Source: Patescibacteria group bacterium
GTDB lineage: Bacteria > Patescibacteriota > Microgenomatia > UBA12405
DNA length: 64,000 nt
NCBI GenBank assembly: GCA_018902845.1
Contig: JAHIPV010000017.1
Coordinates: 16,438 to 80,437, forward strand
Reading direction: 5' to 3'
The notes under the pieces: generated by a model
The model's database searches: none
What the model was told of the DNA's origin: nothing
The model's input: only the letters and a program-made list of their open reading frames with translations
In this document: positions 1 to 64,000 of the stretch, piece by piece
Layout of the letters: each line of letters starts with the position of its first letter
How positions within the stretch are numbered: the stretch's first letter is position 1
Made by a program: the position numbers and the translations under genes

Positions 1-585
1 AATAAGCTTAAATTAATAAAAAAATCATCAACCAATATAATAATTACCCCAAAACCAATAAGCCAAGCTTTCAAATACGCCAAACAAAATAACGCCTATT
101 TCTTACGCCAATCAACCGATCCATCTGCTATATCTGGTTACAAAAAAATAGGCAAAGAAATCATGTCTCAACTGCCCCAAATCACCAGTCTCTTTGCTCC
201 TGTTGGTAGCGGTACCACTCTTTTTGCTATCTCACAATCCATTCCCGATTCAATAAAACTATTCGCTATTCAGCCCGCCTCACATACTCCAATAGCCTCA
301 GTTTTTGATAAAAATTTTTATAAAGAAACCAAAAGTTCAACTAATTCTTTGTCAGCCAAATTCCTACCGCTAAAAAATAAACTTATTAAGGCCATAAAAA
401 AAACCAAAGGCTCTGGATTAGTTATCCAGGAAAAACAACTGCAAATTGCTAAAAAAATTCTTCAAAAACAACAAATTTTTACCTCAGCTGAAGGATATTT
501 AACCTTAGCCGGCTTTCTTAAAACTAAAAATAAATGTCAGCCAGGAGACTATCCCGTCATTTTACTAACCGGCACTAACAGATGA
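1..585 (+). CDS. PLP-dependent fold-type II enzyme (threonine synthase/cysteine synthase-like), 5' truncated by window edge
   Basis: Frame open from base 1; PVGSGT phosphate-binding loop, SAEG..TLAG, C-terminal VILLTG. Confidence 0.7.
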   Translation, partial: NKLKLIKKSSTNIIITPKPISQAFKYAKQNNAYFLRQSTDPSAISGYKKIGKEIMSQLPQITSLFAPVGSGTTLFAISQSIPDSIKLFAIQPASHTPIASVFDKNFYKETKSSTNSLSAKFLPLKNKLIKAIKKTKGSGLVIQEKQLQIAKKILQKQQIFTSAEGYLTLAGFLKTKNKCQPGDYPVILLTGTNR

Positions 586-1742
586 AACTCAAACAAACAA
601 TCAATCTTATTAACAAATCCAAAATTAATTTTTATTTCCTTGTCGTTGACAATTTTCTTGATATAGATCTGCCTTTTTTAAAAAACTTTCATCTTATCTA
701 CGCCTACACACCCCAAAAACCACCAAAATCACAATTCTTCTGTCTCCAGCAAAACGATATCAAGCTAAAACAAAAAAACAGTGGCAAACTTTTGGCCAAT
801 CCAAAAGTCATAAACTATATAAAACAAACTTCGTTTCAAAACAATTCTCAACCCGCCATCATTCCTTTTAAACCATCAGGAAAAATTTCTCATATTTGCC
901 AAGAAAATAACTGGCTTCAGATAAGTAACTCAAGCACCTTAAACAGATTATTTGAAAACAAGTTTAAATTTATAAAAATTTGTCAAAACAATAAAATAAC
1001 CACCATACCATCTTATATCGACAAATTTAATTCAAACAATTTCAAAAAATATCAATTCCTCTTTAAAAATAAAAATCTGGTAATTCAAAAATCTTTCGGA
1101 TGGGCTGGAAAAGGCACCTTTACCGGTAATCAATTCAAAAAAATAAAAAATAAAATAACTTCCCAAAGCATAGTAAAATTTTCACCAAAACTATCCGGTT
1201 ACACTCTTCTTAATAATTGTTGTATTTTTCACTCACGCTTAATCCAAAGCCCTCCGGCACTACAATTTACCGGCATCCCTCCTTTTACAAAAAATCCACT
1301 GACAACCGTAGGCAGACAATGGCCTTGCCTTACTTCTACAAAGGTTAAAAATCAAGTCAAGGCAATCACCTTGCAATTTTCACAAATCTTGCTTAAATAC
1401 AATTACCAAGGTTTCTTTGGACTTGATTTTTTTGTCAACCAAAAACAAAAAGTTTTTCTTCTTGAATGCAATGCCAGACTAACAGCCTCTTTTGCTTTTT
1501 ATACTCAAATAGAACTAAAAAACAACATTCTCCCGCTTTTCATCTTACACTTAGCAGAATTTTGCCAAATTCCACTAAAAGTCAATATCAAAAAAATGCA
1601 ATCTCGTTTTTCTTCAGCCAAAATAACGGGATCCGAAATCACCTATAAAGACCAATCGGGAAACACAAAAAGAAAAATCAACGCATTCACCAAATTCAGC
1701 CAATCAATCAATCCTCCTATTATCAAAATTCATGAAAAATAA
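582..1742 (+). CDS. ATP-grasp domain protein (putative peptide ligase)
   Basis: GWAGKGT loop, GFFGLDF and LECNARL motifs typical of ATP-grasp enzymes. Confidence 0.75.
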   Translation: MKLKQTINLINKSKINFYFLVVDNFLDIDLPFLKNFHLIYAYTPQKPPKSQFFCLQQNDIKLKQKNSGKLLANPKVINYIKQTSFQNNSQPAIIPFKPSGKISHICQENNWLQISNSSTLNRLFENKFKFIKICQNNKITTIPSYIDKFNSNNFKKYQFLFKNKNLVIQKSFGWAGKGTFTGNQFKKIKNKITSQSIVKFSPKLSGYTLLNNCCIFHSRLIQSPPALQFTGIPPFTKNPLTTVGRQWPCLTSTKVKNQVKAITLQFSQILLKYNYQGFFGLDFFVNQKQKVFLLECNARLTASFAFYTQIELKNNILPLFILHLAEFCQIPLKVNIKKMQSRFSSAKITGSEITYKDQSGNTKRKINAFTKFSQSINPPIIKIHEK

Positions 1743-2808
1743 AAAACAAAGAAACTTTATCCTACCCATTGCCTATATCCTTGTCGCAATCGGATTTATA
1801 TTTGTATCACTTTCGTCACTCTCGGAAGCAAACTCAATTTCGTCTGATAAATTTTTACTTGTAAAAAAACAACTACTCTGGATATTAACCGGATCTGTTT
1901 CATTCCTGATTGCTTCAAAAATTAATCTAAAATTATTACAAAAATACTCAACTCACTTATTCATTTTGTCAGTTATTAGCCTCATTTTGGTTTTGATTCC
2001 TAATTTTAGCCAAAGCATTCTTGGTGCAAAAAGATGGTTACAACTAGGCCCAATTTCGTTTCAACCTACAGAAATATTTAAACTAATAAGCATAATTTAT
2101 TTCTCCGCTCTCTTCTCAAAAGAAAAAACCAGAAATATTCAATCATTGTTGTTTTCCATCACCATACCTCTTTTTTTGATCATGGCTGAACCAAGCATGA
2201 GTACAACAATTTTAATATCTGCCATCACACTAAGTATTTATTACCTGTCTGGAGCTAACACAATTCAGCTGTCTTTACTGTGTCTGTTGGGCGCTACGTT
2301 AAGTTTCATTATCGTTCTTCTTTCGCCATACAGAAATGCTAGATTAAATACGCTTTTAAATCCACAAAACGATCCCTCCGGAAGCTCATATCATAGTAAA
2401 CAGAATATTTTAGCCCTGGCTTCGGGGGGATTGTTTGGAAAAGGCATAGGTAACTCAAAACAAAAATACAGCTTTCTTCCACAACTTAGTACCGACTCAA
2501 TTTTTGCCATAATAGGGGAGGAAACCGGCTTTGTTGGATCAACCATAATCCTTTCGCTTTATTTTTTACTTATCAACTCAATCTTTAGCATTTCCAAAAA
2601 CAGTAAAAATCAGTTTCACCAGCTTCTTTGTTCTGGCACGGCTTGTTGGATTGCTTATCAAAGCATCGTCAATACTGCCGCCATTTCAGCTGTCATTCCG
2701 TTAACCGGTATTCCATTGCCCTTTATTTCATATGGCGGTTCTTCATTAATTTGCTTACTTTTTTCTATCGGCCTAGTTTACAATATTTATAAAACCAATG
2801 AAAATTAA
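1732..2808 (+). CDS. ftsW: Peptidoglycan polymerase FtsW
   Basis: SEDS motifs GAKRW, FQPTE, TDSIFAIIGEE, PLTGIPLPFISYGGSS; upstream of murG. Confidence 0.9.
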   Translation: MKNKKQRNFILPIAYILVAIGFIFVSLSSLSEANSISSDKFLLVKKQLLWILTGSVSFLIASKINLKLLQKYSTHLFILSVISLILVLIPNFSQSILGAKRWLQLGPISFQPTEIFKLISIIYFSALFSKEKTRNIQSLLFSITIPLFLIMAEPSMSTTILISAITLSIYYLSGANTIQLSLLCLLGATLSFIIVLLSPYRNARLNTLLNPQNDPSGSSYHSKQNILALASGGLFGKGIGNSKQKYSFLPQLSTDSIFAIIGEETGFVGSTIILSLYFLLINSIFSISKNSKNQFHQLLCSGTACWIAYQSIVNTAAISAVIPLTGIPLPFISYGGSSLICLLFSIGLVYNIYKTNEN

Positions 2809-3892
2809 AAAAACTATTTTTATCTTATTCCTAACCCCGCTTTTTCTTCTGATTCCAAAAACCTCTTTTGCCATCAGATCAAATCCACTAATCATAGATC
2901 ATACCTCAATTCAGGAATTCGACCAAATCCCAACATATTGGCTCAACCAGGCAAAAACCACGCTTAAAATTGCCTACGGACATACTTCGCATGGCAGTCA
3001 AATAATCACCGGAATGAATATGCTTGGTTCTTCTTACGCTTATTTCGATGATTATTATTACTACAAATTTGGTTCTAACAACCCAAAAGCTCCCGACGGG
3101 ACACTCTCGCTTTGGGATCAAAAAATCGAAGGCGCCAGCGATCTTGGCAACCCAGATCGCACTGCATGGAAATCTGCCACCGAAAACATGTTAGACAGTT
3201 CACAGTATGGTAATCGAAACACAGTCATTTGGTCGTGGTGCGGACAAGCTGATACCACTGACACAAACATTGACCTTTATTTAAGCCAAATGAATGAATT
3301 GGAAAATAAATATACCAATACCACTTTCGTCTATATGACCGGACACCTAAACGGAACCGGTACCAGTGGCAACCTTAATCAGCGCAATCAACAAATCAGA
3401 AATTACGTCAAACAAAACAACAAAATTCTCTTTGATTTTGCCGATATCGAAAGTTACGATCCCAACAATACCTTTTATCCAAACGCCAGCGATGGCTGTG
3501 AATGGTGTTCCAATTGGTGTTCGTCACACTCCTGCCCATCGTGCACATCTTGCGCTCACTCACATTGTTTTAATTGCTACAACAAAGGAAAGGCTTTTTG
3601 GGTCATGCTCGCCAAAATAGCCGGATGGAACGACAACGAAACTAATCCAACCAATGCTCCCACTTCCATCAACCAATGCCCAGCAGACAAACCACCAAAA
3701 TCCACCGGCAACGCCGATTGTAATGACTATATAAACATCTCTGATTTTGCCATCTGGAAAAAAGAATTTATAGAATACAGAAAACAATCTATACCAACCA
3801 ACAATTATCAATCAGACTTTAACAACGATCAAAAAATAAACATCTCTGATTTCGCCATCTGGAAAATTAACTTCCTACAATCAAAAAATTAA
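2798..3892 (+). CDS. Secreted protein with putative SGNH-like hydrolase domain and C-terminal dockerin-like Ca-binding repeats
   Basis: Signal peptide; YGHTSHGSQ motif; Cys-rich stretch; Pro/Thr linker; two DxNxD..INISDFAIWK repeats. Confidence 0.55.
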   Translation: MKIKKTIFILFLTPLFLLIPKTSFAIRSNPLIIDHTSIQEFDQIPTYWLNQAKTTLKIAYGHTSHGSQIITGMNMLGSSYAYFDDYYYYKFGSNNPKAPDGTLSLWDQKIEGASDLGNPDRTAWKSATENMLDSSQYGNRNTVIWSWCGQADTTDTNIDLYLSQMNELENKYTNTTFVYMTGHLNGTGTSGNLNQRNQQIRNYVKQNNKILFDFADIESYDPNNTFYPNASDGCEWCSNWCSSHSCPSCTSCAHSHCFNCYNKGKAFWVMLAKIAGWNDNETNPTNAPTSINQCPADKPPKSTGNADCNDYINISDFAIWKKEFIEYRKQSIPTNNYQSDFNNDQKINISDFAIWKINFLQSKN

Positions 3893-4944
3893 TGCAAAAA
3901 ACCAAAACGATCCTTATAACCGGTTCTCACCACACACCCGCTATTGAACTGATAACTCAGTTAAAAAAAGATAAAAATTATAATTGGAAAATAGCATATA
4001 TCAGCCATCTTTACCCAACCGAAACTCATATAGAAAAAACTATTCTCCCAAAATTAAAAATTGATTTTTACCCGCTAAAATCAGGAAAATTACACAGACG
4101 TTATCTGCCATACACCATAAGAGATCTGCCAAAAATCCCATTAGCCATTTTTAAAGCTTATAAATTAGTCAAGACAATCAAACCAGATATCACTGTCTCC
4201 TTTGGTGGCTATATCTCAGTCCCTGTAATTATCGCTTCTGCAATCAACAAAGTTCCATCTATTACCCACGAACAGACCTTAACTATCAGCCTATCCACCA
4301 AAATCAACAGTTTCTTTGCTAACAAAATAGCTCTATCTTTTCCCAACACCAAACACAAACTACCCAAAAACAAAGTTGTTGTTACTGGAAATTTACTCAG
4401 ACGGGAAATCTTTAAAACAACCAGCCAAAAATACCAAAAACTTGGCAAAACTCCACTCATCTATGTAACTGGAGGCAACCAGGGATCGAAAATAATCAAT
4501 CAAAATCTTTCAAAAATTCTCAAAAATTTAAATCAAAAATTTACCATTATTCACCAAACCGGTATAAATAAACTAAAACAGATTAATCTTTCTAACTATC
4601 ACCCCACTCAATATGTAAACCTAAACGACATCGGCTGGATATTAAATCGAGCCCAAATTATCATCAGCCGTTCCGGTGCCAATATCTGCCAAGAAATAAT
4701 TGCTCTCAAAAAAAACTCCATTTTAATTCCTCTCTTCAAAAGCCAACAAAACGAACAGCTCAAAAACGCTCTTTGGACCAAAAAACAACTACCTCAAAAA
4801 ACAATCATCATCCAACAAAAAAATCTAAATTCATCAAAGCTTATTCAGTCTATTGATAAGCTTTCTTTAAACAAACACCAACAAAACCCAATTCCAATTC
4901 AAATAAATTTTAAACTTTTAAAACTAATCCATGAGCTTGTTTAA
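3892..4944 (+). CDS. murG: MurG GlcNAc transferase
   Basis: SFGGYIS, HEQ, TGN, TGGNQGS, ISRSGA motifs; dcw context. Confidence 0.9.
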   Translation: MQKTKTILITGSHHTPAIELITQLKKDKNYNWKIAYISHLYPTETHIEKTILPKLKIDFYPLKSGKLHRRYLPYTIRDLPKIPLAIFKAYKLVKTIKPDITVSFGGYISVPVIIASAINKVPSITHEQTLTISLSTKINSFFANKIALSFPNTKHKLPKNKVVVTGNLLRREIFKTTSQKYQKLGKTPLIYVTGGNQGSKIINQNLSKILKNLNQKFTIIHQTGINKLKQINLSNYHPTQYVNLNDIGWILNRAQIIISRSGANICQEIIALKKNSILIPLFKSQQNEQLKNALWTKKQLPQKTIIIQQKNLNSSKLIQSIDKLSLNKHQQNPIPIQINFKLLKLIHELV

Positions 4945-5314
4945 AAAAACAACGGTTCTTATCTCAGCATTTGTATTGTTATTTTTTTTAAGACTTTTTC
5001 TACAAAACACTAAACATATGTCCACTCCCAAATCAGACCAAAACAAACAAATTGAACTGATTAACGATGCTTTACAAAAAAGCAATTTTAAATCCATCAA
5101 CAACATAACAATTAATAACATTCAAAAATTCTTTCAATTTCAGAGCAAAAATGACGAAAAAATTAGTACCATCATACTAGATTTAGAAAAAGATCCCTAT
5201 CTCCAAATTACAACCTTACAAAAAGCTTTCAAAATAGCTAAGATTAATAACAAATACATTAAATTTGTTAACCTAAGTATTAGACATCCATATGCAACAC
5301 TCAAAAATTATTAA
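4931..5314 (+). CDS. Small bitopic membrane protein, probable reduced FtsQ/DivIB
   Basis: Single N-terminal TM helix; position between murG and ftsA; C-terminal YIKFVNLSIRHPY recalls the FtsQ DLR..P end. Confidence 0.45.
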   Translation: MSLFKKTTVLISAFVLLFFLRLFLQNTKHMSTPKSDQNKQIELINDALQKSNFKSINNITINNIQKFFQFQSKNDEKISTIILDLEKDPYLQITTLQKAFKIAKINNKYIKFVNLSIRHPYATLKNY

Positions 5315-6533
5315 CGCCATCGATGTAGGATCATCAAAAATCACTACCATTATCGGGCAATATTTCCCCGAAGAAAATAAACACAACATCGTAGCTGTAT
5401 CTTCATCACCCGCCCTAGGTTTCAGAAAAGGCCAAATAATTAACCTGGAGCAAGCTACCCAAACCATCACTAACAGTATCGAATCAGCCGAAAGAATGGC
5501 AGGTTTCCAAATTAAATCTGCCATTGTCTCAATAGCTGCTGACCACATAGAATCAATCAATTCTCAGGGTGTAGTTGCCATCAGTGACCAAAGCGGGGAA
5601 ATAAATAATCAGGACATAGAAAGAGTAATAGAAGCCGCCAAAGCCATATCTATTCCAAACAATAAAGAAATAATACATGTTATACCAAGAAAATTTACAG
5701 TTGACGGACAAGAAGGAATATTAGATCCGCTGGGAATGAGTGGCGTAAGGCTTGAGCTAGAATCACATCTGATTCTAGCTTCCAGTCCAGCCATCAAAAA
5801 TATTGAAAAATGCTTCGACGAAATCGGCGTTAAAATCAGTTCTCTAATTTATTCTGGTTTATCTGCAGCCAAACTAGCACTAACTGATACAGAAAAAGAA
5901 CTTGGAGTAGCTCTAATAGATATGGGCGGAAGCGTTACCACACTAACTATATTTAACGAAGGCTCACCGTCTTACTCAAAAGTTATTCCCATAGGCGCAA
6001 ACAATGTTACAAACGATCTTGCTATAGGACTCAGATTTTCAATCGATGACGCTGAAAAAATTAAAATCAAGCTTAATAAAATCTGTAAAAATCAAAAGTT
6101 TGAAGATGAAGTAGACACCAGTGATTTTGAATTAAACTCTGGTCAGGGCCAAAAAATATCAATACAAACTTCGGTAGCCGGAATCATCAAACCTCGTTTG
6201 GAAGAAATCTTTGAAATTATTGACACTGAAATCGAAAACAGCGGTCTTCGTACCGCTATTCCAGCCGGTATCGTATTAACCGGAGGCGGAGCTTTAACCA
6301 TCAATGCGCCCGAAATTTGTTCCAATACAATTCCACTTCCCGTAAGAATTGCCGTACCAAAAAAAATAGGCGGATTAGTAGACAACATACTTAACCCGGC
6401 CTACACCAGCTCGATTGGTTTGCTCATGTATGAATTGGAAAATAACCAACCTGTTCAAAAAACAAAAAAAAGAACTCCCATAAACAATATTTTTTCCAAA
6501 ATAAAATCAATGATCGCCCCCTTACTACCTTAA
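5292..6533 (+). CDS. ftsA: Cell division protein FtsA
   Basis: IDVGSSK, DMGGS, LTGGGA actin-like motifs; upstream of ftsZ. Confidence 0.95.
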   Translation: MQHSKIINAIDVGSSKITTIIGQYFPEENKHNIVAVSSSPALGFRKGQIINLEQATQTITNSIESAERMAGFQIKSAIVSIAADHIESINSQGVVAISDQSGEINNQDIERVIEAAKAISIPNNKEIIHVIPRKFTVDGQEGILDPLGMSGVRLELESHLILASSPAIKNIEKCFDEIGVKISSLIYSGLSAAKLALTDTEKELGVALIDMGGSVTTLTIFNEGSPSYSKVIPIGANNVTNDLAIGLRFSIDDAEKIKIKLNKICKNQKFEDEVDTSDFELNSGQGQKISIQTSVAGIIKPRLEEIFEIIDTEIENSGLRTAIPAGIVLTGGGALTINAPEICSNTIPLPVRIAVPKKIGGLVDNILNPAYTSSIGLLMYELENNQPVQKTKKRTPINNIFSKIKSMIAPLLP

Positions 6534-6611
6534 AAAAACTTTAAATATTTAAAAATTAGTTTAAAAATTTAAAATTATTTGGAAATTTGAATTTTAGATT
6601 TAAATTAAATT

Positions 6612-7823
6612 ATGGCTTTAATCAAAACTCTTGCAGGTCAATTCGCCAAAATCAAAGTACTTGGAGTAGGTGGCGGAGGCAACAATGCCGTCAATTACAT
6701 GGTCTCTAATGACACAATTAAAGGCGTCGAATTTGTTGCCATAAACACTGACTCACAAGTCTTACTAAATTCAGTGGCGCCAATAAAAATACAGATTGGA
6801 GACAAATTAACTCGTGGACTGGGAGCAGGAGGAGACCCAAAAATAGGACAAAAAGCAGCCGAAGAATCGAAAGAAAAAATCAAAGAAATACTAACGGGCA
6901 CCGATATGGTATTTATTTGCGGTGGTATGGGAGGAGGAACTTGTACAGGAGCAGCGCCCGTTATTGCCCAAATTGCAAAAAAAGAATTAGGCATACTTAC
7001 AATTGCGGTAATCACCAAACCATTTCTATTCGAGGGAACCAGAAGAATGACCAATGCCCTCGAAGGCATTTCACAATTAAAAGATAACGTTGATACTCTG
7101 GTGGTTATTCCCAATCAAAAAGTAATGGAAATAGTCAACAACCAAGCAACATTACTTGAAGCTTTTAAAATCGCAGATTCAGTCCTAAACAAAGGGACCA
7201 GAGCCATTTCCGAACTGATAACTATCCCTGGTCTAATAAACCTTGATTTTGCCGACATAAAATCAGTTATGGCCAATGCTGGCACAGCACTTATGGGGGT
7301 AGGGGAGGCAAAAGGAGAGAAAAAAGCAATCAGAGCAGTTGAATTAGCCATAGACTCACCGCTGGTAGAAGTTGACATTTACGGCGCTAGAGGAATTCTG
7401 CTAAATATAACCGGAGGACCGGATATAACCATGGCCGAAATCGAAGAAACTGCCAAAGCCATAACCGAAAAAGCGGCCCCAGACGCCAACATAATCTTTG
7501 GCGCCACCATCGATCCTTTGTTAAAAGACAAAATAAAAGTTACCGTTATAGCCACCGGTTTTGACAAAAATAAAAACAGAATAATACATCAAAACACAGT
7601 CCCAAAACCAATACTACAAGCCTCACAAACCACCATTCCAACAAGCCAAACCTCCAAAACAAAACAAACAGACGAAGACCAATACAATCAACTAACACCG
7701 TCAGCCACAGAAGAAATAAACCAAGAAGAAATAGACAAATTTCTAAAAGACAGAGACATACCCCAAGGCGTTGATATCATCGATACCTACGACATCCCCT
7801 CCTTTTTGAGAAAAAACAAGTAA
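6612..7823 (+). CDS. ftsZ: Cell division protein FtsZ
   Basis: GVGGGGNNA, GMGGGTCTG, NLDFAD, C-terminal DIPSFLRK. Confidence 0.97.
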   Translation: MALIKTLAGQFAKIKVLGVGGGGNNAVNYMVSNDTIKGVEFVAINTDSQVLLNSVAPIKIQIGDKLTRGLGAGGDPKIGQKAAEESKEKIKEILTGTDMVFICGGMGGGTCTGAAPVIAQIAKKELGILTIAVITKPFLFEGTRRMTNALEGISQLKDNVDTLVVIPNQKVMEIVNNQATLLEAFKIADSVLNKGTRAISELITIPGLINLDFADIKSVMANAGTALMGVGEAKGEKKAIRAVELAIDSPLVEVDIYGARGILLNITGGPDITMAEIEETAKAITEKAAPDANIIFGATIDPLLKDKIKVTVIATGFDKNKNRIIHQNTVPKPILQASQTTIPTSQTSKTKQTDEDQYNQLTPSATEEINQEEIDKFLKDRDIPQGVDIIDTYDIPSFLRKNK

Positions 7824-7829
7824 CGCTAC

Positions 7830-7914
7830 TGTCATTGCGTTCTTGTAGGGGCGACCCTTGCGGTCGCCCGCAGACATGGCAACCTATCCACCTCAGGAAA
7901 ATCCCGTAGGGATT
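7830..7914. repeat. Composite REP-like palindrome (GTCATTGCG...TGGCAA..TCCCGTA shell with nested GTAG-type hairpin); near-copy at 53085-53170
   Basis: GTAGGGGCGACCCTTGCGGTCGCCC identical at 7845-7869 and 53104-53128 with similar flanks. Confidence 0.85.
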
Positions 7915-7937
7915 TTAATCACAAAATTTTTCTATTC

Positions 7938-7966
7938 TTGAATTTTATCCATTTCATTGCTAACAT
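7938..7966 (+). promoter_or_regulatory. Putative sigma70 promoter for the ileS leader
   Basis: TTGAAT - 17 bp - TAACAT with extended -10 TG at 7958-7959. Confidence 0.55.
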
Positions 7967-7975
7967 AAAGCAACA

Positions 7976-8008
7976 GTGAAACAAAAAAGTATATCCATTA
8001 TTAACTAG
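7976..8008 (+). CDS. Putative ileS attenuator leader peptide MKQKSISIIN
   Basis: GTG-started 10-codon ORF with Ile codons ATA, ATT, ATT directly before hairpins and a terminator. Confidence 0.5.
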   Translation: MKQKSISIIN

Positions 8009-8043
8009 CCATAATCTCATTTAGTTGAGATTAATGGCAATTT

Positions 8044-8070
8044 AAAATCCTTCAATTGAAGGATTTTTTT
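8044..8070 (+). terminator. Intrinsic terminator in the ileS leader
   Basis: Perfect palindrome AAAATCCTTCAA-TTGAAGGATTTT ending in a T7 run. Confidence 0.75.
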
Positions 8071-8081
8071 AGTTAATTCAC

Positions 8082-8175
8082 TGTCATTTCGAGCGAAGCC
8101 GAGAAATCTCCTAACCTCTGAGCTCGAAAAAAACATGAGAAGTCAGGAGATCCCTCCACTTCGGTCGGGATGACA
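8082..8175. repeat. Inverted pair of GTCA-type REP-like units
   Basis: TGTCATTTCGAGCGAAGCCGAGAAATCTCCT ... AGGAGATCCCTCCACTTCGGTCGGGATGACA. Confidence 0.75.
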
Positions 8176-8210
8176 ACCATAAAATCTACATAATCAAGTA
8201 AAATAAATAA

Positions 8211-11006
8211 ATGTCTAAAATAAAAATATCCACCAATTTTACCCCAGTCGAATCAAAACCAGATTTCGCTAAAAACGAAACAAAAACTCTTCAGTGGTGG
8301 TACAAAAACGACATTGTCAGCAAATATCTCCACAAAAACGACAACTCTTCCAAAAAATTTTCCTTTTTAGACGGCCCTATCACCGCCAACAACCCCATGG
8401 GTGTCCATCATGCTCGTGGCCGTACCATAAAAGATGTTTTTCAGCGCTACAAAAACACCCAAGGCTTTGCCCAACGATTTCAAAATGGCTTTGATTGTCA
8501 AGGTCTGTGGGTTGAAGTCGAAGTAGAAAAAGAAGTTGGCTTCAATTGCAAAAAAGACATCGTTAATTACGGTTTAGATAAATTTACCAACGCCTGTATA
8601 GCTCGTGTCAACAAATTCGCCAAAATCCAAACCGAACAATCCAAAAGACTGGCCATGTTTATGGATTGGGACAACTCCTATTACACCATGTCAGAAAACA
8701 ACAATCTCTATATCTGGCACTTCCTCAAAAAAGTTCATCAAAAAGGTTGGTTATACAAAAAAAAATCTGCCGCCACCTGGTGTCCCAGATGCGAAACAGG
8801 TCTATCTCAACACGAACAAGCTGATGGTTACAAAGATATTACCGATACTTCCGTATATCTAAAATTTAAACTTAAAAACAAAACCAACGAATACGTATTG
8901 GCCTGGACCACTACACCCTGGACACTTTCTGCCAACGTATTACTAACTATTAATACAAATTTCCAATACGTTAAGGCAAAATACGGTTCCGATTATTTTT
9001 ACCTAGCCAAGGACTCTGCCGACAGACTAAAACTAACTGATTACGAAATAATCGACCCAAATTCACTTTTGAATCTTGAATATGAATCACTTTATAATAT
9101 TCCGGCTCAAAAAAACGTCAAACACTACATTGCCCAGTGGGATCTGGTTGATCCGGTTGAAGGAACCGGAGTGGTTCATGTAGCACCAGGCTGTGGACAA
9201 GAAGATTTCCAGCTCGGTCAAAAACTAAATTCTGGTATGATTGCCCCTTTAGACGAAACAGGTCATTTTATGGAGGGTTTTGGAGAACTTACAGGTAAAT
9301 ACGCCCACCATGTTGCCAATATGGTTTTTGACCACCTCAAAAAAACCAATACTTTTTTTAAACAAGAATCTATCACCCATCGCTATCCGCACTGTTGGAG
9401 ATGTGGCACCAAATGCCTCTTTCGCCTAGAAGACAGTTGGTTTATAGATTGCAACCAAGTCAGACCAATGCTCAAAAAAAATGCTAACGACGCCAAGTGG
9501 ATACCAAAACATATCGGCAAAAGAATGCAAAACTGGCTAGACAACATGCAAGACTGGATGATCAGTCGAAAACGTTTCTATGGGTTAAGTCTGCCATTTT
9601 ATGAATGCAGTTGTGGACATTTAACAGTAATAGGGTCCAAAGATGAACTAAGAAAACTGGCTGTCAATCCAAAACTGGTTGATAAACTTCCCAGCCTACA
9701 TCGGCCATGGATCGACCAAGTAGAAATTATCTGCCCTAAATGCCAAAAAAACATAAAAAGGATTACCGACGTGGGAGATTGTTGGCTTGATGCCGGAGCC
9801 GTTCCCTTTTCCACCTTAAAATATTTAAGCGACAAAAAATATTGGCAAAAATGGTTCCCAGCAGATTTTATCTGTGAAATGACAGAACAAATCAGACTCT
9901 GGTATTACTCTATGCTCTTTTTTGGAACAGTTTTGGAAAACAAAATACCATATTTGGCTGTTTTAAATTATTCCGAAGTACGAGATCAAAAAGGTGAAAG
10001 AATGAGCAAAACCAAAGGAAACGGAATTCCTTTTGATGATGCAGTAGAAAAAATGGGCGCCGACGCTATGCGATGGCTCTATTGCAAACAAAAATCACAC
10101 AACGTGGTTAATTTTGGATACGATATTGCCAACGACGTCAAAAAAAACTTTCTCCTTATTCTTTGGAACACTTATCGTTTTTTTGTTAACCACGCCGATA
10201 ATCAAAACTGGAAACCAGGAAGCAATTTTAATCCAACCCACGTTTTAGATAAATGGATATTATCACGCCTAAACCAAACGATAAAATCCACCACTCAGCA
10301 TTTAGATAAATACAATACAGCCAAAACCACCGAATCTGTCGAGAATTTTATCCAAGATCTGTCTACTTGGTATGTTAGACAATCGCGCCAAAGAACAGAG
10401 TGCCTCGATACCCTATATTTCTGTCTACAACAAACTCTTCTTTTGATAACCCCAATCACACCATACATAAGTGAAGAAATTTACCAAAATCTCAATCAAT
10501 CACATTACAAAGATAAAAAATCCATCCACTTGGAAAATTGGCCTCAGGTAGACAAAAACAAAATAGACTTATCGTTAAACCAACAGATGGATCTAGTCAG
10601 AGAAATTTGTCAATTAATCCATGCCCAAAGACAAAAAGATGCCATAAAAACACGCCAACCGTTGGAATCTGTCACCATAAAAACTATTCACCAAAAATTA
10701 CCCGACAAATTACAACAATTAATAAAACTGGAAACCAACATAAAAACAATAAAATGGAAAATCACAAAATCAGGAACAAAAATTATTCTAAATACCAAGC
10801 TCACTCCTGCCCTTATACAAGAAGGAAAGTATAGAGACCTAACTAGACAAATTCAGATCTTAAGAAAAGAAAACAATTTAAATCTTAAAGACAAAATAAA
10901 AATATTTTCCCCAAATTGGCCAAAATCATTCGAAAAACAACTTTTGGAAAAGACACTGGCAGTCTCCATCGAAAAATCAGACAATCTTAAAATAGAAAAA
11001 GTCTAA
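8211..11006 (+). CDS. ileS: Isoleucine--tRNA ligase, type 2, with non-canonical GVHH signature
   Basis: DGPITAN..GVHH, WTTTPWT, GTGVVH, DWMISR, RMSKTKGN; IleRS2-type C terminus. Confidence 0.93.
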   Translation: MSKIKISTNFTPVESKPDFAKNETKTLQWWYKNDIVSKYLHKNDNSSKKFSFLDGPITANNPMGVHHARGRTIKDVFQRYKNTQGFAQRFQNGFDCQGLWVEVEVEKEVGFNCKKDIVNYGLDKFTNACIARVNKFAKIQTEQSKRLAMFMDWDNSYYTMSENNNLYIWHFLKKVHQKGWLYKKKSAATWCPRCETGLSQHEQADGYKDITDTSVYLKFKLKNKTNEYVLAWTTTPWTLSANVLLTINTNFQYVKAKYGSDYFYLAKDSADRLKLTDYEIIDPNSLLNLEYESLYNIPAQKNVKHYIAQWDLVDPVEGTGVVHVAPGCGQEDFQLGQKLNSGMIAPLDETGHFMEGFGELTGKYAHHVANMVFDHLKKTNTFFKQESITHRYPHCWRCGTKCLFRLEDSWFIDCNQVRPMLKKNANDAKWIPKHIGKRMQNWLDNMQDWMISRKRFYGLSLPFYECSCGHLTVIGSKDELRKLAVNPKLVDKLPSLHRPWIDQVEIICPKCQKNIKRITDVGDCWLDAGAVPFSTLKYLSDKKYWQKWFPADFICEMTEQIRLWYYSMLFFGTVLENKIPYLAVLNYSEVRDQKGERMSKTKGNGIPFDDAVEKMGADAMRWLYCKQKSHNVVNFGYDIANDVKKNFLLILWNTYRFFVNHADNQNWKPGSNFNPTHVLDKWILSRLNQTIKSTTQHLDKYNTAKTTESVENFIQDLSTWYVRQSRQRTECLDTLYFCLQQTLLLITPITPYISEEIYQNLNQSHYKDKKSIHLENWPQVDKNKIDLSLNQQMDLVREICQLIHAQRQKDAIKTRQPLESVTIKTIHQKLPDKLQQLIKLETNIKTIKWKITKSGTKIILNTKLTPALIQEGKYRDLTRQIQILRKENNLNLKDKIKIFSPNWPKSFEKQLLEKTLAVSIEKSDNLKIEKV

Positions 11007-12001
11007 TGAACAAAAGATTTCTTCTGCCTATTTTCTTAAGCCTGCTAATACTTTTTTCTTTTAACATTTTAATGGTAAATTCACTGGCTCCTCAACTGGT
11101 TGGCAAACAAACATTATCATGGGGAATCGGAATCTTTCTATTCTTTGTCGGAAAACAAATTAATATCAAACAAATAGCTCGTTACAAACAAATTATTCTG
11201 TTCACCTCTTGTGTTTTATTATTAATTCCAATTCTGCAAAAAAATACAACTAGGGGTACACTCCGCTGGATTCACATTGGAAACATTCAAATTCAACCAT
11301 CAGAAATAGTAAGACCATGGTTAACCGTAGTCTTGGTCAATACACAACAATACCTTTACATAATTATTCCTGCTCTTTTGGTTTTTTTTCAACCAGATCT
11401 GGGTGGAGCCATATCAACTCTCTCTATCCTCATACCGTTTTTGCTGTATGACCAAAGGCTCCGTAAAACATTATTTATAATTTTGGGAATACTAACCATT
11501 TCTTCCCCATTCATATGGAAATTCGCTCTTCGTGATTATCAAAAGGATAGAATTATTTTTTTCCTCAATCCCAACAAAGATCCAAAAGGAAAGGGGTACA
11601 ATTTAATACAATCAAAAATAGCCATCGGTTCAGGTGGAATTTTGGGAAAAGGTTACAAAAAGGGAACACAAGGACAGCTGTTATTCTTACCGGAAAAACA
11701 CACAGACTTTATATTTGCCGCCATAGCGGAAGAAATTGGTTTATTGGCCATCGCTATACTTCTTAGTACTTACTATCTACTTATACAAACTTTAATTACC
11801 AAGTCTTTTTATAACAAAAAAAACATCACCTCGTTATTCACATTAAGTCTAGCCAGTCAAATCTGGTTGCAAACTTTCATAAATATTGGAATGAATCTTG
11901 GCATTCTGCCGGTTACTGGTACTCCACTCCCTTTTGTTTCGGTCGGAGGATCGTCTATTATGTCTCTATTGTTTTCTCTCGGCATCGCATTTTCATCTTA
12001 A
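11006..12001 (+). CDS. rodA: Rod shape-determining protein RodA
   Basis: SEDS motifs QPSE, GYNLIQSKIAIGSGG, LPEKHTDFIF. Confidence 0.88.
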   Translation: MNKRFLLPIFLSLLILFSFNILMVNSLAPQLVGKQTLSWGIGIFLFFVGKQINIKQIARYKQIILFTSCVLLLIPILQKNTTRGTLRWIHIGNIQIQPSEIVRPWLTVVLVNTQQYLYIIIPALLVFFQPDLGGAISTLSILIPFLLYDQRLRKTLFIILGILTISSPFIWKFALRDYQKDRIIFFLNPNKDPKGKGYNLIQSKIAIGSGGILGKGYKKGTQGQLLFLPEKHTDFIFAAIAEEIGLLAIAILLSTYYLLIQTLITKSFYNKKNITSLFTLSLASQIWLQTFINIGMNLGILPVTGTPLPFVSVGGSSIMSLLFSLGIAFSS

Positions 12002-12009
12002 ATTACTAC

Positions 12010-12058
12010 TGTCATCCCGCCGTGTCCGCCTATGGAAGAAGCGTAACAGAGAGATCCT
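12010..12058. repeat. Degenerate GTCA-type REP-like unit with nested GTCCGCC motif
   Basis: TGTCATCCCGCCGTGTCCGCCTATGGAAGAAGCG...GAGATCC. Confidence 0.55.
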
Positions 12059-12099
12059 ATTGAAAATTTAAACTTTAGATTTTAGATTTAGCTAAATCG

Positions 12100-12108
12100 T
12101 GCTATAAT
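12100..12108 (+). promoter_or_regulatory. Extended -10 promoter of rplU (near-leaderless)
   Basis: TGcTATAAT 8 nt upstream of the ATG at 12117. Confidence 0.6.
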
Positions 12109-12116
12109 CTCAAAAT

Positions 12117-12512
12117 ATGAAATACGCTATACTTGCTATATCAGGATCGCAATATCTTGTTGAAGAAAACAAAATATATACAATTGACAAGACAAAATCT
12201 AAAGAAAACGACATAATCACCAGCGATCAAGTCCTTCTATTTGTTAACGACAAAGATATTAAAATAGGCACTCCTCTAGTTAAAAACGCAGAAGTTGAAT
12301 ATAAAATCGCTAAACACTACAAAGGTAAAAAACTTAGAGTATTCCAATACAAGGCCAAATCTAGATACCGTCGCAGGCTAGGATTTCGACCACAGCTCAC
12401 TGATATTCAAATATTAAAAATCACCATTAATACAAAAACAGCCAAAAAACAACCTAAAACCGTTATCCCAAGCAAAGCCAAGAGGTCACCGCATCCCACC
12501 ATGGCGGGATGA
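12117..12512 (+). CDS. rplU: 50S ribosomal protein L21 with repeat-derived C-terminal tail
   Basis: YAI..SGSQY, KAKSRYRRRLGFRPQLT; upstream of rpmA. Confidence 0.93.
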   Translation: MKYAILAISGSQYLVEENKIYTIDKTKSKENDIITSDQVLLFVNDKDIKIGTPLVKNAEVEYKIAKHYKGKKLRVFQYKAKSRYRRRLGFRPQLTDIQILKITINTKTAKKQPKTVIPSKAKRSPHPTMAG

Positions 12513-12555
12513 CATTCGTTTTGTCATTGCGAGCGAAGCGTGGCAATCCCGTCGG
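12462..12555. repeat. Cluster of GTCA-type REP-like units overlapping the rplU 3' end
   Basis: TGTCATTGCGAGCGAAGCGTGGCAATCCC (12522-12550) identical to 61765-61793; ATCCCACCATGGCGGGATGACA supplies the rplU stop. Confidence 0.8.
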
Positions 12556-12781
12556 AATTAAAACAAACCGATATTTAATCATTTTTCGCAATTTATTATT
12601 TGTAATTTGAGATTTGGAATTTGGAATTTTAAAATTTCAACTTCAAATTTAGTATTACAGTTTGAAATCATTTTTCGCAATCTGTAATTTTTAAGTTATA
12701 ACTTGAAAATTCTTTAGTCCGCCTTTGGCGGAGTAATTTGGAAATTGTAATTTGTTAAAAATTATATATAATTTTTAAACC

Positions 12782-13033
12782 ATGGCACATACAAAATCAC
12801 AAGGTAAAACTAGACAAAAATCAAACCGCATCGGAAAAAGAAGAGGCGTTAAGCGTTTTGGTGGCCAAAAAGTTTCAGTCGGTGAAATTTTGGTTCGTCA
12901 AGTGGGGTCAAAATTCCACTCCGGCCTAGGAACTAAAACAGGCAAAGATTTCACCATCTACGCCATAAAAGCAGGACTTGTTAAATTCTTCAAAAAACAC
13001 GACAAACAGTTCATCTCAGTAGTTAAAGCCTAA
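12782..13033 (+). CDS. rpmA: 50S ribosomal protein L27
   Basis: MAHTK.., GVKRFGGQ, ILVRQ.G. Confidence 0.95.
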   Translation: MAHTKSQGKTRQKSNRIGKRRGVKRFGGQKVSVGEILVRQVGSKFHSGLGTKTGKDFTIYAIKAGLVKFFKKHDKQFISVVKA

Positions 13034-13088
13034 ACTGATACATTTCATCCTATTTTTTTCACCCCTGTTTTCATGATACTTTAATACC

Positions 13089-13967
13089 ATGAAAAGCATC
13101 ACCCAAATCTCTCCTAATCAACTGGAACCAAACCCCTTACAACCACGTGGCAATATCGATCCGGAATCAATCAAAGACTTAATAGAATCAATAAAACAAC
13201 ACGGCATTCTCGAACCTTTAGTTATTGCCCACACTCCGGCCGGTTATCAAATCATAGCAGGAGAACGCCGTTGGCGGGCCGCTCGTTTTCTAAAATTAGA
13301 ACATGTTCCTGTTGTTATAAAAAAGGTCAATCCCCAGCAAATGTTGGAAATGGCCATGGTCGAAAATCTTCAAAGAAAAGATCTAAATCCACTGGAAAGA
13401 GCCAAAGCATTCATAAGACTTAAGGAAGAATTTGGCCTAGACAACAAACAAGTTTCAAAAAAAATATCCAAAAGTGTTCCATATATCATAAACAGCCTCC
13501 GCCTCTTGGATCTTCCCGACACACTAAAAGATGGCTTACTTTCAGAACTTATTACAGAAGGACACGCCAGAGCCCTTGGCAGTATAAGAGATATTAGGCT
13601 TACCATAGAAGCATACAAAATGGTTCTCAAAGAAAAAGCTTCTGTCAGAAGAGCTGAAGAAATAGCCAGAAGAATGAAGAAGAAAATAGAAGAAGGAGAG
13701 GTACCGATAACCAAAGAAAATATTCCACAATTCTTAAAATCTAATCTAGACGATATAACCCAAAACATGAAAACTGTTTTTTCACCAAAAACAACCAGTA
13801 TAAAAATTACTCAAACTAACGTAGTCACCAGAATCACTGTTCAATTCAAAGGATCAGTAGACAACAGATTGAAAAACCTAAACGTTTTATACAAAAAACT
13901 CTGCAACAAACAAATTAAAAGCCCACAGACGGAACCAGACCAATCGAATCAATCGGCCAATATTTAA
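13089..13967 (+). CDS. parB: ParB/Spo0J partition protein
   Basis: NPLQPR, IIAGERRWRA, ENLQRKDL, GHARAL. Confidence 0.9.
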   Translation: MKSITQISPNQLEPNPLQPRGNIDPESIKDLIESIKQHGILEPLVIAHTPAGYQIIAGERRWRAARFLKLEHVPVVIKKVNPQQMLEMAMVENLQRKDLNPLERAKAFIRLKEEFGLDNKQVSKKISKSVPYIINSLRLLDLPDTLKDGLLSELITEGHARALGSIRDIRLTIEAYKMVLKEKASVRRAEEIARRMKKKIEEGEVPITKENIPQFLKSNLDDITQNMKTVFSPKTTSIKITQTNVVTRITVQFKGSVDNRLKNLNVLYKKLCNKQIKSPQTEPDQSNQSANI

Positions 13968-14514
13968 AAAAAGCCTTACCCACTATCAAACTTCCATCAA
14001 TAGGTCCAAACTCACGACCATCTCGCGAATGTGATCTGTTATCGCCAAAACACAAGTATTGACCATCGGGAACTATTCTGGCAATGCCTTCTTCACAAAA
14101 ACTTCCGGAGTCTGTATAAAAATCCGTTGGCAAAAAACTTTGATCAAGCATGGCACCGTTTAAATAAACCTGCCCTCCTCGAACCATAACTTCATCCCCA
14201 GGGACTCCTATCACCCTTTTTATATATTCACACTCATCTTCGGAACAAGGCTCGCTTGGGGGGGCTTTAAACACCACTACGTCACCTCTTTGGGGTTCGC
14301 CAAACTGATAAGAAATCTTGTCGGTTAACAGATACTCCCCGTTGGTAAAATTCGGCAACATTGAACTTCCTTTCACCTCATTTGGTTGAGCCACGAACAA
14401 ATACAAAAGAACAAAAACAGATAAGGCCAAAACTATCGACTGAACAAACTCCAAGATAAAAGAACCAAAGGAAAAACCTTTTTCGGATTTAAAATTAATT
14501 TTCATAAGTACCAT
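13915..14514 (-). CDS. lepB: Signal peptidase I
   Basis: GSSMLP catalytic Ser, YIKRVIG, GDNR..S.DGR. Confidence 0.92.
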   Translation of the reverse strand: MVLMKINFKSEKGFSFGSFILEFVQSIVLALSVFVLLYLFVAQPNEVKGSSMLPNFTNGEYLLTDKISYQFGEPQRGDVVVFKAPPSEPCSEDECEYIKRVIGVPGDEVMVRGGQVYLNGAMLDQSFLPTDFYTDSGSFCEEGIARIVPDGQYLCFGDNRSHSRDGREFGPIDGSLIVGKAFFKYWPIDSIGLVPSVGF

Positions 14515-14567
14515 TCTACAACTACCATTCTCTCCCTACAACCCCATGGTTGTATAATTAAGCACCC

Positions 14568-14670
14568 GTCATTGCGAGGAGTCCGATTAATCGGAGGACG
14601 TGGCAATCCCGTAGGAAATGTAGAAAACATGATTAACAATCCAACAAAATCCCGCCACTGCGGGATGACA
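14568..14670. repeat. REP-like inverted pair upstream of tRNA-Val
   Basis: GTCATTGCGAGGAGTCCGATTAATCGGAGGACGTGGCAATCCC and inverted ATCCCGCCACTGCGGGATGACA. Confidence 0.75.
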
Positions 14671-14697
14671 AAAGTTTAGAAATTTAAAATTTTTAGC

Positions 14698-14770
14698 GGA
14701 CAATTAGCTCAGTTGGTAGAGCATTCCGTTCACATCGGAAAGGTCGCAGGTTCAAGTCCTGCATTGTCCA
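14698..14770 (+). tRNA. tRNA-Val(CAC)
   Basis: Cloverleaf GGACAAT/ATTGTCC; anticodon arm TTCCG-TTCACAT-CGGAA; GTTCAA T-loop. Confidence 0.93.
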
Positions 14771-14777
14771 CATTAAA

Positions 14778-16391
14778 TTACCAAACTTCTCTCAACAATT
14801 TTCCCATAATTACACCCTTACTAATCACAGTTTCGTAGTCCATTTCAAAATAATTTTCTTTCATTTCCTCAAGTAAAATTCCAGCCCACCTATAACTCAC
14901 CGCTCCAAATTGATCCGGTTGTTGGCCTTTTGCTTCTTTCAATCTAGTAATCCTGTCAATCAATGATTTTTCTATTTTCATCTGCCTTAACTTTTCATCA
15001 GCTTCTTCATAAGTCACAGTTCCTGTCAGCTCCGTATTAATCACATCTCCTAAATTTTCTACTAGTCTTGTACTAAGTACCATTTCTTTTTTTCTTTTTC
15101 TAAAAGAAAAAATAACATCCAACAAAGAATCACTATTATTTTCCTCTGCGAAAACAACACAACCTAACAGATCTTCGTCAAAGGGATATTGATTTAACAA
15201 TAAATTACAATCTTTTCTAATCAATTCATAAACAGGATCAGTCCAAAAACCCAAAAACATTTCTTTTTCCTCAACGTCAAAAAAATAAAATTTTGTCTCC
15301 CCAATCGAAATATTATCTTCAAAATATCTCCAACTATCTTCATTTCCGCTGTTTCCGGTTATCAAATGATATTCGCCTCCGCTACCAATAGGTATTACAT
15401 TTACACCACAGCCATTAATATCTCCTCTATTTTCTACTACCACAAAGCCTGTCTCATCTGACTCTACTGGTTCATCCCCACCACAAAAAACCTTCAGATA
15501 AGCAGGCGATCCAATATAAAATACCAAAGAATCAGATAAATCTAAAACATCTGAAACCAAAATATCATCAGCTTCAAAACCAAGCTCGTTTAATACATAA
15601 GCAGTACTATTATCAACAATCTCTCCATGATTAGAAAATACCGAATTACTCCCAAAACCATCAACAATCGCACTTTTTTGCAAAACAGTTCCGTCACCCA
15701 AAAGAGTATCTTCATACCTCAACGGCCTACCATCCACCCATCTTCCCAACAATTTGTCAAATGTACTTCTTTCCCCCAAAACAGCATATTCACTCGTATC
15801 AAATCCTATTCCACCAACAGTCAGCAGGGTATCGGAAATATCCAAAACACTTTCATTTTTATTCTTTACATAATTGTTGACAGTATACAAACCTTGATAG
15901 GGGATTAAGTCTGAACCATACTTAGCAAAATCAAAAACCGGTAAAATATCTTTTAAAGAAGGACTAAAATCCTGAACTAATTCAACAGAAGAAATGGGGT
16001 AATTTTTTTTATTTAACTGCAACAATACATTTAAAGCAATAGAACTTACACCCCCACCAAATTCCGCCCCACTCCACGCATTATATGCCTTAATAGCTCC
16101 AAGATGAGGGCTTCCCAAACTAATTACTTTATTTAATCTTGTATCATCTTTATTATCCTGTGCCCACATTCTGCCGACCATACCCCCCAAACTATGCCCC
16201 ACAATAGTAAAATTCTTCTCTACGGGTATTTTTTCATCTACAAATTCATCAAACCTTTCGACAATTTCGGAAACTGGTCTTCTCCAATCATAATTCCAAA
16301 CAAACAAATCAGCCGTCTCTCCAATACCCACAGTAGTCTCATCCTCATACCCCTTAGATTTTAAAGTGTTTATTAAACCATCGTAATTTTT
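14778..16391 (-). pseudogene. 3' half (537 codons) of an element-interrupted secreted lipase/acyltransferase-like alpha-beta hydrolase gene
   Basis: YDWRR, GHSLGG nucleophile elbow, GSPHLG, GDGTV; frame stays open 60 nt upstream of the ORF-track start up to the att core and is in frame with 48532-49383. Confidence 0.85.
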
Positions 16392-16416
16392 TACAAAAGG
16401 TGTACTCTAATACATC
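16387..16416. other. Left attachment junction (host half-site, AC crossover, element half-site)
   Basis: TTTTTT-AC-AA-AAGGTGTACTCTAATACATC; core TTACAAAA at 16391-16398. Confidence 0.82.
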
Positions 16417-16487
16417 ATAATTAACATCTTTAATTAAATCGTTGCACACAAAGAAGACACAACTAAAAATACTCAGGATTTAATAAA

Positions 16488-16979
16488 ATGAGGTTAAGCA
16501 AAGCTTTTAGAAAAAGAATAGAATTAGGTTATATGGATTTGTATACAAAACTACAAACGAAAGAAACGAAAGTCAAACAAAATACTAAAAAAGTTGACAC
16601 TAAATACATAGTGGCAATAATAATAAGTTTAATAATTGGCGCTTCAGTCTTAGGCTATGGGTTTCTTAATTACCAATACAAAATGAATGCCTTGAATGAA
16701 AAGACAAGATCAGAGGAACAAGCAATTGAACAAAAGAAAGCAGAAGAAGAAGCAATAAAACAACAATATGCTGATTGTGCAAAAGAAGCAGTAAAAAGAG
16801 CACAAGACATTTTAAAAAGCAGGGTGGAACTAATGGAATCCACAGGTAAAACAAACAATACTGAATACAAAATGTGGAAAGAGGCAATAAAAAAGAATCT
16901 ATTTGACAAAGATGACAAAAATGAATATTACAACGATTGTCTCAAGAAATACGGTCTAGAACTTACCGTAGAAGAATAA
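16488..16979 (+). CDS. Hypothetical single-pass membrane protein with coiled coil
   Basis: One TM segment followed by a charged helical region; true start may be later. Confidence 0.55.
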   Translation: MRLSKAFRKRIELGYMDLYTKLQTKETKVKQNTKKVDTKYIVAIIISLIIGASVLGYGFLNYQYKMNALNEKTRSEEQAIEQKKAEEEAIKQQYADCAKEAVKRAQDILKSRVELMESTGKTNNTEYKMWKEAIKKNLFDKDDKNEYYNDCLKKYGLELTVEE

Positions 16980-17003
16980 AATTACAAATTCATTGAGAGA
17001 TAA

Positions 17004-17495
17004 ATGAAAAACACCGTTGCATATCACGAAGCGGGGCATGCTGTTGTCGAGTTTTTTCTTTTTGGAAAAGTAAAAAAGGTAAGCATAATACCAGGCAAGG
17101 AATTTCAAGGTCAAACAACTTCGTATTCGGTAAAAAACCTTGACCCTGATATCGACTTTTCACCCAGAACAAAAGATAATTTAGAGAAAATAATTGTCAT
17201 TTTTTATGCCGGGAATGAAGCCACAAAAAGGTTCAAGGGCCGATACGACTATATTGGATCACAATCTGACTATAAAAAAATTGGTAATATCTCTATCTAT
17301 CTTACAACTGGAGGCAAAGCTGAAGGTTATTTCCTGAAATACCTTAGAGAACGAGCAAAAGACTTGGTTAAACATCACTGGAGTTCCGTAGTCGCTCTTG
17401 CAGAACAGCTAATGGTGAAAAAAACAATGGAAACAAAAGAAATAGAAGATGCTATTAGATGTTCTTGGAAAGGAGGTAAACAAAATGACACATAA
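17004..17495 (+). CDS. Stand-alone zinc metallopeptidase domain (FtsH/M41-like)
   Basis: AYHEAGHAVV, AG.EA, GSQSD motifs; no AAA domain. Confidence 0.7.
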   Translation: MKNTVAYHEAGHAVVEFFLFGKVKKVSIIPGKEFQGQTTSYSVKNLDPDIDFSPRTKDNLEKIIVIFYAGNEATKRFKGRYDYIGSQSDYKKIGNISIYLTTGGKAEGYFLKYLRERAKDLVKHHWSSVVALAEQLMVKKTMETKEIEDAIRCSWKGGKQNDT

Positions 17496-17828
17496 ACCTA
17501 TTTCAGCAAAGCAAAATCTAACAAATATTTTAGAGGCCTATGCTTTTTGTACATTACTTGCATCTATTGGGTTATATCCTTATATCCTGATAATTTCGAG
17601 ATTTTGACAACAAACAAATCGCTATCTAGGAAAATTATTGTGGCGGGTTTTTGGTGGTTTACTTGATAGGATTAAATATGGAACTAGCATTTATTCTCAT
17701 TCTCACCGGTGTGTTTTGTGTAGGCTTTTGGTTTGGTAGAAAAAGCAAATAATATTTAACTTAAGGTGGGACCATGGATTTGTACTACAGGAAAAAAGGT
17801 TCAAAGCTTTTGGGACGATTTTCAAACT

Positions 17829-19310
17829 TTATTTTTCAACAGATGAAATATTGGTTATCCAAAGGTCGTTTGAGTATATGTAGATTTTCTCCTTAAACCC
17901 TTCAAACTCTTTTACCAAACTAGACTTGTTGATTAAACTTTCTAAAGCCTGAGATTTTGGCAACTTCTGAGTACTTGATAAATAAACCACTACAAAAGAT
18001 GGCTTAATCTTTTCAATTTCTTCTTTTGAATTGTGAAGATCAAATTTATAATATGTTTGTTTTATTCCAACCCCAATACTTTCTTCCGTTAAAATAACGG
18101 CATCTTCAGGAACTAAACTATTTATATATTCATACGTTGCCAGTAAAGCATTGTCATTACGAATAAAAAACCTTTTGTACCAAGTAAAACTGTTAATTAG
18201 TAAGATTATGCCCAAAAATACATGAAGTCGCAATCGATTTTTCTTAGAATTTATCCAAGCAGAAAGGGCTACTGTTAAATATAGATACAAGGGTGTTAAT
18301 AGCATTATTAAGTATTGAGGTGCTCTAAGTGAAATTCCAGCATAAAATAATAATGTAGCCAATGACCAGCTTAATAACAGGGGTTGTTTGGGCTTGACTT
18401 TACCGACAATATGCTTAACCAAGTCTCTAACGACGACAAGTGTTCCTATTAACAAAGTTAATATTGTTGAAATATAAATCCAATATGTGTTAACCATGGC
18501 TTTTATTGCATCGGAAAAAGAATACTGTACCCCACGGGCACCAAATATTCCAAATGCCCTTTTGATTTGAACCATGTTTTGATCCAGATATATTTGACCC
18601 CAATTTAAATACATGACCAAAACATAAGTAACAATTGTCAACAGTCCAAACAGATATAAAGATATATGCTTTTTTGGATCTCGTTTTGTGAATATTAAAT
18701 TTAATAGAGGTACACCAAAATAATAGATCCCTGTATGTTTGTAAATTACCGTTATCGCTAACATAACACCCGACAAGATATACCAAATATTCTTTTTCTG
18801 AGATATTGCGTATGAGTAAAGAAACAACGAGATAATTCCAAGAAGTATCATCATGTTTTCCATCAAATTAAGACGATTGGTATAAATTAACCAGCCGTCA
18901 GAAGCCATTAGCAAGATTGAAATAATAGATACTTTTTTATTAGCTAGTTTTTTAAAAAAATAGTAGGTGAATAACAGTGCAATTGAGGATGCCCCGGCAG
19001 ATACAATTCTCGCACTAGTTACACCTTCAAAGCCCGTGTATTGAAATACTAGACTTTTTAATTTTGAATCAAACGGAGGATGATATAAATAAGGTCCATA
19101 GCCTTTTTTACCTTCTAATTTAATAGCGGGATAATTGTAATCAATATAGTTTGAAGATATTGAGGAATAGACAGGTTCGTCCCATTCATAACCTGGTTTT
19201 GAATCAATCTTGTACAATCTCAACATTAAGGAGATAACAACCACAAGATTTACCATCACCAGTTCAGATAGAAAATTATTATTTTTTAATAACGTTGTTA
19301 GTTTTTTCAT
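17829..19310 (-). CDS. GT-C fold membrane glycosyltransferase (ArnT/PMT-like)
   Basis: WDEPVY, YHPP, multiple TM helices, C-terminal extracellular domain. Confidence 0.8.
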   Translation of the reverse strand: MKKLTTLLKNNNFLSELVMVNLVVVISLMLRLYKIDSKPGYEWDEPVYSSISSNYIDYNYPAIKLEGKKGYGPYLYHPPFDSKLKSLVFQYTGFEGVTSARIVSAGASSIALLFTYYFFKKLANKKVSIISILLMASDGWLIYTNRLNLMENMMILLGIISLFLYSYAISQKKNIWYILSGVMLAITVIYKHTGIYYFGVPLLNLIFTKRDPKKHISLYLFGLLTIVTYVLVMYLNWGQIYLDQNMVQIKRAFGIFGARGVQYSFSDAIKAMVNTYWIYISTILTLLIGTLVVVRDLVKHIVGKVKPKQPLLLSWSLATLLFYAGISLRAPQYLIMLLTPLYLYLTVALSAWINSKKNRLRLHVFLGIILLINSFTWYKRFFIRNDNALLATYEYINSLVPEDAVILTEESIGVGIKQTYYKFDLHNSKEEIEKIKPSFVVVYLSSTQKLPKSQALESLINKSSLVKEFEGFKEKIYIYSNDLWITNISSVEK

Positions 19311-19314
19311 TGTT

Positions 19315-20388
19315 TTAATGTAGTTGAAAATAACGAAGTACTTGATCTGTTTTGTTTTTATTCATAAAATATCGCCATTTAAAAAAATGTATCGAAAAGT
19401 CATAGATCAAAGCACAAGTGATTGGTGGCAAAAAAAATGTGTAAAAGTCTTTTTCAATAAAAACATTTACCAACCCCGCGACAATCAGTCCAAACAAAAC
19501 AAAAGCTGGTATTGTTACAAACCCAATAAGTCCTTTGGTGAAAACGGTAAAAACAGATAGTAGCAAAATAAACAGACTTAACACCAATACTGCATGTACT
19601 TGGAAGTTTCTCCTTTTGGCAAATGGACAATCAGGATAATATTTAAGCATTAAAGCGGCACTCTGGCCACTACGCGATATTTGTCTGAAATACTGTTTCC
19701 ACCTTATTCGATGTTTGTGATATGAAACTACTTGATTAGTTACTAATATTTCAAAACCATTTTTAACTAACAACCATGAAATGACATAATCATCGTAAGT
19801 ACTGGCTTCTTTTGAAAAATTAAGCCCAAAATCCTTTTTTATTGAATTAAAAGCTTTTTTCGACAATAACAATGCGGTTGTTACTGGTAAACTTTCGGTA
19901 TTCCCAAAATTATTAATGTTTAATTTACCAAAAAAAGGAAAATCAGGATTGTTTTTGATTAAAGCCTTGTCTTGTAATTTTGAAATTAAGAGTCCCGAAT
20001 CTTCTTGCCAAGAAACCGCTGTTCCTGCTACAACTTCAACTTTGTATTGTTTTGAAAGTTTAATAGCAAGTTTAAGTGCGTCTTTTTTAAGTGTTGCTTT
20101 AGAATCAGTGAAAAATATATACCGACCTTTAGCTCTATTTGCTCCTACCCATCTTTTTAAATGAGCGTCTCTTGTGTAGCTTTTTCCTGGTTTAATCTCG
20201 ATATATTTAACTGTCCTGTTTTTTATGTAATCCCTTATTGCTGATCGAGTAGAATCGTTAGAAGATGCCACAATGATAATTTCAAATGGTCGACAAGACT
20301 GAGCCAACAAGGACTTGACCGTCTCCCTTACAGTAGCCTCTGATTCTCTGGCGGGAATGATAACAGAAATTTTATTATAAGTAGTCAT
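19315..20388 (-). CDS. Glycosyltransferase family 2 with C-terminal TM helices
   Basis: ISVIIPAR, FTDS, YDD, RQISRSG. Confidence 0.8.
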   Translation of the reverse strand: MTTYNKISVIIPARESEATVRETVKSLLAQSCRPFEIIIVASSNDSTRSAIRDYIKNRTVKYIEIKPGKSYTRDAHLKRWVGANRAKGRYIFFTDSKATLKKDALKLAIKLSKQYKVEVVAGTAVSWQEDSGLLISKLQDKALIKNNPDFPFFGKLNINNFGNTESLPVTTALLLSKKAFNSIKKDFGLNFSKEASTYDDYVISWLLVKNGFEILVTNQVVSYHKHRIRWKQYFRQISRSGQSAALMLKYYPDCPFAKRRNFQVHAVLVLSLFILLLSVFTVFTKGLIGFVTIPAFVLFGLIVAGLVNVFIEKDFYTFFLPPITCALIYDFSIHFFKWRYFMNKNKTDQVLRYFQLH

Positions 20389-20523
20389 GTACTAAAAAGT
20401 TTTGCAACAAAATATAGCAAACTTGAGCATTATACATCTTATAACAGAAATTTACAACACATTACGGGTTTAAGTGTAAAAAGGGAGTGGATAAGAAATT
20501 CTATATATAAACTTTAGATTCTC

Positions 20524-20880
20524 TTAGCTATTAACAGTCAATTCAATTTTGTCTATCCTTTTCTCCAACACTGAAACCTCGAAAGACTTAAGAACCATAC
20601 CTGTTAGAAAACCAATCGTATTGGCTACTCTACAATCTAATCTTCCATCTCTCACCTCATTTATCGTATCAACCAACAATTTGGTTACATCTTCCACTTT
20701 CTCTATTTTTATTTGTGGTAGGGGAGAAGACACCACCACTCTTCGATTCTGACCACCTTTAACTTGAACACTCCGTTTTTCATTAGCAGTTATGTCTGGA
20801 TTGTGAAAATAACAATAATCACTATCTTTCATGGCATTAGCCTGACATCGTTTTCCTTTAATATTTTTTTTACATTTCAT
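20524..20880 (-). CDS. Small Cys/His zinc-binding protein (HGGxSTG-like, phage/satellite-associated)
   Basis: C..KGKRCQANA...YCYFH...KGG pattern. Confidence 0.5.
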   Translation of the reverse strand: MKCKKNIKGKRCQANAMKDSDYCYFHNPDITANEKRSVQVKGGQNRRVVVSSPLPQIKIEKVEDVTKLLVDTINEVRDGRLDCRVANTIGFLTGMVLKSFEVSVLEKRIDKIELTVNS

Positions 20881-20941
20881 AAGCTACTTATGGGGGTACT
20901 CATTATAATTTACAACAGAATCAGCATCACATTCATCCAGA

Positions 20942-21145
20942 CTACCCATACCACTTCAAAAGTGGCAGAATAACAAGGCCGTGCTTACTTATAACCTCAT
21001 CCACTTTGCGCTCCACCCCTTCTTTGTCTTTGTAATAATTAACCCCACCTCGCTTGTAAGCAATAATTACAGTATCTCTTAAATCGTTCGTTTGGGACAT
21101 TATCACTTTTTCTAATTTATTAATCCTTACCGCTAAACTTGTCAT
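20942..21145 (-). CDS. Hypothetical protein
   Basis: ATGA overlap with the helicase stop. Confidence 0.5.
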   Translation of the reverse strand: MTSLAVRINKLEKVIMSQTNDLRDTVIIAYKRGGVNYYKDKEGVERKVDEVISKHGLVILPLLKWYG

Positions 21146-22170
21146 TTCTTTTCTTTTGAATTAAATAATTGTTGGGCAAACTTTGTATTCACCTCTTCCT
21201 TTGTTTCTGTTCTAGACTGTGGTGTTATTTCTTTAAACAAAACTCTGTTTTCTAAAAATTCCATTCTCACATCTTCCGAAGGTGACTGATCCCTAAAATT
21301 ATCTAAAATTAGTTGAGTTTTAACCTTGATGTTTTGACTGCTCTTGTAATTTTGATACGGTCGCCAAACTATCAGTGTTCCAGAAAGTTGAGACTTCGCT
21401 TGACCACCTCCATAAATATCTTGTGCGGTGGGCTTTCTTATAACTCGGATTGAATCATCAAAAATCTTGTCCGGCTCGTTTTCTTTCACATATTCCTGAA
21501 CCATTTTAGGTAGCTCGCTAATAACCACTGTTTCTTTAACGTGATTTAAAATAAAAGAAATTATCGGCCTGTGTTTTGTAAAATTCACAATTTGAGTGAT
21601 ACATGACATTAATTTTCTCCAATCGCTCGCTTCATTTTGTGAGATATAGGTGGTTAAATTGTCATAGATTAAAACATTCACCATTTTCTCATCTGCTAAG
21701 ATTTTTGATATTTGCATAGCTTTGTCGAAATCCACCAAATTCTCTTTCATTAGTTTCTCGGCTGAAACTCTAAAGAGTTTATCCTTTGTTTGTTTCGCAA
21801 AATCTTGTCTCATTTTGATATTTTCCTCGGCTTCGCTAACGGACAATCCAAACCACAAGGCCGTCATTCTGGAAGAAAATTGAAACGTGTTTAACTCTGT
21901 ATCTATAAAAGCAACTTTCTTGCCTTTTCCAATCATGTTTATTGCGATCTTCATCATTAGAGAAGATTTGCCTGACTTTTGAATTCCGGCTACCATGTAA
22001 CAACCACCGGTTCGAAATCCTTTGAGTTGTAAATCAAGATTTGTAAATCCACTCATTATTCTTGGTGGGTTTAACTCCTCTTGCTCCAGTTCGAGAATTG
22101 AATCTAATAAATCTTTTTGAGGCTTTAGCTTCTCGACTGCACTTCTTGCCTCATTGTTTGAATCGAACAT
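21142..22170 (-). CDS. DnaB-like RecA-fold helicase/ATPase
   Basis: SGFTNLD, Walker A GIQKSGKS, IDTE, IYDNL, IYGGG. Confidence 0.8.
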   Translation of the reverse strand: MFDSNNEARSAVEKLKPQKDLLDSILELEQEELNPPRIMSGFTNLDLQLKGFRTGGCYMVAGIQKSGKSSLMMKIAINMIGKGKKVAFIDTELNTFQFSSRMTALWFGLSVSEAEENIKMRQDFAKQTKDKLFRVSAEKLMKENLVDFDKAMQISKILADEKMVNVLIYDNLTTYISQNEASDWRKLMSCITQIVNFTKHRPIISFILNHVKETVVISELPKMVQEYVKENEPDKIFDDSIRVIRKPTAQDIYGGGQAKSQLSGTLIVWRPYQNYKSSQNIKVKTQLILDNFRDQSPSEDVRMEFLENRVLFKEITPQSRTETKEEVNTKFAQQLFNSKEKK

Positions 22171-22799
22171 TATTTTGCTCCTAGTAAAAATTTAACAGCT
22201 TGAGGAAACGGCATTTTATCCCTAAGCATAAGAAAATCTATTGAATCACCATGTTGACCACAACCAAAGCAATGAAAATGATTATCTTGAAAGACCGTAA
22301 AGGACGGGGACTTTTCATCATGGAACGGACAACAAAAGACCAAATTGCCACCCATGCGCCTAGGGTTCTCGTTTATTAAATTTTCTATCCTCGATTCTCT
22401 CGCAATCTCTATGTCGGTTTCCGTTAAGTTGTCACAACGCCGTGACATTTGTTCCTGATACAAAGCTCGTCTATACCAACCTATTTTCTTTTTTAGTTCG
22501 ATTAGCCTCTTTCCTGGTGCATGGATTATGTATTCGTCATAAATCAACCTCCATATTTTGTCACTAACACAATTTTCTAAGACTTCATAACACGATTTGA
22601 TTCGAGCCTCTACATTCTCTTTTTCCAATTCGGCCTCGAGCAATAATTCGTTAACTCTTTTTTCCATCTCCGGAAAAGCTAACATCCATTCGTGAGGAGA
22701 TTGTGCCAAGTCTTGCAGAATCTTTTCTCTCCACCCTCTCCCTAATTCATCAATGTAGCCTAGATGTTCCGTCATTTGAGTCCTCCTAACAAATGCCAC
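22170..22799 (-). CDS. CHC2 zinc-finger protein (primase Zn-binding domain, no TOPRIM)
   Basis: CPFHDEKSPSF, HCFGCG, GDSIDF at the C terminus. Confidence 0.85.
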   Translation of the reverse strand: MAFVRRTQMTEHLGYIDELGRGWREKILQDLAQSPHEWMLAFPEMEKRVNELLLEAELEKENVEARIKSCYEVLENCVSDKIWRLIYDEYIIHAPGKRLIELKKKIGWYRRALYQEQMSRRCDNLTETDIEIARESRIENLINENPRRMGGNLVFCCPFHDEKSPSFTVFQDNHFHCFGCGQHGDSIDFLMLRDKMPFPQAVKFLLGAK

Positions 22800-23269
22800 A
22801 TCTTATCTTCTGAAATAATTTTAGACTTGAGGAGTGTTTTTTCTTCAAAAGCTGTTTTTAATTCCGTTGTCTTTATTGGTTTTAATGTATTGTCGGTAAC
22901 TCGTCCACACTTCGTACCTACTTCCGCACTTCTCACTTCCGCACTTCGGGAGTTAAGTGCATAGGAGTTCCGCACTTTAGGTGGTTGAGAAAGTAAAGGT
23001 GCATAGGAGTTCCGCACTTCGTAAATATTTACCATACCACCCTGTATAGTCTTTTCTCCAACTTTCTCAAATAACCCTGTTCTCTTAATAGCTGATACCA
23101 CTGTCTTGTCTGATACATGCGCCATCTTGGCAATTGTCCTGTGTGAGGCATAACACTGACCTAAACCATTATCTGAAAATGAAAACATAGCAAGCAAAAC
23201 AGCTATATCCTCTACCCTGCCGGTAAGAGTTAGTAGTCTGGGGTCAATTCGAATGATAAAACTATTCAT
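22772..23269 (-). CDS. Putative replication initiator with N-terminal winged HTH
   Basis: CYASHRTIAKMAHVSDKTV HTH typical of phage initiators; internal direct repeats; upstream of the Zn-finger and helicase genes. Confidence 0.6.
   Translation of the reverse strand: MNSFIIRIDPRLLTLTGRVEDIAVLLAMFSFSDNGLGQCYASHRTIAKMAHVSDKTVVSAIKRTGLFEKVGEKTIQGGMVNIYEVRNSYAPLLSQPPKVRNSYALNSRSAEVRSAEVGTKCGRVTDNTLKPIKTTELKTAFEEKTLLKSKIISEDKMWHLLGGLK
22904..23019. repeat. Iteron-like direct repeats (putative origin)
   Basis: TTCCGCACTT at 22922, 22937, 22968 and 23010; 21-bp GTGCATAGGAGTTCCGCACTT at 22957 and 22999. Confidence 0.75.
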
Positions 23270-23292
23270 TTTACATTTCTAATGACCCAGCG

Positions 23293-23529
23293 CTAGGTCA
23301 CCTGATAAATGCGACTTTTTAACTCGTTAATGGTCTCAATCAAGTCCCTTGCCTCTGGTCGGACACCATCACGATCCCAATATCGCTTCAATAATTCTTC
23401 TGCCGTTCCCTTATCGTCCTGAAATACAAAATTGACAAACTTGGCATTTTGTTTCTCAAGCCGAAGTAACGAAAATTTCATTACCTTTAAAACTACCGCA
23501 CTGTAAAAATCGTTCGTTATATATTCCAT
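23293..23529 (-). CDS. DUF5659-like small protein
   Basis: T.DFY.A..L and LKSRIY pattern recalled from mobile-element replication modules. Confidence 0.55.
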   Translation of the reverse strand: MEYITNDFYSAVVLKVMKFSLLRLEKQNAKFVNFVFQDDKGTAEELLKRYWDRDGVRPEARDLIETINELKSRIYQVT

Positions 23530-23637
23530 TTTCTTTTTTAATTAATAAATCTTTGTCATCAAGTAAATCACCAAAATACAGGCAAATTCTTTTGATAACA
23601 CTTTTCTTTAAAACCGGTGAAAGATTGGTAGTTATTA

Positions 23638-23835
23638 TCATTTCTTTCTGTCTTTCGGCCAAAATCTTGTAAGGTGATCCCAATATTTTTTAGACACTAA
23701 AATATCTCTCACCGAAGCAGGAACTTGAGAATCCAAGGTTAATTCTTCATCGGCACGCAAAAAAAGACCGGATTGTGTTAGTAATAGGTGAGCAATATCT
23801 TGAGTAAGGTTATTTGAAATTCTTCCTTTTATCAT
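23638..23835 (-). CDS. Hypothetical protein
   Basis: Co-oriented small ORF in the replication operon. Confidence 0.4.
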   Translation of the reverse strand: MIKGRISNNLTQDIAHLLLTQSGLFLRADEELTLDSQVPASVRDILVSKKYWDHLTRFWPKDRKK

Positions 23836-23890
23836 TAGATATAGTCTAAAGATGCGAGAAAGGTTAGTTAAACAGGAAATGCGTGGTTAG

Positions 23891-25006
23891 CTAATCATCA
23901 CGACGAGTCTGTTTTTCCTTGGAATGAAGGACGATAAATAAACAATGTTTGTAGTTCTTTCTCAGTCCGTATTTCTTAATACTCACATCGTATAACTCGA
24001 AGTTCGATCTTAATCTCCTACTTAATGATCCCAGGGTGGAACAGATCTGCCTTGAATCGATCCCTGTTTTTGCAAACAACTCTTTTTCCGAGATTCCTTC
24101 TTTTCCCGACTGGATAAGCATTTTAATAACTTCTTCCCTGTCAGTATTTTCGCCTTCGGCAAGTTGTTTACTTGACGACTTTTCAGGATAAAACGATAAA
24201 TTTTCTTCTCCGATGGTTAAGTTGTGATTTTTCATTTCTAGCTTGCGAGGCCAACAGGCAAGTTCGTATGCAGGTATTTTTGCGTATTCACAGGGAATTG
24301 TTTCTTTAACTTTTTGAGAGGAACGATAGTCAAATAAGTAGTCTGCGATTTTGTTTAGATAAATTAAACATTCCTGCTTCTTAAACACTTTTGCCCACCG
24401 TGTGAGACTAAGCAAGTGGTTTTCTCCTTTGCACATTGATACTATTTGGTTCACCATTCCCATAGCACCCCATACAGAATCATTGTGTTGTCTTTTTGTT
24501 TCTTCCTTATCATCAAGTAATTTAAGATAGTAATCATGAAGTTTTCCTGAAACTTGAGGTATTCTCTCCTGTATTCTTTGTATGTAATATGGAGCAACAA
24601 TTTTTTTATACTTTGTAAGAGCCAGTTCTTCGATAAAATGGATGAGGGCGTAATACAAATCCAACACATAAGACACTTTCTCCCTATCCATCCTTTTAAG
24701 TTGGTTTAGATGTTTTGCTGTTGTAGGAGATAGGTCTTTTGAAAGAATTTTGTGTTTTTTTATATCTGCCCAAACCCTCATACACTCATTAAACAAACTT
24801 GAAAGAGATTTTCTTTGCTCATCTTCGGCTTGATCTCTAAGAACTTCTAAGTTTAAAAGTTGAATATCAAATTCCTTTCCGTTCTGAATCCATTCCCCAA
24901 GTCGCCCAACTTCCTTTAAAAAAAGAAAAGAATCATCTACTGGAAGAAGATTCTTTATCCTAACACGTAGTTCTTTTACTAGTAAGTTTGATCTGTTCTT
25001 ATCCAT
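23891..25006 (-). CDS. Hypothetical protein with possible C-terminal winged HTH (candidate regulator)
   Basis: GISEKELFAKTGIDSRQICSTLGSLSRRL helix-turn-helix-like segment; divergent from xis-int. Confidence 0.5.
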   Translation of the reverse strand: MDKNRSNLLVKELRVRIKNLLPVDDSFLFLKEVGRLGEWIQNGKEFDIQLLNLEVLRDQAEDEQRKSLSSLFNECMRVWADIKKHKILSKDLSPTTAKHLNQLKRMDREKVSYVLDLYYALIHFIEELALTKYKKIVAPYYIQRIQERIPQVSGKLHDYYLKLLDDKEETKRQHNDSVWGAMGMVNQIVSMCKGENHLLSLTRWAKVFKKQECLIYLNKIADYLFDYRSSQKVKETIPCEYAKIPAYELACWPRKLEMKNHNLTIGEENLSFYPEKSSSKQLAEGENTDREEVIKMLIQSGKEGISEKELFAKTGIDSRQICSTLGSLSRRLRSNFELYDVSIKKYGLRKNYKHCLFIVLHSKEKQTRRDD

Positions 25007-25045
25007 CTTCCATTTTATATTTTATATGCTAACCTATACTAACAT

Positions 25046-25291
25046 ATGCAAAACTCAAATAAAATAACATTCTCTAACCCAACCTTCACTCCAACCTCTC
25101 CAAGAACGTGGCCACCCTTATTAACACTCACTCAAGCTTCTCTAATACTCAATATAAGTGAACACACTATCAGAAGATGGGTTAATAAAGAAAAGAGGCT
25201 AGAAGCCACCAGGGTAAGCACAAGAGGAGATATGAGATTCAAAAAAGAGGACATTCTAAAAATAATCCAAGAAGGCATTAAAAAAATATGA
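25046..25291 (+). CDS. Excisionase-like HTH_17 protein (candidate directionality factor)
   Basis: LLTLTQASLILNISEHTIRRW...GDMRFKKEDI; directly upstream of the recombinase. Confidence 0.75.
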   Translation: MQNSNKITFSNPTFTPTSPRTWPPLLTLTQASLILNISEHTIRRWVNKEKRLEATRVSTRGDMRFKKEDILKIIQEGIKKI

Positions 25292-25300
25292 AAATGAAAA

Positions 25301-26863
25301 ATGAGAGTAGCAAGCTACAGTAGGGTTTCAACATCATCACAAGCACAAAAAGACAAGGTTTCAATTGAGATGCAGGTAGATTGGGCCAAGAAAATCTGTC
25401 AAGAAAAAAATTGGCAATATGTAAAGAAATACATCGAACCAGGAGTGATAGGGGAGACTGAATTTGAAGAAAGACAAGCAGGAGGCCAATTGCTTAAAGA
25501 CGCCAAACAAAAATTTTTTGACTTAGTACTTTTCTATCACTCATCTCGTCTTGCCAGAGAACCAGATATTGGACTTCGAACAATCAGACTTTTAGGGCAA
25601 AACAAAATACAGGTCTATTTTGGAAATTCACCAACCGAACCGGTAGCACCAGAAAAATATGTTTACGGCAACAATGTTTCATCAATGTTTATGAACGCCT
25701 TCTCCCTTGTTACTGATCTAAAAGATAACTATGAAAGGGCAGAAAAATTTCATGGGGCATTGCGTAAGATAGCCTCAAGAGGAATATTCCCTATCAGGGT
25801 TCCATTCGGATACAAAAGAATCTTTGTAGTCAAGAATGGCAAACCCACACGAAAAATTGTCACCGTTCCCGAAGACGCAATTATTATAAAAATGATTTTT
25901 GACCTCTACGATATAGAGAAGAAATCGATCAGATCTATCGCCCATCACCTCAACACTGTTGATATCAAATCACCTAGCGGGAAAACAGGCCTAGAAGCTT
26001 GGACACACCGAGCTGTAAGATATATTCTCAAAAACCCTACCTACACAGGCCTTATCCGATGGGGAAGAATGAAAGGCAGAAAATACCAACAAGAAAGAAG
26101 CATATCTGGTGCTGTAAAAAGAATTCACGCCAACAAAGATGAAATAATTTTAGCCAAAGGCACACATGAAGTTCTAATTAATAAAAAACAATTTAATAGG
26201 GTTCAAGCAAGACTTCAATTAAGAGGAAAAATTCCTGGAAGATCAATCGGTTCCCCAGGATTATTATCAGGTTTGGTATTTTGTGGCCGATGTAAAAAAA
26301 GAGCTTATTTTGTCACCAAAAGAGACAAGAACTCCTTGTATACCAAATACGTTTGCCGAAGTTATGTTTACTTCAAAACTTGTAGGGGATACATCATCTC
26401 TGCCCCAAAACTCGATAAAATTGTCATCAACGAAATAGCAAAACTAACCAAAGGAGCAGAAACACCAAACAAATACATCAATGCTAGTGTAAAAAATAAA
26501 ATAAAAAATCTAAAAGACACCCAAAGTAAACTAAAAAACTCACTTGAATCAAACATCAAAAAACAAAACCGAATATTCAAAGCTTACGAAAATGAAGTCA
26601 TCAACCTTACAGAATTTTCAGAGGAAAAAAAACAACTAGATAAAGACAACCTCCGATTAACCATGGAAGTTGAAAACATAGACAAAGAGATACAAGAATT
26701 TGATGATAAAAAGGACAAAAGCAAAAATTTTAAAAAACTAATCAAAAATTTCCCAAAAACATTTGCAAAAATATCACCAGAAAAACAAAAGTCTTTAATC
26801 CATCAACTTATCGAAAAAATAACTGTCAACGGGGAATCAGTCCACATCGAATATCGGGTTTAA
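25301..26863 (+). CDS. Large serine recombinase (integrase)
   Basis: YSRVST catalytic Ser, SRLAR, PFGY, LKNPTYTG, LSGLVFCGRC..YVC zinc ribbon, coiled coil. Confidence 0.93.
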   Translation: MRVASYSRVSTSSQAQKDKVSIEMQVDWAKKICQEKNWQYVKKYIEPGVIGETEFEERQAGGQLLKDAKQKFFDLVLFYHSSRLAREPDIGLRTIRLLGQNKIQVYFGNSPTEPVAPEKYVYGNNVSSMFMNAFSLVTDLKDNYERAEKFHGALRKIASRGIFPIRVPFGYKRIFVVKNGKPTRKIVTVPEDAIIIKMIFDLYDIEKKSIRSIAHHLNTVDIKSPSGKTGLEAWTHRAVRYILKNPTYTGLIRWGRMKGRKYQQERSISGAVKRIHANKDEIILAKGTHEVLINKKQFNRVQARLQLRGKIPGRSIGSPGLLSGLVFCGRCKKRAYFVTKRDKNSLYTKYVCRSYVYFKTCRGYIISAPKLDKIVINEIAKLTKGAETPNKYINASVKNKIKNLKDTQSKLKNSLESNIKKQNRIFKAYENEVINLTEFSEEKKQLDKDNLRLTMEVENIDKEIQEFDDKKDKSKNFKKLIKNFPKTFAKISPEKQKSLIHQLIEKITVNGESVHIEYRV

Positions 26864-26994
26864 AATAAAGACTAAAACCATTCCATTCTCTAAACATAAT
26901 TTGTTCAATACATAAAAATAGTAATATGCTTTTTTTCAGCCATAAGCATCTCCATTGTCATTTTCATTCTTCCCAATTTTACTAAGTATTGTTT

Positions 26995-27507
26995 TTATAT
27001 TCCTTTTACTGAAGCATAGCTCACCATTTGGACAATCAAAGAAGTATCGTTGACTAATTGCCCTTTTTCTTGATAAAGATTTTTTATTTTGTAACCCATG
27101 TTTATTGCCACTAGTCTGGTCATATAATCGGGGGACCAATAATAACAAGTAACCTGATTGCATTTTTCTTTTCTCACAATCATTTTCACCTTAAATCCAG
27201 CTGGCCATTCAATTATTCTTCTTATTTGTTGATTAGTTAATACAGCATCAAATTTAATCATCTTCAGCTTGACCGCTCCAATCAGTTCTTCATGTTTTTT
27301 GGCAATTGACTTATCAGGCATAATTTTTGCCAGCTCCTCTTGGAATCCTTTTGTTCTGGTTACTAATTTAGGCTTTCGGGATGTTTGTTGTGAATAGCCC
27401 GATTCTTTTAAAATTTTACCCATCGGGACAATTTTCTTACCCCCCGAATTTCGGATATTTTCGGATAACTTCTGGACCGCTATTTTTTGACGTATTGTAG
27501 AGGACAT
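26995..27507 (-). CDS. Terminase small subunit-like HTH protein
   Basis: TIRQK..., SGYSQQTSRKP N-terminal pattern resembling TerS. Confidence 0.45.
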   Translation of the reverse strand: MSSTIRQKIAVQKLSENIRNSGGKKIVPMGKILKESGYSQQTSRKPKLVTRTKGFQEELAKIMPDKSIAKKHEELIGAVKLKMIKFDAVLTNQQIRRIIEWPAGFKVKMIVRKEKCNQVTCYYWSPDYMTRLVAINMGYKIKNLYQEKGQLVNDTSLIVQMVSYASVKGI

Positions 27508-27619
27508 ATCTAATTATCCCACAATTAAATTTCAGCTAAAATACAACACAGGTACAAACAGTCCCAAAAGGGTATAATTCAAACAACAAGGCGAATTATT
27601 AATATTAATATGAAAACCC

Positions 27620-29194
27620 ATGTCAGAAGAACAGAAACGATTACTTGAAAAACAACTATGGGGAGTGGCAAATATTCTCAGAGGAAAAATGAATGCCGAT
27701 GAATACAAGAACTACATCCTCGGCTTTATTTTTTATAAATACCTCTCGGAAAGACTTGAAAAATATGTCAACGGAAAACTCCTCTCCCGTGAGAATTACA
27801 CATTTGAAGAAATAAAAGAGGACACCAAACAAGGTAAGGCGATTGTAGAAGAAGTAAAAAAAGCCAGCATCAATCATCTTGGCTTTTTTCTTAAACCCAG
27901 CCAGCTGTTCTCATATCTCGTCAAAAAAGGAAACGGTGAGATCAAAAATCAAGAGAACTTCATTTTAGAAGACCTAAAAAATATTCTTAACACTGTTGAA
28001 CAGACTTCGATGGGTACTTCCAGCGAAGACGACTTCAAGGGTTTGTTTGATGATGTAGATTTAACTTCATCCAAATTGGGAAAAGGCGAGAAAAAGAAAA
28101 ATGAAGTCATTGTCGAAGTTCTTACGGTTCTAAATGGTATTGACTTTAAGCTCGAAGATTCTAAAAGTGACCTTCTGGGTGATGCATATGAATATCTAAT
28201 CGGTAAGTTTGCTGCAGGTGCGGGTAAAAAGGGTGGCGAGTTTTATACTCCTGCCCAGGTTTCTAGACTTCTTGCCAAAATAGTTACATTGGGCAAGAAA
28301 AAACTTCGTTCTGTATACGACCCTACGTGTGGTTCGGGTTCTCTTCTCTTGCGTCTTAAAGACTATATTGTCTCCGATTATTATGGACAAGAACTTAACC
28401 CTACAACATACAACCTTGCTCGTATGAATATGATTCTGCATGATATACACTTTGACCGTTTCTCAATTCGTCACGGTGACACTCTAACAGATGATATGCA
28501 CTTAGACCTTCAAGCAGAAGCCATTGTAGCCAATCCTCCCTTTGGTGCCAAGTGGAAAAGCACTGATGATCCAGCACTAGCAAATGATGAAAGATTCACG
28601 CAATATGGTAGATTAGCTCCTAAAGGTAAGGCTGATTATGCCTTCGTGACTCATATGCTTCACCACCTGTCAGATAACGGCACCATGGCGATTGTATTGC
28701 CTCACGGAGTGTTATTTAGATATGGTGCAGAAGGTGAAATACGCAAATACATCATTGAAAAACAGAACTATTTAGATGCTGTTATTGGTCTTCCTTCAAA
28801 CCTTTTCTATGGTGCGGGTATTTCAGCAATAGTCTTGGTGTTTAAGAAGTGTCGCCGAGAGGATAAGGACATTTTGTTTATAGACGCTTCAAAAGAATTT
28901 GAAAAACAAAAAAATCAAAACTATCTTACAGATGAAAATATCACTAAAATATTTAACACTTACAAGGAGCGTAAAGTAAGTGATAAATACTCACATAAGG
29001 CTTCGCTAGAGGAGATTAAGGAAAATGATTACAACTTGAACATTCCTCGATATGTAGACACTTTTGAGGAAGAAAAACCTATTGATCTTAAAGAGGTGGC
29101 AATAAAGCTTAAAAAGCTAAACAAGGAGGAGCTGGGGCTTCAAAAGAAAATAGCTCGATTTTGTGATGAATTAAAAATAGCTAAACCCTTTTGA
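27620..29194 (+). CDS. hsdM: Type I R-M methyltransferase
   Basis: GEFYTP, DPTCGSG, NPPF, LPHGVLF, YNLNIPRY. Confidence 0.95.
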   Translation: MSEEQKRLLEKQLWGVANILRGKMNADEYKNYILGFIFYKYLSERLEKYVNGKLLSRENYTFEEIKEDTKQGKAIVEEVKKASINHLGFFLKPSQLFSYLVKKGNGEIKNQENFILEDLKNILNTVEQTSMGTSSEDDFKGLFDDVDLTSSKLGKGEKKKNEVIVEVLTVLNGIDFKLEDSKSDLLGDAYEYLIGKFAAGAGKKGGEFYTPAQVSRLLAKIVTLGKKKLRSVYDPTCGSGSLLLRLKDYIVSDYYGQELNPTTYNLARMNMILHDIHFDRFSIRHGDTLTDDMHLDLQAEAIVANPPFGAKWKSTDDPALANDERFTQYGRLAPKGKADYAFVTHMLHHLSDNGTMAIVLPHGVLFRYGAEGEIRKYIIEKQNYLDAVIGLPSNLFYGAGISAIVLVFKKCRREDKDILFIDASKEFEKQKNQNYLTDENITKIFNTYKERKVSDKYSHKASLEEIKENDYNLNIPRYVDTFEEEKPIDLKEVAIKLKKLNKEELGLQKKIARFCDELKIAKPF

Positions 29195-30444
29195 GCATGA
29201 GTACTCCAAGCACACAGGCAACGCCAATGATTCCACGACTTCGTTTTTCTGAATTTTCTAACGAATGGAAAGAGAAAAAACTAGGAGATGTTTTTAATAG
29301 AATTACAGATAAAAATGTGACTAATAATAAAAATGTTTTAACAATCTCGGCTCAACGAGGATTAATTAATCAAAAAGATTTTTTCACCAAATCTGTATCA
29401 GCAAAAAATATTACTGGTTATTTTTTTCTTAAAAAAAACGATTTTGCTTACAACAGAAGCCATTCTAAAGGTTACCCTATAGGGGTAATTAAGAGACTTG
29501 TCAATTATGATCGTGGCGTAGTTTCAACTTTGTATATTTGTTTCAGATTGGATAACGCAAATTATTCCGAAGTTTTTTTTGAAAAATATTTTGAGAGTAG
29601 ACATGTTAATCGTGAAATAAGTAAAATTGCTCAAGAAGGTGCGAGAAATCATGGTTTACTAAACATGAGCGTTATAGATTTTTTCAATGATGTTGCAATC
29701 AAATTTCCAAGACAATTAGAACAGCAAAAAATTACCAACTTTCTAGGGCCAGTAGATGCCTGGATTAACAACTTACAATTTCAGAAAGAATATCTTGAAG
29801 ACTATAAAAAAGGCATTATACAAAAGATCTTTAGCCGGGAGATTAGGTTCAAAGACGATAATGGAAAAGATTTCCCAGGGTGGGAAGATAGGAATTTTTG
29901 CAAAATACTTACAGAACACAAAATGAAGAGCCGTGGAAAGGAAGAAGTGTTTTCTGTTTCGGTACATAAGGGGTTGATCAATCAGATTAAGCATCTTGGT
30001 AGAAGTTACTCCGCCAAGAATACTGGGCATTACAATTTGGTAAAACCACATGATGTGGTATATACAAAGAGCCCAACGGGGAGATTTCCTTTTGGAATAA
30101 TTAAACAGAGTATACTCAGGAAAAACGTGATAGTGTCTCCGCTATATGGTGTGTTTACCCCCGAGACGTCAGGGCTTGGATATATGTTAAATGCGTATTT
30201 CGAATCCAATATAAATACACATAATTATCTAGCTCCGATCGTACAGAAAGGTGCAAAAAACACAATGAACATCACTAACAAAACTTTTTTGTCAAGAAGT
30301 TTAGTACTACCTGTTTCAAAAAAAGAACAACAAAAAATTGCTGATTTCCTAATTTCTATTGACACGCTGATCGAATCAAAAAACAGTCAAGTTACAAAAG
30401 CTAAGAGCTGGAAAAAAGGCTTGATGCAACAAATGTTTGTATAA
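29191..30444 (+). CDS. hsdS: Type I R-M specificity subunit
   Basis: PRLRFSEF, two TRDs with EQQKI conserved regions, KKGLMQQMF. Confidence 0.92.
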
Positions 30445-30446
30445 AT

Positions 30447-33248
30447 ATGACACACCAATCCGAACAACAACTAGAAACTGCCTTAATCAAGCAATTACAT
30501 GAGCTTGGTTTCTCTAATGTGGACATAAAAGATCATAATTCTTTGAAAAATAACTTACGATCTCAACTAGAAAAGTTTAACCAAACATCTTTTTCTGACT
30601 CTGAGTTCGCCAGAATAATGAACCACCTTAACAGAGGGGATAGATTTCAAAAAGCCAAGACTCTACGAGACCGATATGCACTTTCTCGTGATGATGAGAG
30701 CAAAATTTTTATCCGTTTCTTTAACATGGATCAATGGTGTAAGAATGAATATCAAGTAACCCACCAGATCACCCAAGAAGGCTCTTACAAGAACCGTTAT
30801 GATGTTACGTTGCTAATAAACGGATTACCCCTTGTTCATATTGAACTCAAACGTCGCGGGATGGAGATGAAGGAAGCTTTTAACCAAATCCAGCGATACC
30901 ATAAACACTCATTTACAGGAACTATATTTGAATACGTACAAATATTTGTTATTTCAAACGGGGTCAATACTAAGTATTTTTCAAACAACCCAAAACAATC
31001 ATTTGAACAAACATTTTTCTGGACAGATGAAAAAAACAAGAAGATTACTAAGCTTGATGCATTTGCAAATGCATTTCTAGAGAAATGCTTCGTGTCAAAG
31101 ATGATTGCCGAGTACACCGTACTTGCTGAAGCAAAGAAAATCCCCATGGTGCTTCGACCATACCAGTACTACGCGGTCAGAGCTATAGAAAAAAGAGTTC
31201 AAGAGTCAGATAAAAACGGCTACATCTGGCACACTACCGGATCAGGCAAAACACTAACTTCATTCAAGGCCAGTCAGATATTGTCGCAAATGCCAGAAAT
31301 CAAAAAGGTTTTGTTTGTGGTTGACCGCAAAGACTTGGACATTCAAACCACCAAAGAGTTTAACTCTTTTTCAGACGGTTCAGTCGATGGAACCAATAAC
31401 ACTCGCAACCTTGTGGCACAATTAGAAGACAAAAATCGAAAACTTATCGTTACCACTATTCAAAAATTAGACATTGCTGTTAGCAGGGAAAGTTATCTAA
31501 AAAAACTCTTGCATTTAGAAAACGAAAAAGTGGTAATTATCTTTGATGAGTGTCATCGTAGTCAATTTGGTGTAACCCATGGAAGAATTAAAAAGTTTTT
31601 TGGTAAAGCTCAATTGTTTGGATTTACCGGAACCCCCATATTCGCTGACAATAATGTTGGTGGAGTAACCACGGCAGATGTTTTTGGTTCTCCTCCACTA
31701 CATAAATACATAATCACTAACGCCATTTCTGATAATAATGTACTCGGATTTTCCGTTGAGTATGTGGGTAAGTATAAGCAGAAATCACCGGACACACTTG
31801 ATGCAGATATCTTTGCCGACACTATGGTCGAGGGAATTAACACAAGAGAGGTTCTAGAAGATGATGGTCGTCTTGAAAAAATTTCCGATTACATCTTAGC
31901 AGATTGGAAGCGTAAGACTAAACGGGGTAAATTCAATGCCTTATTTGCCACACCAAACATTGAAGTGCTAAAAAAATACTACACTTTACTGAAGGACAAA
32001 AAACCAGACGACTTCTCAATGGCAACCATTTTTACTTATCATGCAAATGAGGATGACAGCTCAGACATGCTCGACGTAGACGTATTTGCGGGAGAGGGAA
32101 CTACTGGAAATAAGCATTCACGAGATTTTTTGGAAGACTGCATTGAAGACTACAACAAAAAGTTTTCAACCAACTACTCAACAGACCGTTTTTATGACTA
32201 TTACCGAGACCTACAAAAGCGAATCAAAAATAAGGAAGTGGATCTAGTACTTGTAGTAAATATGTTTTTAACAGGTTTTGACAGTCCTAGACTTAACACT
32301 CTTTATGTTGACAAAAATCTACGATATCACGGTTTAGTTCAAGCATATTCTCGTACCAATAGACTTCTTAATTCTGATAAGCCTCATGGAAACATTATTT
32401 CATTTAGAAATCTAAAAGACGCCACAGACACCGCACTTGCCTTGTTTGGAGATGAAAATGCCAAAGAAGTTGTTTTCAAGAAACCTTATGAGGAACAGAA
32501 AAATAATTTCAAAACTAAGTTAACAGAACTAAAGGAAAAAACACCTACACTTAAATCAATAGACGAATTGCACAGCGAAGAAGAAAGAGCCGGCTTTGTT
32601 AGAACATTTAGAGATCTGTTACGCATCAAATCATCCTTAGAAACTTTCGCTGAATTTACATTTGACGACTTAGGAATATCTGAACAAGAGTTTTATGACT
32701 ATCAAAGCAAATACTTAGACATTTACGATGAACGCAAAAAAGACGATAGTGGCGTTGAATCGATTCTTGATCAAATCGATTTTGAATTAGAACTCACAGT
32801 TAGAGATATCATAAACTTTGACTATATTATTCTCCTGATCGCTGGTCTAAAAAACATTAAATCCGACACAGTAAGAAATAAGAAAACAGAAGAAATACTT
32901 CGAATATTTGATCAGGATGTACAGTTACGTAAAAAGAAAGATTTAATCAAGAAATTTATCGAAGAGAATCTTCCAAAAATTGGTAAATCAGACGATGTTG
33001 AAAAAGCGTTTAGCGAGTTCTGGAAAAGTGAGAGGTCGAGGGTGTTGAGAGAAGTTGCTGAAACAGAAAGTATACCAGTAGAAAAAATGGAAAACTTGAT
33101 TGGTGACTATGTCTACTCGCAAAAAACACCCAAAGATCAAGAAATCGCCGATTTACTCCCCCAACAACCAAAAATACTGGAGTTTGGGAGTGTTGTTAGC
33201 AAAATAAAGAATGCTATCAAAAATATCGTGGACGTATTTGAGTGGTAA
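30447..33248 (+). CDS. hsdR: Type I R-M restriction subunit
   Basis: [46 protein letters not shown]. Confidence 0.95.
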
Positions 33249-33493
33249 TAAAAAAATACAAAACTTTTCCCCATTCTCACTTCAAAAACAAACTCCTTTA
33301 CTTGCCCCCTAACCATTCGAGCAGTGACCAACCGAGGGAGCTAGTTACTTCTTTTATAACTTTCTTCTGCCTGCGCCAAGTTGAAAATAGAGACATTTCA
33401 ATCCTCTTGCTAATTGCCTTTTGTTTAGCCCGATACTCTTTTTGTTTTTCTCATAGTAGCTCATAATGCTCCGTTTTAAATTATAATTCCCTA

Positions 33494-33871
33494 ATGAAAC
33501 TTTGGGTAAAAATATTACCCGTTTTCTTCTTTTTCTACTTAATCTCTCCATTGCCCGCTTTCTCAAGATCTGGCTGTTGTTCACATCATGGCGGAGTTTG
33601 TGGCTGTCGTTGTTGTGATGGCTCAGCTCTGTCAGCTAAATGCGCTCCATACTATCCAAGTTGTAACTCTAAGCCTATTATTCCTACACACACCCTTAAA
33701 CCAACCGTGACCTCAACTGATTCACTAGAGGTGCTGGGATCAATTGATGGTAGTGATTCAAATCAAGATTCAGATAACAATGACGGTAGTACTGTTAGTG
33801 GGCTTTTGTTGGCAGGTGCAGGATATGGGGGCTACAGCATTTTGAAAAACAAAAAAAGAAAAATCAGCTAA
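33494..33871 (+). CDS. Small secreted/anchored Cys-rich protein
   Basis: Signal peptide, RSGCCSHHGGVCGC motif, Thr/Ser linker, C-terminal hydrophobic segment with basic tail. Confidence 0.6.
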   Translation: MKLWVKILPVFFFFYLISPLPAFSRSGCCSHHGGVCGCRCCDGSALSAKCAPYYPSCNSKPIIPTHTLKPTVTSTDSLEVLGSIDGSDSNQDSDNNDGSTVSGLLLAGAGYGGYSILKNKKRKIS

Positions 33872-33996
33872 TTAGCCCAAGAATTTTTTACTTGCTCTAT
33901 GGCAACGACTTTTCATTCAGTGAACTCTTATTTCACATTTAACCCCCTATCTAGTTGAGAAATTAGTTATTACAGGATATAATTCCGTCTTGACCT

Positions 33997-36249
33997 TTGT
34001 GGTCTCTTTTTTTATGTAAGATGAAAATGAAACTATCTACTAAATTTGCCAACGCTATCAGTCTAATCATCCCCGTTTTTAACGAAACAGAAAACATTGA
34101 AATCTTACTTCTGCGTCTTAACACAACTTTAAGAAAAGCCAAATTTCAATATGAATTAATTTTCATCGACGACCATTCTACTGATGGCACATTTGAAAAA
34201 CTAAAAGAACTGGCAATGACTATCCCACCCATTAGGCTTTATAGAAAACAAGGTAGACAGGGCAAGGCATATTCACTATTACAAGGTTTTAAACTGGCCA
34301 AATATCCGATAGTAGGAATGATTGACGCTGATCTTTCTTATCCGCCGGAAGCAATTCCTCAAATGTTTCAAAAGCTTGAAAATTGTGACATTGTAATTGC
34401 TAATCGAAATTATCTTCATGATGTAAGCAAAATTCGTAAAATTTTAGGAAAAACTTTTCAATCCATTTTTGGCAAAACTCTTTTTAGACTCAACTATGAC
34501 GTTCAATCAGGTTTAAAAATTTTTAAAAGAGAAATAATTGAAAGAATTTCTCTTAATCCCACTAAATGGACATTTGATTTAGAATTTTTGTTCAAAGCTT
34601 TTAACGCCGGTTACAATATTGAGGCTTTTGATATCGAGTTTGGACCACGCAAACAAGGAACAAAAAAACTCAAACTAATTCCAGCCGCCCTAGAAATGGC
34701 TTCAATGGCTGTTAAATTAAAACTTTCCCCCATCATGCCGGCAATAATTCCACCGGAAAATGGCCAAAACATGAAAGGTTCAGGCTTTGTGTACAAAAGA
34801 CAAAAATTTATTACTCATACTGATATCTCCGAGCAGGAAAGTGCATTAAAAAACCTATCTGCCATGCAAATAATTGTTTTTGCATTTCTTTTCATCATAT
34901 TAACTATCTTCTTTTTATACGGTTGGCACAAAACTTTAGTTTTCTTAATCGGATCCATTACCCTTCTTTACTTTTTCGATTTGATTTTTAACTTATTTTT
35001 AATCATAAGAAGCTTTCAAAAACCAAAAGAAATCACATTCACCAAAAATGAATTAAAAGAAAAAAGAAATTGGCCTATCTATACTATTTTTTGCCCGCTT
35101 TACAAAGAAACAGAAGTTATCGCTCAATTTGCCAAGGCAATTCAAGATCTTAATTACCCAAAGGACAAGCTTGATGTGTTGCTTCTTCTGGAAGAAAGCG
35201 ACAAAGAAACTATACAAGTAGCCAAAGACTTAAATCTGCCTGAATATTTTCGATTAATTATTGTTCCTCATTCTCTGCCAAAAACAAAACCAAAAGCCTG
35301 CAATTATGGTCTGGCTTATGCCAAAGGCCAATACGCAGTTATTTATGATGCCGAGGACATTCCGGATCCATTACAGCTCAAAAAAGCCATTTTAACTTTT
35401 GAAAAAACTCAAAATGAAAATGTTGTATGTGCCCAAGCCAAGCTTAATTTTTATAATCCACATCAAAATCTTTTAACCCGTCTTTTTACGGCTGAATATT
35501 CTTTGTGGTTTAATCTGGTTTTAACCGGACTGCAATCAATTGGAGCACCGATTCCTCTTGGTGGAACCTCTAATCATTTTAGAGTTAAGGATTTAAACGA
35601 ATTAAAAGGATGGGATCCATTTAATGTTACCGAAGATTGTGATTTAGGAATGAGGCTTTGCAAAAGAGGCTACTCTACTGCAATTTTTGACTCTACCACC
35701 ATGGAAGAAGCCAACAGTAATTTTAAAAACTGGTTTCACCAACGTTCCCGATGGATAAAGGGTTACATGCAAACTTATCTGGTCCATATGCGCCGACCAC
35801 AGGAATTTCTTTCTGATTGGAAAAAACCGCATGTGATTACTTTTCAATTAGTGGTTGGAGGCAAAGTTGTATCAATGTTTATTAATCCTTTAATGTGGCT
35901 GACAACTATTTCTTATTTTCTCTTGCGCCCCTTAGTAGGATCTTTTATAGAATCTTTATATCCACCCACAATTTTTTACATGGCAATTATTTCACTTGTT
36001 TTTGGCAACTTCCTTTATATGTATTACTACATGGTTGGTTGTGCCAAAAAAGAGCAATGGGAACTGATAAAATACGCCTTTTTAACACCAATTTATTGGT
36101 TGATGATGAGTGTAGCCGCAGTTATGGCATTGGTCCAACTTGTAACCAATCCTCACTACTGGCCCAAAACTACTCATGGTTTACATTTGAAAAAAGACCC
36201 AAAAACCGGTCAAGCCATCCTAGTCCCCGCCACTGCCAACGGCGATTAA
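33997..36249 (+). CDS. Double GT2 fusion: DPM-synthase-like domain plus processive CesA-like domain
   Basis: N-terminal IIPVFNE/IDDHSTD/DADL; C-terminal YDAED, GGTSNHF, TED, QRSRW with TM helices; start probably ATG 34021 or 34027. Confidence 0.85.
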   Translation: MWSLFLCKMKMKLSTKFANAISLIIPVFNETENIEILLLRLNTTLRKAKFQYELIFIDDHSTDGTFEKLKELAMTIPPIRLYRKQGRQGKAYSLLQGFKLAKYPIVGMIDADLSYPPEAIPQMFQKLENCDIVIANRNYLHDVSKIRKILGKTFQSIFGKTLFRLNYDVQSGLKIFKREIIERISLNPTKWTFDLEFLFKAFNAGYNIEAFDIEFGPRKQGTKKLKLIPAALEMASMAVKLKLSPIMPAIIPPENGQNMKGSGFVYKRQKFITHTDISEQESALKNLSAMQIIVFAFLFIILTIFFLYGWHKTLVFLIGSITLLYFFDLIFNLFLIIRSFQKPKEITFTKNELKEKRNWPIYTIFCPLYKETEVIAQFAKAIQDLNYPKDKLDVLLLLEESDKETIQVAKDLNLPEYFRLIIVPHSLPKTKPKACNYGLAYAKGQYAVIYDAEDIPDPLQLKKAILTFEKTQNENVVCAQAKLNFYNPHQNLLTRLFTAEYSLWFNLVLTGLQSIGAPIPLGGTSNHFRVKDLNELKGWDPFNVTEDCDLGMRLCKRGYSTAIFDSTTMEEANSNFKNWFHQRSRWIKGYMQTYLVHMRRPQEFLSDWKKPHVITFQLVVGGKVVSMFINPLMWLTTISYFLLRPLVGSFIESLYPPTIFYMAIISLVFGNFLYMYYYMVGCAKKEQWELIKYAFLTPIYWLMMSVAAVMALVQLVTNPHYWPKTTHGLHLKKDPKTGQAILVPATANGD

Positions 36250-36283
36250 TACTTGGTTATTTTTACCTTTTAAAAAAACAAAC

Positions 36284-37225
36284 ATGAAATTTAATATAAA
36301 AAAAATATCCTTTGTGATACCTCTCTACAATGAAGAAGAAAGTTTAAAACAACTTCACAAAGAGATTGTCGCAGTAGTCAAAAAACTTAAATTTGATTAT
36401 GAAATAATTTTTATAAATGATGGTTCTACCGACAACACACAAAAAGAATTAGAGAAATTAGACAATGTTAAAATTGTCACTCTTAGACGCTCCTATGGAC
36501 AAACCGCAGGGATAGACGCAGGAATTAAAAATTCAAAAGGTGATGTAATTGTAACCATGGATGGTGATGGACAAAACAATCCTGCAGATGTACCAAAACT
36601 AATTAAAAAGCTACAAAGATGGGATGTTGTAGTTGGTTGGAGAAAAAGAAGAAAAGATCCTACATTAAAAAAGTTTTTTTCTTTCGGAGCACGAAAACTA
36701 AGGAAAATAATTTTTAAAGACGGCATTCATGACGCAGGATGTGGATTAAAAGTTTTCAAAAGAGAATGTTTTGATAATTTAGATTTATATGGAGAAATGC
36801 ACAGGTTCATTCATATTATTTTAAAATCAAGAGGCTTTAAGGTTACCGAAGTTATTGTGGATCACAGGCCAAGACTAAAAGGGAAAACAAAATATAACTG
36901 GACAAGAACAATCAAGTCTTTGGTTGACATGTTAACTATTCTTTTTTGGAGAAGATTTGCAAACAGACCGTTGCATGTATTTGGAACATTTGGTTTTTTG
37001 CTAACCACTGTTGGTATTTTTGGCATAGTCGGTATTGTTGTTAATCATTTTTTATTTTTCAACCTGCCCTATGAAACCATGCTACTTGTTATTTTTTCCA
37101 CAATTGTCTTGGCGGGAATTCAACTGTTCGTATCGGGGATAATAACAGACATTTGTGTAAAAAATTTTTTTTCAACATCTTCCGAAAGACCTTATTACAT
37201 ATCATCTATAAAAAGTAAAACATGA
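36284..37225 (+). CDS. GT2 polyprenyl-phosphate glycosyltransferase (ArnC/GtrB-like)
   Basis: IPLYNEE, NDGSTD, MDGDGQN, GEMHRF; two C-terminal TM helices. Confidence 0.88.
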   Translation: MKFNIKKISFVIPLYNEEESLKQLHKEIVAVVKKLKFDYEIIFINDGSTDNTQKELEKLDNVKIVTLRRSYGQTAGIDAGIKNSKGDVIVTMDGDGQNNPADVPKLIKKLQRWDVVVGWRKRRKDPTLKKFFSFGARKLRKIIFKDGIHDAGCGLKVFKRECFDNLDLYGEMHRFIHIILKSRGFKVTEVIVDHRPRLKGKTKYNWTRTIKSLVDMLTILFWRRFANRPLHVFGTFGFLLTTVGIFGIVGIVVNHFLFFNLPYETMLLVIFSTIVLAGIQLFVSGIITDICVKNFFSTSSERPYYISSIKSKT

Positions 37226-37503
37226 ATAAACAATTTAACATTAATGCCATAGACTGGTGGATAATTTTTGGTTTTTGTGCTCAGTTTGTTTTTTTTCTAC
37301 GTTTTGTGGTGCAATGGTGGGCTTCTGAAAAAGCTAAAAAGACAGTTATACCTAAACTTTTTTGGTATTTAAGTATGATGGGTACTTTAATGATTTTGAT
37401 TTATTCAATAAAAAGAAAAGACATTGTTTTTATCGTTGCTTCATGTCTAAACATTCTTCTTTATTTGAGAAATTTAATTATTGCCAAAAAACACAAAAAT
37501 TAA
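37222..37503 (+). CDS. LAB_N-type small 3-TM membrane protein
   Basis: F.LRFVVQW..SE..K..VIP..FW..S motif. Confidence 0.8.
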   Translation: MNKQFNINAIDWWIIFGFCAQFVFFLRFVVQWWASEKAKKTVIPKLFWYLSMMGTLMILIYSIKRKDIVFIVASCLNILLYLRNLIIAKKHKN

Positions 37504-37506
37504 AGT

Positions 37507-39048
37507 ATGAAAATTATGAACAAAGTAAACTTTAAAGTTGCCACATTAATAATTGCCACTCTGGTTTGGTTAATAGCTTTTTCTTATTACTATTCAACCG
37601 GCAACCTGCTTGCTTATGGAGATGCCAGCACACACCTGAATATTTCAAGAAGGGTAATTGACAATGTAAGTCCCGGTCTGGCTCAACTAGGTGGTATATG
37701 GTTACCATTTCTTCATGTTTTGATGCTTCCGTTAATAGGTGTAAATTTTTTATGGAAATCTGGCCTAGCTGGTTCTTTGATAGGATTTTTTGCTTTTATT
37801 TTTTCCATCTATTTTTTATACAAAACAGGACGAGAAATACTACCAAATATTCATTCAAGTGGATTTATTGCTTCTTTGATTTATATTTTGAATCCCAACA
37901 TATTGTACATGTCAACCATTGCCATGACGGAGGTTTTGTACATAGCTACCGTTACAGCGTCTTTTTATTTTTACTTAAGGTGGATAAAACAGTCGAAATC
38001 AACAGACTTAATTGCCTCATCATTTTTTATTTTATTGACTACATTAACTCGTTACGAAAGTTGGTTTTTATCTTTAGGTTTAGCAATTGGCGTATTTATA
38101 ATATCCTTAATCAAATCAAAAAAAATAAATCAATCAGAAGGCCCTTTTTTCCTTTTTGGTACAGTTGCCTTATTGGGTATTGCTGGATGGTTAGTGTGGA
38201 ATCTGATAATTTTTGGCGATCCGATATATTTTTTACATAGTATTTATTCATCAAAATACCAAACATTGGCTGTTCTTACAGAGGCAGACATGGTTTCATA
38301 TAAAAACCTCTACATGTCAGCTTTAACATATTTTTGGTCAATATACGAAAATGCCGGAGGATCTTTAGCCTTTTTTGGTATCTTTTCTATATTTTTTTTA
38401 ATATACAAAGCAATCTTTAAAAGATCAGAAATCCAAAAAATCTTTCTTGTTTTTGCATTGATAGCTTCCATACCATGTTTTTTTCTTATTTACGCAGTTT
38501 ATAGTGGAAACGCACCAATACACGTTCTCCAGTTAACCGACAGTACTTTCAATATCAGATTCGGTATGTTTATGATTCCCTCGTTGACTTTTATGATCTT
38601 ATTCATGATTTCAATGATAAAAAGGAAACAAGAGGTAATTACGTTGATTTTCGTTTTGCAATTAGTCTTTTTTTCAAGAACCTTTTTTCACCCTATTACA
38701 CTAAAAGCGGCGGTCGCCGAAATTAATTCCGAATCTATTAATTTGGCTAATTGGATAAAAAAAAATCATGAAACCGGGAAAATACTAGTTTCCTCAGCAG
38801 TTGGAAACCAAGTTATATTTAATTCTGGTTTAAATTATTCTAATTTTGTCACAGACGGCTCTTTTGATATTTTAGAGGCCACATTAAAAGAACCAACAAA
38901 CCATGTTAAGTATATAATTTCTACCAAACAAGAAAGAGATAAAAAAAGAGATATCGTCAACATAGAGATAACAAAAAACATAAATTTTCTTAATAGATAC
39001 GATCTTGTATATGAAAACGATAAATACCAAGTTTATATACGTCAATAA
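37507..39048 (+). CDS. GT-C fold membrane glycosyltransferase
   Basis: YGDASTHLNISRR, WLP, MTE, RYESW; multi-TM. Confidence 0.8.
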   Translation: MKIMNKVNFKVATLIIATLVWLIAFSYYYSTGNLLAYGDASTHLNISRRVIDNVSPGLAQLGGIWLPFLHVLMLPLIGVNFLWKSGLAGSLIGFFAFIFSIYFLYKTGREILPNIHSSGFIASLIYILNPNILYMSTIAMTEVLYIATVTASFYFYLRWIKQSKSTDLIASSFFILLTTLTRYESWFLSLGLAIGVFIISLIKSKKINQSEGPFFLFGTVALLGIAGWLVWNLIIFGDPIYFLHSIYSSKYQTLAVLTEADMVSYKNLYMSALTYFWSIYENAGGSLAFFGIFSIFFLIYKAIFKRSEIQKIFLVFALIASIPCFFLIYAVYSGNAPIHVLQLTDSTFNIRFGMFMIPSLTFMILFMISMIKRKQEVITLIFVLQLVFFSRTFFHPITLKAAVAEINSESINLANWIKKNHETGKILVSSAVGNQVIFNSGLNYSNFVTDGSFDILEATLKEPTNHVKYIISTKQERDKKRDIVNIEITKNINFLNRYDLVYENDKYQVYIRQ

Positions 39049-39167
39049 TTGAGAATCCAAACAAATTCAAAAACCGATTCAGAAACGGAAAATAATTAAG
39101 CTTTATAAAGTATAATCAAGGTAAGTTATCGGACAGTTTGTTTATTTCCATTTTATAAAAAATTATC

Positions 39168-40691
39168 ATGGTTAAAAGTAAAAACACATCAGTAAAATCT
39201 GTTTTTATTTTTGCTACTGTTTTATCAATAATCGCTTGGATTATTTCTTATCGATCGGGCTTTGTACTCACCTATAACGACGCCGCTTCGCATTTGAATA
39301 TTGCAAGGCGGGTAATTGACAACTTAACACCTGGTATTGCCCAAATCGGCACTGTCTGGTTGCCTTTACCTCATTTACTCATGTTGCCGTTGGTCCAAAG
39401 CACTTTTCTTTGGCATACCGCCATAGCCGGAAGTCTTGTTTCCATGGGGGCCTTTATCATAAGCGTTGTATTTATTTATAAGCTCATTTATCTGGTTGGC
39501 AAACACAGATACGGAGCAATTTTAGGCACCTTGGCCATGGCCTTAAATCCCAATTTTCTTTATCTCCAAAGTACTCCAATGACAGAACCGTTATTTTTGG
39601 CTACCTTGATAGTGTCTGTTTATTATCTAGCTAAATATGTTCAAAACAAAAAAATTCTCGACTTAGTATTGACCGGAACATTTGTAATGATGACAACTTT
39701 AGTTAGATATGATGGCTGGTTTTTATTTGTTTATTTACTCGCCTTATTGCCTGTTTGGGGTTATTTTACACTTGGCAAAAAACGAACTGAAGGTATTTTT
39801 TTCTTGTTTGCCAGTATTGGAGGTTTTGGCATTTTACTTTGGCTATTATGGAACTGGGCTATTTTCAGCGATCCCATTTATTTTATGACTGGACCTTATT
39901 CTGCCCACGCCCAGCAGGAAGTTTTACAAAGCGTAGGACAGTTGCCAACTAAAGGCAATCTTTTTACCGCCTCTTCTTATTTTGTTTGGTCAATTATTGC
40001 CAACAATGGAATTGTTTTAACTTTAACCGGAGGGATCGGAATATTAGCAACACTCCTTATTTTAAAAAAGAAAAAGCAAATACTTAGTCTTTTGGCTATT
40101 TCTTCTCCTCTTCTTTTTAATATACTGGCTTTATATATGGGGCATTCAGCCATGAATGTGCCTCAAGCCACTCTTAATCCAGGTTATTTTAATATTCGCT
40201 ATGGACTGCTTGTGTTGCCTGTAATTGCTTTTGTAGTTGGCATATTGGCTTCCGTCAAGCCTTTTGGTTGGATAATGTTTGGTTTAATCACAATTCAAAC
40301 ATTATTATTCATTCCTCAAGGCAAACCGGTTGTTTTAATTGATGGTCTTAGAGGATTAAAAAATACATACCATACTGTTGAAGCCAGTCAGTGGTTGGCA
40401 GAAAATTACCAAAAAGGATTGATACTTACCAGCCTAGCTTCTCACGATGCTTTTGTAGCCAGAACAGGCCTACCGATGAAACTTTATATTCACGAAGGCA
40501 CCAGAGAGCATTGGCAGGAAGCTTTAAAAATGCCATCAAAAAAGGTCTCTTATATTGCCCTAATTTCTTATCCGCCTGATGTTGTTTACAAAGCGTTGGA
40601 AAACAATTCGGATTTCAAGAAAAATTATAAATTAGTACACAGCTATGGAACTTTTGAGATATATGAATTGCAAAATGAAAAAAATAATTAA
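39168..40691 (+). CDS. GT-C fold membrane glycosyltransferase, paralog of the upstream gene
   Basis: YNDAASHLNIARR, WLPLPH, MTEP, RYDGW. Confidence 0.8.
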   Translation: MVKSKNTSVKSVFIFATVLSIIAWIISYRSGFVLTYNDAASHLNIARRVIDNLTPGIAQIGTVWLPLPHLLMLPLVQSTFLWHTAIAGSLVSMGAFIISVVFIYKLIYLVGKHRYGAILGTLAMALNPNFLYLQSTPMTEPLFLATLIVSVYYLAKYVQNKKILDLVLTGTFVMMTTLVRYDGWFLFVYLLALLPVWGYFTLGKKRTEGIFFLFASIGGFGILLWLLWNWAIFSDPIYFMTGPYSAHAQQEVLQSVGQLPTKGNLFTASSYFVWSIIANNGIVLTLTGGIGILATLLILKKKKQILSLLAISSPLLFNILALYMGHSAMNVPQATLNPGYFNIRYGLLVLPVIAFVVGILASVKPFGWIMFGLITIQTLLFIPQGKPVVLIDGLRGLKNTYHTVEASQWLAENYQKGLILTSLASHDAFVARTGLPMKLYIHEGTREHWQEALKMPSKKVSYIALISYPPDVVYKALENNSDFKKNYKLVHSYGTFEIYELQNEKNN

Positions 40692-41934
40692 GTTATTTAC
40701 TTATATTGTTGTGGTTTTTTCTTTTTTTCTTGGTCCTAACTTTACCTATGCTTCTAACACACATCCCGAACTTTGGCCTGTTCGTTCTATAGACACAATG
40801 AAAACATCACGAGACAAAGCGCGGGCTGAATTAAACAATCCCGATTTTGATACTCAAATAGAAAAAGAACTCACACTTATAAAAGAAATAGGGGCAAATT
40901 ATGTGGCCATAGATACTCCATACGACAAAGAATTTCTTCCCTTTTTAAAAAGATGGATAAGTTTAGCCCGCAAAATGGGGCTAAAAGTTTGGTTTCGCGG
41001 CAATTGGTCCAATTGGGAAGGCTGGTTTGAATATGAAAAAAACATGACTCCACAGGAACACATTAGAAAAACAGTTGAGTTTATAGAAACCAATCCGGAT
41101 TTATTTGAAGATGGCGACGCCTTTGATCCTTGTCCGGAATGCGAAAATTCGGGGTGGTGGAAACAGCCTCAAGATGACGAAAAATATAATCAATTTATTC
41201 AGAATCAGCGTATAGCGGTAAAAACATCTTTTTCCAAAATAAAAAAAGATGTACATAGCAACTGGTTTTCCATTATTGGAGGTCGTGCCAAGGAAGTATT
41301 AAACAAAAAAACATTTAAAACATTAGACAATCTGGTCACTATTGATCATTACATTAAAGATCCTTTGGGAATGGGTGAATACATTGATTACTTTTCTCAA
41401 AACTTTGACACAAAAGTATTGCTTGGAGAATTCGGCGCTCCTATTCCAGACATCAACGGAGACATGGATGAAACAGAACAAGCAGAATTTATAAATCAAC
41501 TTTTTATACAATTTTATAAACATAAAGATAATGTGCTGGGGATGAACTACTGGGTAATTACCGATGGAACAACTAGTTTGCTTAACAGTGACGGTACAAC
41601 CCGTCAGGCATTTGAAATAATTAAAAATTACTATATTCCAGGTGTCATCAAAGGAACAATTAAAAACACACTAGGTGATCGGTTGAAAAACATATCAATC
41701 AAAACCAGCGATGGGTTAAACAGCGCTATTACAGACCGCAAAGGAAGTTACAAAATGATTGTCCCAGCCGGTGATACCACTATTTTAATTAACCAATCAA
41801 AATACGATCAAGCAACAGACAAAATCACTATTTCCCACGGAAGCGAAATCACCAAAGACATCATTCTAACTCCAAAAACCCCGTCGATTCTCTACAAACT
41901 CCGCCTTTTTTTAAAGAAAAAATTTAATCTATAA
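40645..41934 (+). CDS. Secreted TIM-barrel glycoside hydrolase-like protein with C-terminal beta-sandwich (carboxypeptidase-regulatory-like)
   Basis: Signal peptide (start probably ~40675); GLKVWFR, IDHY, LGEFG clan GH-A-like motifs; TDRKGSY domain. Confidence 0.65.
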   Translation: MELLRYMNCKMKKIIKLFTYIVVVFSFFLGPNFTYASNTHPELWPVRSIDTMKTSRDKARAELNNPDFDTQIEKELTLIKEIGANYVAIDTPYDKEFLPFLKRWISLARKMGLKVWFRGNWSNWEGWFEYEKNMTPQEHIRKTVEFIETNPDLFEDGDAFDPCPECENSGWWKQPQDDEKYNQFIQNQRIAVKTSFSKIKKDVHSNWFSIIGGRAKEVLNKKTFKTLDNLVTIDHYIKDPLGMGEYIDYFSQNFDTKVLLGEFGAPIPDINGDMDETEQAEFINQLFIQFYKHKDNVLGMNYWVITDGTTSLLNSDGTTRQAFEIIKNYYIPGVIKGTIKNTLGDRLKNISIKTSDGLNSAITDRKGSYKMIVPAGDTTILINQSKYDQATDKITISHGSEITKDIILTPKTPSILYKLRLFLKKKFNL

Positions 41935-41983
41935 AAATAAGAAATAATAGGCAATATTATATCAACAGAAGCCTAGAGAGATC

Positions 41984-42277
41984 TTAGAAGCCTTTTAAAA
42001 AGTCCGAAAGGGTTAATCCAAGAACATGTGCAAGTCTCCAGACAGTGTGAAGACTAGGTGAATAATAACCTTGTTCAATCTTGTTTACATATGTCCGATA
42101 ATAACCTGCATTTAAAGATAGATTTTCTTGGCTAATTCCTCTCTTTTCTCTAATCTTTCTTAAATATTTGCCAAACTCTATACCAAATCGCCCTTTTTCA
42201 GTTTTTCTGTCTTTTTGTGTATCAATAGTGGATGGTTTCACATCTTTATTACAAGACAACCACAACAGTAATACCAC
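41984..42277 (-). CDS. XRE-family HTH regulator
   Basis: LRKIREKRGISQENLS...YVNKIEQG..SPSL. Confidence 0.85.
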   Translation of the reverse strand: MVLLLWLSCNKDVKPSTIDTQKDRKTEKGRFGIEFGKYLRKIREKRGISQENLSLNAGYYRTYVNKIEQGYYSPSLHTVWRLAHVLGLTLSDFLKGF

Positions 42278-42295
42278 GCACTAGTATGGTAGTAA

Positions 42296-43738
42296 GTGGT
42301 AAAATATGAAATGAGAAGCAGGGTTGACCAACTAGTTTTAGCCAGAAGGATTATTTTCTTAGTTGTATTGTTGGTTTTAGCTATACCTTATGGACAGATC
42401 GCGAGAGCTGAAGAAGTTATTTATAACTTTAAAATTACGGCGACAAACCCCACAAACGGCGAAAACAGTGTTCCAACTAATTTAAAGGATGGTAACTGCC
42501 AAAACCAGTATTGTGCCTTAATGGTTGGCCTAGGAAACTCAGATAAAAGCCCAATGGGGCATGGTTATCCGTTTTTAGTACCGGATTCAATTAATACTTC
42601 AACCATTCAAATTACTGGGTCTAACAACCCGTCTCAAATAAAGGTTATGGGAGAATCAGAAGGAGGAGGCGATGATAGCTTTTACCATTCAAACGCCCTG
42701 TTTCTATTTAACTCATTGGGTAATCTTTATTATCTTGAGCCAAATTCAACTTATTCGGTAACCTTTAAAGGAGGAACGAGTGGGGTAAAGGCCCAATATG
42801 ATTATGGTGAATATTTTGCGTATTTAGATCAAGATTATACTTTTAGTTTTACGACAGGAAACGGACCGTCAAGAACAAACGAAGATTATCCTACACTAAC
42901 GGCGAGACCAACACTAACACCAAGCGTTTCCTTAAAGAATGATTCTGTAGAAGTTAGGCTAACTTCTACTCCAATACCCATGTTAATTGATAAAAAAGAT
43001 AATATTCCCACGACAAGTAAACTCACCGTTACTTCCAGTGCTTCACCGACAATCTCTATTCCCGCAAAAAAGGAAGATGACATTACTGTTACTTCGGATG
43101 ATTTTAAAAGTTCTAGCAAAATAACATTTTGGCAAAGAATAAAAAATTATTGGACCAATTTTATAAATAAGTTGTTTAAAAAAACTAAAAAAAAAGAAGT
43201 AACAATAAAAAACATTGCCCCTGCGCCTTCTGTGATTCAAGGGACACCAACGCTAATACCAGCGAATACGATAGCCCCTCTTCCTACAAAGAAACCCTTA
43301 CCCACAATCAATACTAAACCTCTGTCTATTATTAATGAAAATGTACTTAAAAACGAATTTGGAATAAGTGATTTGGGTGTAATTGCGTCCATTCTTGATA
43401 GCTCTGAACAACTTGAAAAATACGAGAGAGAATATTATCAAAAAAATAAAAAATGGCCAAAGCAAGAGTCAACAAATCAAAAATTAAGAATATTTATCCC
43501 TAGTATCAATGCTACAAAAACATGTCAAGGAAGTAATGTTGTTGAGGTTAAGAACGCATCTATAGGTGTAGACAATGCAAAGGTTAAGAGGGATGAATGT
43601 TTTCGTAACGGAGGTGAAAAAAAAGAAGGAATGAGTTTGGATGAACAAATTGCCAGTTTTCAAAAAGGCTGTTATCAAAAAGATTACTCGGTAGCAAAAG
43701 ACACACTAGATGAATTATTAAGTAAATATTGCCGATAA
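42296..43738 (+). CDS. Secreted Ig-like (Big_5-like) protein with Pro/Thr-rich stalks
   Basis: Signal peptide; ITATNPTNGENSVPTN...LEPNSTYSV...DYTFSFTTG. Confidence 0.6.
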   Translation: MVKYEMRSRVDQLVLARRIIFLVVLLVLAIPYGQIARAEEVIYNFKITATNPTNGENSVPTNLKDGNCQNQYCALMVGLGNSDKSPMGHGYPFLVPDSINTSTIQITGSNNPSQIKVMGESEGGGDDSFYHSNALFLFNSLGNLYYLEPNSTYSVTFKGGTSGVKAQYDYGEYFAYLDQDYTFSFTTGNGPSRTNEDYPTLTARPTLTPSVSLKNDSVEVRLTSTPIPMLIDKKDNIPTTSKLTVTSSASPTISIPAKKEDDITVTSDDFKSSSKITFWQRIKNYWTNFINKLFKKTKKKEVTIKNIAPAPSVIQGTPTLIPANTIAPLPTKKPLPTINTKPLSIINENVLKNEFGISDLGVIASILDSSEQLEKYEREYYQKNKKWPKQESTNQKLRIFIPSINATKTCQGSNVVEVKNASIGVDNAKVKRDECFRNGGEKKEGMSLDEQIASFQKGCYQKDYSVAKDTLDELLSKYCR

Positions 43739-43770
43739 ACAAATGACATCAAAAAGTATCAAATCCAAAA

Positions 43771-44472
43771 ATGAATAAATTAAAAAACATTGCCAAGTGG
43801 ATTCTATTCTTACCTATTAGCCAATTATTATTTTTCCTAGTGTATATCATGCTTTCGTATGGATATATGGTCGTCTGGGAATTCATAAAAAATCAAAACT
43901 TTGTAATTTTGATCCTTCTACTTCCCGCAATTATTTCGGCAGTTGTATCAATTACCTTTTATTTAAACCTTTTTTCTGCCTTTATTACAGAATTAATCTC
44001 TCCTAACAAAACAACTTACTTTTTATCTTTTGGTCTTTTAGTTTTTCGTCGCTTGAAAACAACAATCACCTATTCTCCAGTAGCCACAACCACCGACAAT
44101 GCTCGCATAATAGATATGCCTATGCCAATGCTACTAATTGTCTACTCGGCTCAGTTATTAATAGTTCTAATTTATGGTCTCTTTAAATATCACAATAAAA
44201 GCGACTCAGACTCCAAAAAGCCAATTTTAACCATACCCGCAAACGATCCTACTAAGAAAAATATAGGTGAACACAATAAAAATATTCTCATAAAACATAA
44301 GCCCCAACCATACAACCCGATAGAGTTCCCGACACTGGTAAAGTACAACGACCAGCAGATCGAGGACGCAATCCAGAAATTGATGAAAGAACACGGCATG
44401 ACGAGACACCAGTGTCTGGTGAATCTGGAGCAGGACTTAAGCGAGATAGAGGCAAGAGCGACAGGGAAGTAG
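43771..44472 (+). CDS. Hypothetical membrane protein
   Basis: Several N-terminal TM helices. Confidence 0.6.
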   Translation: MNKLKNIAKWILFLPISQLLFFLVYIMLSYGYMVVWEFIKNQNFVILILLLPAIISAVVSITFYLNLFSAFITELISPNKTTYFLSFGLLVFRRLKTTITYSPVATTTDNARIIDMPMPMLLIVYSAQLLIVLIYGLFKYHNKSDSDSKKPILTIPANDPTKKNIGEHNKNILIKHKPQPYNPIEFPTLVKYNDQQIEDAIQKLMKEHGMTRHQCLVNLEQDLSEIEARATGK

Positions 44473-44488
44473 GTATAATAAGTATAAA

Positions 44489-45094
44489 ATGAAAAAAAAT
44501 ATTTTATTTAAAATTCCAATTTTATTAATTGGTTTGTTTGTTGGTTACAATTTAAGAACCAAGCAGGTAATTAAAACTAAAGGATCAGTAATATCTAAAT
44601 CAGTTTGTGATGAAGTAATGAAAAGGGTAGTTTTAGATCCTGTTAAAAAATATGAAGGTAAACCTGCTAAGGTAGACTTTTCAACCGATGATTTTGCGGC
44701 ACAGTTTCATACTGCGATTACAAATCAAGTTGCTTTAGGTCCAAACTTTGCCGGACACTATACTTTTGCAACATGGGGATGTGGAACAAGTTGTTTAAGT
44801 TATGCAATTGTAGATTCCATATCTGGAAAAATAGTTTTATCTGATGGTGCTCTTGAAGAAGAGCACCTTACACCGCATTTTGATATTAATAGTCGGTTAT
44901 TAGTATTTAATTCTAAAGATGACTTTGAGCAATATAAGGGTAAAAATATTAACGAGATTCTTGATAAAGACAGGTTTGATTTTGATGGTTTAAGCCGAAC
45001 ATATTATGAACTTGTGGATGAAGGAAATTGGGATAGGGTTTGGTTAAATAAAATATGCACTGAAAGTGTCCTAGATGGAATCTATAATTATTAA
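44489..45094 (+). CDS. Hypothetical exported protein
   Basis: N-terminal anchor; PNFAGHY...WGCGTSC motif. Confidence 0.6.
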   Translation: MKKNILFKIPILLIGLFVGYNLRTKQVIKTKGSVISKSVCDEVMKRVVLDPVKKYEGKPAKVDFSTDDFAAQFHTAITNQVALGPNFAGHYTFATWGCGTSCLSYAIVDSISGKIVLSDGALEEEHLTPHFDINSRLLVFNSKDDFEQYKGKNINEILDKDRFDFDGLSRTYYELVDEGNWDRVWLNKICTESVLDGIYNY

Positions 45095-45698
45095 TATCTT
45101 GGTAAGTCAAATAACAAAAAATGAAAAAAACAAAATTTATTTAGCAGTAGTCTCAATATTAGTTATAGTTGGATTATTTTTATTTAAATACAAAAACAAC
45201 AACAAAGTTATTGTTGACCAAATTCAAACCAATACCCCAGAAGAGCCGGTACCGACAAAGACAAAACCAATCGTATTTACCCAAGAACAATTAGATGAGT
45301 ACTATCAAACAACTAAAAATCCATATGTACTTCATATCAGAAAAGTCTTGGATGGTTATTTAAATGGCAAAAATATTGGGATGGCTTCTCCAGAACTTGT
45401 TATTGAAACGCACAAAGTAGAGGAATATACGGCTGGATTATCTTCAATTGACAAAGAATACTACAAGAGTAAATTTATTGTATTTTCAATGAATGACAGT
45501 ATTGCAGGTGGAGTAGAGGTCTCAATTATATTTCAAGATAAACCAGATAAACTATTTACAGTTTGGGTGTATCAATTAGCTGGTGGTGAATATGATTTTC
45601 GGTCAATAAGAGATAATCCCAAATTCACTTTAGAAAAAATGAAAGAAATACAGATATTGTACAAAACTATCCTTGAAGACGAGGTTCATTCAATTTAA
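45075..45698 (+). CDS. Hypothetical single-pass membrane protein
   Basis: N-terminal TM helix, Pro/Thr linker. Confidence 0.55.
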   Translation: MESIIINILVSQITKNEKNKIYLAVVSILVIVGLFLFKYKNNNKVIVDQIQTNTPEEPVPTKTKPIVFTQEQLDEYYQTTKNPYVLHIRKVLDGYLNGKNIGMASPELVIETHKVEEYTAGLSSIDKEYYKSKFIVFSMNDSIAGGVEVSIIFQDKPDKLFTVWVYQLAGGEYDFRSIRDNPKFTLEKMKEIQILYKTILEDEVHSI

Positions 45699-45766
45699 AT
45701 TCACACACAAAGGTCCTAACTTCTCCAGGACACTAGAACACGGCTAGATTTGGAATAAATAAATCT

Positions 45767-47155
45767 ATGAATACAAAATTAAAATCAATTTTCACAAAAG
45801 TTTTCTTTATTTCAAAATGGCTAATTAAATGGATAAGGTGGTTACTTTTTTTACCTTTATCTTTTTTAATCACTGCTGGTGTATATTTCTTACTTGGTGA
45901 AAAATATGCCGAGTTAAAACCCGACTTATTCCTATATCAACCATTAGCCGACCTAGTACCAGGCTTAGAAGCTCCTAATCAGTCAGAATTACTTCCCTAT
46001 CAAATAATATCTGGATTACTACTAGGCTTTGGCTGGATCTTCGTAGGAACAATTATTGCCCCGTCAAAGAAATTTTTTTCATCTTCTGTGTTGTTTTTGT
46101 TAACTACTATATTGATAATTGTATATTCCATATCTTCACCCGATCTTATCGCACCACAACATTTATTTGCCTTTGTTTTCACAATTTTAGCCGTAATTAT
46201 TGCCTATCCTAAAAAAGTCTTGAAATTAATGAAGACCCCCTTTGGGGAATATATTAGGCTTAGTTTGATTCTATCAACGGTTACTATGTTTGGTTTGTTT
46301 TTTTATAACAAAAAAAGTATGAAACTTAACTGGACAATAAATAAAAAGATGGAACAAGAGGAAAAGATGTACCCTGACAGAGTGGCTCTTGATATGAATG
46401 GTGACGGAATATATGAGATGTTAGTCAATCCGGTTATGGCTGACGACTATGAAGAAGCGACTGATTCGGCAAAACCACATCTAACTCTTTACGATAGTGA
46501 AAAAAATATCATTGCAAGAACACCGGAGTGGTTTGGATCAGCACCCAATGCAAGTCATTTGGGTTTTGTTACTCCACCCATAAGTTGCTCGTTAAATGAT
46601 TTTGTACAAATTGATGTAATTGCTGGACCGCACCAAACAGAAACTATGTTTTTAAAACTGAAGGATGATTTATTGCTTCCAATCTGTAAAGTGGAAAATC
46701 CCAAGAACATAGACGATTGTTTATTCTATAACTCTAGCGGAGAATTAGGTGTTGAGGGAGGATTGTTGGGAGGATTAGGGGGTAACAATAAGCTAGGTGT
46801 TGTTGAATATGTAGACGAATATCCTCCTGATAAAAAAGAACTTGGCGATGATATAGAAAACATGATTAGCGAGGTTTTTGGAAATGATGCGACAGAAGCA
46901 ATAAAAATTGCCCAAAGAGAAACGGGTGACAAGGGGTCACGAGTGGCTTGGTCTATCTACATATTTAACGGAGAAATATTTGAACTACAAACAGGAGAAA
47001 ATTACGACGAATATTTTGATTCACTAAAAGAAAACTATGATTTCAGGTCAGAAGCGAAAAAGGATAATAGTCCTAATTTAATTAAAAAATCAAAAATGTC
47101 AAAAGAATCAGTTGAATACACTGAGCTTACGAGAAACTTTTGGACTGATAAATAG
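45767..47155 (+). CDS. Hypothetical multi-TM protein with acidic extracellular domain
   Basis: About 5 TM helices, then a DMNGDG Ca-binding-like loop. Confidence 0.6.
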   Translation: MNTKLKSIFTKVFFISKWLIKWIRWLLFLPLSFLITAGVYFLLGEKYAELKPDLFLYQPLADLVPGLEAPNQSELLPYQIISGLLLGFGWIFVGTIIAPSKKFFSSSVLFLLTTILIIVYSISSPDLIAPQHLFAFVFTILAVIIAYPKKVLKLMKTPFGEYIRLSLILSTVTMFGLFFYNKKSMKLNWTINKKMEQEEKMYPDRVALDMNGDGIYEMLVNPVMADDYEEATDSAKPHLTLYDSEKNIIARTPEWFGSAPNASHLGFVTPPISCSLNDFVQIDVIAGPHQTETMFLKLKDDLLLPICKVENPKNIDDCLFYNSSGELGVEGGLLGGLGGNNKLGVVEYVDEYPPDKKELGDDIENMISEVFGNDATEAIKIAQRETGDKGSRVAWSIYIFNGEIFELQTGENYDEYFDSLKENYDFRSEAKKDNSPNLIKKSKMSKESVEYTELTRNFWTDK

Positions 47156-47184
47156 TCTAAGATATAGACAAATGTTACAATTCG

Positions 47185-47637
47185 GTGATGGCAAGCTGTA
47201 AGGAATTAAGGGGGATCGCAAAAGCCAGACTTAAAAGTGCAAAGATACTTATGAATGTTAATGACTGGCATGGCGCAGCGTATATGCTAGCCTACGCATT
47301 GGAATGCTCTCTAAAGGCCGTAACCTGTAAAACCTTAAATTTGGTTTCTTACCCAGAAAATACAAAAAAGAAAAATATTGACTCCGTTTTTATGACCCAT
47401 AGTTTCCAACAACTCTTGCTCATTTCTGGATTAGAGAATATTTTTAGTTCCAGAGGACCGGCGGAGGCGTGGGATAACTGGGGTAAATTTACTATAGAAT
47501 ATCCTGCTAATTGGCCTCAAATTAGATATAATACTGACCTTGTTTGGGATGAAGAAAAAGTCGAGAAGCTATACGACTATCTCTTGGAATCAAGATTTGG
47601 AATAATAAGTATAATTAGGAAGAGGAGAAAATGGTAA
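47185..47637 (+). CDS. HEPN-domain protein
   Basis: ARLKSAKIL...AAYMLAYALECSLKA...THS..LL...IRY. Confidence 0.75.
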   Translation: MMASCKELRGIAKARLKSAKILMNVNDWHGAAYMLAYALECSLKAVTCKTLNLVSYPENTKKKNIDSVFMTHSFQQLLLISGLENIFSSRGPAEAWDNWGKFTIEYPANWPQIRYNTDLVWDEEKVEKLYDYLLESRFGIISIIRKRRKW

Positions 47638-47990
47638 AAATATTTAAAGAAATTCTAGAAGAAATAGTTTCCAGAAAGGGCGAAGTGAATTTGTTCGCTA
47701 TTTTGAAGATGGACGAATATACTGAAAAATGGACCGTTATCTTATCTGCTCCTTGGGTAAATGACGAGAACACAAGAGAGTGTTTCTTGCTATTGAGAAC
47801 CTTTATGATAAAAAAGTTTAGTCGTGAAGAGATGGATAAGATTGCACGGATGGGTGTTTTTACAAAAGACGAACACATAATAACAGAATTATTAAAATTT
47901 AAAGAAGGAACAGTTATCGAGGAAGATGAAAAAATAAATGGGAATTTAGTACACGAAGCGCACATATTGGCCTCAAACTCCAGTCTTTAG
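47631..47990 (+). CDS. HEPN-coupled hypothetical protein (candidate antitoxin/partner)
   Basis: Overlaps the HEPN stop; acidic; WTVILSAPW. Confidence 0.55.
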   Translation: MVKIFKEILEEIVSRKGEVNLFAILKMDEYTEKWTVILSAPWVNDENTRECFLLLRTFMIKKFSREEMDKIARMGVFTKDEHIITELLKFKEGTVIEEDEKINGNLVHEAHILASNSSL

Positions 47991-48088
47991 TATTTTTCGA
48001 GATAAAACCCAAAACTTATAGAAAATTCCTGCACACACAAATAGTAAATAAGTTGATTGTATGAAACACACGAAGTAAGATATGGAAA

Positions 48089-48277
48089 ATGAAAACTGAA
48101 ATATCAATCTTTCTTAAAGATTATGATTGTAATGTAGTTGAGCAAACAGAAAGAGCTAAGGGCACTCGTTATAAAGCCTATGGTTATTTTGATGATATTT
48201 ATCTTGAGACTCAGGGTTCAAGCTTTAATTCTGCACTACGCAGATTAAAACATAAAGCAGAAATGGCATTAGATTAA
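48089..48277 (+). CDS. Small hypothetical protein
   Basis: 62-aa ORF with upstream -10-like TAAGAT. Confidence 0.4.
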   Translation: MKTEISIFLKDYDCNVVEQTERAKGTRYKAYGYFDDIYLETQGSSFNSALRRLKHKAEMALD

Positions 48278-48507
48278 GGTATTTAGAAAGAAAAATGTTG
48301 CAAAATCTGAAGTTTTCGGAAGTACTCTTTTTTTGATGGGACAAATCTAATTCCAAGACCTAAAACAAGAAAAATGTTAGTTTGTTTAAATCCCACACAG
48401 GTCCCTGACTCCTCCAAGGTGGGGGAGCAAAACCAAGTCAATTACGAAATTTTTACCACCCAACCAACACACATAATTATTACCAACAAATAGTCGAATA
48501 CACATCA

Positions 48508-49383
48508 TTAGGTGTATAACGGTACATTCCTTACAAAAAAAGGCATTTTCCATTCCAAAGAAGGACTGGTACTTCCCGTCAACAACCCCTCCCCATTCCA
48601 ACTCCCTCCCAGCCCCGGCACCACCACGACAGTATCCGAATTATTTCCTCCAGAAACAGAACTAATCTTTAGATTGTCAAATTCATTTAAAACCCTGCCA
48701 TAAGAACCTTGGTAAAAATCTCCACCCCAATTCCTAAAAGCAATAATTCCACCACTCAAAAAATTATTATCCGTATAATCAATAACCAAAACAGAATCAA
48801 AATATATTTTTATCTGAACACTGTCAAATACTATTTTTATCACATGTTTTTCATTTTGAGTTATATCAAAATCCAAAGAGTTAACAGACTCACCCTCCGA
48901 CTTACCATAAACCTCAACAAGGCGTCCATAAGAACCACCAACGCTTTTACTCAAAGTGATATTGTTATGATCTTGATCCCAATCAGGTTCATCAAATCTA
49001 AAGTTAATTTCATAAAAATCACTTCTATCATCAGAAAGATGAAACCAAAAAGATTGATCAACACCATTCAAATTTTTAACCTCAGCAACCAACTCAAACG
49101 ATGAAAAATCGTAATTAATATCAGGATAAATATACGATCTTTCATGATATCCGGCTTCACCAATTAATTTATTATCCAAAACACGCCAACCATACTCACC
49201 GACAATAGGATCTTCGTTTTCATCAAGACTATACCCATCATGCGGAACAATCCATTTACTCAAACCAAGAGAAAAATCATCCTCAAAATATACAGTAGCA
49301 TAAACATCACCAGATTCTAAAAATGATAAAATTACAATCAAAGAAAAAAAGAAACAAACGAGTTTACTAAGAATATTCTTCAT
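48508..49383 (-). pseudogene. 5' half of the interrupted gene: signal peptide, concanavalin A/DUF1080-like domain and first strand of the hydrolase
   Basis: FEDDFS...FDNLKI lectin-fold pattern; VVVVPGLGGS oxyanion loop; last 7 residues RNVPLYT come from the element. Confidence 0.85.
48511..48541. other. Right attachment junction
   Basis: GGTGTATAACGGTACATTCC-TT-AC-AAAAAAA; core TTACAAAA at 48531-48538. Confidence 0.82.
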
Positions 49384-49386
49384 TAA

Positions 49387-50259
49387 ATGAAATCCGACAA
49401 AAAACTAACCATAGTAATTATAAATTATAACAGTATAAAATTTCTAAAAACACTTGTTAAAAGCACAAGAGAAATTGACAACATAATCGAGGAAATCATA
49501 ATTATTAATAATGATCCTCGAGAAAAAATCACTAAAAAACTTTTTAAAAATAAAAAAATTACTATATATAAAAATAAAAAAAACATTGGTTTTGCAAAAG
49601 CAGTAAACCAAGGAATAAAAAAAACAAAAAACAATTTCATTCTTCTATTAAATCCAGACACAAAAATAATCGACAATTCCATCATTAAGATGTTTAATTC
49701 CATAAAGAAAAAAAAGAGGTGGGGAATAATAGGAGGAAAAATTAAACAATACAAAAATAACAAAAAAAATTATTTGACGGCAACCTCAAAACCAACCTTT
49801 TTTACGGGTTTGTTTGAATTCACAAATCTCAAAAAATTATTCCCAAATAATATTTTTACTAATAAATTCTGGATTGAAAATAGACACAAAAATAACAAAA
49901 CAATCGAGGTCGATTCTTTATGCGGAGCTTTCTTACTATTTCGAAAATATTTAAATAAAAAAATAAACTTGTTCGACAAAAAATATTTTTTATACCTTGA
50001 AGATATAGATTTTTGTTTAAATACAAAACAAAAAGGCTACAAGGTAATCTACTATCCAAAAAGCAAAATCGAACATTACGGAGGAGGAAGTAACAACAGT
50101 AAATACAACACCGTTCTCAAACACTGGTATAAATCAAGAAAATATTTTTTTAAAAAACACACAAATATCATTTCTAGCGCAATATTAAACATAATTTTTG
50201 ACACAACAAAAAATCTTTTATCCCTTTACCACTACATCAAAAATGAACCAGCAGAATAA
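49387..50259 (+). CDS. GT2 glycosyltransferase (rhamnosyltransferase-like)
   Basis: NIGFAKAVNQG, LLNPD, GAFLL, FLYLEDID. Confidence 0.85.
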   Translation: MKSDKKLTIVIINYNSIKFLKTLVKSTREIDNIIEEIIIINNDPREKITKKLFKNKKITIYKNKKNIGFAKAVNQGIKKTKNNFILLLNPDTKIIDNSIIKMFNSIKKKKRWGIIGGKIKQYKNNKKNYLTATSKPTFFTGLFEFTNLKKLFPNNIFTNKFWIENRHKNNKTIEVDSLCGAFLLFRKYLNKKINLFDKKYFLYLEDIDFCLNTKQKGYKVIYYPKSKIEHYGGGSNNSKYNTVLKHWYKSRKYFFKKHTNIISSAILNIIFDTTKNLLSLYHYIKNEPAE

Positions 50260-51043
50260 TAAAAATAATAAAAATAAAATAAGTCTTATTTTATTAACAA
50301 AAAACGAATCAGAAAATATCAAAGCAAACTATTTATGGCTTAACAACTGCAAAATCATTAACGAACTTATTGTAATCGACGACAATTCAACCGATAACAC
50401 TATAAAACAAATCAACAATCTCAAAAAACAAAAAACCAAAATCTTTAAAAAAACACTAAACAACGATTTTTCTGCTCAACATACATTTGCAATCAAAAAC
50501 TGCTCAAACAATTGGATTCTATGGCTCGATGCTGACGAAAAACCAACTAAAAAACTAATCAATTTTCTCAATAATTTTTCTTTCCCTCAAAATATCAACT
50601 CTTTTTCTTTTAAACGATCAGACTACTTTTTGGGAAAAAAACTCAAATATGGAGAAACAGGCCATCTTGACTTCATTCGACTTTTTGACAAAAACTACGG
50701 AAAATTCACAGGAAAAATACACGAAACCTGGAACAACACCGGAACTAATCAAAAAACAAAACTAATAATTACCCATTATTCACACAAAAACCTAAAAGGA
50801 TTGATAAAAAAAATCAACTTTTATACCAGTATTAGATCAAAAGAATTGTTTGATCAAAAAACAAAAACCAGTTTAATTCAAATTATATTTTATCCATTAA
50901 TAAAATTTATCCAAAATTACTTTCTTAAACTCGGTTTCTTGGACAGCACCCAAGGAATCATTATGGCATTATCAATGAGCTTTCATTCCTTTTTGGTTAG
51001 AGCAAAATTATGGCATTTATGGCAACTGCAATCACATCGATAA
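50198..51043 (+). CDS. GT2 glycosyltransferase (WaaE/KdtX-like)
   Basis: TKNE, DDNSTD, LDADE, IHE, GFLD. Confidence 0.85.
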   Translation: MTQQKIFYPFTTTSKMNQQNNKNNKNKISLILLTKNESENIKANYLWLNNCKIINELIVIDDNSTDNTIKQINNLKKQKTKIFKKTLNNDFSAQHTFAIKNCSNNWILWLDADEKPTKKLINFLNNFSFPQNINSFSFKRSDYFLGKKLKYGETGHLDFIRLFDKNYGKFTGKIHETWNNTGTNQKTKLIITHYSHKNLKGLIKKINFYTSIRSKELFDQKTKTSLIQIIFYPLIKFIQNYFLKLGFLDSTQGIIMALSMSFHSFLVRAKLWHLWQLQSHR

Positions 51044-52104
51044 CTATCATTATTTTTTTTCTTGGCCAATTGGCAAAAATAAAACTTTTTTCCGTATCTT
51101 TCCCTCTTATAGATGTTTGTCTAATAATCCTTTCGACCTTCAATATATATAAAAATATATCCGAAAATAAACTATCAATAAAAAACAAATTCTTTTTATA
51201 TTTCTTAATAACTCTCTATATCTCTTTTATCTACAACTTAATATTTAATTATAATTTTTCTCTCAAATCATTTTTTTATTTAATCCGTCTTTCCGTTCTA
51301 CTTTCATTTTTTATTTTTCCCATCAACAAATCCATCAAAAATCAAAAAAACAAATCCTTTTTAAAACTGGCACTTGTTGCCAATATAGTCTTTGGCCTAA
51401 TTCAATATTTTGTTTGGCCAAATTCTATTTACTTTAAATCTCTCAACTGGGACCCACATCTAAATAGGCTAATCAGTACCTTTCTAGACCCAACCTTTAC
51501 GGGACTTATCTATCTTTTTTTGTTTTTTTCAATTTTTACAAATCCGCCAAAAAATAATTTATTAAAAAAAATACTACTAACTTTTTCCTATATAGCCATG
51601 TCTCTAACTTACAGTCGCTCCACCCTCCTCTGTTTTATTTCTGTTTTTACCTACATATCAATAAAAACAAAAAACATAAAAATCCTTGTAACCAAACTAT
51701 TACTTGTGTTGCTTACCATCATTATCTTGCCAAACACAGCCGGAGAAGGAACCAGGTTAAACAGAACATCAACAATATTTGCAAAAATAGAAAACTATAA
51801 AGAAGGCATACGAATTTTTAGTCAAAAACCAATACTAGGACATGGATACAATAATCTGTATCAAGCCAGAACTATTAACAATCCAGATTCCCATGCCAAT
51901 TACGGATTTGACAGTAGCCTGATAACAATTCTTTCTACAACGGGCATAATCGGATTGTTCATTTTTCTACTCGCTATCAAAAAAGAATTTAAAAGCAAAA
52001 ATCAACTTAAAAAAATACTGTTACTTTCCACCCTTATCCATTCGTTCTTTGCCAACTCATTACTATACCCATGGGTACTATTTCCTATCTTTCTTCTTTA
52101 CTAA
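51010..52104 (+). CDS. O-antigen ligase/polymerase-like membrane protein
   Basis: RLISTFLDP, LTYSRS, PILGHG; multi-TM. Confidence 0.75.
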   Translation: MAFMATAITSITIIIFFLGQLAKIKLFSVSFPLIDVCLIILSTFNIYKNISENKLSIKNKFFLYFLITLYISFIYNLIFNYNFSLKSFFYLIRLSVLLSFFIFPINKSIKNQKNKSFLKLALVANIVFGLIQYFVWPNSIYFKSLNWDPHLNRLISTFLDPTFTGLIYLFLFFSIFTNPPKNNLLKKILLTFSYIAMSLTYSRSTLLCFISVFTYISIKTKNIKILVTKLLLVLLTIIILPNTAGEGTRLNRTSTIFAKIENYKEGIRIFSQKPILGHGYNNLYQARTINNPDSHANYGFDSSLITILSTTGIIGLFIFLLAIKKEFKSKNQLKKILLLSTLIHSFFANSLLYPWVLFPIFLLY

Positions 52105-52121
52105 GCCTCAGGTGTCTATCC

Positions 52122-52841
52122 TCAAAAATCATACTCGATCACAATATTCTTTTTTGATTCATTTCCGGCTAAATCACGAACCTTAATTTCAATCTCGTTT
52201 TTGCCAACGTCTAACTGAATCTTTAGTTTAAAATTACCATCATTGTCAAGCATTGCTACCTTACCATTAATCAAAACACTGGCGTCTTTTTCTGTCTTAC
52301 CCTTAACATCAAAATCCGCCTCTTCGACAACCAAAGTGTCTTCTGTAGGATTAGTCATTTCAAATCCCGGAGCATCCTCGTCATATACAACAAGTAATTC
52401 TCTAGAAACTGGACTTTTTTTATCATCCTCAGAAACAGCAATTGAGGAAAAAACATTTTCCCCTTCATTAAGATCGATTCCATCAAAATAAAAATCACCA
52501 TCAGAAAGAACCTCAACGCTATCAATTTTAATCCCATCTTTAAACAATTCGACCACGACTCCAGTTTCGGCAGCCCCAATAATTTTTATCTCTCCACTAT
52601 TAGTAGCTTCAAAAGGTAAAAAAATTCTTGGTGCCAAAGGCGGTAAACTTTCCTTTTTTGTTACATTTAAATCTTCATTTTTGCTTTCTCCCAAGAAAAT
52701 TGAAAAACGAACTAAAAATGGAACTCCAAAAAAAACCACCAATAAAAAAAGCATTAAAGTAAACAACCCCACTAACACCGTACTTCTTGTGATTTGTTTC
52801 TCTGTGCTTCGCTTCAATCTAGATCGTCTGAATTGCTTCAT
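52122..52841 (-). CDS. Membrane-anchored tandem Ig-like domain protein
   Basis: N-terminal TM; two beta-sandwich repeats (DGDF...LNEGEN; DGNF...GKNEI..DLAGN). Confidence 0.65.
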   Translation of the reverse strand: MKQFRRSRLKRSTEKQITRSTVLVGLFTLMLFLLVVFFGVPFLVRFSIFLGESKNEDLNVTKKESLPPLAPRIFLPFEATNSGEIKIIGAAETGVVVELFKDGIKIDSVEVLSDGDFYFDGIDLNEGENVFSSIAVSEDDKKSPVSRELLVVYDEDAPGFEMTNPTEDTLVVEEADFDVKGKTEKDASVLINGKVAMLDNDGNFKLKIQLDVGKNEIEIKVRDLAGNESKKNIVIEYDF

Positions 52842-52866
52842 CCATTCAAATTATAACACGTCTCAG

Positions 52867-52939
52867 AGCCAGAGGAGAGAATCGAACTCTCGACCTCAGC
52901 TTTACGAAAGCCGTGCTCTACCAACTGAGCTACTCTGGC
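52867..52939 (-). tRNA. tRNA-Thr(CGT)
   Basis: GCCAGAG/CTCTGGC acceptor stem; anticodon loop TTCGTAA. Confidence 0.92.
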
Positions 52940-52967
52940 GTAATACCCAAACTACTCTGGCACTCGG

Positions 52968-53038
52968 AGCGGCTAGAGAGAATCGAACTCTCGACATATC
53001 CTTGGGAAGGAAATATTTTACCACTAAACTATAGCCGC
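52968..53038 (-). tRNA. tRNA-Gly(CCC)
   Basis: GCGGCTA/TAGCCGC acceptor stem; anticodon loop TTCCCAA. Confidence 0.9.
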
Positions 53039-53084
53039 CGATTTCAAAGTAATTCTAACATAATCCCATCTATCCAATAATCAT

Positions 53085-53170
53085 TGTCATTGCGAGTTCT
53101 TTTGTAGGGGCGACCCTTGCGGTCGCCCACAGACGTGGCAACCTGTCCGCCTCTGGAAAATCCCGTAAGG
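53085..53170. repeat. Composite REP-like palindrome, near-copy of 7830-7914
   Basis: Same nested GTAG hairpin plus CTGTCCGCCTCTGGAAAA insert. Confidence 0.85.
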
Positions 53171-53307
53171 ATATTAACCCATATCTTTTTTTAATTTCCA
53201 ACCCTCGTTTGTATAGAAACAGGTTTGTAATTTGTATGGTTGGTTATTGGTTATTTAATTCTTAATTATTATTTAAAAATTAGAAATTAAAAATTAAAAA
53301 TTTTGAG

Positions 53308-53865
53308 TTATCTTGGTATGCTCAACGTCATTCCAATCTCAATCAAATTCGGGTTAGAAATAGTGTCCTTGTTAGCCTCCCAGATCTTTTCCCAGGCAAA
53401 CATGTCACCATACGCTCTCAACGCAATTTTAGACAAACTATCATTCTTTTCAACCACATATTCAGAAATATTCGCCAAATCGCCTTCAAAATCTAAGTCT
53501 GGTAATTTGATTTTCTGGCCTACCAATAAAAAATCTGCTGTAGCCAAACCATTGACGCTAGCCAAGTCCGTCCACGCATTGCCGTTACCATATTTTCTTT
53601 CAGCAATTTTCCATAAACTATCGCCTTTAACCACAGTATAATAATCACCACCCCCAGAATCGCTATCTTCTATAGAAACACTTTCTTCCGCCGGATTAAC
53701 ATCAGTCAAACCCCCAAGATCAATTCTTCCTGATTTTTTTCTAAAATAATTGAACAATAAAAAAAGAACAATTACTACAATAAACAAACCCAAAAACATA
53801 CTTACGGCATCTTCTTTTAAACCAAAAACTTTGTCAGACTCTATCATAATTATAATTTCAAACAA
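53308..53865 (-). CDS. Membrane-anchored double LysM protein
   Basis: YTVVKGDSLWKIA and YVVEKNDSLSKIA repeats. Confidence 0.9.
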   Translation of the reverse strand: MFEIIIMIESDKVFGLKEDAVSMFLGLFIVVIVLFLLFNYFRKKSGRIDLGGLTDVNPAEESVSIEDSDSGGGDYYTVVKGDSLWKIAERKYGNGNAWTDLASVNGLATADFLLVGQKIKLPDLDFEGDLANISEYVVEKNDSLSKIALRAYGDMFAWEKIWEANKDTISNPNLIEIGMTLSIPR

Positions 53866-53924
53866 ATAACTTCTAATCTGGGCAGTTACTGTAATCTACA
53901 AAAAACAAAACCTATAGTCAATAG

Positions 53925-54242
53925 CTATTCTGATACTCCTCGAACTTGTACATCAGACAATAACGAACTTTTCTCATGTATTCCAGTAAACTTTATAAGC
54001 TCATTTACAAAACTAATCAAAAATTCCTTTTTCAAACTATAGATTCTTTCCCGCCCATTAATTCTAAAAAACACCAATCCAGCCTTTTTTAAAATGGCTA
54101 AATGACTGGAAAGAGTTGCCTGGCTAATCTCAAAATATTTCAACAAAGAATTTACGTTCATCGATTTTTCCATTAACAAACCAATCACTCTTCTTCTGTT
54201 TTTATCTGCCAACGCCTTAAAAACCTTATCGCTTACCATCAA
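53925..54242 (-). CDS. ArsR-family regulator
   Basis: FKALAD..R, SQATLSSHLAILKKAGLV, GRERIYSL. Confidence 0.88.
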   Translation of the reverse strand: MMVSDKVFKALADKNRRRVIGLLMEKSMNVNSLLKYFEISQATLSSHLAILKKAGLVFFRINGRERIYSLKKEFLISFVNELIKFTGIHEKSSLLSDVQVRGVSE

Positions 54243-54307
54243 GCTTATTATAACAAATCACATCAAAAATCCATCGACAACCATCTATGTTACAATTACA
54301 AGAATAT

Positions 54308-54574
54308 TTACTTCAATTCCAAAGACAAATATTTGCCCAACATCTTCTTTAAACTTCTCAATCCCCATCCTGATTTCAAATATACTTCTCTCCTTTTAGC
54401 ATCAATCCTATTCAAAAAAGCTTCATAATAAATCAATTTATAAGGAATAAGTGGTTTGGTTGATTTACTCTTTCCAGAATTGTGCTCCCTTACTCGTTTC
54501 CCAAGATCAGATGTATAACCAATATAAAAACTATTATTTTTTAAACTCTGTAACAAATAAGTATAATAAAACAT
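54308..54574 (-). CDS. Small GIY-YIG nuclease
   Basis: YTYLL..FYIGYT.DL..R..EHNSG, REVYLKSGWG. Confidence 0.88.
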   Translation of the reverse strand: MFYYTYLLQSLKNNSFYIGYTSDLGKRVREHNSGKSKSTKPLIPYKLIYYEAFLNRIDAKRREVYLKSGWGLRSLKKMLGKYLSLELK

Positions 54575-54594
54575 GTTTTAACGATCTGACAGGC

Positions 54595-54723
54595 AAAAGG
54601 CGAGACGTAATAAATTTTTTTTAAAGAAAGTTAGTTAAAAGGCGAGACGTAATAAATTTATTTTATAAATTTAAACGTCTCTAGCCACGTTTAAATTTTT
54701 CCAAAAAAAATTTATTACGTGGC
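54595..54723. repeat. Palindromic/direct repeat array between tRNA-Asp and the GIY-YIG gene
   Basis: 23-bp AAAAGGCGAGACGTAATAAATTT at 54595 and 54637; hairpins 54644-54681 and 54684-54723. Confidence 0.8.
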
Positions 54724-54795
54724 GGGTCTTACGGGATTCGAACCCGTGATCTTCCGCGTGACAGGCGGACATGTTAACCGCTACACTAAAGACCC
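54720..54795 (-). tRNA. tRNA-Asp(GTC) with encoded CCA
   Basis: GGGTCTT/AAGACCC acceptor stem; anticodon loop CTGTCAC. Confidence 0.93.
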
Positions 54796-54838
54796 AAGTA
54801 TTTTGTAATATACCAAACTTTACAGTTATAATCCATAC

Positions 54839-55879
54839 ATGCCTTCTCAATTATATTCCAACCAAGATATTGCCAACATTCTTCAAGATATTGCCACTGC
54901 CTACCAAATCAAAAAGAAAAACAAATTTCGCATTACCGCCTACCAAAACGCATCCGAAAGTGTCAGAGTTTACCCAAAAAATGTCCAAAAACTATGGCAA
55001 AAAGACAAAAAACTTCTAGACGAAATTCCCGATATTGGACCAGCCATACTAAAAAAACTCGACTATCTTTTTAACTATCATAAACTTCACCCTCATATCA
55101 TCAAAGCCTTTAAAAACATCCACCCAGCTACTTTTATTTTTACTCAAATCAACGGCATAGGACCAAAAACAGCCCACAAGCTTACTCAAAAATTCAAATT
55201 CCCAAAAAACCCAATCAAGGCCTTAAAAAAACTTATTTACTACGCTCAAAAAGAAAAAATACGTAATTTGGATAAATTCGGCCAAAAATCAGAACAATTA
55301 ATACTAGCCAACACCCAAGACTTTTTAAGCAGACAAAAACAAATGACTTACAAAAAAGCCTCAAAAATATCAAAACAAATAATCGGATATCTAAAAAAAG
55401 AATTTCCCCAAACAGAATTTTACCCATTAGGAAGTCTCCGTCGCCAATCAAAAAAAATAGGGGATATAGACATCGCCGCCAAAAGCAACAAAAAACAACA
55501 AATCTTAAACACCTTTGTTAAATATCCAAAAAGCTTAAAAACCATTTATAAAGGAAACAAAAAAGCATCAATAAAACTTGCCCACGACATCCATATCGAT
55601 CTTATGGTTCAACCTCCCCAAAAATTCGGTTCTCTCCTTCAGCATTTCACCGGATCACGACAACACAACATTCTTCTTCGACGTTATGCTCTAAAACTCG
55701 GTTACAGCCTTTCTGAATATGGAATTAAAAACCTAAAAACTGGTAAAGTTTATTCTTTCAATGATGAAAAAAAATTTTATAACTTCCTAAAACTAGACTA
55801 TATAGAAGCCAAAAACAGAGTCGGAAAAGATGAAATAGAATCAGCCAAAAAAAATTACAACAAATGTTATACTAAATAA
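54839..55879 (+). CDS. polX: Family X DNA polymerase lacking the PHP domain
   Basis: FRITAY, HhH motifs, GSLRR..GDIDI, HFTGS, LSEYG. Confidence 0.85.
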   Translation: MPSQLYSNQDIANILQDIATAYQIKKKNKFRITAYQNASESVRVYPKNVQKLWQKDKKLLDEIPDIGPAILKKLDYLFNYHKLHPHIIKAFKNIHPATFIFTQINGIGPKTAHKLTQKFKFPKNPIKALKKLIYYAQKEKIRNLDKFGQKSEQLILANTQDFLSRQKQMTYKKASKISKQIIGYLKKEFPQTEFYPLGSLRRQSKKIGDIDIAAKSNKKQQILNTFVKYPKSLKTIYKGNKKASIKLAHDIHIDLMVQPPQKFGSLLQHFTGSRQHNILLRRYALKLGYSLSEYGIKNLKTGKVYSFNDEKKFYNFLKLDYIEAKNRVGKDEIESAKKNYNKCYTK

Positions 55880-55900
55880 CTTATTAATTACTAAAAAACC

Positions 55901-56470
55901 ATGATCATTTCACTTATTGTAATTGCCGTCATAATCCTTTACGTTGTTAGTTTCTACAACAAATTAAGAACAACAAAGGTCAGAATAAAAGCCTCCATCC
56001 AAGAGATCGGCAATCAACTCAAAAGGCAATCTTCTTTAATACCCAACCTTGTCAGCTCTGTTAAAGGCTTTATGAAACAAGAAAAAGGTATTTTTAAAGA
56101 TCTAACCGATGCCCGCAAACTTATAGAAACCAACAATCTCAAAAATCTGGATAAGTCACAGGACTTAATAAATAAAGCGCTAAATTCTATAAAAGTAATC
56201 GTTGAAAGCAATCCTGAGATAAAATCACAAGAGCTGGTTTCCAACCTAATGAACGAACTTAGGGACACAGCAGACAAGCTCATGTATTCCCGAAGAACAC
56301 TAATAGATCTTAGTGCTGATTACAACACCGCTATTTCGGTAATCCCAGGAATTTGGTTTGCTTCCATTTTTGGTTTCAAAGAAGAGAAAGGTCTGGAAAC
56401 ACCAACTTCGGGTCAACATCTGTCAGTCTCTGCCACCGACAATCAAACCCCAGAAGTCAAACTAAATTAG
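55901..56470 (+). CDS. lemA: LemA family protein
   Basis: QLKR..LIPNLV, ESNPEIK; upstream of htpX. Confidence 0.85.
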   Translation: MIISLIVIAVIILYVVSFYNKLRTTKVRIKASIQEIGNQLKRQSSLIPNLVSSVKGFMKQEKGIFKDLTDARKLIETNNLKNLDKSQDLINKALNSIKVIVESNPEIKSQELVSNLMNELRDTADKLMYSRRTLIDLSADYNTAISVIPGIWFASIFGFKEEKGLETPTSGQHLSVSATDNQTPEVKLN

Positions 56471-56471
56471 A

Positions 56472-57350
56472 ATGCAAAACATCTACGAGCAAGTCCAGCA
56501 AAATAAGTTCAAATCTAATCTGGTTGTTTTTCTTTTCATAGCTTTTATTGTTTTATTAGCCTACGCCTTATCTTTTACCTTTAACCTGGATAGTTCGTTT
56601 CTAGCTTTTGCAATTCTTTTTTCGTGCTTATCAGGATTAGTTAGCTTCTTTTACGGAGACAAAATCGTCCTAAAACTAAACAACGCCCACCTGGCCGATA
56701 GAAAAAATTACTTTAATTACTACACCGCCGTAGAAAACCTAAGCATCGCCAATCAAACTCCAATGCCAAAAATCTATATCATAGACAATCCCTCTCCAAA
56801 CGCTTTTGCCACCGGTAGAGATCCCAGTCACGCTGTAGTTTGTGTAACTACGGGATTACTGGAAAAACTCAACAAAAGTGAAATTGAAGCAGTAATAGCC
56901 CACGAACTATCACACATAAAAAACTACGACATTCGCCTTATGATGATAATTAGTATGCTTGTTGGCTCTCTATCGATCTTAATCAGAAATATATCTAGAA
57001 ACAGCCTTCACAAAAATCGTGAAAATGATCGCAATTCAGGTCCTCTGGCCATTTTAGGCTTTATATTAATCATTTTTGCCCCAATTATTGCCAAACTAAT
57101 TCAGTTAACTATTTCTCGTCGTCGCGAATTCTTAGCCGACGCTTCCGCAATCAAATTAACTCGTCAACCCCAAAGTTTAATAGACGCTCTTATAAAAATT
57201 TCTTCTGATCCAAATATTATAGAAACAGCATCCACCGCCACCGCCTCTCTTTATATCAGCAATCCTTTCAAAAACAACAAATTCGCTTCTATGTTTTCTA
57301 CCCACCCTCCCATAAAACAAAGGATCCAAGCCCTGCAACAAATGCTCTAA
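56472..57350 (+). CDS. htpX: HtpX M48 metalloprotease
   Basis: PNAFATG, AHELSH, SRRREFLAD, FSTHPP. Confidence 0.9.
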   Translation: MQNIYEQVQQNKFKSNLVVFLFIAFIVLLAYALSFTFNLDSSFLAFAILFSCLSGLVSFFYGDKIVLKLNNAHLADRKNYFNYYTAVENLSIANQTPMPKIYIIDNPSPNAFATGRDPSHAVVCVTTGLLEKLNKSEIEAVIAHELSHIKNYDIRLMMIISMLVGSLSILIRNISRNSLHKNRENDRNSGPLAILGFILIIFAPIIAKLIQLTISRRREFLADASAIKLTRQPQSLIDALIKISSDPNIIETASTATASLYISNPFKNNKFASMFSTHPPIKQRIQALQQML

Positions 57351-57366
57351 TTTTCAACTATCTAAA

Positions 57367-57570
57367 ATGTCAGAAAATAAAAACAAACTACAGCGCCTCC
57401 AAAAAGAACTAAAAAAATATCAAACCAAATTAACCCAAATGCAAAAAGATTGGGCTAAATCAAAAGTCGGCAGTCGTTATGGCGACAAATACCTAGAAAC
57501 TCAAATCAAAGTCTACGACTCCATGATTCAACAAATACAACAAGAGATTTTAAATCTAAAACAAAAATAG
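57367..57570 (+). CDS. Small coiled-coil hypothetical protein
   Basis: 67-aa helical ORF with host-like codon use. Confidence 0.5.
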   Translation: MSENKNKLQRLQKELKKYQTKLTQMQKDWAKSKVGSRYGDKYLETQIKVYDSMIQQIQQEILNLKQK

Positions 57571-57778
57571 TCTTTATCCGACTTTTTAAATTTTTTCTTT
57601 TTCATAAATCATAAATCAGTTTTTAATTTTAATTCTTATGTTTTATTCATAAATCATGAATCATACTTCATAAATCAATTTTATTCTTAATTTTTATCTT
57701 TATACAATTCCCGCAAAAAATTTTTTTGACCCACTTCCTCTCATTGTAAATTGTGAATTGAAAATTGAGAATTGAACA

Positions 57779-60700
57779 ATGTCTAATTTTGTCCATCTTC
57801 ATGTTCATACAGAGTATTCCCTTCTTGACGGCCTGATAAAAATAAAAAACCTAGTTAACACTGTCAAAGAAATGGAAATGAATTCCATCGCTATCACCGA
57901 CCACGGTGTCATGTATGGCTGTATCGAGTTTTACAAAACTTGCAAAAAAAACAATCTCAACCCCATAATCGGCTGTGAAATGTACGTAGCCCCACTGGGC
58001 CGAAAAACCAAAACCAATGCCAACAGAAAAAATCACCACCTCATTCTTCTGGCTCAAAACCAACAAGGCTACAAAAACTTAATGAAACTGGTCAGCCTGT
58101 CTCATTCTGAAGGCTTCTATTATAAACCTCGTATTGACTGGGAACTCCTGGAAAAATATTACAAAGGCTTAATATGCACCAGCGCCTGTATCGAAGGTGA
58201 AGTAGCTCGCCATATCCTCGAAAAAAATTACGATTTGGCCAAAAAAACCGCCATCCAATACCAACAACTTTTTAACAAAAATTACTATTTAGAAATACAA
58301 AAACACCCAAAACTTAAAAATCAGGATATTGCAAACATTGAACTGATCAAACTCAGCCGCCAACTCGGAATTCCCCTGGTTGCCACCAATGATGCTCACT
58401 ACCTAAAAAAAGAAGACGCCTTTGCACAGGATGTTTTATTGATGATCAATACCCAAAAAACTGTCAACGACAAAAACCGGCTAACTATGATGGACAGTCC
58501 TGATTTCTACATTAAATCTCCACAAGAAACAAAAAAACAATTTTCCGATTTTCCTGATGCTATAAAAAATACTCAAAAAATTGCCGATCAATGCAAATTA
58601 AACATAGAAATAGGTAAATGGTATTTTCCTAACTTCAAAATTAAAAAAAACGAAACTATCCAATCTCAATTAAAAAAAGAAACTTACCGGTCAGCTAAAA
58701 AACATTACGGAAAATCACTTTCCCAAGAAATAAAAAACCGCCTAGATTACGAACTAGATCTGATTTGCTCCAAAGGCTATGCCGCTTACTTCCTTATCAT
58801 GAAAAATTTTATTGATTGGGCCGAAAAACACGACACTATCGTCAACACCAGAGGCTCTGCCGCCGGTTCATTGGTATCTTTTGTTCTTGGCATCACTTCT
58901 GTTGATCCGCTTATTTATCAGCTCCCATTTGAAAGATTTTTGAACAAAGACCGCCCCAGCCCTCCAGATATTGACCTAGATGTCTCAGACGATAAACGTC
59001 AAAAAATGCTTTATCACATCATGGACCAATATGGCATCGAATCAGTAGCTCAAGTTTGTACTTTTGGAAGAATGCTGGCCCGCTCATCAGTTAGAGATAC
59101 CACCAGAGTTCTCGGTTACGAATACACCATCGGTGACAAAATTGCCAAACTTATCCCCTTAGGATCACAAGGTTTTCCTATGTCTATCGATAAAGCTTTA
59201 AACATCAATCCTGACCTAGAACAAATATATAATTCTGATCCTGATTCAAAAAAAATTCTTGATACAGCCAAAAAAATTGAAGGCTCTGCCCGCCACGTCA
59301 GTGTTCATGCTTGTGCCTTGGTTATTTCACCCACTACCGTAAACGACTTTGCCCCCACTCAAATTGAATCAGGGGGAGACAAAATAATCACCCAATACGA
59401 AATGCACGCCATTGAAGACGTCGGTTTAATCAAGTTCGACATACTTGGTATCCGTAACTTATCCATTCTCGGTAACGCCATAATCAATGTTCGAAAAACC
59501 AAAAATATCAAAATACATTTAAGAAAAATTCCACTGGATGACAAAAAAACCTTTGACATGCTCACCAAAGGAAACACCATGGGAGTTTTCCAACTCGGTG
59601 GAGGCGGTATGACCAAGTGGATAAAAGAACTCAAACCAGAAAGAGTTGAAGACATAATGGCCATGGTAGCCCTTTATCGCCCTGGTCCGATGGCAATTAT
59701 CCCTGAATACATCGCCAGAAAAAATGATCCAAAAAAAATCAGCTACATAGATCCCCGCATGGAAAAATTTTTGGAAAAATCATACGGACTTTTGGTTTAC
59801 CAGGACGACTGCCTTTACACTGCCATCAATTTAGCAGGCTATAACTGGGTAGAAGCCGATAAATTTAGAAAAGCCATTGGTAAAAAAATCCCCGAAGAAA
59901 TGGAAAAACAAAAAAATAAGTTTATTAAAGGCTGTGTAAAAAATGGACTAAACAAATCTAAAGCAAAAAAAATCTTTGAGCTCATCGAACCATTTGTTGG
60001 TTATGGTTTTAACAAAGCTCACGCCTGTGCCTATGGCATGTTAGCCTACCGCACCGCCTACATGAAAGCCAACTATCCGGTCGAATACATGTGTGCCCTA
60101 CTAACCGCCGAAGCCGAAGATCTGGATAAGGTAAGCACGGGGGTAGAAGAATGCCGTAAAATGGGAATTATTATAAGTCCACCCAATATCAACAAATCAA
60201 TCAGTGGATTTGAAATAGAAAGCAATAAACAATCTCTTCAAAAAATGGCCATTCGATTTGGACTTAATGCCATCAAAAATGTCGGCAAGGCTGCTCTGGA
60301 AAACATACTGGAAGAACGCAAAAATAACGGAGAATTTAAAAGTTTTAATGATTTTTGTTTAAGAGTAGATAATCAAAAAGTAAACAAAAAAGTTCTGGAA
60401 AGTCTTGTTAAGGTTGGTGCCATGGATCAATTTGGACCCAGGAACACCATACTTCAAAACCTTGACCAAATAAGACAAAACTGTCAAAAAATAAAAGATA
60501 CCCATAACTCCGGCCAATTTAGTCTGTTTGATAATTCCAAAAATAAAAGCCATAACCCCATAGCTCCACCGGATGAATTTAAAGACACAAAAACTTTGTC
60601 CGAAAAAGAAAAACTGGCCCTTGAAAAAGAATTAATTGGTATTTACATTTCTGAAAACCCAATAAAAAAACTATTGGATCAATATCAATCCTTTTCTAGC

Positions 60701-61201
60701 CAAAAAATAATAAAAATTATAGAAAAACCTAATTTTAATCAAAAAATTAAACTGGCCGTTATTATAAATCGAAACAAAATAATAAGAACCAGAAAAAATA
60801 ATTCTCAAATGGCCTTTGTCACAATCGAAGATGAAACGGCCAAGATAGAGGCCATTGTTTTTCCCAAAACTTTTGAACAATACAAAGACCTGATCATCGA
60901 AGACAAAATAATATTGGTGGAAGGTAAACTGAACGAAAGAAACGAAGAAATCTCGCTAATCATAGAAACAATTACAAACGAAATAAAAGATATAAAACAA
61001 GAGTTCGACTTCACCATAACTATCCCTCCAGGCACTTCTCAAAGCCAGTTAATGAAACTAAACAAATTACTAAAAAACAATCCCAATGGCAACAAAGGAC
61101 TGATAATCATGCCTAACGGTAAAAACATTCCTATAAGTTATGGAATCAATTACAACAAAATATTACAACAAGAAATAGACAAAATCCTAAATATAAACTA
61201 A
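57779..61201 (+). CDS. dnaE: DNA polymerase III alpha subunit
   Basis: HLHVHTEYSLLDG, RGSAAGS, PDIDLD, KFDILG, YGFNKAH, OB fold. Confidence 0.97.
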   Translation: MSNFVHLHVHTEYSLLDGLIKIKNLVNTVKEMEMNSIAITDHGVMYGCIEFYKTCKKNNLNPIIGCEMYVAPLGRKTKTNANRKNHHLILLAQNQQGYKNLMKLVSLSHSEGFYYKPRIDWELLEKYYKGLICTSACIEGEVARHILEKNYDLAKKTAIQYQQLFNKNYYLEIQKHPKLKNQDIANIELIKLSRQLGIPLVATNDAHYLKKEDAFAQDVLLMINTQKTVNDKNRLTMMDSPDFYIKSPQETKKQFSDFPDAIKNTQKIADQCKLNIEIGKWYFPNFKIKKNETIQSQLKKETYRSAKKHYGKSLSQEIKNRLDYELDLICSKGYAAYFLIMKNFIDWAEKHDTIVNTRGSAAGSLVSFVLGITSVDPLIYQLPFERFLNKDRPSPPDIDLDVSDDKRQKMLYHIMDQYGIESVAQVCTFGRMLARSSVRDTTRVLGYEYTIGDKIAKLIPLGSQGFPMSIDKALNINPDLEQIYNSDPDSKKILDTAKKIEGSARHVSVHACALVISPTTVNDFAPTQIESGGDKIITQYEMHAIEDVGLIKFDILGIRNLSILGNAIINVRKTKNIKIHLRKIPLDDKKTFDMLTKGNTMGVFQLGGGGMTKWIKELKPERVEDIMAMVALYRPGPMAIIPEYIARKNDPKKISYIDPRMEKFLEKSYGLLVYQDDCLYTAINLAGYNWVEADKFRKAIGKKIPEEMEKQKNKFIKGCVKNGLNKSKAKKIFELIEPFVGYGFNKAHACAYGMLAYRTAYMKANYPVEYMCALLTAEAEDLDKVSTGVEECRKMGIIISPPNINKSISGFEIESNKQSLQKMAIRFGLNAIKNVGKAALENILEERKNNGEFKSFNDFCLRVDNQKVNKKVLESLVKVGAMDQFGPRNTILQNLDQIRQNCQKIKDTHNSGQFSLFDNSKNKSHNPIAPPDEFKDTKTLSEKEKLALEKELIGIYISENPIKKLLDQYQSFSSQKIIKIIEKPNFNQKIKLAVIINRNKIIRTRKNNSQMAFVTIEDETAKIEAIVFPKTFEQYKDLIIEDKIILVEGKLNERNEEISLIIETITNEIKDIKQEFDFTITIPPGTSQSQLMKLNKLLKNNPNGNKGLIIMPNGKNIPISYGINYNKILQQEIDKILNIN

Positions 61202-61258
61202 AATACCCTTCAGACATCACCCTGTCACAACGGAGTCCTGTCAAAAACATACAACATC

Positions 61259-61317
61259 CGTCATCCTGAGCATAGCGAAGGATCCCCTCGGGATTCTTCA
61301 TTTCATTCAGAATGACG
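61259..61317. repeat. Inverted REP-like pair downstream of dnaE
   Basis: CGTCATCCTGAG...GAAGGATCCC-CTC-GGGATTCTTC...TTCAGAATGACG long hairpin. Confidence 0.8.
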
Positions 61318-61363
61318 ACATTAATTTAAAAATTAGAAATTAAAAATTAGAAATTTCAAGTCT

Positions 61364-61747
61364 ATGTCATTAACAATCACACACAACAAAAAAAAGTTTT
61401 CAGTAGGAGACAGCATTCGCGTCAACTACAAAATCAAAGAAAAATCATCTAAAGGGAAACAAACGACAGCACAGTCATCCGCAGGAGGGCAAGAGACAGC
61501 ACAACCACCCGCAGGGGGAAAAGAAAGAATCCAAGCTTTCGAAGGAGTTTTAATTGCCATAAAGGGTCAAAAAGACGACAGAACCTTTACGGTACTAAAA
61601 ATAGCCGGTGACGCAGTCAGAATAGAAAGAATTTTTCCATTGGCTTCCCCTTGGATTGATAGCATCGAAAAATTAAGAAATCCAAAGCGCAAAATCCGTC
61701 GAAGCAAATTATATTATCTTCGCAATCCTCGCGCCAGAAAATTATAA
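61364..61747 (+). CDS. rplS: 50S ribosomal protein L19 with internal tandem insertion
   Basis: GDSIRV, ERIQAFEGV, ERIFPL.SP, RRSKLYYLR. Confidence 0.93.
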   Translation: MSLTITHNKKKFSVGDSIRVNYKIKEKSSKGKQTTAQSSAGGQETAQPPAGGKERIQAFEGVLIAIKGQKDDRTFTVLKIAGDAVRIERIFPLASPWIDSIEKLRNPKRKIRRSKLYYLRNPRARKL

Positions 61748-61764
61748 ATACAATAGCTAATATT

Positions 61765-61798
61765 TGTCATTGCGAGCGAAGCGTGGCAATCCCATCGG
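61765..61798. repeat. GTCA-type REP-like unit
   Basis: 29 bp identical to 12522-12550. Confidence 0.85.
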
Positions 61799-61911
61799 AA
61801 ATATAAAAATTAATAAAAATTTTAAATATAATCTTTTTTTAAATAAGTTTGTAATTTGTAATATTGATTATTGTAATTTCAAAATTTTAAATTATATTTA
61901 AAATTTTGCTC

Positions 61912-61984
61912 GGGTCCTTAGCTCAGTTGGTAGAGCACCTGCCTTTTAAGCAGAGGGTCGGGGGTTCGATTCCCTCAGGGCCCA
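61912..61984 (+). tRNA. tRNA-Lys(TTT)
   Basis: GGGTCCT/AGGGCCC acceptor stem; anticodon loop CTTTTAA. Confidence 0.92.
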
Positions 61985-61993
61985 CAAACATTT

Positions 61994-62713
61994 ATGAGTC
62001 TTTATGGCCTTATTATCGGCATCACAATTATAATTGGAATTAATTATTTCCAAAAATACAATTCTCAACTCTCGGCCAACAAACAAAACAAATTGATTAT
62101 TGGTACGTTGATTTCAGCCATCCTAGGCGCCAGGATTTATCATGTTCTTGACCTCCACTCTTACTACTCCCAAAATCCAATTCAAATATTAAACTTTCCT
62201 GCCGGTGGTCTAGGAATTTTTGGTGCTTTTTTATCAGCAACTTTCTATATATATATCTTTTGTAGAAAAAACAAAATAAATTTTTTTAAATTAATAAACA
62301 GTTTTATTACGATTATTCCTCTTTGCCAATCAATTGGTCGCTGGGCAAACTTTATTAATCAGGAAGGATGGGGGATTGCCACAAATTCTTTTCTTGGTCA
62401 AATCTTTTCTCCAAAAGGTTTTCACCCTGTCTGGTTCTACGAATCCATTCTAAACCTCTGTCTATTCCTACTCTTATCCTGCCATAAATATGTACGTCAT
62501 TCTGAGTCCGATCAATCGGACGAAGAATCCCACAAAAACCAAACCGCTTTTTATCTGATCGGTTACGGCTCCATTCGCTTTTTCTTAGAATTCCTCCGCA
62601 CCGACACCTGGCAAATAAACTCAATCAAAATCGGCCAAATTCTAAGTGTTCTCTTTATCCTCACAGGCATTTTCCTGATTACCAAAAACCACAAAAACCA
62701 CCGCCCATCTTAA
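61994..62713 (+). CDS. lgt: Prolipoprotein diacylglyceryl transferase
   Basis: GARIYHV, GGLGIFG, GRWANFINQE, HPVWFYES, RFFLEFLR. Confidence 0.9.
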   Translation: MSLYGLIIGITIIIGINYFQKYNSQLSANKQNKLIIGTLISAILGARIYHVLDLHSYYSQNPIQILNFPAGGLGIFGAFLSATFYIYIFCRKNKINFFKLINSFITIIPLCQSIGRWANFINQEGWGIATNSFLGQIFSPKGFHPVWFYESILNLCLFLLLSCHKYVRHSESDQSDEESHKNQTAFYLIGYGSIRFFLEFLRTDTWQINSIKIGQILSVLFILTGIFLITKNHKNHRPS

Positions 62714-62943
62714 CCACGCATTCCTGCCATCGCTCTCATATCCATAATCAACTCCAACCCCGCTTCTCCCAACAATCTAGTTCGTTGTGATCTTTCTCGT
62801 GCTCTTAAATCAGCCAAAGCAACACCAGCTTCACTATCAGTACCATAAATCAATCTGTTTCTTGCTTGTTCAGATAACGTGGCAACCTGCTTTTCATCTA
62901 TTCCATTAAATTTATCTTTAAAATACTCTGGTATCAATCCCAT
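62710..62943 (-). CDS. Small hypothetical protein
   Basis: 77-aa ORF with TATAAT 7 nt upstream of the ATG. Confidence 0.45.
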   Translation of the reverse strand: MGLIPEYFKDKFNGIDEKQVATLSEQARNRLIYGTDSEAGVALADLRARERSQRTRLLGEAGLELIMDMRAMAGMRG

Positions 62944-63040
62944 ATTACTAATTATAATATAAAAAACACAATTTCAAATCACCAACTGGCAAAGCCTAAA
63001 AAATTCCTTTAGAATTAAATTAATAAAAAATAATTCTAAA

Positions 63041-64000
63041 ATGTGGCAAATCCTTGATTATCTTAAAAAAGGGAACAGTCCCCAAAAACTAACTATTTTC
63101 ACCAGAAAAAAGAAAATATACCTATTAATCCGCTTTAAAAAAGAAACCCAACTGGCAGTGTCAATAAACGGGCTGGACTTTAAAAAAACTGAAATATCCA
63201 AAAAAATACTGAAATATTTTTCAAAAAACGAAAAAAGAAAAATTATAGATAAATACATTTACGAATCAAGCCTGGCTCCTGGAAGTGAGCATCTAAATAT
63301 CCACGATTTAACAATAGAAAAAGACATAAAGACAAAAGATGGAATTTTACTTTTTTACCATCATCACAAAGATGGAAAAATCGAAGTGGGAACATTAATA
63401 ACCGATGTCACCGATCCGGGAAAAGTAAGGTGGAGACACAACCAACCTGTTTGGGAAAGTCCAAATGATTGGAAAAACAAAAACCCAACTTTCATAGATC
63501 TAGTCAAAACCTCCAGAAGATATATTGCTTACTGGTGGCTAAAAAAAACAGGCCTTTTTGCCATAACTTACCCCAAATACAAAATTGAAAAACAAATTGA
63601 AATAAAACAAAAACACTACTTACACAAAATCCCCAATAACCCTATCATCGCCCCAAAGGCAAAAAACGGTTGGGAAGCCTTCACTACTTTCAACCCCGCT
63701 GCTATTTATGAAAGCGACAAAGTACATATTCTATACCGCGCTCAAGGTTTTGATTATAAATCAATCCTGGGTTACGCCAATAGCACTAACGGAACTCACA
63801 TAACAGAAAGGCAAAGCTATCCAGCTTATATACCAGGCGAAGCATTTGAAAAAAAGCATAGTCACCCAAAAGGTGGGAAAAAAAGAAAAAGAACTTTACA
63901 AAAGTATATGTCAGGAGGAGGTTGCGAAGGTTGTGAAGATCCCAGAATTACCAGAATTGGAAATAAAATTTATATGACATATGTAGCCTTTAACGGATAC
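63041..64000 (+). CDS. GH130-like glycoside phosphorylase/hydrolase, 3' truncated by window edge
   Basis: Read from ATG 63041 in frame to NPIIAP..WEAFTTFNPAA and GCEDPRITRIGNKIYMTY. Confidence 0.75.
   Translation, partial: MWQILDYLKKGNSPQKLTIFTRKKKIYLLIRFKKETQLAVSINGLDFKKTEISKKILKYFSKNEKRKIIDKYIYESSLAPGSEHLNIHDLTIEKDIKTKDGILLFYHHHKDGKIEVGTLITDVTDPGKVRWRHNQPVWESPNDWKNKNPTFIDLVKTSRRYIAYWWLKKTGLFAITYPKYKIEKQIEIKQKHYLHKIPNNPIIAPKAKNGWEAFTTFNPAAIYESDKVHILYRAQGFDYKSILGYANSTNGTHITERQSYPAYIPGEAFEKKHSHPKGGKKRKRTLQKYMSGGGCEGCEDPRITRIGNKIYMTYVAFNGY

Follow-up and report, generated by a model that had tools for sequence, protein, structure and literature searches.

Among the described mobile elements closest to the one reported here, the Staphylococcus aureus phage L54a uses a tyrosine integrase, and PICI-like phage satellites encode an integrase, an excisionase, a primase/helicase module and a small terminase, with no virion genes. 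L54a is a lipase (geh)-converting phage; its insertion in the secreted lipase gene is reported as a case of negative conversion, the benefit is called unclear and a switch role is considered possible (PMC6036120). Reports on SPbeta/spsM (PMC5499854), skinCd/sigK (PMC5025042), and the Listeria comK prophage (PMC7397523, PMC8987985) describe excision, assisted by a directionality factor, that rejoins the interrupted coding frame. Target genes can also be shared by unrelated elements. Durrant et al. (2023; PMC10083194) document several distantly related lineages of large serine recombinase (LSR) on one target gene; in their survey, comM is the target of 12.4% of site-specific LSRs, and 33 LSRs share a site in a prolyl isomerase gene.

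The window, i.e., the whole 64-kb stretch of DNA analyzed here, comes from an ultra-small groundwater bacterium of the Patescibacteria (genome G000). It contains a 32,140-bp element within the gene of a predicted secreted hydrolase. We consider it probable that this is an LSR mobile element integrated at a fixed dinucleotide of a conserved, likely dispensable gene; that it likely inactivates the enzyme; and that exact excision is likely the element's exit rather than a form of host regulation.

The interrupted gene and its junctions

The 5' part of the host gene (48532..49383, minus strand; codons 1-284) encodes a predicted signal peptide, a lectin/CBM-like beta-sandwich domain, and the PGxG strand with which the hydrolase domain opens. 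The 3' part (14778..16391, minus strand; 537 codons) encodes the remainder of an LCAT/PGAP1-like alpha/beta hydrolase and C-terminal domains. When the site is occupied, the 5' ORF (48508-49383) continues for seven codons into an element arm and then stops; on the other side, an in-frame stop lies in the element arm six codons upstream of the 3' part, and the earliest start codon, a GTG at 16331, is internal. In silico excision of the 32,140 bp restores a frame of 2,466 nt (821 aa) with a single terminal stop, featuring PGLGGS at 256, YDWRR at 318, and GHSLGG at 349. The initial annotation had proposed this split-gene model, with precise junctions and a shared 8-bp core, and had named contiguous homologs of the fused protein as the check. 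Both are borne out: 102 of 120 homologs hold the two halves in one protein, and intact homologs read PFV/KNYDGL straight across the crossover point (slash).

For the 3' part, LCAT, PGAP1, and Abhydrolase_1 all score above the Pfam cut-off. The columns of the GxSxG nucleophile Ser, the Asp, and the His are invariant in 67 homologs, and all three residues fall in the C-terminal half in the window (Ser351, Asp517, and His539 in whole-gene numbering). An Atlas model of one homolog (P0003) aligns to an LCAT-family model over residues 245-666, and the PGxG loop is presumably the oxyanion element, as in LCAT-type enzymes. The lectin/CBM-like domain matches PF06439 below the cut-off (E 5e-4), the host-family profile matches levanase carbohydrate-binding chains such as 4azz (E 4e-5), and the signal peptide is predicted from a hydropathy peak. 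Judging from these sequence features, the gene likely encodes a secreted lectin joined to an LCAT-like hydrolase with putative lipase/acyltransferase activity. Of the class's 401 genomes, 209 contain a match to the family, a tally that takes in G126, a genome marked unpublished. In the order, the gene went undetected in 30 of 132 genomes, among them 16 of the 77 high-quality ones. It is conserved and likely dispensable, with dispensability judged from incomplete genome bins.

The core, TTACAAAA, occupies 16391-16398 and 48531-48538, and identity extends no further on either side. By itself the 8-mer is weak evidence, because the window contains 18 copies of it (15 on the plus strand and three on the minus strand). 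At places fixed by homology, however, its chance occurrence is about 1e-4, and these places are fixed independently because intact homologs run across exactly the same point. The left junction (16391..16420, plus strand) comprises the core, in which AC at 16393-94 is the inferred crossover dinucleotide, and then one element attachment arm that is homologous to an arm at the junction in G275, a genome of another genus. The right junction (48505..48538, plus strand) comprises the other arm, 14 bp of which are identical in G275, followed by the core with AC at 48533-34. As LSR integration predicts, the junctions combine a host site with an inverted-repeat site of the element, both centered on a dinucleotide: mirror pairs number 15/30 around AC in G000 and 16/30 around GC in G275 for the element site, and 10/30 and 6/30, respectively, for the host site. 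Among 132 genomes of the order, the exact right-arm 14-mer is present in G000 and G275 only. One-mismatch matches to it (in 10 other genomes, plus a second in G275, the only one inspected) were no commoner than in a reversed control and were set aside. At up to three mismatches, neither arm has a further internal copy in G000, and a promoter scan at the left junction gave results at chance level. GC skew is -0.02 within the element, against -0.23 on its left and -0.25 on its right.

Gene content of the element

Junctions, flanking contigs from sequencing runs, and an empty site delimit the element at 16399..48538, counting one core copy. Its LSR (25301..26863, plus strand) is an open frame of 520 aa with an N-terminal catalytic Ser motif, and its Resolvase, Recombinase, and Zn_ribbon_recom domains all score above the Pfam cut-off, in agreement with the serine-recombinase element first proposed. 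The gene is internal, 8.9 kb from one junction and 21.7 kb from the other. Nine bp upstream of it, an excisionase-like HTH protein (25046..25291, plus strand; HTH_17, TIGR01764 just above cut-off, and PHROG excisionase matches) is a candidate directionality factor; recombination directionality factors have no common motif among them. The replication module (21142..23529, minus strand) encodes a DnaB-like helicase, a CHC2 zinc-finger protein, an HTH_36/O-like initiator, and DUF5659. DnaB-like and DUF5659 genes are also present in the G275 element, and a DnaB-like gene in that of a third genome, G371.

Cargo includes a type I restriction-modification operon (M, S, and R; 27620..33248, plus strand), a PMT-like membrane glycosyltransferase with a GT2 (17829..20388, minus strand), and a run of two GT2s, a LAB_N protein, two PMT-like proteins, and a predicted secreted protein (33997..41934, plus strand), all assigned by Pfam; the last run likely serves surface glycosylation. 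The region at 41984..47990 holds an XRE regulator, five membrane or secreted proteins of no assigned function, and a HEPN protein with a small partner; two of the five have homologs on contig C8 of G000 (51% and 68%). An ORF at 26995..27507 (minus strand) is a lead for a possible terminase small subunit: the Atlas clusters nearest to it are viral, and 15% of the members of one of them have Terminase_2; it has no match in Pfam, NCBIfam, or PHROG. No capsid, portal, large terminase, or tail genes were recognized among the 34 element ORFs with Pfam or among 21 of them with PHROGs, and divergent virion genes could hide in the several ORFs that match no family. Relaxase and type IV secretion genes were likewise absent from the 34 ORFs by Pfam, and four scans of viral contigs gave no matches. 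Elsewhere, G000 encodes eight further LSR-like ORFs, two of them partial.

Recurrent insertion and site occupancy

Of 90 order genomes in which the gene could be read, five carry it split by LSR elements (G000, G275, G008, G367, and G371) and 85 carry it uninterrupted by hand count. Two LSR lineages, 24-25% identical to each other, use two crossover points 75 bp apart, both located between the PGxG strand and the catalytic Ser. At site 1, the LSR of G275 is 73% identical to that of G000, its arms are homologous, and the crossover position is the same, whereas the central dinucleotide is GC instead of GT, the orientation is opposite, and the cargo differs; the empty-site model is 748 aa. Site 2, upstream of site 1, is the second Gly of PGxG and is split in G008, G367, and G371 by LSRs 33-83% identical to one another. 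The complete G371 element is 14,263 bp, with an empty-site model of 750 aa. Across 132 order genomes, the site-1 LSR found matches above 40% identity only in G000 and G275, and the site-2 LSR found matches above 30% only in its three carriers. Wherever read, the halves are free of stops: this holds for both in G000, G275, G371, and G008, and for the C-half in G367, which is 86% complete and yielded no N-half. This fits recent insertion and equally fits regular excision. With the same gene cut at two fixed points in four related genomes, mobile DNA likely uses it repeatedly as a landing site, and a regulated on/off switch is the less likely reading.

Across 30 intact copies, the second and fourth most conserved 40-nt windows of the gene contain the two sites, and windows centered on them rank at the 99th and 92nd percentiles of conservation. 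Conservation alone does not pick the sites, since the first- and third-ranked windows (YDWR and GHSLGG) received no insertion among the five cases. An initial division of site 2 into separate sites for G008/G367 and G371 was rejected, as arm spacing and the G008 contig end point to one site. Other short frames were set aside: those of G019, G047, G052, and G012 are two adjacent frames or contain internal stops, with no inserted DNA, and that of G375 reflects a scaffold gap. Three genomes with contigs that break near site 2 (G361, G406, and G369) gave no Recombinase-family match, and 18 loci outside the order, chosen for short frames from the 209 matching genomes, contained no LSR or element in the gene. 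Single-protein scans of metagenome and genome contigs returned LSRs at 26-30% identity only. The closest relatives of the G000 LSR sit at, or are fused to, comM, and its sister clade is comM-associated in a quick tree built without the G371 LSR.

Six sequencing runs were compared as contigs, and four were informative at a junction. Among the pieces listed, X2 and X8 show the occupied site only and X12 and X13 the empty site only; X11 gave no junction piece and X7 no piece at all. The predicted empty site exists in X12, where one 1,104-bp contig crosses as expected. It differs from 15384-16398 at three of 1,015 bp (99.7% flank identity) and from 48531-48627 at none of 97 bp, and its 30-letter loose end is identical to 16361-16390. 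This natural empty allele matches the 821-aa frame, in keeping with the earlier claim that excision would restore the gene. The bridging contig of X13 (158 bp, depth 3.8) differs at 3/30 and 2/39 letters and was treated as a relative rather than the same strain; for X12 and X13, evidence of emptiness was confined to bridging contigs and did not extend to missing element coverage. In X2, the left junction lies inside an unbroken 38.5-kb contig of depth 77.8, and neighboring host contigs have depths of 83.2 and 83.4. Neither both states together nor a circle junction appeared among the contig pieces listed for the six runs. Mobility is therefore inferred from distribution.

Landing site, switch, or knockout

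That an assembler joined the element into the gene, or that the halves are separate genes, is very hard to credit. Although the genome was binned as 24 contigs, possibly from X2, a contig of X8, which is not marked as a source, spans the right junction with no differences, a homologous element with its arms sits at the same base in G275, and most homologs hold both halves; in practice, these refute the artifact. An active-lysogeny switch, in which host-controlled excision in some cells or life stages (e.g., host-cell attachment) turns on a secreted lipid hydrolase as in skin, SPbeta, and the Listeria comK prophage, appears improbable. The frame is precisely restored in all three cases that can be modeled (821, 748, and 750 aa), the recombinase is intact beside a candidate directionality factor, the halves are free of stops, two LSR lineages converge on one gene, and total DNA is reported to mask excised forms in some cases (PMC6036120). 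Every LSR insertion is precisely reversible by mechanism, however, so frame restoration is no sign of regulation. The unbroken, near-host-depth contig of X2, the intact gene in nearly all readable genomes, and elements that differ in size, cargo, and orientation yet keep replication genes also speak against it, as does the missing mixed state, weakly, because contigs drop rare forms. In place of the lost mobility genes and vertical inheritance of a domesticated switch (PMC8987985), we find an intact replication module, presence or absence within a species, and an independent insertion in another genus. The regulated switch of the initial annotation is thus without support. The broader proposal that Patescibacteria of this order twice recruited excisable LSR elements as a switch on a class-wide secreted lectin-phospholipase harvesting host-cell lipids is also improbable; if true, it would represent the first case of programmed gene rearrangement from the candidate phyla radiation and would be linked to the transition between free and attached life.

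A selected knockout, in which elements gain by disabling a surface enzyme that, for example, impedes the entry or spread of mobile DNA or acts as a phage receptor, as argued for competence-gene targets, is unlikely. It draws on two unrelated LSR lineages whose insertions each part the PGxG strand from the catalytic Ser, on surface-glycosylation and restriction genes in the element, and on nearest LSR relatives at comM, a competence-linked target enriched according to Durrant et al. (PMC10083194). Yet the host protein has no known function, conservation of the DNA at both sites accounts for them without selection, and five cases are too few to tell the two apart. The simple insertional knockout offered originally as the alternative comes closer than the switch but is no one-off event, as the gene is a recurrent, site-specific target. 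The favored reading, mobile DNA with a conserved target, fits an element present or absent within one species, its retained replication genes, and an opposite-orientation relative with other cargo. The recombinase would pair the element's inverted-repeat site with the host F-V-K codons and exchange strands at the central 2 bp; the excisionase-like protein may turn it to excision, and the DnaB/primase/initiator module could copy the excised circle. Because no relaxase, conjugation, or virion genes were found, spread via a helper, possibly a phage, is proposed. Integrases may converge on this gene as its motif codons are its most conserved DNA and it is widespread in the class and losable, and carriers would secrete at most the lectin half.

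The locus supplies two new predicted integrase/attachment-site pairs for Patescibacteria, a group with few genetic tools, and the sites are conserved enough for use across genera. Occupied and empty strains of one species are natural knockouts for testing the secreted LCAT-like enzyme. The enzyme is a candidate for lipid uptake in these cells, which are not known to make their own fatty acids. If excision is regulated, active lysogeny would extend to ultra-small bacteria.

Comparison with known systems places the element among several types. Like PICI-like satellites, it combines an integrase, an excisionase-like gene, a primase/helicase module, a possible small terminase (Atlas lead), and defense cargo with no capsid or tail genes found; unlike them, it is larger than typical at 32 kb, its integrase is internal, and no helper is known. 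As with L54a, a mobile element lies inside the gene of a secreted lipase (here predicted and lipase-like), although L54a is a full phage (PMC6036120) and the 32-kb element has an LSR, no recognized virion genes, and an uncultured Patescibacteria host. In SPbeta/spsM, skinCd/sigK, and the Listeria comK prophage, an LSR element likewise splits a coding frame, and excision is shown and tied to host sigma factors or life stage (PMC5499854, PMC5025042, PMC7397523, PMC8987985), whereas in the present case excision is an in silico prediction. The host gene was not found as an integrase target in the literature searched, most subscription papers and bioRxiv supplements aside, and the supplementary text of Durrant et al., figures aside, has no entry for LCAT, Abhydrolase, PGAP1, lipase, Shapirobacteria, or Patescibacteria. 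The elements in that study share with ours a three-domain LSR, an intragenic target, and distant recombinases on one conserved gene (PMC10083194); here, by contrast, the target is a Patescibacteria lectin and LCAT-like hydrolase, in which the crossover points of the two lineages lie 75 bp apart. Several LSR lineages on one gene were already known; new is this host gene as a recurrent LSR target, with two lineages at two sites.

Junctions, element and host gene

The initial annotation had described a minus-strand gene for a secreted protein with a lectin-like domain and an alpha-beta hydrolase, split by a 32,140-bp element. The N-half lies at 48532-49383 and the C-half at 14778-16391. The split is borne out by two copies of the 8-bp core TTACAAAA (16391-98 and 48531-38), between which in-silico deletion of 32,140 bp yields one 821-aa frame with one terminal stop. 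The core 8-mer occurs 18 times across the window, and it counts as evidence only because homology fixes the break point. The uninterrupted homologs that were sought are present: among the matches listed, 102 of 120 match both halves and read continuously through the point between PFV and KNY, and the closest include P0003 (817 aa), with 63% and 52% identity to the respective halves, and P0002, 81% identical across the C-half. Those homologs that carry a name belong to Candidatus Shapirobacteria. The genome bin measures 1.06 Mb, and the runs carrying it are from groundwater. GC skew is about -0.24 in the flanks versus -0.02 within the element. The split is real and well delimited, and the phenomenon reaches further than first recognized.

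The element encodes a three-domain large serine recombinase (LSR) of 520 aa (25301-26863, plus strand), an excisionase-like HTH protein directly upstream of it, a DnaB/CHC2/initiator module, an XRE regulator and a HEPN pair; its cargo is a type I restriction-modification operon and two glycosyltransferase blocks. No virion, relaxase or conjugation family was found among its 34 ORFs, one of which may be a candidate small terminase. The ends form an imperfect inverted repeat around AC (15 of 30 mirror pairs); an inverted-repeat site around a central dinucleotide is expected for a serine integrase (PMC5499854). In the window (25301-48538), 21.7 kb separate the LSR from an arm that in G275, a genome of another genus, follows the LSR at about 100 bp; the restriction and glycosyltransferase genes were therefore probably acquired between integrase and site. 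In the very small run X11, depth surges around the integrase (23364-26400) from about 4 to over 40,000, likely through amplification bias.

The host protein has a hydrophobic N-terminus (hydropathy), a lectin/CBM-like domain with weak Pfam and PDB profile matches, and an LCAT/PGAP1-like hydrolase domain whose Ser, Asp and His are invariant among homologs. Residues 245-666 of the Atlas model of P0003 align to an LCAT-family model; the hydrolase domain therefore begins before the break, and the insertion leaves the predicted signal peptide and the PGxG strand on one side and the catalytic triad on the other. On this modeling, the enzyme is likely inactivated. The gene adjoins lepB and parB in the window's genome (G000), G275, G008 and others. 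Of the order's 132 genomes it was found in 102, and of the 77 with high quality in 61; in the class sample, 209 of 401 genomes have it, a figure that takes in the unpublished genome G126.

Recurrent targeting and recombinase relatives

The host gene is a recurrent LSR target, with two fixed sites and two LSR lineages. Site 1, used in the window, falls between its F-V/A and K codons. G275 carries an LSR 73% identical to the window's beside the C-half of an ortholog 37% identical; the crossover position is the same (central GC vs GT), the two genomes have in common a 14-bp arm and are the only 2 of the 132 with an exact match to it, and the element is in opposite orientation with different cargo. 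Site 2 lies 25 codons upstream, at the second Gly of PGxG; the gene is split there in G008, G367 and G371, by elements whose LSRs have 83% (over 156 aa) and 33-35% identity among themselves and 24-25% to the window's. The G371 element is complete at 14,263 bp; the G008 and G367 loci end at contig ends, and a search for the G367 N-half did not find it. Empty-site models give 748 aa in G275 and 750 aa in G371. By hand count, the 102 order genomes with the gene comprise 85 uninterrupted over both sites, 5 split by elements (5 of 90 readable) and 12 unreadable owing to contig ends, a gap, frameshift or partial matches. Outside the order, no LSR adjoined the gene at 18 loci chosen for short frames.

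Read from sequence, the arms of the elements resemble the host codons whose place they take. The left arm in G000 (16391-16405) reads T-P-F-V, the family's usual motif, and site-2 arms (L099, L141, L151) have Q-G-F, Q-G-L or Q-G-V where the host gene has P-G-L. An arm in G275 (locus L139, C25, ~25500-25550) supplies an in-frame ATG just ahead of the crossover, with which a leaderless 498-aa C-half (P0062) could be translatable, whereas in G000 the opposite arm places a stop at the corresponding position. The G371 element also encodes a tyrosine recombinase besides its LSR (L141:3358-4290 and 15219-16922), ORFs of 1,093 and 429 aa without family, and a weak small-terminase match.

Contigs end in or near the two-site stretch (model positions ~205-290) in many bins: about 18 order genomes among those chosen for broken matches (including G003, G004, G056, G348, G356, G358, G361, G364, G369, G372, G374, G402, G405, G406 and G411), and G248 and G193 outside the order. 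A mixture of occupied and empty populations could explain these ends, as could simply conserved DNA common to strains; in three of the genomes, no LSR was found in the bin.

The LSRs closest to that of site 1 (35-46% identity) are located at comM or joined in frame to its C-terminal end, and in a quick tree site-1 LSRs branch next to them; together these suggest a change of target in one direction or the other. The fusions (L023-L026 in G087, G175, G217 and G337; P0131, P0132) join the C-terminal part of ComM to an LSR at the NPCPCG motif in frames of ~650-790 aa; in G023 and G209 an unfused comM piece lies beside the LSR start, and on G371 contig C8 it lies ~6 kb away. G000 has 8 further LSR-like ORFs, so LSR elements are routine there. 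A 60-kb stretch of its contig C8 (L184-L186) combines two methylase/restriction pairs with three LSR-like genes and also has a reverse transcriptase weakly matching a retron-type defence model.

Occupied and empty alleles, and competing explanations

The predicted empty-site junction is present in run X12, where a 1,104-bp contig of depth 7 spans 15384-16398 (3 differences) and 48531-48627 (0 differences); an empty allele thus exists in a strain ~99.7% identical in the flank. A similar 158-bp contig in X13 comes from a more distant relative. In X2, a possible source of the bin, the left junction is crossed by a 38,534-bp contig that from its length would extend beyond the right junction; a contig of X8 spans the latter. 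Neither X7 nor X11 was informative about the junctions.

We consider it probable that mobile elements use a conserved, dispensable landing gene, its knockout being a by-product. The two sites lie within the second and fourth most conserved 40-nt windows in 30 intact gene copies, and a recombinase that moves between species requires such conservation at its target; the windows ranked first and third were unused in the five cases. The element would integrate site-specifically at the central 2 bp of the host site, the HTH protein would aid excision, the circle would replicate, and spread would depend on a helper. That the knockout itself was selected is unlikely. Similarly unlikely is the possible recombination-controlled switch of the initial annotation, by which excision would turn the gene on: every LSR element restores the frame exactly when it excises, which by itself is no sign of a switch. 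Among the contig pieces listed, no run had both states or a circle junction, which is weak evidence because the runs are contigs and total DNA can hide excised forms (PMC6036120). An artefact is scarcely credible.

Relation to known systems

Distant LSRs are reported on one target gene in PMC10083194 (comM, 12.4%; prolyl isomerase, 33 LSRs), whose supplementary files gave no match to terms for this host-gene family and host; the target did not turn up in our literature search either. The split gene nevertheless belongs to an already known kind of system. SPbeta and skinCd (PMC5499854, PMC5025042) have chemistry like that of the window element but are defined by host-timed excision, whereas the window element is known from junctions and contigs; the immobile, vertically inherited form (PMC8987985) does not fit, and the lipase-converting phage L54a (PMC6036120) is the nearest analogue by target.

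Follow-up and report, generated by a model that had tools for sequence, protein, structure and literature searches.

The window, a stretch of 64,000 nt from a Patescibacteria group bacterium, contains an alpha/beta-hydrolase gene that is split by an integrated element carrying a large serine recombinase (LSR) gene. The features of the locus, in window coordinates, are as follows:

14778-16394, minus strand: 3' part of the host gene, encoding an LCAT/PGAP1-like alpha/beta-hydrolase with a GHSLGG motif
16371-16416, plus strand: left hybrid site, consisting of a host half-site, AC (16393-16394) and an element arm (16395-16416)
16391-48530, no strand: integrated element of 32,140 bp, lying between two copies of an 8-bp core, with a GC-skew step
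16488-17495, plus strand: cargo, membrane-anchored ORF163 and a stand-alone Peptidase_M41-like ORF
17829-20388, minus strand: cargo, PMT_2-like and GT2 glycosyltransferases
20524-25006, minus strand: predicted replication/backbone block (ORF118, DnaB-like helicase, CHC2 zinc-finger protein, HTH_36 initiator-like protein, DUF5659 protein, ORF371)
25046-25291, plus strand: HTH_17/excisionase-family DNA-binding protein, 81 aa, a weak candidate recombination directionality factor (RDF)
25301-26863, plus strand: LSR, 520 aa, with Resolvase and Recombinase domains plus Zn_ribbon_recom
26995-27507, minus strand: 170-aa ORF with viral clusters as language-model look-alikes, a lead for a small terminase
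27620-33248, plus strand: cargo, type I restriction-modification genes hsdM, hsdS and hsdR
33997-41934, plus strand: cargo, GT2 glycosyltransferases, a LAB_N protein, a PMT_2-like membrane glycosyltransferase and neighbours
41984-47990, no strand: cargo, HTH_3 regulator, five ORFs, and a HEPN-domain ORF with an overlapping 119-aa neighbour
48511-48556, plus strand: right hybrid site, consisting of an element arm (48511-48532), AC (48533-48534) and a host half-site
48533-49383, minus strand: 5' part of the host gene, with a hydrophobic N-terminus and a weak 3keto-disac_hyd match

The core common to both ends is the 8-mer TTACAAAA, at positions 16391-16398 and 48531-48538. At the left junction, six T residues precede the AC and the element arm; at the right junction, the element arm and AC are followed by seven A residues. 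A preliminary description of the locus had given the host site as six T, AC and six A, which holds for the left side and the AC, with one A too few on the right. The 46-bp imperfect inverted repeat that it described for the joined ends is centred on AC as claimed, with 14 of 22 positions complementary and TGTAC..T.ATACA.C readable in both arms; complementarity at the 13 other centres tested was only 3-9 of 22. A score of 14/22 has a frequency of 5.5e-4 for random pairs of genome positions, and within the element at least 15 of 482,328 intergenic pairs score as well or better, so the symmetry of the arms does not by itself prove the boundary. Rather, the boundary is fixed by a restored, stop-free host ORF, by the step in GC skew (-0.23 in the left flank, -0.03 in the element and -0.25 in the right flank), and by a second occupied genome, G258, described below.

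In the interrupted gene, the ORF of the 5' part reads on into the element arm, where it ends at a stop codon (48508). Removal of the element in silico gives a stop-free, hydrolase-like (lipase-like) ORF of 821 aa that is 56% identical to an intact 821-aa orthologue over residues 4-821. The gene was found in 76 of 104 genomes of the family, and the position of the junction is crossed intact in 13 of 14 relative loci, the fourteenth being interrupted by a contig end; partial hydrolase matches in three further genomes of the family (G455, G463 and G365) proved to be contig ends, not insertions. Symmetry of the host site is limited to the innermost 6 bp (8/22). A CC at positions -6/-5 is present in 31 of 34 intact host loci read and absent from the half-site of the present host, which may therefore be a sub-optimal attB.

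The LSR and HTH_17 genes lie where the preliminary description had placed them. All three LSR domains (PF00239, PF07508 and PF13408) score above their cut-offs, and comparison with a list of Bxb1 residues given in PMC12884075 located the active-site residues R8, S10, R83 and R86, along with four cysteines in the zinc-ribbon region (328, 331, 352 and 361). Serine 82 replaces the aspartate of the usual DRLxR motif, and is invariant in all 13 aligned relatives. The best PDB sequence matches are the integrase domains of TP901-1 and A118 (E ~1e-8), and among 1.84 billion 50%-cluster representatives no other is more than 45% identical. The genome encodes 10 serine-recombinase-domain genes and three tyrosine-recombinase genes; eight of the other serine recombinases aligned with the LSR by blastp, at 23-26% identity. 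A search of genome contigs for related loci with this single LSR as query returned only Bacillota-type matches of 26-28% identity, and no related locus was found among viral contigs, including IMG/VR, by protein or by arm pattern. Assignment to a CPR-like host, as originally suggested, is supported by the 1.06-Mb genome size at 93.5% completeness and by the ParB of G258, a member of the same family, which falls into a 90% cluster together with proteins named Ca. Shapirobacteria.

G258 belongs to another genus of that family and carries a related element at the same host codon; it is the only independent second instance of the insertion. One of its contigs (C25) bears parB, signal peptidase, tRNA-Val, the 3' part of the host gene, an element arm and an LSR, and another (C34) bears the 5' part of the host gene and the other arm; the link between the two contigs is inferred from synteny, and the LSR N-terminus falls in the assembly gap. 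The left and right arms of the present element are identical to G258 arms at 19/22 and 17/22 positions, respectively (the frequency of 17/22 for random pairs is 5e-6), and excision of the G258 element in silico restores a stop-free ORF of 748 aa. The LSR lies about 100 bp from its arm, and its fragment matches protein P0002 at 100% over 359 aa; P0002 is 78% identical to the LSR studied here. Homologues of the DnaB-like and DUF5659 proteins (the latter 70% identical) and a Phage_rep_O protein keep, with respect to the arms, the order seen in the present element. Neither an HTH_17 orthologue nor the LSR N-terminus was found in G258; both probably lie in the assembly gap. The element is inverted relative to the present one and has a palindromic GC core at both junctions, in this single case.

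We consider it highly probable that the 32,140-bp element was put into the hydrolase gene at the AC by its own 520-aa LSR, through recombination between a 46-bp symmetric element site and the host site. Serine integrases bind each site as dimers, cut four strands around a 2-bp core, rotate and religate; by this chemistry, LSR dimers would bind the two sites, cut around the AC, rotate and religate. Both elements have sites of the kind expected for serine integrases, an imperfect inverted repeat of ~46-50 bp with a 2-bp core common with the host site (14/22 symmetric here and 15/22 in G258). The preliminary description had predicted a complete att pair, with crossover at the AC and the 25301 LSR as the enzyme; the boundaries, the restored host ORF and the comparison with G258 all agree with such a pair, the comparison of the two genomes places the predicted crossover at the AC, and the near-identical arm about 100 bp from a 78%-identical LSR, at the same codon, argues that the sites are substrates of this enzyme. 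Orientation would be set by the core alone, with the non-palindromic AC/GT permitting one direction and the palindromic GC of G258 allowing the opposite one. Indeed, palindromic cores are described as allowing both orientations (PMC3556126; 10.1101/2024.10.10.617699).

Exact matches to the arms were restricted to G000 and G258, among 132 genomes of the order for one arm and 401 genomes of the class for the other. When 2-3 mismatches were allowed, 8 and 9 more matches to the arm pattern appeared, similar in number to those of reversed-pattern controls and hence attributable to chance; none of these relaxed matches lies within 1.5 kb of an LSR or hydrolase match. All other copies of either arm in the present genome have at least 5 mismatches in 22. 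At the left junction, one promoter-like match is likewise no more than chance would give (1.1 expected).

The LSR is separated from the two ends of the element by 8.9 kb and 21.7 kb, distances that could indicate nested elements, with an LSR/replication module having landed in an older island that would owe its ends to a different recombinase of the genome. Many LSR relatives do sit at their own att site, several of them fused to the C-terminus of comM, and the recombinase genes of the genome listed above include other possible sources for the ends. Nonetheless, we regard this as very improbable, since G258 has the same arms, with its LSR adjacent to one of them, and the same backbone order. 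Moreover, internal copies of either arm reach 15/22 at most, cores of the internal symmetric pairs shown are no longer than 6 bp, Pfam identified neither a further recombinase nor a transposase in the 31 element ORFs scanned, and a generic repeat search over 16000-49000 found no internal repeat indicating a nested element; a second att-like pair, which the preliminary description had named as evidence against its proposal if it tightly flanked the LSR module, was not found inside the element. Integration by the resident LSR accounts for its present position if, as is probable, cargo built up between the LSR and the arm that it abuts in G258.

An alternative possibility is that enzyme and sites are cognate, yet that the system has decayed or depends on a host factor, and so would not serve as a stand-alone tool. 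Assembled contigs of four of 18 listed sequencing runs were compared over 42500-54500, around the right junction; contigs drop rare variants. Single contigs from runs X1 and X3, from which this DNA may derive, continue straight across the junction, as does a 531-bp contig from X8, and the joints and loose ends listed at the right junction in X1 and X3 include none that would point to an excised circle or an empty site. The long X9 pieces shown, ~99% identical, cover the host flank only, and could come from an element-free strain or reflect low cover; no contig shown connects the two flanks, and these pieces do not count as evidence of an empty site. This lack of any sign of excision, the deviation of the host half-site from the family consensus, the serine in the DRLxR motif and the fact that a search for CPR terms in the supplements of PMC10083194 found no CPR benchmark are all consistent with a decayed or dependent system. 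By contrast, the full-length ORF retains the catalytic serine and arginines and the four cysteines, the aspartate-to-serine change is common to the aligned relatives, and activity is reported for 15 of the 17 predicted LSR/att sets in the first batch of PMC10083194, albeit for chosen phage elements. On balance, we think a decayed or dependent system rather unlikely.

Excision would require a directionality factor, and the HTH_17 protein had been put forward for that role. Its place beside the LSR was confirmed, 9 bp upstream on the same strand; the role itself is doubtful. The protein exceeds the cut-off for the TIGR01764 excisionase family, its size is close to that of several known RDFs (7-9.3 kDa; 10.1101/2024.08.21.608926), and the RDFs of phiRv1 and TP901-1 are described as having limited similarity to those of tyrosine systems (PMC1470463). 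Synteny is patchy: of the 26 related loci that were informative, some of them near-duplicates, 12 have an HTH_17 gene directly upstream of the LSR, and it is absent from the 450 bp upstream in the other 14, including loci whose LSRs are 36-42% identical (L031, L041-L043 and L076). Two complete comM elements (L078 and L068) have no HTH_17 by HMM in 20-kb regions, and the closest HTH_17 homologues compared (43-45%) adjoin LSRs that are only 26-27% identical, both near DUF5659. LSR RDFs in general are reported to lack synteny or sequence conservation (PMC12286644). Hence, although HTH_17 is a possible RDF, it seems an improbable one, and is more likely to be a backbone regulator.

The cargo and backbone are not those of a prophage: among the element ORFs scanned (31 by Pfam and 21 by PHROGs), no gene for a capsid, portal, large terminase or tail protein was found. 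Nor did Pfam detect relaxase or type IV secretion genes, marks of an ICE or IME, in the 31 ORFs. Profile matches do include marks of PICI-like elements, namely an integrase, an Xis/AlpA-like regulator and a primase/helicase module, with the small terminase as a language-model lead only; the look-alikes of the 170-aa ORF, which has no Pfam, PHROG or NCBIfam match, include one viral cluster with Terminase_2 on 15% of its members. The replication block, the terminase-like lead and the lack of relaxase, conjugation or capsid matches lead us to suggest, tentatively, that the element may spread as a self-replicating, helper-packaged satellite-like circle.

The nearest LSR relatives with a readable target (29-42% identity) for the most part adjoin a split comM. 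Their comM junctions (16 distinct on the C-side and six on the N-side) all have a CC core. Insertion at the NPCPCG codons of comM characterises that class; comM is not the target here, and the gene is intact in this genome (512 aa, C20). The LSR at 25301 is tied to the comM-targeting class by descent only. Since most readable relatives target comM, it is likely that a small LSR clade has switched target; the tree suggests that this clade would have moved from comM, with its CC core, to a new site that in most hosts has a proline-codon CC at -6/-5. Upstream of the comM-fusion LSRs lies a small conserved ORF, of which an HMM found no counterpart in the window.

The core is CC in the relatives that target comM, AC in the present element and GC in that of G258. 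The host codon starts with GT (Val) in all 37 intact family genomes read, including 12 of 12 in the genus of G258, and the GC core of G258 set against this invariant GT hints at integration across a mismatched core, an additional step that the main reading must allow for. On such a reading, the core of the G258 element would have overwritten that of the host, the element landing backwards. The idea that the clade departed from comM through recombination between core dinucleotides that do not match, and that such recombination continues, is one that we consider speculative and rather less probable than not. If true, it would document in nature a serine integrase whose core proofreading is relaxed, show how such integrases change target genes and bear on how they gain new ones; multiplexing by core swaps with this enzyme would then be limited. 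A literature search of titles and abstract openings found nothing on natural mismatched-core integration.

For use as a tool, the locus offers an LSR for which two separate natural insertions define both predicted sites and the crossover point, probably an orthogonal candidate set; P0002 with the G258 sites is a second. Judged from sequence, the enzyme and its sites add one more candidate integrase set to a well-known type: thousands of LSR-att sets have already been mined (PMC10083194), and 182,734 attB/integrase pairs, serine and tyrosine combined, are reported in PMC12884075. The searched literature yielded no tested integrase from this lineage, and the full Durrant and TIGER/IOD databases may contain the enzyme. 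We therefore see the more instructive side as evolutionary, in the likely switch from comM to a hydrolase gene and in an inverted copy whose core differs from an invariant host codon.

Among known systems, the A118/LI, TP901-1, Bxb1 and phiC31 integrases likewise combine an imperfect inverted-repeat attP of ~46-50 bp and a 2-bp core with a poorly symmetric attB in a host gene; the attB of A118, for example, lies within comK. Their sequence similarity to the present LSR is distant, and its carrier is no recognisable prophage (21 ORFs, PHROGs). The outer conserved block of the present arms, at -21 to -13, falls near the zinc-domain position of the LI integrase attP (16-24; PMC3783163); a counterpart 5 bp further inward was not evident by eye in the host half-sites. 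SCC elements (CcrB/CcrC) and phage-satellite-like islands also combine an LSR with a helicase/primase-like block and defence cargo; compared with SCC, the match to CcrC/CcrB is 94-103 bits against a cut-off of 900, the target gene is different and there is a single recombinase. The LSRs of Durrant et al. (PMC10083194) have the same domain set and also insert into coding genes, and 520 aa fits their 400-650 aa filter; the short common core falls below their 20-bp limit, and the LSR N-terminus and arm motifs are absent from eight of their supplementary files (1,081 cluster rows and 70 LSRs, a subset of the full database). The Mg-chelatase/comM class takes up 12.4% of the site-specific integrases described there; compared with that class, the present enzyme has an LCAT/PGAP1-like hydrolase gene as its predicted target, an AC/GT core, and conserved arm motifs that reach ~21 bp from the core rather than ~15 bp.

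The 32,140-bp element interrupts a gene for an LCAT/PGAP1-like alpha/beta hydrolase, which a 50-aa junction probe detects in 76 of 104 family genomes. The features on which the argument rests, and others in the window, are as follows.

Features of the element and its surroundings
16371-16416 and 48511-48556: left and right hybrid sites, each made up of a host half-site, AC and an element arm (arms 16395-16416 and 48511-48532)
16391-16398 and 48531-48538: 8-bp core TTACAAAA, common to both junctions, 32,140 bp apart
16393-16394 and 48533-48534: predicted crossover, AC
17004-17495: stand-alone Peptidase_M41-like ORF, 163 aa, lacking the ATPase portion of FtsH
25046-25291, + strand: HTH_17 ORF, 81 aa
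25301-26863, + strand: large serine recombinase (LSR), 520 aa
47185-47990: HEPN-domain ORF overlapping a 119-aa ORF
Backbone: HTH_17, LSR, HTH_36 initiator-like, CHC2 zinc finger, DnaB-like helicase, DUF5659, 170-aa ORF
Cargo: type I R-M, two glycosyltransferase blocks, HEPN ORF, further ORFs of no named family

Removing the element yields a stop-free 821-aa ORF (49383 to 14778); no other in-frame join enumerated close to the ends shares so long a core. The intact orthologue in a related genome (G009) is also 821 aa and is 56% identical to the restored ORF (residues 4-821), 13 of 14 relative loci read through the junction uninterrupted, and the flanks have GC skews of -0.23 and -0.25 against -0.03 in the element. 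The junction is thus fixed by restored ORF, orthologues and GC skew, independently of arm symmetry. Joined at the shared core, the ends are symmetric about AC, as the preliminary description had it: 14/22 positions are complementary at AC and 3-9/22 at the 13 other centres tested, with 14/22 reached by random genome pairs at a frequency of 5.5e-4. Since at least 15 of 482,328 internal intergenic pairs attain the same score in a free scan inside the element, the symmetry is valid only with an independently fixed junction. The description of the host as CPR-like also held: its genome (G000) is 1.06 Mb (93.5% complete), and the ParB of a same-family genome groups with proteins named Ca. Shapirobacteria.

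The element ends are 8.9 kb and 21.7 kb away from the LSR, and G000 has ten resolvase-domain genes (the eight aligned by blastp are 23-26% identical to the element LSR) and, on contigs other than the window's, three tyrosine recombinases. A second att pair around the LSR, which the preliminary description had named as a counter-indication, was not seen; inside the element the LSR is the only recombinase we found, and neither a transposase nor a further copy of an arm was found there. When 401 class genomes were searched by profile, the 12 hits included G258, from another genus of the family, with a related element at the same host codon. One G258 contig (C25) carries parB, signal peptidase, tRNA-Val and the 3' portion of the corresponding hydrolase gene, with an LSR ~100 bp past the gene break that is 72-73% identical to the window LSR over the ~360 residues present. 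This fragment is identical to P0002, a related protein 78% identical to the window LSR at full length, so the two count as one instance. Contig C34, whose linkage to C25 we infer from synteny with the window flanks, has the hydrolase 5' part, the other arm and a MutH-family nuclease/C5-methylase pair, beyond which lie DnaB-like, Phage_rep_O and DUF5659 genes. The G258 arms match those of the window at 17/22 and 19/22 positions (a match of 17/22 arises in random pairs at a frequency of 5e-6) and are 15/22 symmetric, and in-silico excision gives a stop-free 748-aa ORF. Exact arm matches were confined to G000 and G258, among 132 order genomes for one arm and 401 class genomes for the other. So close an LSR beside a matching arm supports the earlier assignment of these sites to the LSR at 25301.

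Backbone order relative to the arms is the same in both elements, and with respect to the host gene the G258 element lies the other way round: the arm at the window's 3'-gene junction sits at the 5'-gene junction in G258. The shared core is 5 bp in G258 and 8 bp in the window; provided that element and host sites are each cut at a conserved position, both cores would overlap in one dinucleotide, placing the crossover at AC by an argument independent of symmetry. The G258 core dinucleotide is the palindrome GC. Palindromic cores permit either orientation, as in A118 (PMC3556126; also 10.1101/2024.10.10.617699), and the core controls orientation (PMC3783163). The target dinucleotide is GT, starting a Val codon, in 37/37 distinct intact family genomes read (34 loci from 32 genomes plus five more, mostly best-scoring probe hits and thus possibly biased) and likewise in 12/12 from G258's genus, and both G258 junctions read GC, which would encode Ala. 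Because a core mismatch blocks recombination by Bxb1 (PMC5062993), the conservative reading of this single case is selection for a matching rare allele, the G258 host having had a Val-to-Ala allele that admitted a GC-core element. Alternatively, and again from one case, the G258 enzyme may have recombined across the mismatch, with the core afterwards made uniform.

In a midpoint-rooted tree of 38 LSRs, the window and G258/P0002 sequences form a long-branched 100/100 clade. ComM-linked LSRs are found in the sister group of this clade and again one branch further out (L036); six other G000 LSRs fall outside all these branches under that root. Among relatives with readable junctions (which leaves out L037-L039, L041, L077 and most P rows, the related proteins), those 29-42% identical split comM, a Mg-chelatase-type gene, at a CC core, with 16 distinct junctions on the C side and 6 on the N side. 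In the comM-clade arms, positions -6/-5 read CC and -14 to -11 read ATGT; one window arm also has CC at -6/-5, with an outer TGT block ~7 bp farther out, and 31/34 intact hydrolase loci have CC there, from a Pro codon. Taken together, the comM relatives in the tree and the CC common to arms and hydrolase loci make it likely that this clade switched target from comM to the hydrolase gene. ComM-type genes are strongly enriched as LSR targets (12.4%; PMC10083194). Several comM-splitting relatives have LSR-ComM fusions; in P0011, P0012, L029, L032, L033 and L046-L050, integration leaves the LSR in frame with the ComM C-terminal part (~710-760 aa). Element sites of comM-targeting CPR LSRs (L029-L078) are conserved only ~15 bp out from the CC core, and their ATGT lies close to the attB-type zinc-domain position, unlike the usual attP geometry; these sites possibly represent an unusually short attP or swapped P/B geometry.

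The proposal that HTH_17 is the recombination directionality factor (RDF) fared less well. Only 9 bp separate the ORF from the LSR downstream of it, its profile score puts it in the excisionase family, and phiRv1 and TP901-1 have small RDFs of limited Xis similarity (PMC1470463). However, it is upstream in only 12/26 informative related loci (28 less the window's own and one short locus, some near-duplicates) and was not found in 20-kb stretches that span two complete comM elements. Among the homologues compared, the closest lie next to LSRs of 26-27% identity, and LSR RDFs are in general without synteny (PMC12286644; 10.1101/2024.08.21.608926). We consider it unlikely to be the RDF of this LSR. 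A conserved 50-70 aa ORF lies ≤350 bp upstream of the LSR in L029, L032, L033, L035, L044-L049, L051, L053, L055 and L056; none of four scanned had a Pfam match. It is more consistent than HTH_17 in the comM-fusion subclade, for which it is a candidate directionality factor.

Our best guess from gene content is a satellite-like integrative element. Language-model look-alikes of the 170-aa ORF are viral, with Terminase_2 on 15% of members of one cluster; no relaxase, conjugation or capsid match occurs among the element ORFs scanned, and four contig sets gave no sign of excision. Homologues of the HEPN and 119-aa ORFs stand side by side, adjoining a related LSR, in L041, and the two are a possible toxin-antitoxin or defence pair. 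Ten serine-recombinase-domain genes in 1.06 Mb (G000 contigs C2, C3, C4, C8, C9, C15, C20) are unusually dense, and eight are open frames of 480-555 aa. Two cargo stretches (window ~44600-45700; 29126-29718 and 28598-29085 before an offset of 16000) are copied at C8:29332-33549, at 66-76% DNA identity and between other LSR genes, which suggests that G000 islands share cargo. Outside the element, each of the four runs shows many loose ends and a very high summed depth of contigs over 53085-53305; this is a multicopy repeat adjoining tRNA-Gly, probably of a palindromic family.

On the features open to testing, the LSR is a large serine integrase paired with its predicted att sites, and the system would work as others of that kind do. 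Membership tests rule out the comM class, the target being the hydrolase gene and not comM, and place the LSR outside the Ccr recombinases and the element outside prophages. Among 1.84 billion 50%-cluster representatives, no other is >45% identical to the LSR. The supplements of PMC10083194, beyond which that study's full database extends, did not contain it. That study and IOD (PMC12884075) already supply thousands of LSR-att sets, and 15/17 sets were active in the first batch of the former (PMC10083194). The predicted enzyme-site pairing here is of a known type, with better-than-usual comparative support.

Follow-up and report, generated by a model that had tools for sequence, protein, structure and literature searches.

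A 32.1-kb integrative island, likely a phage satellite, in the surface-hydrolase gene of a groundwater bacterium

We identified an inserted element of 32,140 bp at positions 16399 to 48538 of the window, as we call the whole analysed stretch of 64,000 nucleotides. It interrupts the gene for a secreted hydrolase of about 800 amino acids in a groundwater bacterium with a tiny genome, the assembly of which is 93.5% complete. Because the island carries genes for integration, for replication and for an accessory to packaging, together with anti-phage cargo, but no virus-shell genes, it likely spreads in capsids borrowed from a helper phage. We hold this reading, an integrative island that behaves as a phage satellite, with moderate confidence. 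The gene content fits a PICI-like satellite, from which we infer helper dependence, induction and packaging.

The borders of the element are exact, apart from the 8-nt ambiguity that comes with a repeated core, and a near-identical strain has the site unoccupied. Two copies of the 8-nt crossover core TTACAAAA bound the insertion, attL at 16391..16398 and attR at 48531..48538, and the two att positions implied by the initial annotation were thereby located. To the left lies the C-terminal part of the target gene (14778..16398, minus strand), an alpha/beta-hydrolase of lipase-like type. It aligned with residues 286-824 of an 824-aa homologue in locus L002, and its Pfam hydrolase matches start within the profiles and not at the profile start. 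The N-terminal part lies to the right (48539..49383, minus strand) and comprises a signal peptide and a 3-keto-disaccharide-hydrolase-like domain (a weak Pfam match to 3keto-disac_hyd); it corresponds to residues 3-289 of the same homologue. Both halves adjoin in L002, with conserved flanks, and in relatives the gene is uninterrupted, with open frames of 780-850 aa. A 1104-nt contig from another groundwater run (X12) spans window positions 15400-16398 with 3 differences and passes straight on into 48531-48627, the flanks overlapping by the 8-nt core only. This contig is the empty site of a strain that shares 99.7% identity across 999 nt. A second uninterrupted site, more diverged, was found in run X13, and the occupied left junction was crossed by contigs of runs X9 and X10. 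No attP junction was seen in the contigs of public runs.

The recombination module consists of two adjacent plus-strand genes. The first (25046..25291) encodes an 81-aa excisionase/MerR-type HTH protein (HTH_17, 1.2e-9), which scored above the cut-offs of both the NCBIfam model TIGR01764 'excise' (29.4 against 28.8 bits) and MerR_1 (25.8 against 21.6 bits). It ends 9 nt upstream of the second gene, which encodes a large serine recombinase of 520 aa (25301..26863). The recombinase matched Pfam Resolvase (5.5e-16), Recombinase (3.5e-21) and Zn_ribbon_recom (5.4e-11), all above cut-offs, as well as phrog_95 (1.8e-80), and contains the N-terminal motif YSRVSTSSQ; the closest NCBIfam models, CcrC, CcrB and XisF, stayed far below their cut-offs. 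The arrangement first read from the letters, an xis-like gene and a recombinase gene facing a minus-strand replication run, was confirmed. With 8.9 kb between it and the left core and 21.7 kb to the right core, the recombinase gene is indeed buried in the present element, as had been noted. This position, however, does not characterise the family: since the recombinase adjoins the host flank in three related loci (L017, L018 and L048), we regard the integrase as buried in the present copy only.

The minus-strand run facing this module has the content of a replication operon. It encodes a replication initiator (22772..23269, 165 aa; HTH_36 and replication-O-like by Pfam and PHROGs), a CHC2 zinc-finger protein (22170..22799, 209 aa; Pfam Zn_ribbon_DnaG 4.5e-21) and a DnaB_C/RecA-fold ATPase (21142..22170, 342 aa; Pfam DnaB_C 8.2e-10, phrog_239, phrog_19 and phrog_243). 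The ATPase has the Walker A motif GIQKSGKS and an orthologue with 43% identity in L018. In the CHC2 protein the finger occupies the C-terminal residues 133-206, and neither a TOPRIM nor a primase catalytic domain was detected. Iteron-like repeats within the initiator gene (22904..23030; four copies of 13 nt and two of 21 nt) are the predicted origin; L018 has a comparable repeat set inside the gene at the equivalent position. The operon ends (20524..21145) with a 118-aa protein (20524-20880), whose Cys/His pattern was seen by eye, and a 67-aa protein, both without family match in Pfam, PHROGs, PADLOC and NCBIfam. At its head (23638..25006) stand a 65-aa and a 371-aa protein, also without family match, which possibly include a regulator.

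All genes named in the initial annotation were found where it had placed them, with reservations on two labels. The 371-aa protein (23891-25006, minus strand), called wHTH there, matched no family and has a single homologue among 5.8 billion proteins; the one lead towards a winged helix is a weak structural one from the Atlas, for residues 279-360. The DUF5659-like label given to the 78-aa protein at 23293..23529 (minus strand) scored 23.0 bits in Pfam, just below the cut-off of 23.6. Matches above the cut-off occur in L017 (34.4 bits), L019 (26.5) and L050 (25.2), and one below it in L048 (22.6). In L017 and L019 the matching gene has the terminase-like gene on one side and the initiator or recombinase on the other; in L050 it adjoins the CHC2 gene.

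The packaging-accessory gene is an orphan on the minus strand (26995..27507), encoding 170 aa. We call it small-terminase-like on the grounds of synteny in six phage groups and the fold of its DNA-binding domain, with no terminase HMM match; the TerS-like label that had been proposed for it agrees with both. The protein matched no Pfam, PHROG or NCBIfam model, and within its family 0 of 148 members matched a Pfam terminase model and 2 of 148 matched phrog_51 'terminase small subunit'. In VIA-align, the best match of its N-terminal domain, ranked first of 48,161 chains, was 2cmp_A, the DNA-binding domain of the SF6 small terminase G1P (55/56 residues aligned, rmsd 1.9, Z 7.0, a value in the middling range of VIA-align's own scale). 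Residues 77-140 form an alpha/beta unit with generic matches only (Z at most 5.1). The oligomerisation domains of solved small terminases are helical, and this C-terminal domain, unlike them, matched no known oligomerisation fold of small terminases. In BFVD, 11 of the best 50 matches, all weak, carry the name small terminase; in the Atlas, the protein's own cluster is 69% viral and its neighbours are viral.

The family of the 170-aa protein comprises 1630 cluster representatives, and we examined 34 homologue loci, 31 from searches and 3 from a genome sample of the phylum. In 15 of them, belonging to six distinct phage groups, the gene lies just upstream of a large terminase gene (L011, L012, L028, L013, L015 and L020, with a 403-aa ORF in between in L028). 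The distance is at most about 1.3 kb in five of the six groups; the sixth consists of L013 and three loci resembling it (L014, L036 and L037), and only in L013 was the terminase itself identified. In some phage groups, portal-size or major-head genes come next downstream. In nine further loci (seven groups), a large serine recombinase lies 0.3-3 kb from the gene, and the stretch examined contains no terminase family. Three had neither a large terminase nor a serine recombinase nearby, and another seven were too short for judging. Across the phylum, the gene was present in 4 of 401 sampled genomes, the present one counted.

The remainder of the island is cargo. Its left arm carries a 163-aa membrane coiled-coil protein and a 163-aa stand-alone M41-type (FtsH-like) peptidase domain with a HEAGH motif (16488..17495, plus strand), followed by PMT_2 (GT-C type) and GT2 glycosyltransferases identified with Pfam (17829..20388, minus strand). 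On the plus strand of the right arm, hsdM, hsdS and hsdR stand together (27620..33248; Pfam, and MTase_I, Specificity_I and REase_I in PADLOC), which makes up a type I restriction-modification system. They are followed by a glycosylation cluster with a double GT2, a GtrB-like GT2, a LAB_N membrane protein and two PMT_2 proteins (33997..40691; Pfam, PHROGs) and by six secreted or membrane proteins without assigned function (40645..47155). An HTH_3 regulator (41984-42277, minus strand) sits among the latter; for all other ORFs at 40.6-47.2 kb a hydrophobic or transmembrane segment is predicted, usually at the N-terminus, and no ORF at 40645..47155 matched a virion family in Pfam or PHROGs. A HEPN-domain protein (Pfam HEPN 2.1e-5, phrog_5737) and an overlapping 119-aa partner without match (47185..47990, plus strand) are possibly a toxin-antitoxin or abortive-infection pair.

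Such a wealth of cargo (type I restriction-modification, the HEPN pair, glycosylation and envelope genes) would also suit an integrative genomic or defence island whose movement depends solely on its serine recombinase and on some route other than phages, for example natural transformation, vesicles or co-transfer. In that case the small-terminase-like protein would be a DNA-binding regulator or an anti-phage packaging-interference factor rather than the means by which the island itself is packaged, in line with a resemblance to small terminases that is limited to the DNA-binding domain of the 170-aa protein. That no helper phage was found in the genome agrees with this explanation, as does the absence of cargo-carrying tycheposons from phage fractions in the available text of 10.1101/2020.12.28.424599. 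We nevertheless consider it rather unlikely. The 170-aa protein is homologous over its full length, beyond the HTH, to the TerL-adjacent proteins of L011 (43% over 163 aa), L012 and L028, and its gene is intact in all islands of the family examined. A replicon of its own, with iterons, would moreover be costly unless an excised form is amplified.

No virion or conjugation gene was recognised in the element, and on this point the initial annotation was right. HMM searches of its 35 ORFs of at least 55 aa, hypothetical ones included, with Pfam (E<=0.01) and PHROGs (E<=0.001) detected no family of capsid, portal, large terminase, relaxase, T4SS or VirB4. Neither PADLOC, applied to all 35, nor NCBIfam, applied to 25, added a virion or conjugation match. 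No coupling-protein family was found (35 ORFs in Pfam and PHROGs, 25 in NCBIfam) and no capsid-morphogenesis gene is present in the element. An integrative mobilisable element moved by a conjugative system in trans is hardly credible in view of this lack of relaxase, coupling protein and T4SS families, nor would such an element have a use for a phage packaging gene; serine-recombinase IMEs do exist in Firmicutes, according to the available part of PMC5704250. We also regard a complete temperate phage or phage-plasmid, with structural genes diverged beyond recognition, as very improbable. Its 32 kb are a phage-like size, 15 of the 35 ORFs have no Pfam match at E<=0.01, and nine more have matches below the curated cut-off only. 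In phages with the same small terminase, however, TerL and major head genes are easily recognised (phrog_2, phrog_1357). The unassigned ORFs at 40.6-47.2 kb have hydrophobic or transmembrane segments, which are generally missing from virion proteins, and about 15 kb of the element consist of restriction-modification and glycosyltransferase genes.

The search for a helper phage in the host genome was negative. When TerL, portal and head proteins of related phages were used as tblastn queries, nothing was found in the 93.5%-complete genome; PF05065 had no match in the host assembly and phrog_2 gave noise only (E 0.007). Prophage hallmarks (large terminase, portal, major capsid) were detected neither in the element nor in the whole assembly.

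The core of the island was also sought elsewhere, and the pairing of the terminase-like gene with a nearby serine recombinase, again without large terminase, recurs in seven other low-GC loci. Replication genes lie alongside in four of the seven, and defence genes flank at least five. The terminase-like gene has a type I restriction-modification system beside it in L017 and L032, type ISP plus GmrSD in L018, a KAP NTPase in L019 and a RelA/SpoT-domain protein in L035; L048 has an hsdM-like tblastn match at the contig end. This recurrence bears on the idea of a decayed prophage, in which integration, replication and small-terminase genes were left together with morons after deletion of the large terminase and structural genes. 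A recombinase with xis, an O-like initiator, a small-terminase-like gene and Gtr-like genes are typical prophage content, and the small-terminase family is common to related phages. Decay is improbable all the same: the seven other loci are independent and all lack TerL, portal and capsid, the core ORFs are all intact, and the empty site in the 99.7% identical strain suggests that the 32 kb were recently gained or lost as a unit.

Three outcomes could have spoken against a satellite, namely structural or conjugation proteins among the hypothetical ORFs, a 170-aa protein without small-terminase-like fold, and a core confined to this element; all were checked and none overturned the satellite reading. 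The absence of virion genes, the small-terminase-like gene and the recurring core are in its favor, whereas the lack of a helper phage, the alpha/beta C-terminal domain of the 170-aa protein, the absence of Pfam terminase matches from its family, the presence of the gene in only 4 of 401 sampled genomes, the large size and the integrase position in relatives are not. More tentatively, the element might be the largest member of an undescribed satellite family of ultra-small (CPR/Patescibacteria-type) bacteria. Its members would be built on a large serine recombinase and, in most of those seen, a replication module of their own, and would keep the small terminase only.

For a satellite packaged by a helper, the trigger would be a phage related to the L011/L012/L028 lineage, either as it infects the cell or as it is induced. 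Excision at the TTACAAAA core would be the work of the HTH_17 protein and the recombinase, and the initiator may bind the iterons within its own gene, like lambda O, and amplify the circle, assisted by the CHC2 protein and the DnaB-like ATPase. By binding to a pac site of the island, the small-terminase-like protein would bring in the large terminase of the helper, and island DNA would be packaged by the headful. Contigs of related phages measure 34.5 and 43.5 kb; because the 32 kb of the island are near that size, we propose that no capsid remodelling is needed. Type I restriction-modification, the HEPN pair and the Gtr-like glycosylation cluster might repay the host for carriage, and the latter may change surface receptors. 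If the family exists, its members would turn the large terminase of one defined lineage of phages to their own use, the present island, of full phage-genome size, would ride unmodified capsids, and swappable defence and surface-glycan cargo would be ferried between cells that lack conjugation.

As for known systems, PICIs share with the element an integrase, a MerR/excisionase-type HTH beside it, a replication module of their own and a terS without large terminase or other phage structural genes; their accessory genes are placed after terS, a habit also seen in the cargo of the relatives, and serine and tyrosine integrases are treated as exchangeable (available text of PMC10085698). Feature by feature, the integrase is the large serine recombinase (25301-26863), internal rather than terminal, and the candidate for an alpA/merR/stl-type regulator is the HTH_17 protein, which passes MerR_1 and also TIGR01764 and may either regulate or just direct excision. 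Candidates for a primase-replicase module are the initiator with iterons, the CHC2 protein and the DnaB-like ATPase, with no primase catalytic domain detected, and the small terminase occurs without structural genes, though no terminase HMM matched it. To our knowledge, described PICIs use tyrosine integrases. The element differs by its internally placed large serine recombinase, a small terminase from an unnamed family, the lack of a capsid-morphogenesis gene and its tiny-genome groundwater host. With 32,140 bp it also falls outside the PICI size of about 10-15 kb; the median is 9.5 kb and just 17 elements reach 20-28 kb in the same available text (PMC10085698).

The recombinase is nearest to the CcrC and CcrB models of SCCmec-type cassettes, far below cut-off, and we claim no membership. 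SCC elements carry ccr genes mid-element with cargo on either side; unlike the element, they are without terS and have other replication content. With no relaxase, T4SS or coupling-protein family recognised among its 35 ORFs, the element does not class as an ICE or IME. PLEs of Vibrio cholerae, about 18 kb in length, are specific for phage ICP1. They are satellites that, like the element, integrate with a large serine recombinase, the only such reference satellites in the available part of Eppley et al. 2022 (PMC9618062). VEIMEs (PMC9618062), tycheposons (10.1101/2020.12.28.424599) and PICMIs (PMC10803314), as far as the available texts describe them, are environmental elements that likewise combine a serine or tyrosine integrase with replication genes, some with terS, restriction-modification or Abi cargo, and have no capsid-remodelling genes; all are much smaller than the element, and their hosts are marine Proteobacteria and Cyanobacteria, unlike the present one. 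In VEIMEs, terS is closest to that of co-occurring phages (PMC9618062, same part), the pattern found here. PICIs and tycheposons measure 10-20 kb versus 32.1 kb for the element, and tycheposons have terS and large cargo on separate element types, whereas the element unites both (10.1101/2020.12.28.424599, available text).

The window belongs to the chromosome of a bacterium with a 1.06-Mb genome (24 contigs, 93.5% complete), which was found in groundwater metagenomes. Core genes lie on both flanks, with ftsW, murG, ftsA, ftsZ, ileS, L21, L27, parB and signal peptidase on the left and GT2, Wzy, dnaE, L19 and lgt on the right. A 30-nt stretch, possibly a short dispersed repeat, occurs twice in host-flank intergenic DNA at 80% identity, after the L21 gene (12539-12568) and before tRNA-Val (14599-14628). 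The interrupted gene encodes a surface hydrolase. Its C-terminal part (ORF 14778-16331, minus strand) encodes an alpha/beta-hydrolase that matches the Pfam profiles from an internal position onward, and its N-terminal part (ORF 48508-49383, minus strand) ends where the hydrolase domain would begin. Homologues of the C-terminal part were found in 28 of the 40 relatives searched; open frames that are whole span about 780-850 aa. The two parts correspond to residues 3-289 (N-terminal) and 286-824 (C-terminal) of a single 824-aa protein in L002, the closest relative, and tblastx aligned L002 127-933 with window 49332-48526 and L002 922-2571 with window 16397-14748. The genes beside the insertion site were conserved on the left side in L002 and on both sides in the relatives L003 and L004.

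The uninterrupted site was observed directly. A 1104-nt contig from run X12, which belongs to another study, matched window 15400-16398 with 3 differences and then continued directly with 48531-48627. The two parts overlap by 8 nt, TTACAAAA, a core repeated at each end of the insertion. A short contig of run X13 contained another uninterrupted site, of more diverged sequence, and contigs of runs X9 and X10 crossed the occupied left junction. Taken together, these contigs delimit a discrete element of 32,140 bp (16399-48538), which is integrated at a defined core and is present or absent among near-identical strains. Occupied and empty sites around the 8-nt core provide a natural att pair for a new large serine recombinase. 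As the initial annotation had remarked, the recombinase gene is remote from the att sites: 8.9 kb separate it from the core on the left and 21.7 kb from the one on the right. No circular form or attP junction was detected in Logan contigs of public runs, an assembly type that drops rare forms. At the right junction, runs X14 and X9 yielded no aligning contig, which has no evidential value either way. In the rebuilt attP, ungapped dyad symmetry (12/20) did not exceed chance, since 166 of 500 shuffles reached 12. With the element's recombinase as tblastn query, six more serine-recombinase-like matches of 21-26% identity were found outside the window, on contigs C4, C8 (two places), C9, C2 and C3 of the source genome, so that this 1.06-Mb genome may hold several such elements.

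All genes named in the initial annotation were recovered where it had placed them, in the ORF list and in Pfam, PHROG, NCBIfam and PADLOC scans. The same family sets also revealed no virion or conjugation module: with Pfam, PHROGs and PADLOC run on all 35 ORFs of at least 55 aa and NCBIfam on 25 of them, no ORF matched capsid, portal, large terminase, tail, relaxase, coupling-protein or T4SS families. The integration genes comprise an HTH_17 excisionase-type protein (25046-25291, plus strand) that passes TIGR01764 and, 9 nt downstream of it, the 520-aa large serine recombinase (25301-26863, plus strand). The replication genes occupy the opposite strand and encode a 371-aa near-orphan (23891-25006), a 65-aa protein, a DUF5659-like protein, an HTH_36/O-like initiator (22772-23269), a protein with a C-terminal CHC2 finger (22170-22799), a DnaB_C-type ATPase (21142-22170) and two small proteins. 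A replication origin is predicted inside the initiator gene at 22904-23030, where direct repeats (four of 13 nt and two of 21 nt) are found, and a similar repeat set occurs inside the same-position gene of island locus L018. The lambda origin likewise lies inside gene O. The 371-aa protein had one homologue among 5.8 billion proteins, and no relatives turned up when viral contigs were scanned with this protein, the ATPase or the recombinase as single queries.

Cargo is carried on both sides of this core. The left arm encodes PMT_2 and GT2 glycosyltransferases and, at the left end of the island, a membrane coiled-coil protein (16488-16979, plus strand) next to a stand-alone M41-type peptidase domain. 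The latter (17004-17495, plus strand, 163 aa) is of FtsH type, has an HEAGH motif and lacks the AAA and membrane parts. The right arm holds a complete type I R-M system, a glycosylation set (GtrB-like, LAB_N and PMT_2), an HTH_3 regulator, a HEPN pair and six proteins, each with a hydrophobic or transmembrane segment. At the right end, the 150-aa HEPN-domain protein overlaps by 7 nt a 119-aa ORF without family match (47185-47990, plus strand), and the two may form a toxin-antitoxin or abortive-infection module.

The gene at 26995-27507 (minus strand) had been described as TerS-like. Its 170-aa product matched no Pfam, PHROG or NCBIfam family, gave no tblastn match in 50,697 GenBank phage records and, in sequence and profile searches of the PDB, returned only uL23-like noise at E ~0.1. 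It belongs to a large unnamed family: 1630 cluster representatives were recovered with a cut-off of E<=1e-3 and 548 with E<=1e-10. Its AlphaFold model (pLDDT 73.7) was searched against 48,161 chains. The top-ranked chain was 2cmp_A, which is the DNA-binding domain of SF6 small terminase (rmsd 1.9, 55 of 56 residues aligned), at Z 7.0, middling by the note of the comparison tool itself; 2ao9_A, a phage protein, came second (Z 5.8). An alpha/beta unit made up of residues 77-140 had generic fold matches only. Foldseek gave no match at E<=0.001 against either the PDB, where an SPP1-like small terminase (3zqq_C) ranked fifth with E 0.066, or BFVD, where small terminase was named in 11 of the 50 top rows. 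Besides these BFVD names, weaker leads pointing the same way were a match to phrog_51 by 2 of 148 relatives and the viral nature of the Atlas neighbours. The predicted complex with a large terminase (TerL) of the L011 type scored 0.11 against a mark of 0.32, which is evidence neither way.

We compiled 34 loci encoding a relative (5 viral, 5 from genomes, 21 from metagenomes and 3 from 401 sampled genomes of the phylum). In 15 loci, forming 6 distinct groups, the gene lies a short way upstream of a large terminase gene; in the L013 group the terminase itself was identified in L013 only, and L014, L036 and L037 were added through their near-identical terminase-like gene. The terminase-like and TerL ORFs overlap in L011 and L012; in these two and in L037, an ORF of portal size and a major head gene (phrog_1357) come after. 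Over its full length the 170-aa protein aligned with its phage counterparts in L011 (163 residues, 43% identity), L012 and L028. In a further 9 loci (7 groups) a large serine recombinase is encoded within 0.3-3 kb of the gene, and the stretches examined there contained no terminase family. Neither neighbour is present in 3 loci, and 7 are on contigs shorter than 2.7 kb. Two phage contigs showed peculiarities of their own. In L028 a 403-aa ORF (1851-3062) is located between the terminase-like gene and TerL. In L013 the large terminase (1814-3326) consists of two ORFs of 216 and 286 aa, the first matching the N-terminal and the second the C-terminal part of TerL families, which could reflect a frameshift, an intron or a split gene. 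Mainly from its position beside TerL in phages, together with the N-terminal DNA-binding fold, we take the 170-aa gene to encode a small-terminase homologue from an unnamed family; the TerS-like label stands in this sense. In a tree of the terminase-like proteins, three phage-context rows fell outside the island and unknown rows with weak split support (83/18), and we therefore claim no origin.

The island-context loci form a family with exchangeable cargo. In L017, hsdRSM is followed by a divergent run of the terminase-like gene, a 229-aa gene, DUF5659, a 78-aa gene, an HTH_36 initiator and the recombinase, and then by a truncated YkuD gene and host genes. We considered the 371-aa protein as a counterpart of this 229-aa gene, which comes next after the terminase-like gene, and rejected it for lack of similarity. 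L018 has GmrSD and a type ISP enzyme, the terminase-like gene, an ATPase 43% identical to that of the window, a CHC2 protein, a 166-aa gene, the recombinase and secA. This secA (15223-17993) is an 805-aa ORF with an overlapping separate 132-aa ORF carrying a SEC-C motif, and the att site of the L018 island may lie at, or have altered, the secA 3' end. L019, labelled Ca. Saccharibacteria, has a KAP NTPase followed by the terminase-like gene, DUF5659, Phage_rep_O and the recombinase. In L032, hsdS, DUF6602 and hsdR-SLFN precede the terminase-like gene and the recombinase, and in L035 a RelA/SpoT-domain protein precedes the terminase-like gene, HNH and the recombinase. L048, from the class of the source genome, contains HTH_3, the terminase-like gene, a 263-aa gene, a 74-aa gene, a DUF5659-like gene, a 113-aa gene, the recombinase and a 188-aa ORF, followed by murT and gatD. 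Common to all are the terminase-like gene and the recombinase; replication genes occur in four, and the cargo beside the terminase-like gene varies from locus to locus, with defence genes in most. Since in L017, L018 and L048 at most one gene separates the recombinase from the host flank, its internal position and the 4-kb left arm are peculiar to the window's copy. Of the proposed conserved core, the pairing of terminase-like gene and recombinase thus recurs, but the buried integrase does not. The family is rare, with 4 of 401 genomes sampled from the phylum, source genome included.

These features suggest how the element might move. The HTH_17 protein would act together with the recombinase in excision, replication would start from the iterons, and the orphan small subunit would redirect the large terminase of a helper, which would be a phage of the L011/L012/L028 type. 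The TerL proteins of these three are 62-67% identical to each other. The phage contigs are 34.5 and 43.5 kb long, perhaps less than whole genomes, and at these lengths the head would hold a 32-kb island without modification, which would account for the absence of genes for capsid remodelling. No phage of this type was found in the 93.5% complete source assembly.

Little gene-exchange machinery has been recognised in ultra-small groundwater bacteria. If the element is a satellite riding in capsids, it would offer a concrete route by which restriction systems and surface-glycan genes pass between them, and would widen the range of phage satellites to another part of the bacterial tree and a new size class. 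Outside subscription journals, we found no literature on phage satellites of Patescibacteria. Compared with the PICI criteria of de Sousa et al. 2023 (PMC10085698), the element has an integrase, a small HTH protein that may be a regulator or may serve excision only, a replication module in which no primase catalytic domain was detected, and terS, and no other phage genes; its 32,140 bp, however, fall outside the size criterion, and it is not classed as a PICI. Serine-recombinase satellites have a precedent in the PLEs, and a serine recombinase, terS and R-M cargo are found in elements among the marine VEIMEs and tycheposons (PMC9618062 and 10.1101/2020.12.28.424599).
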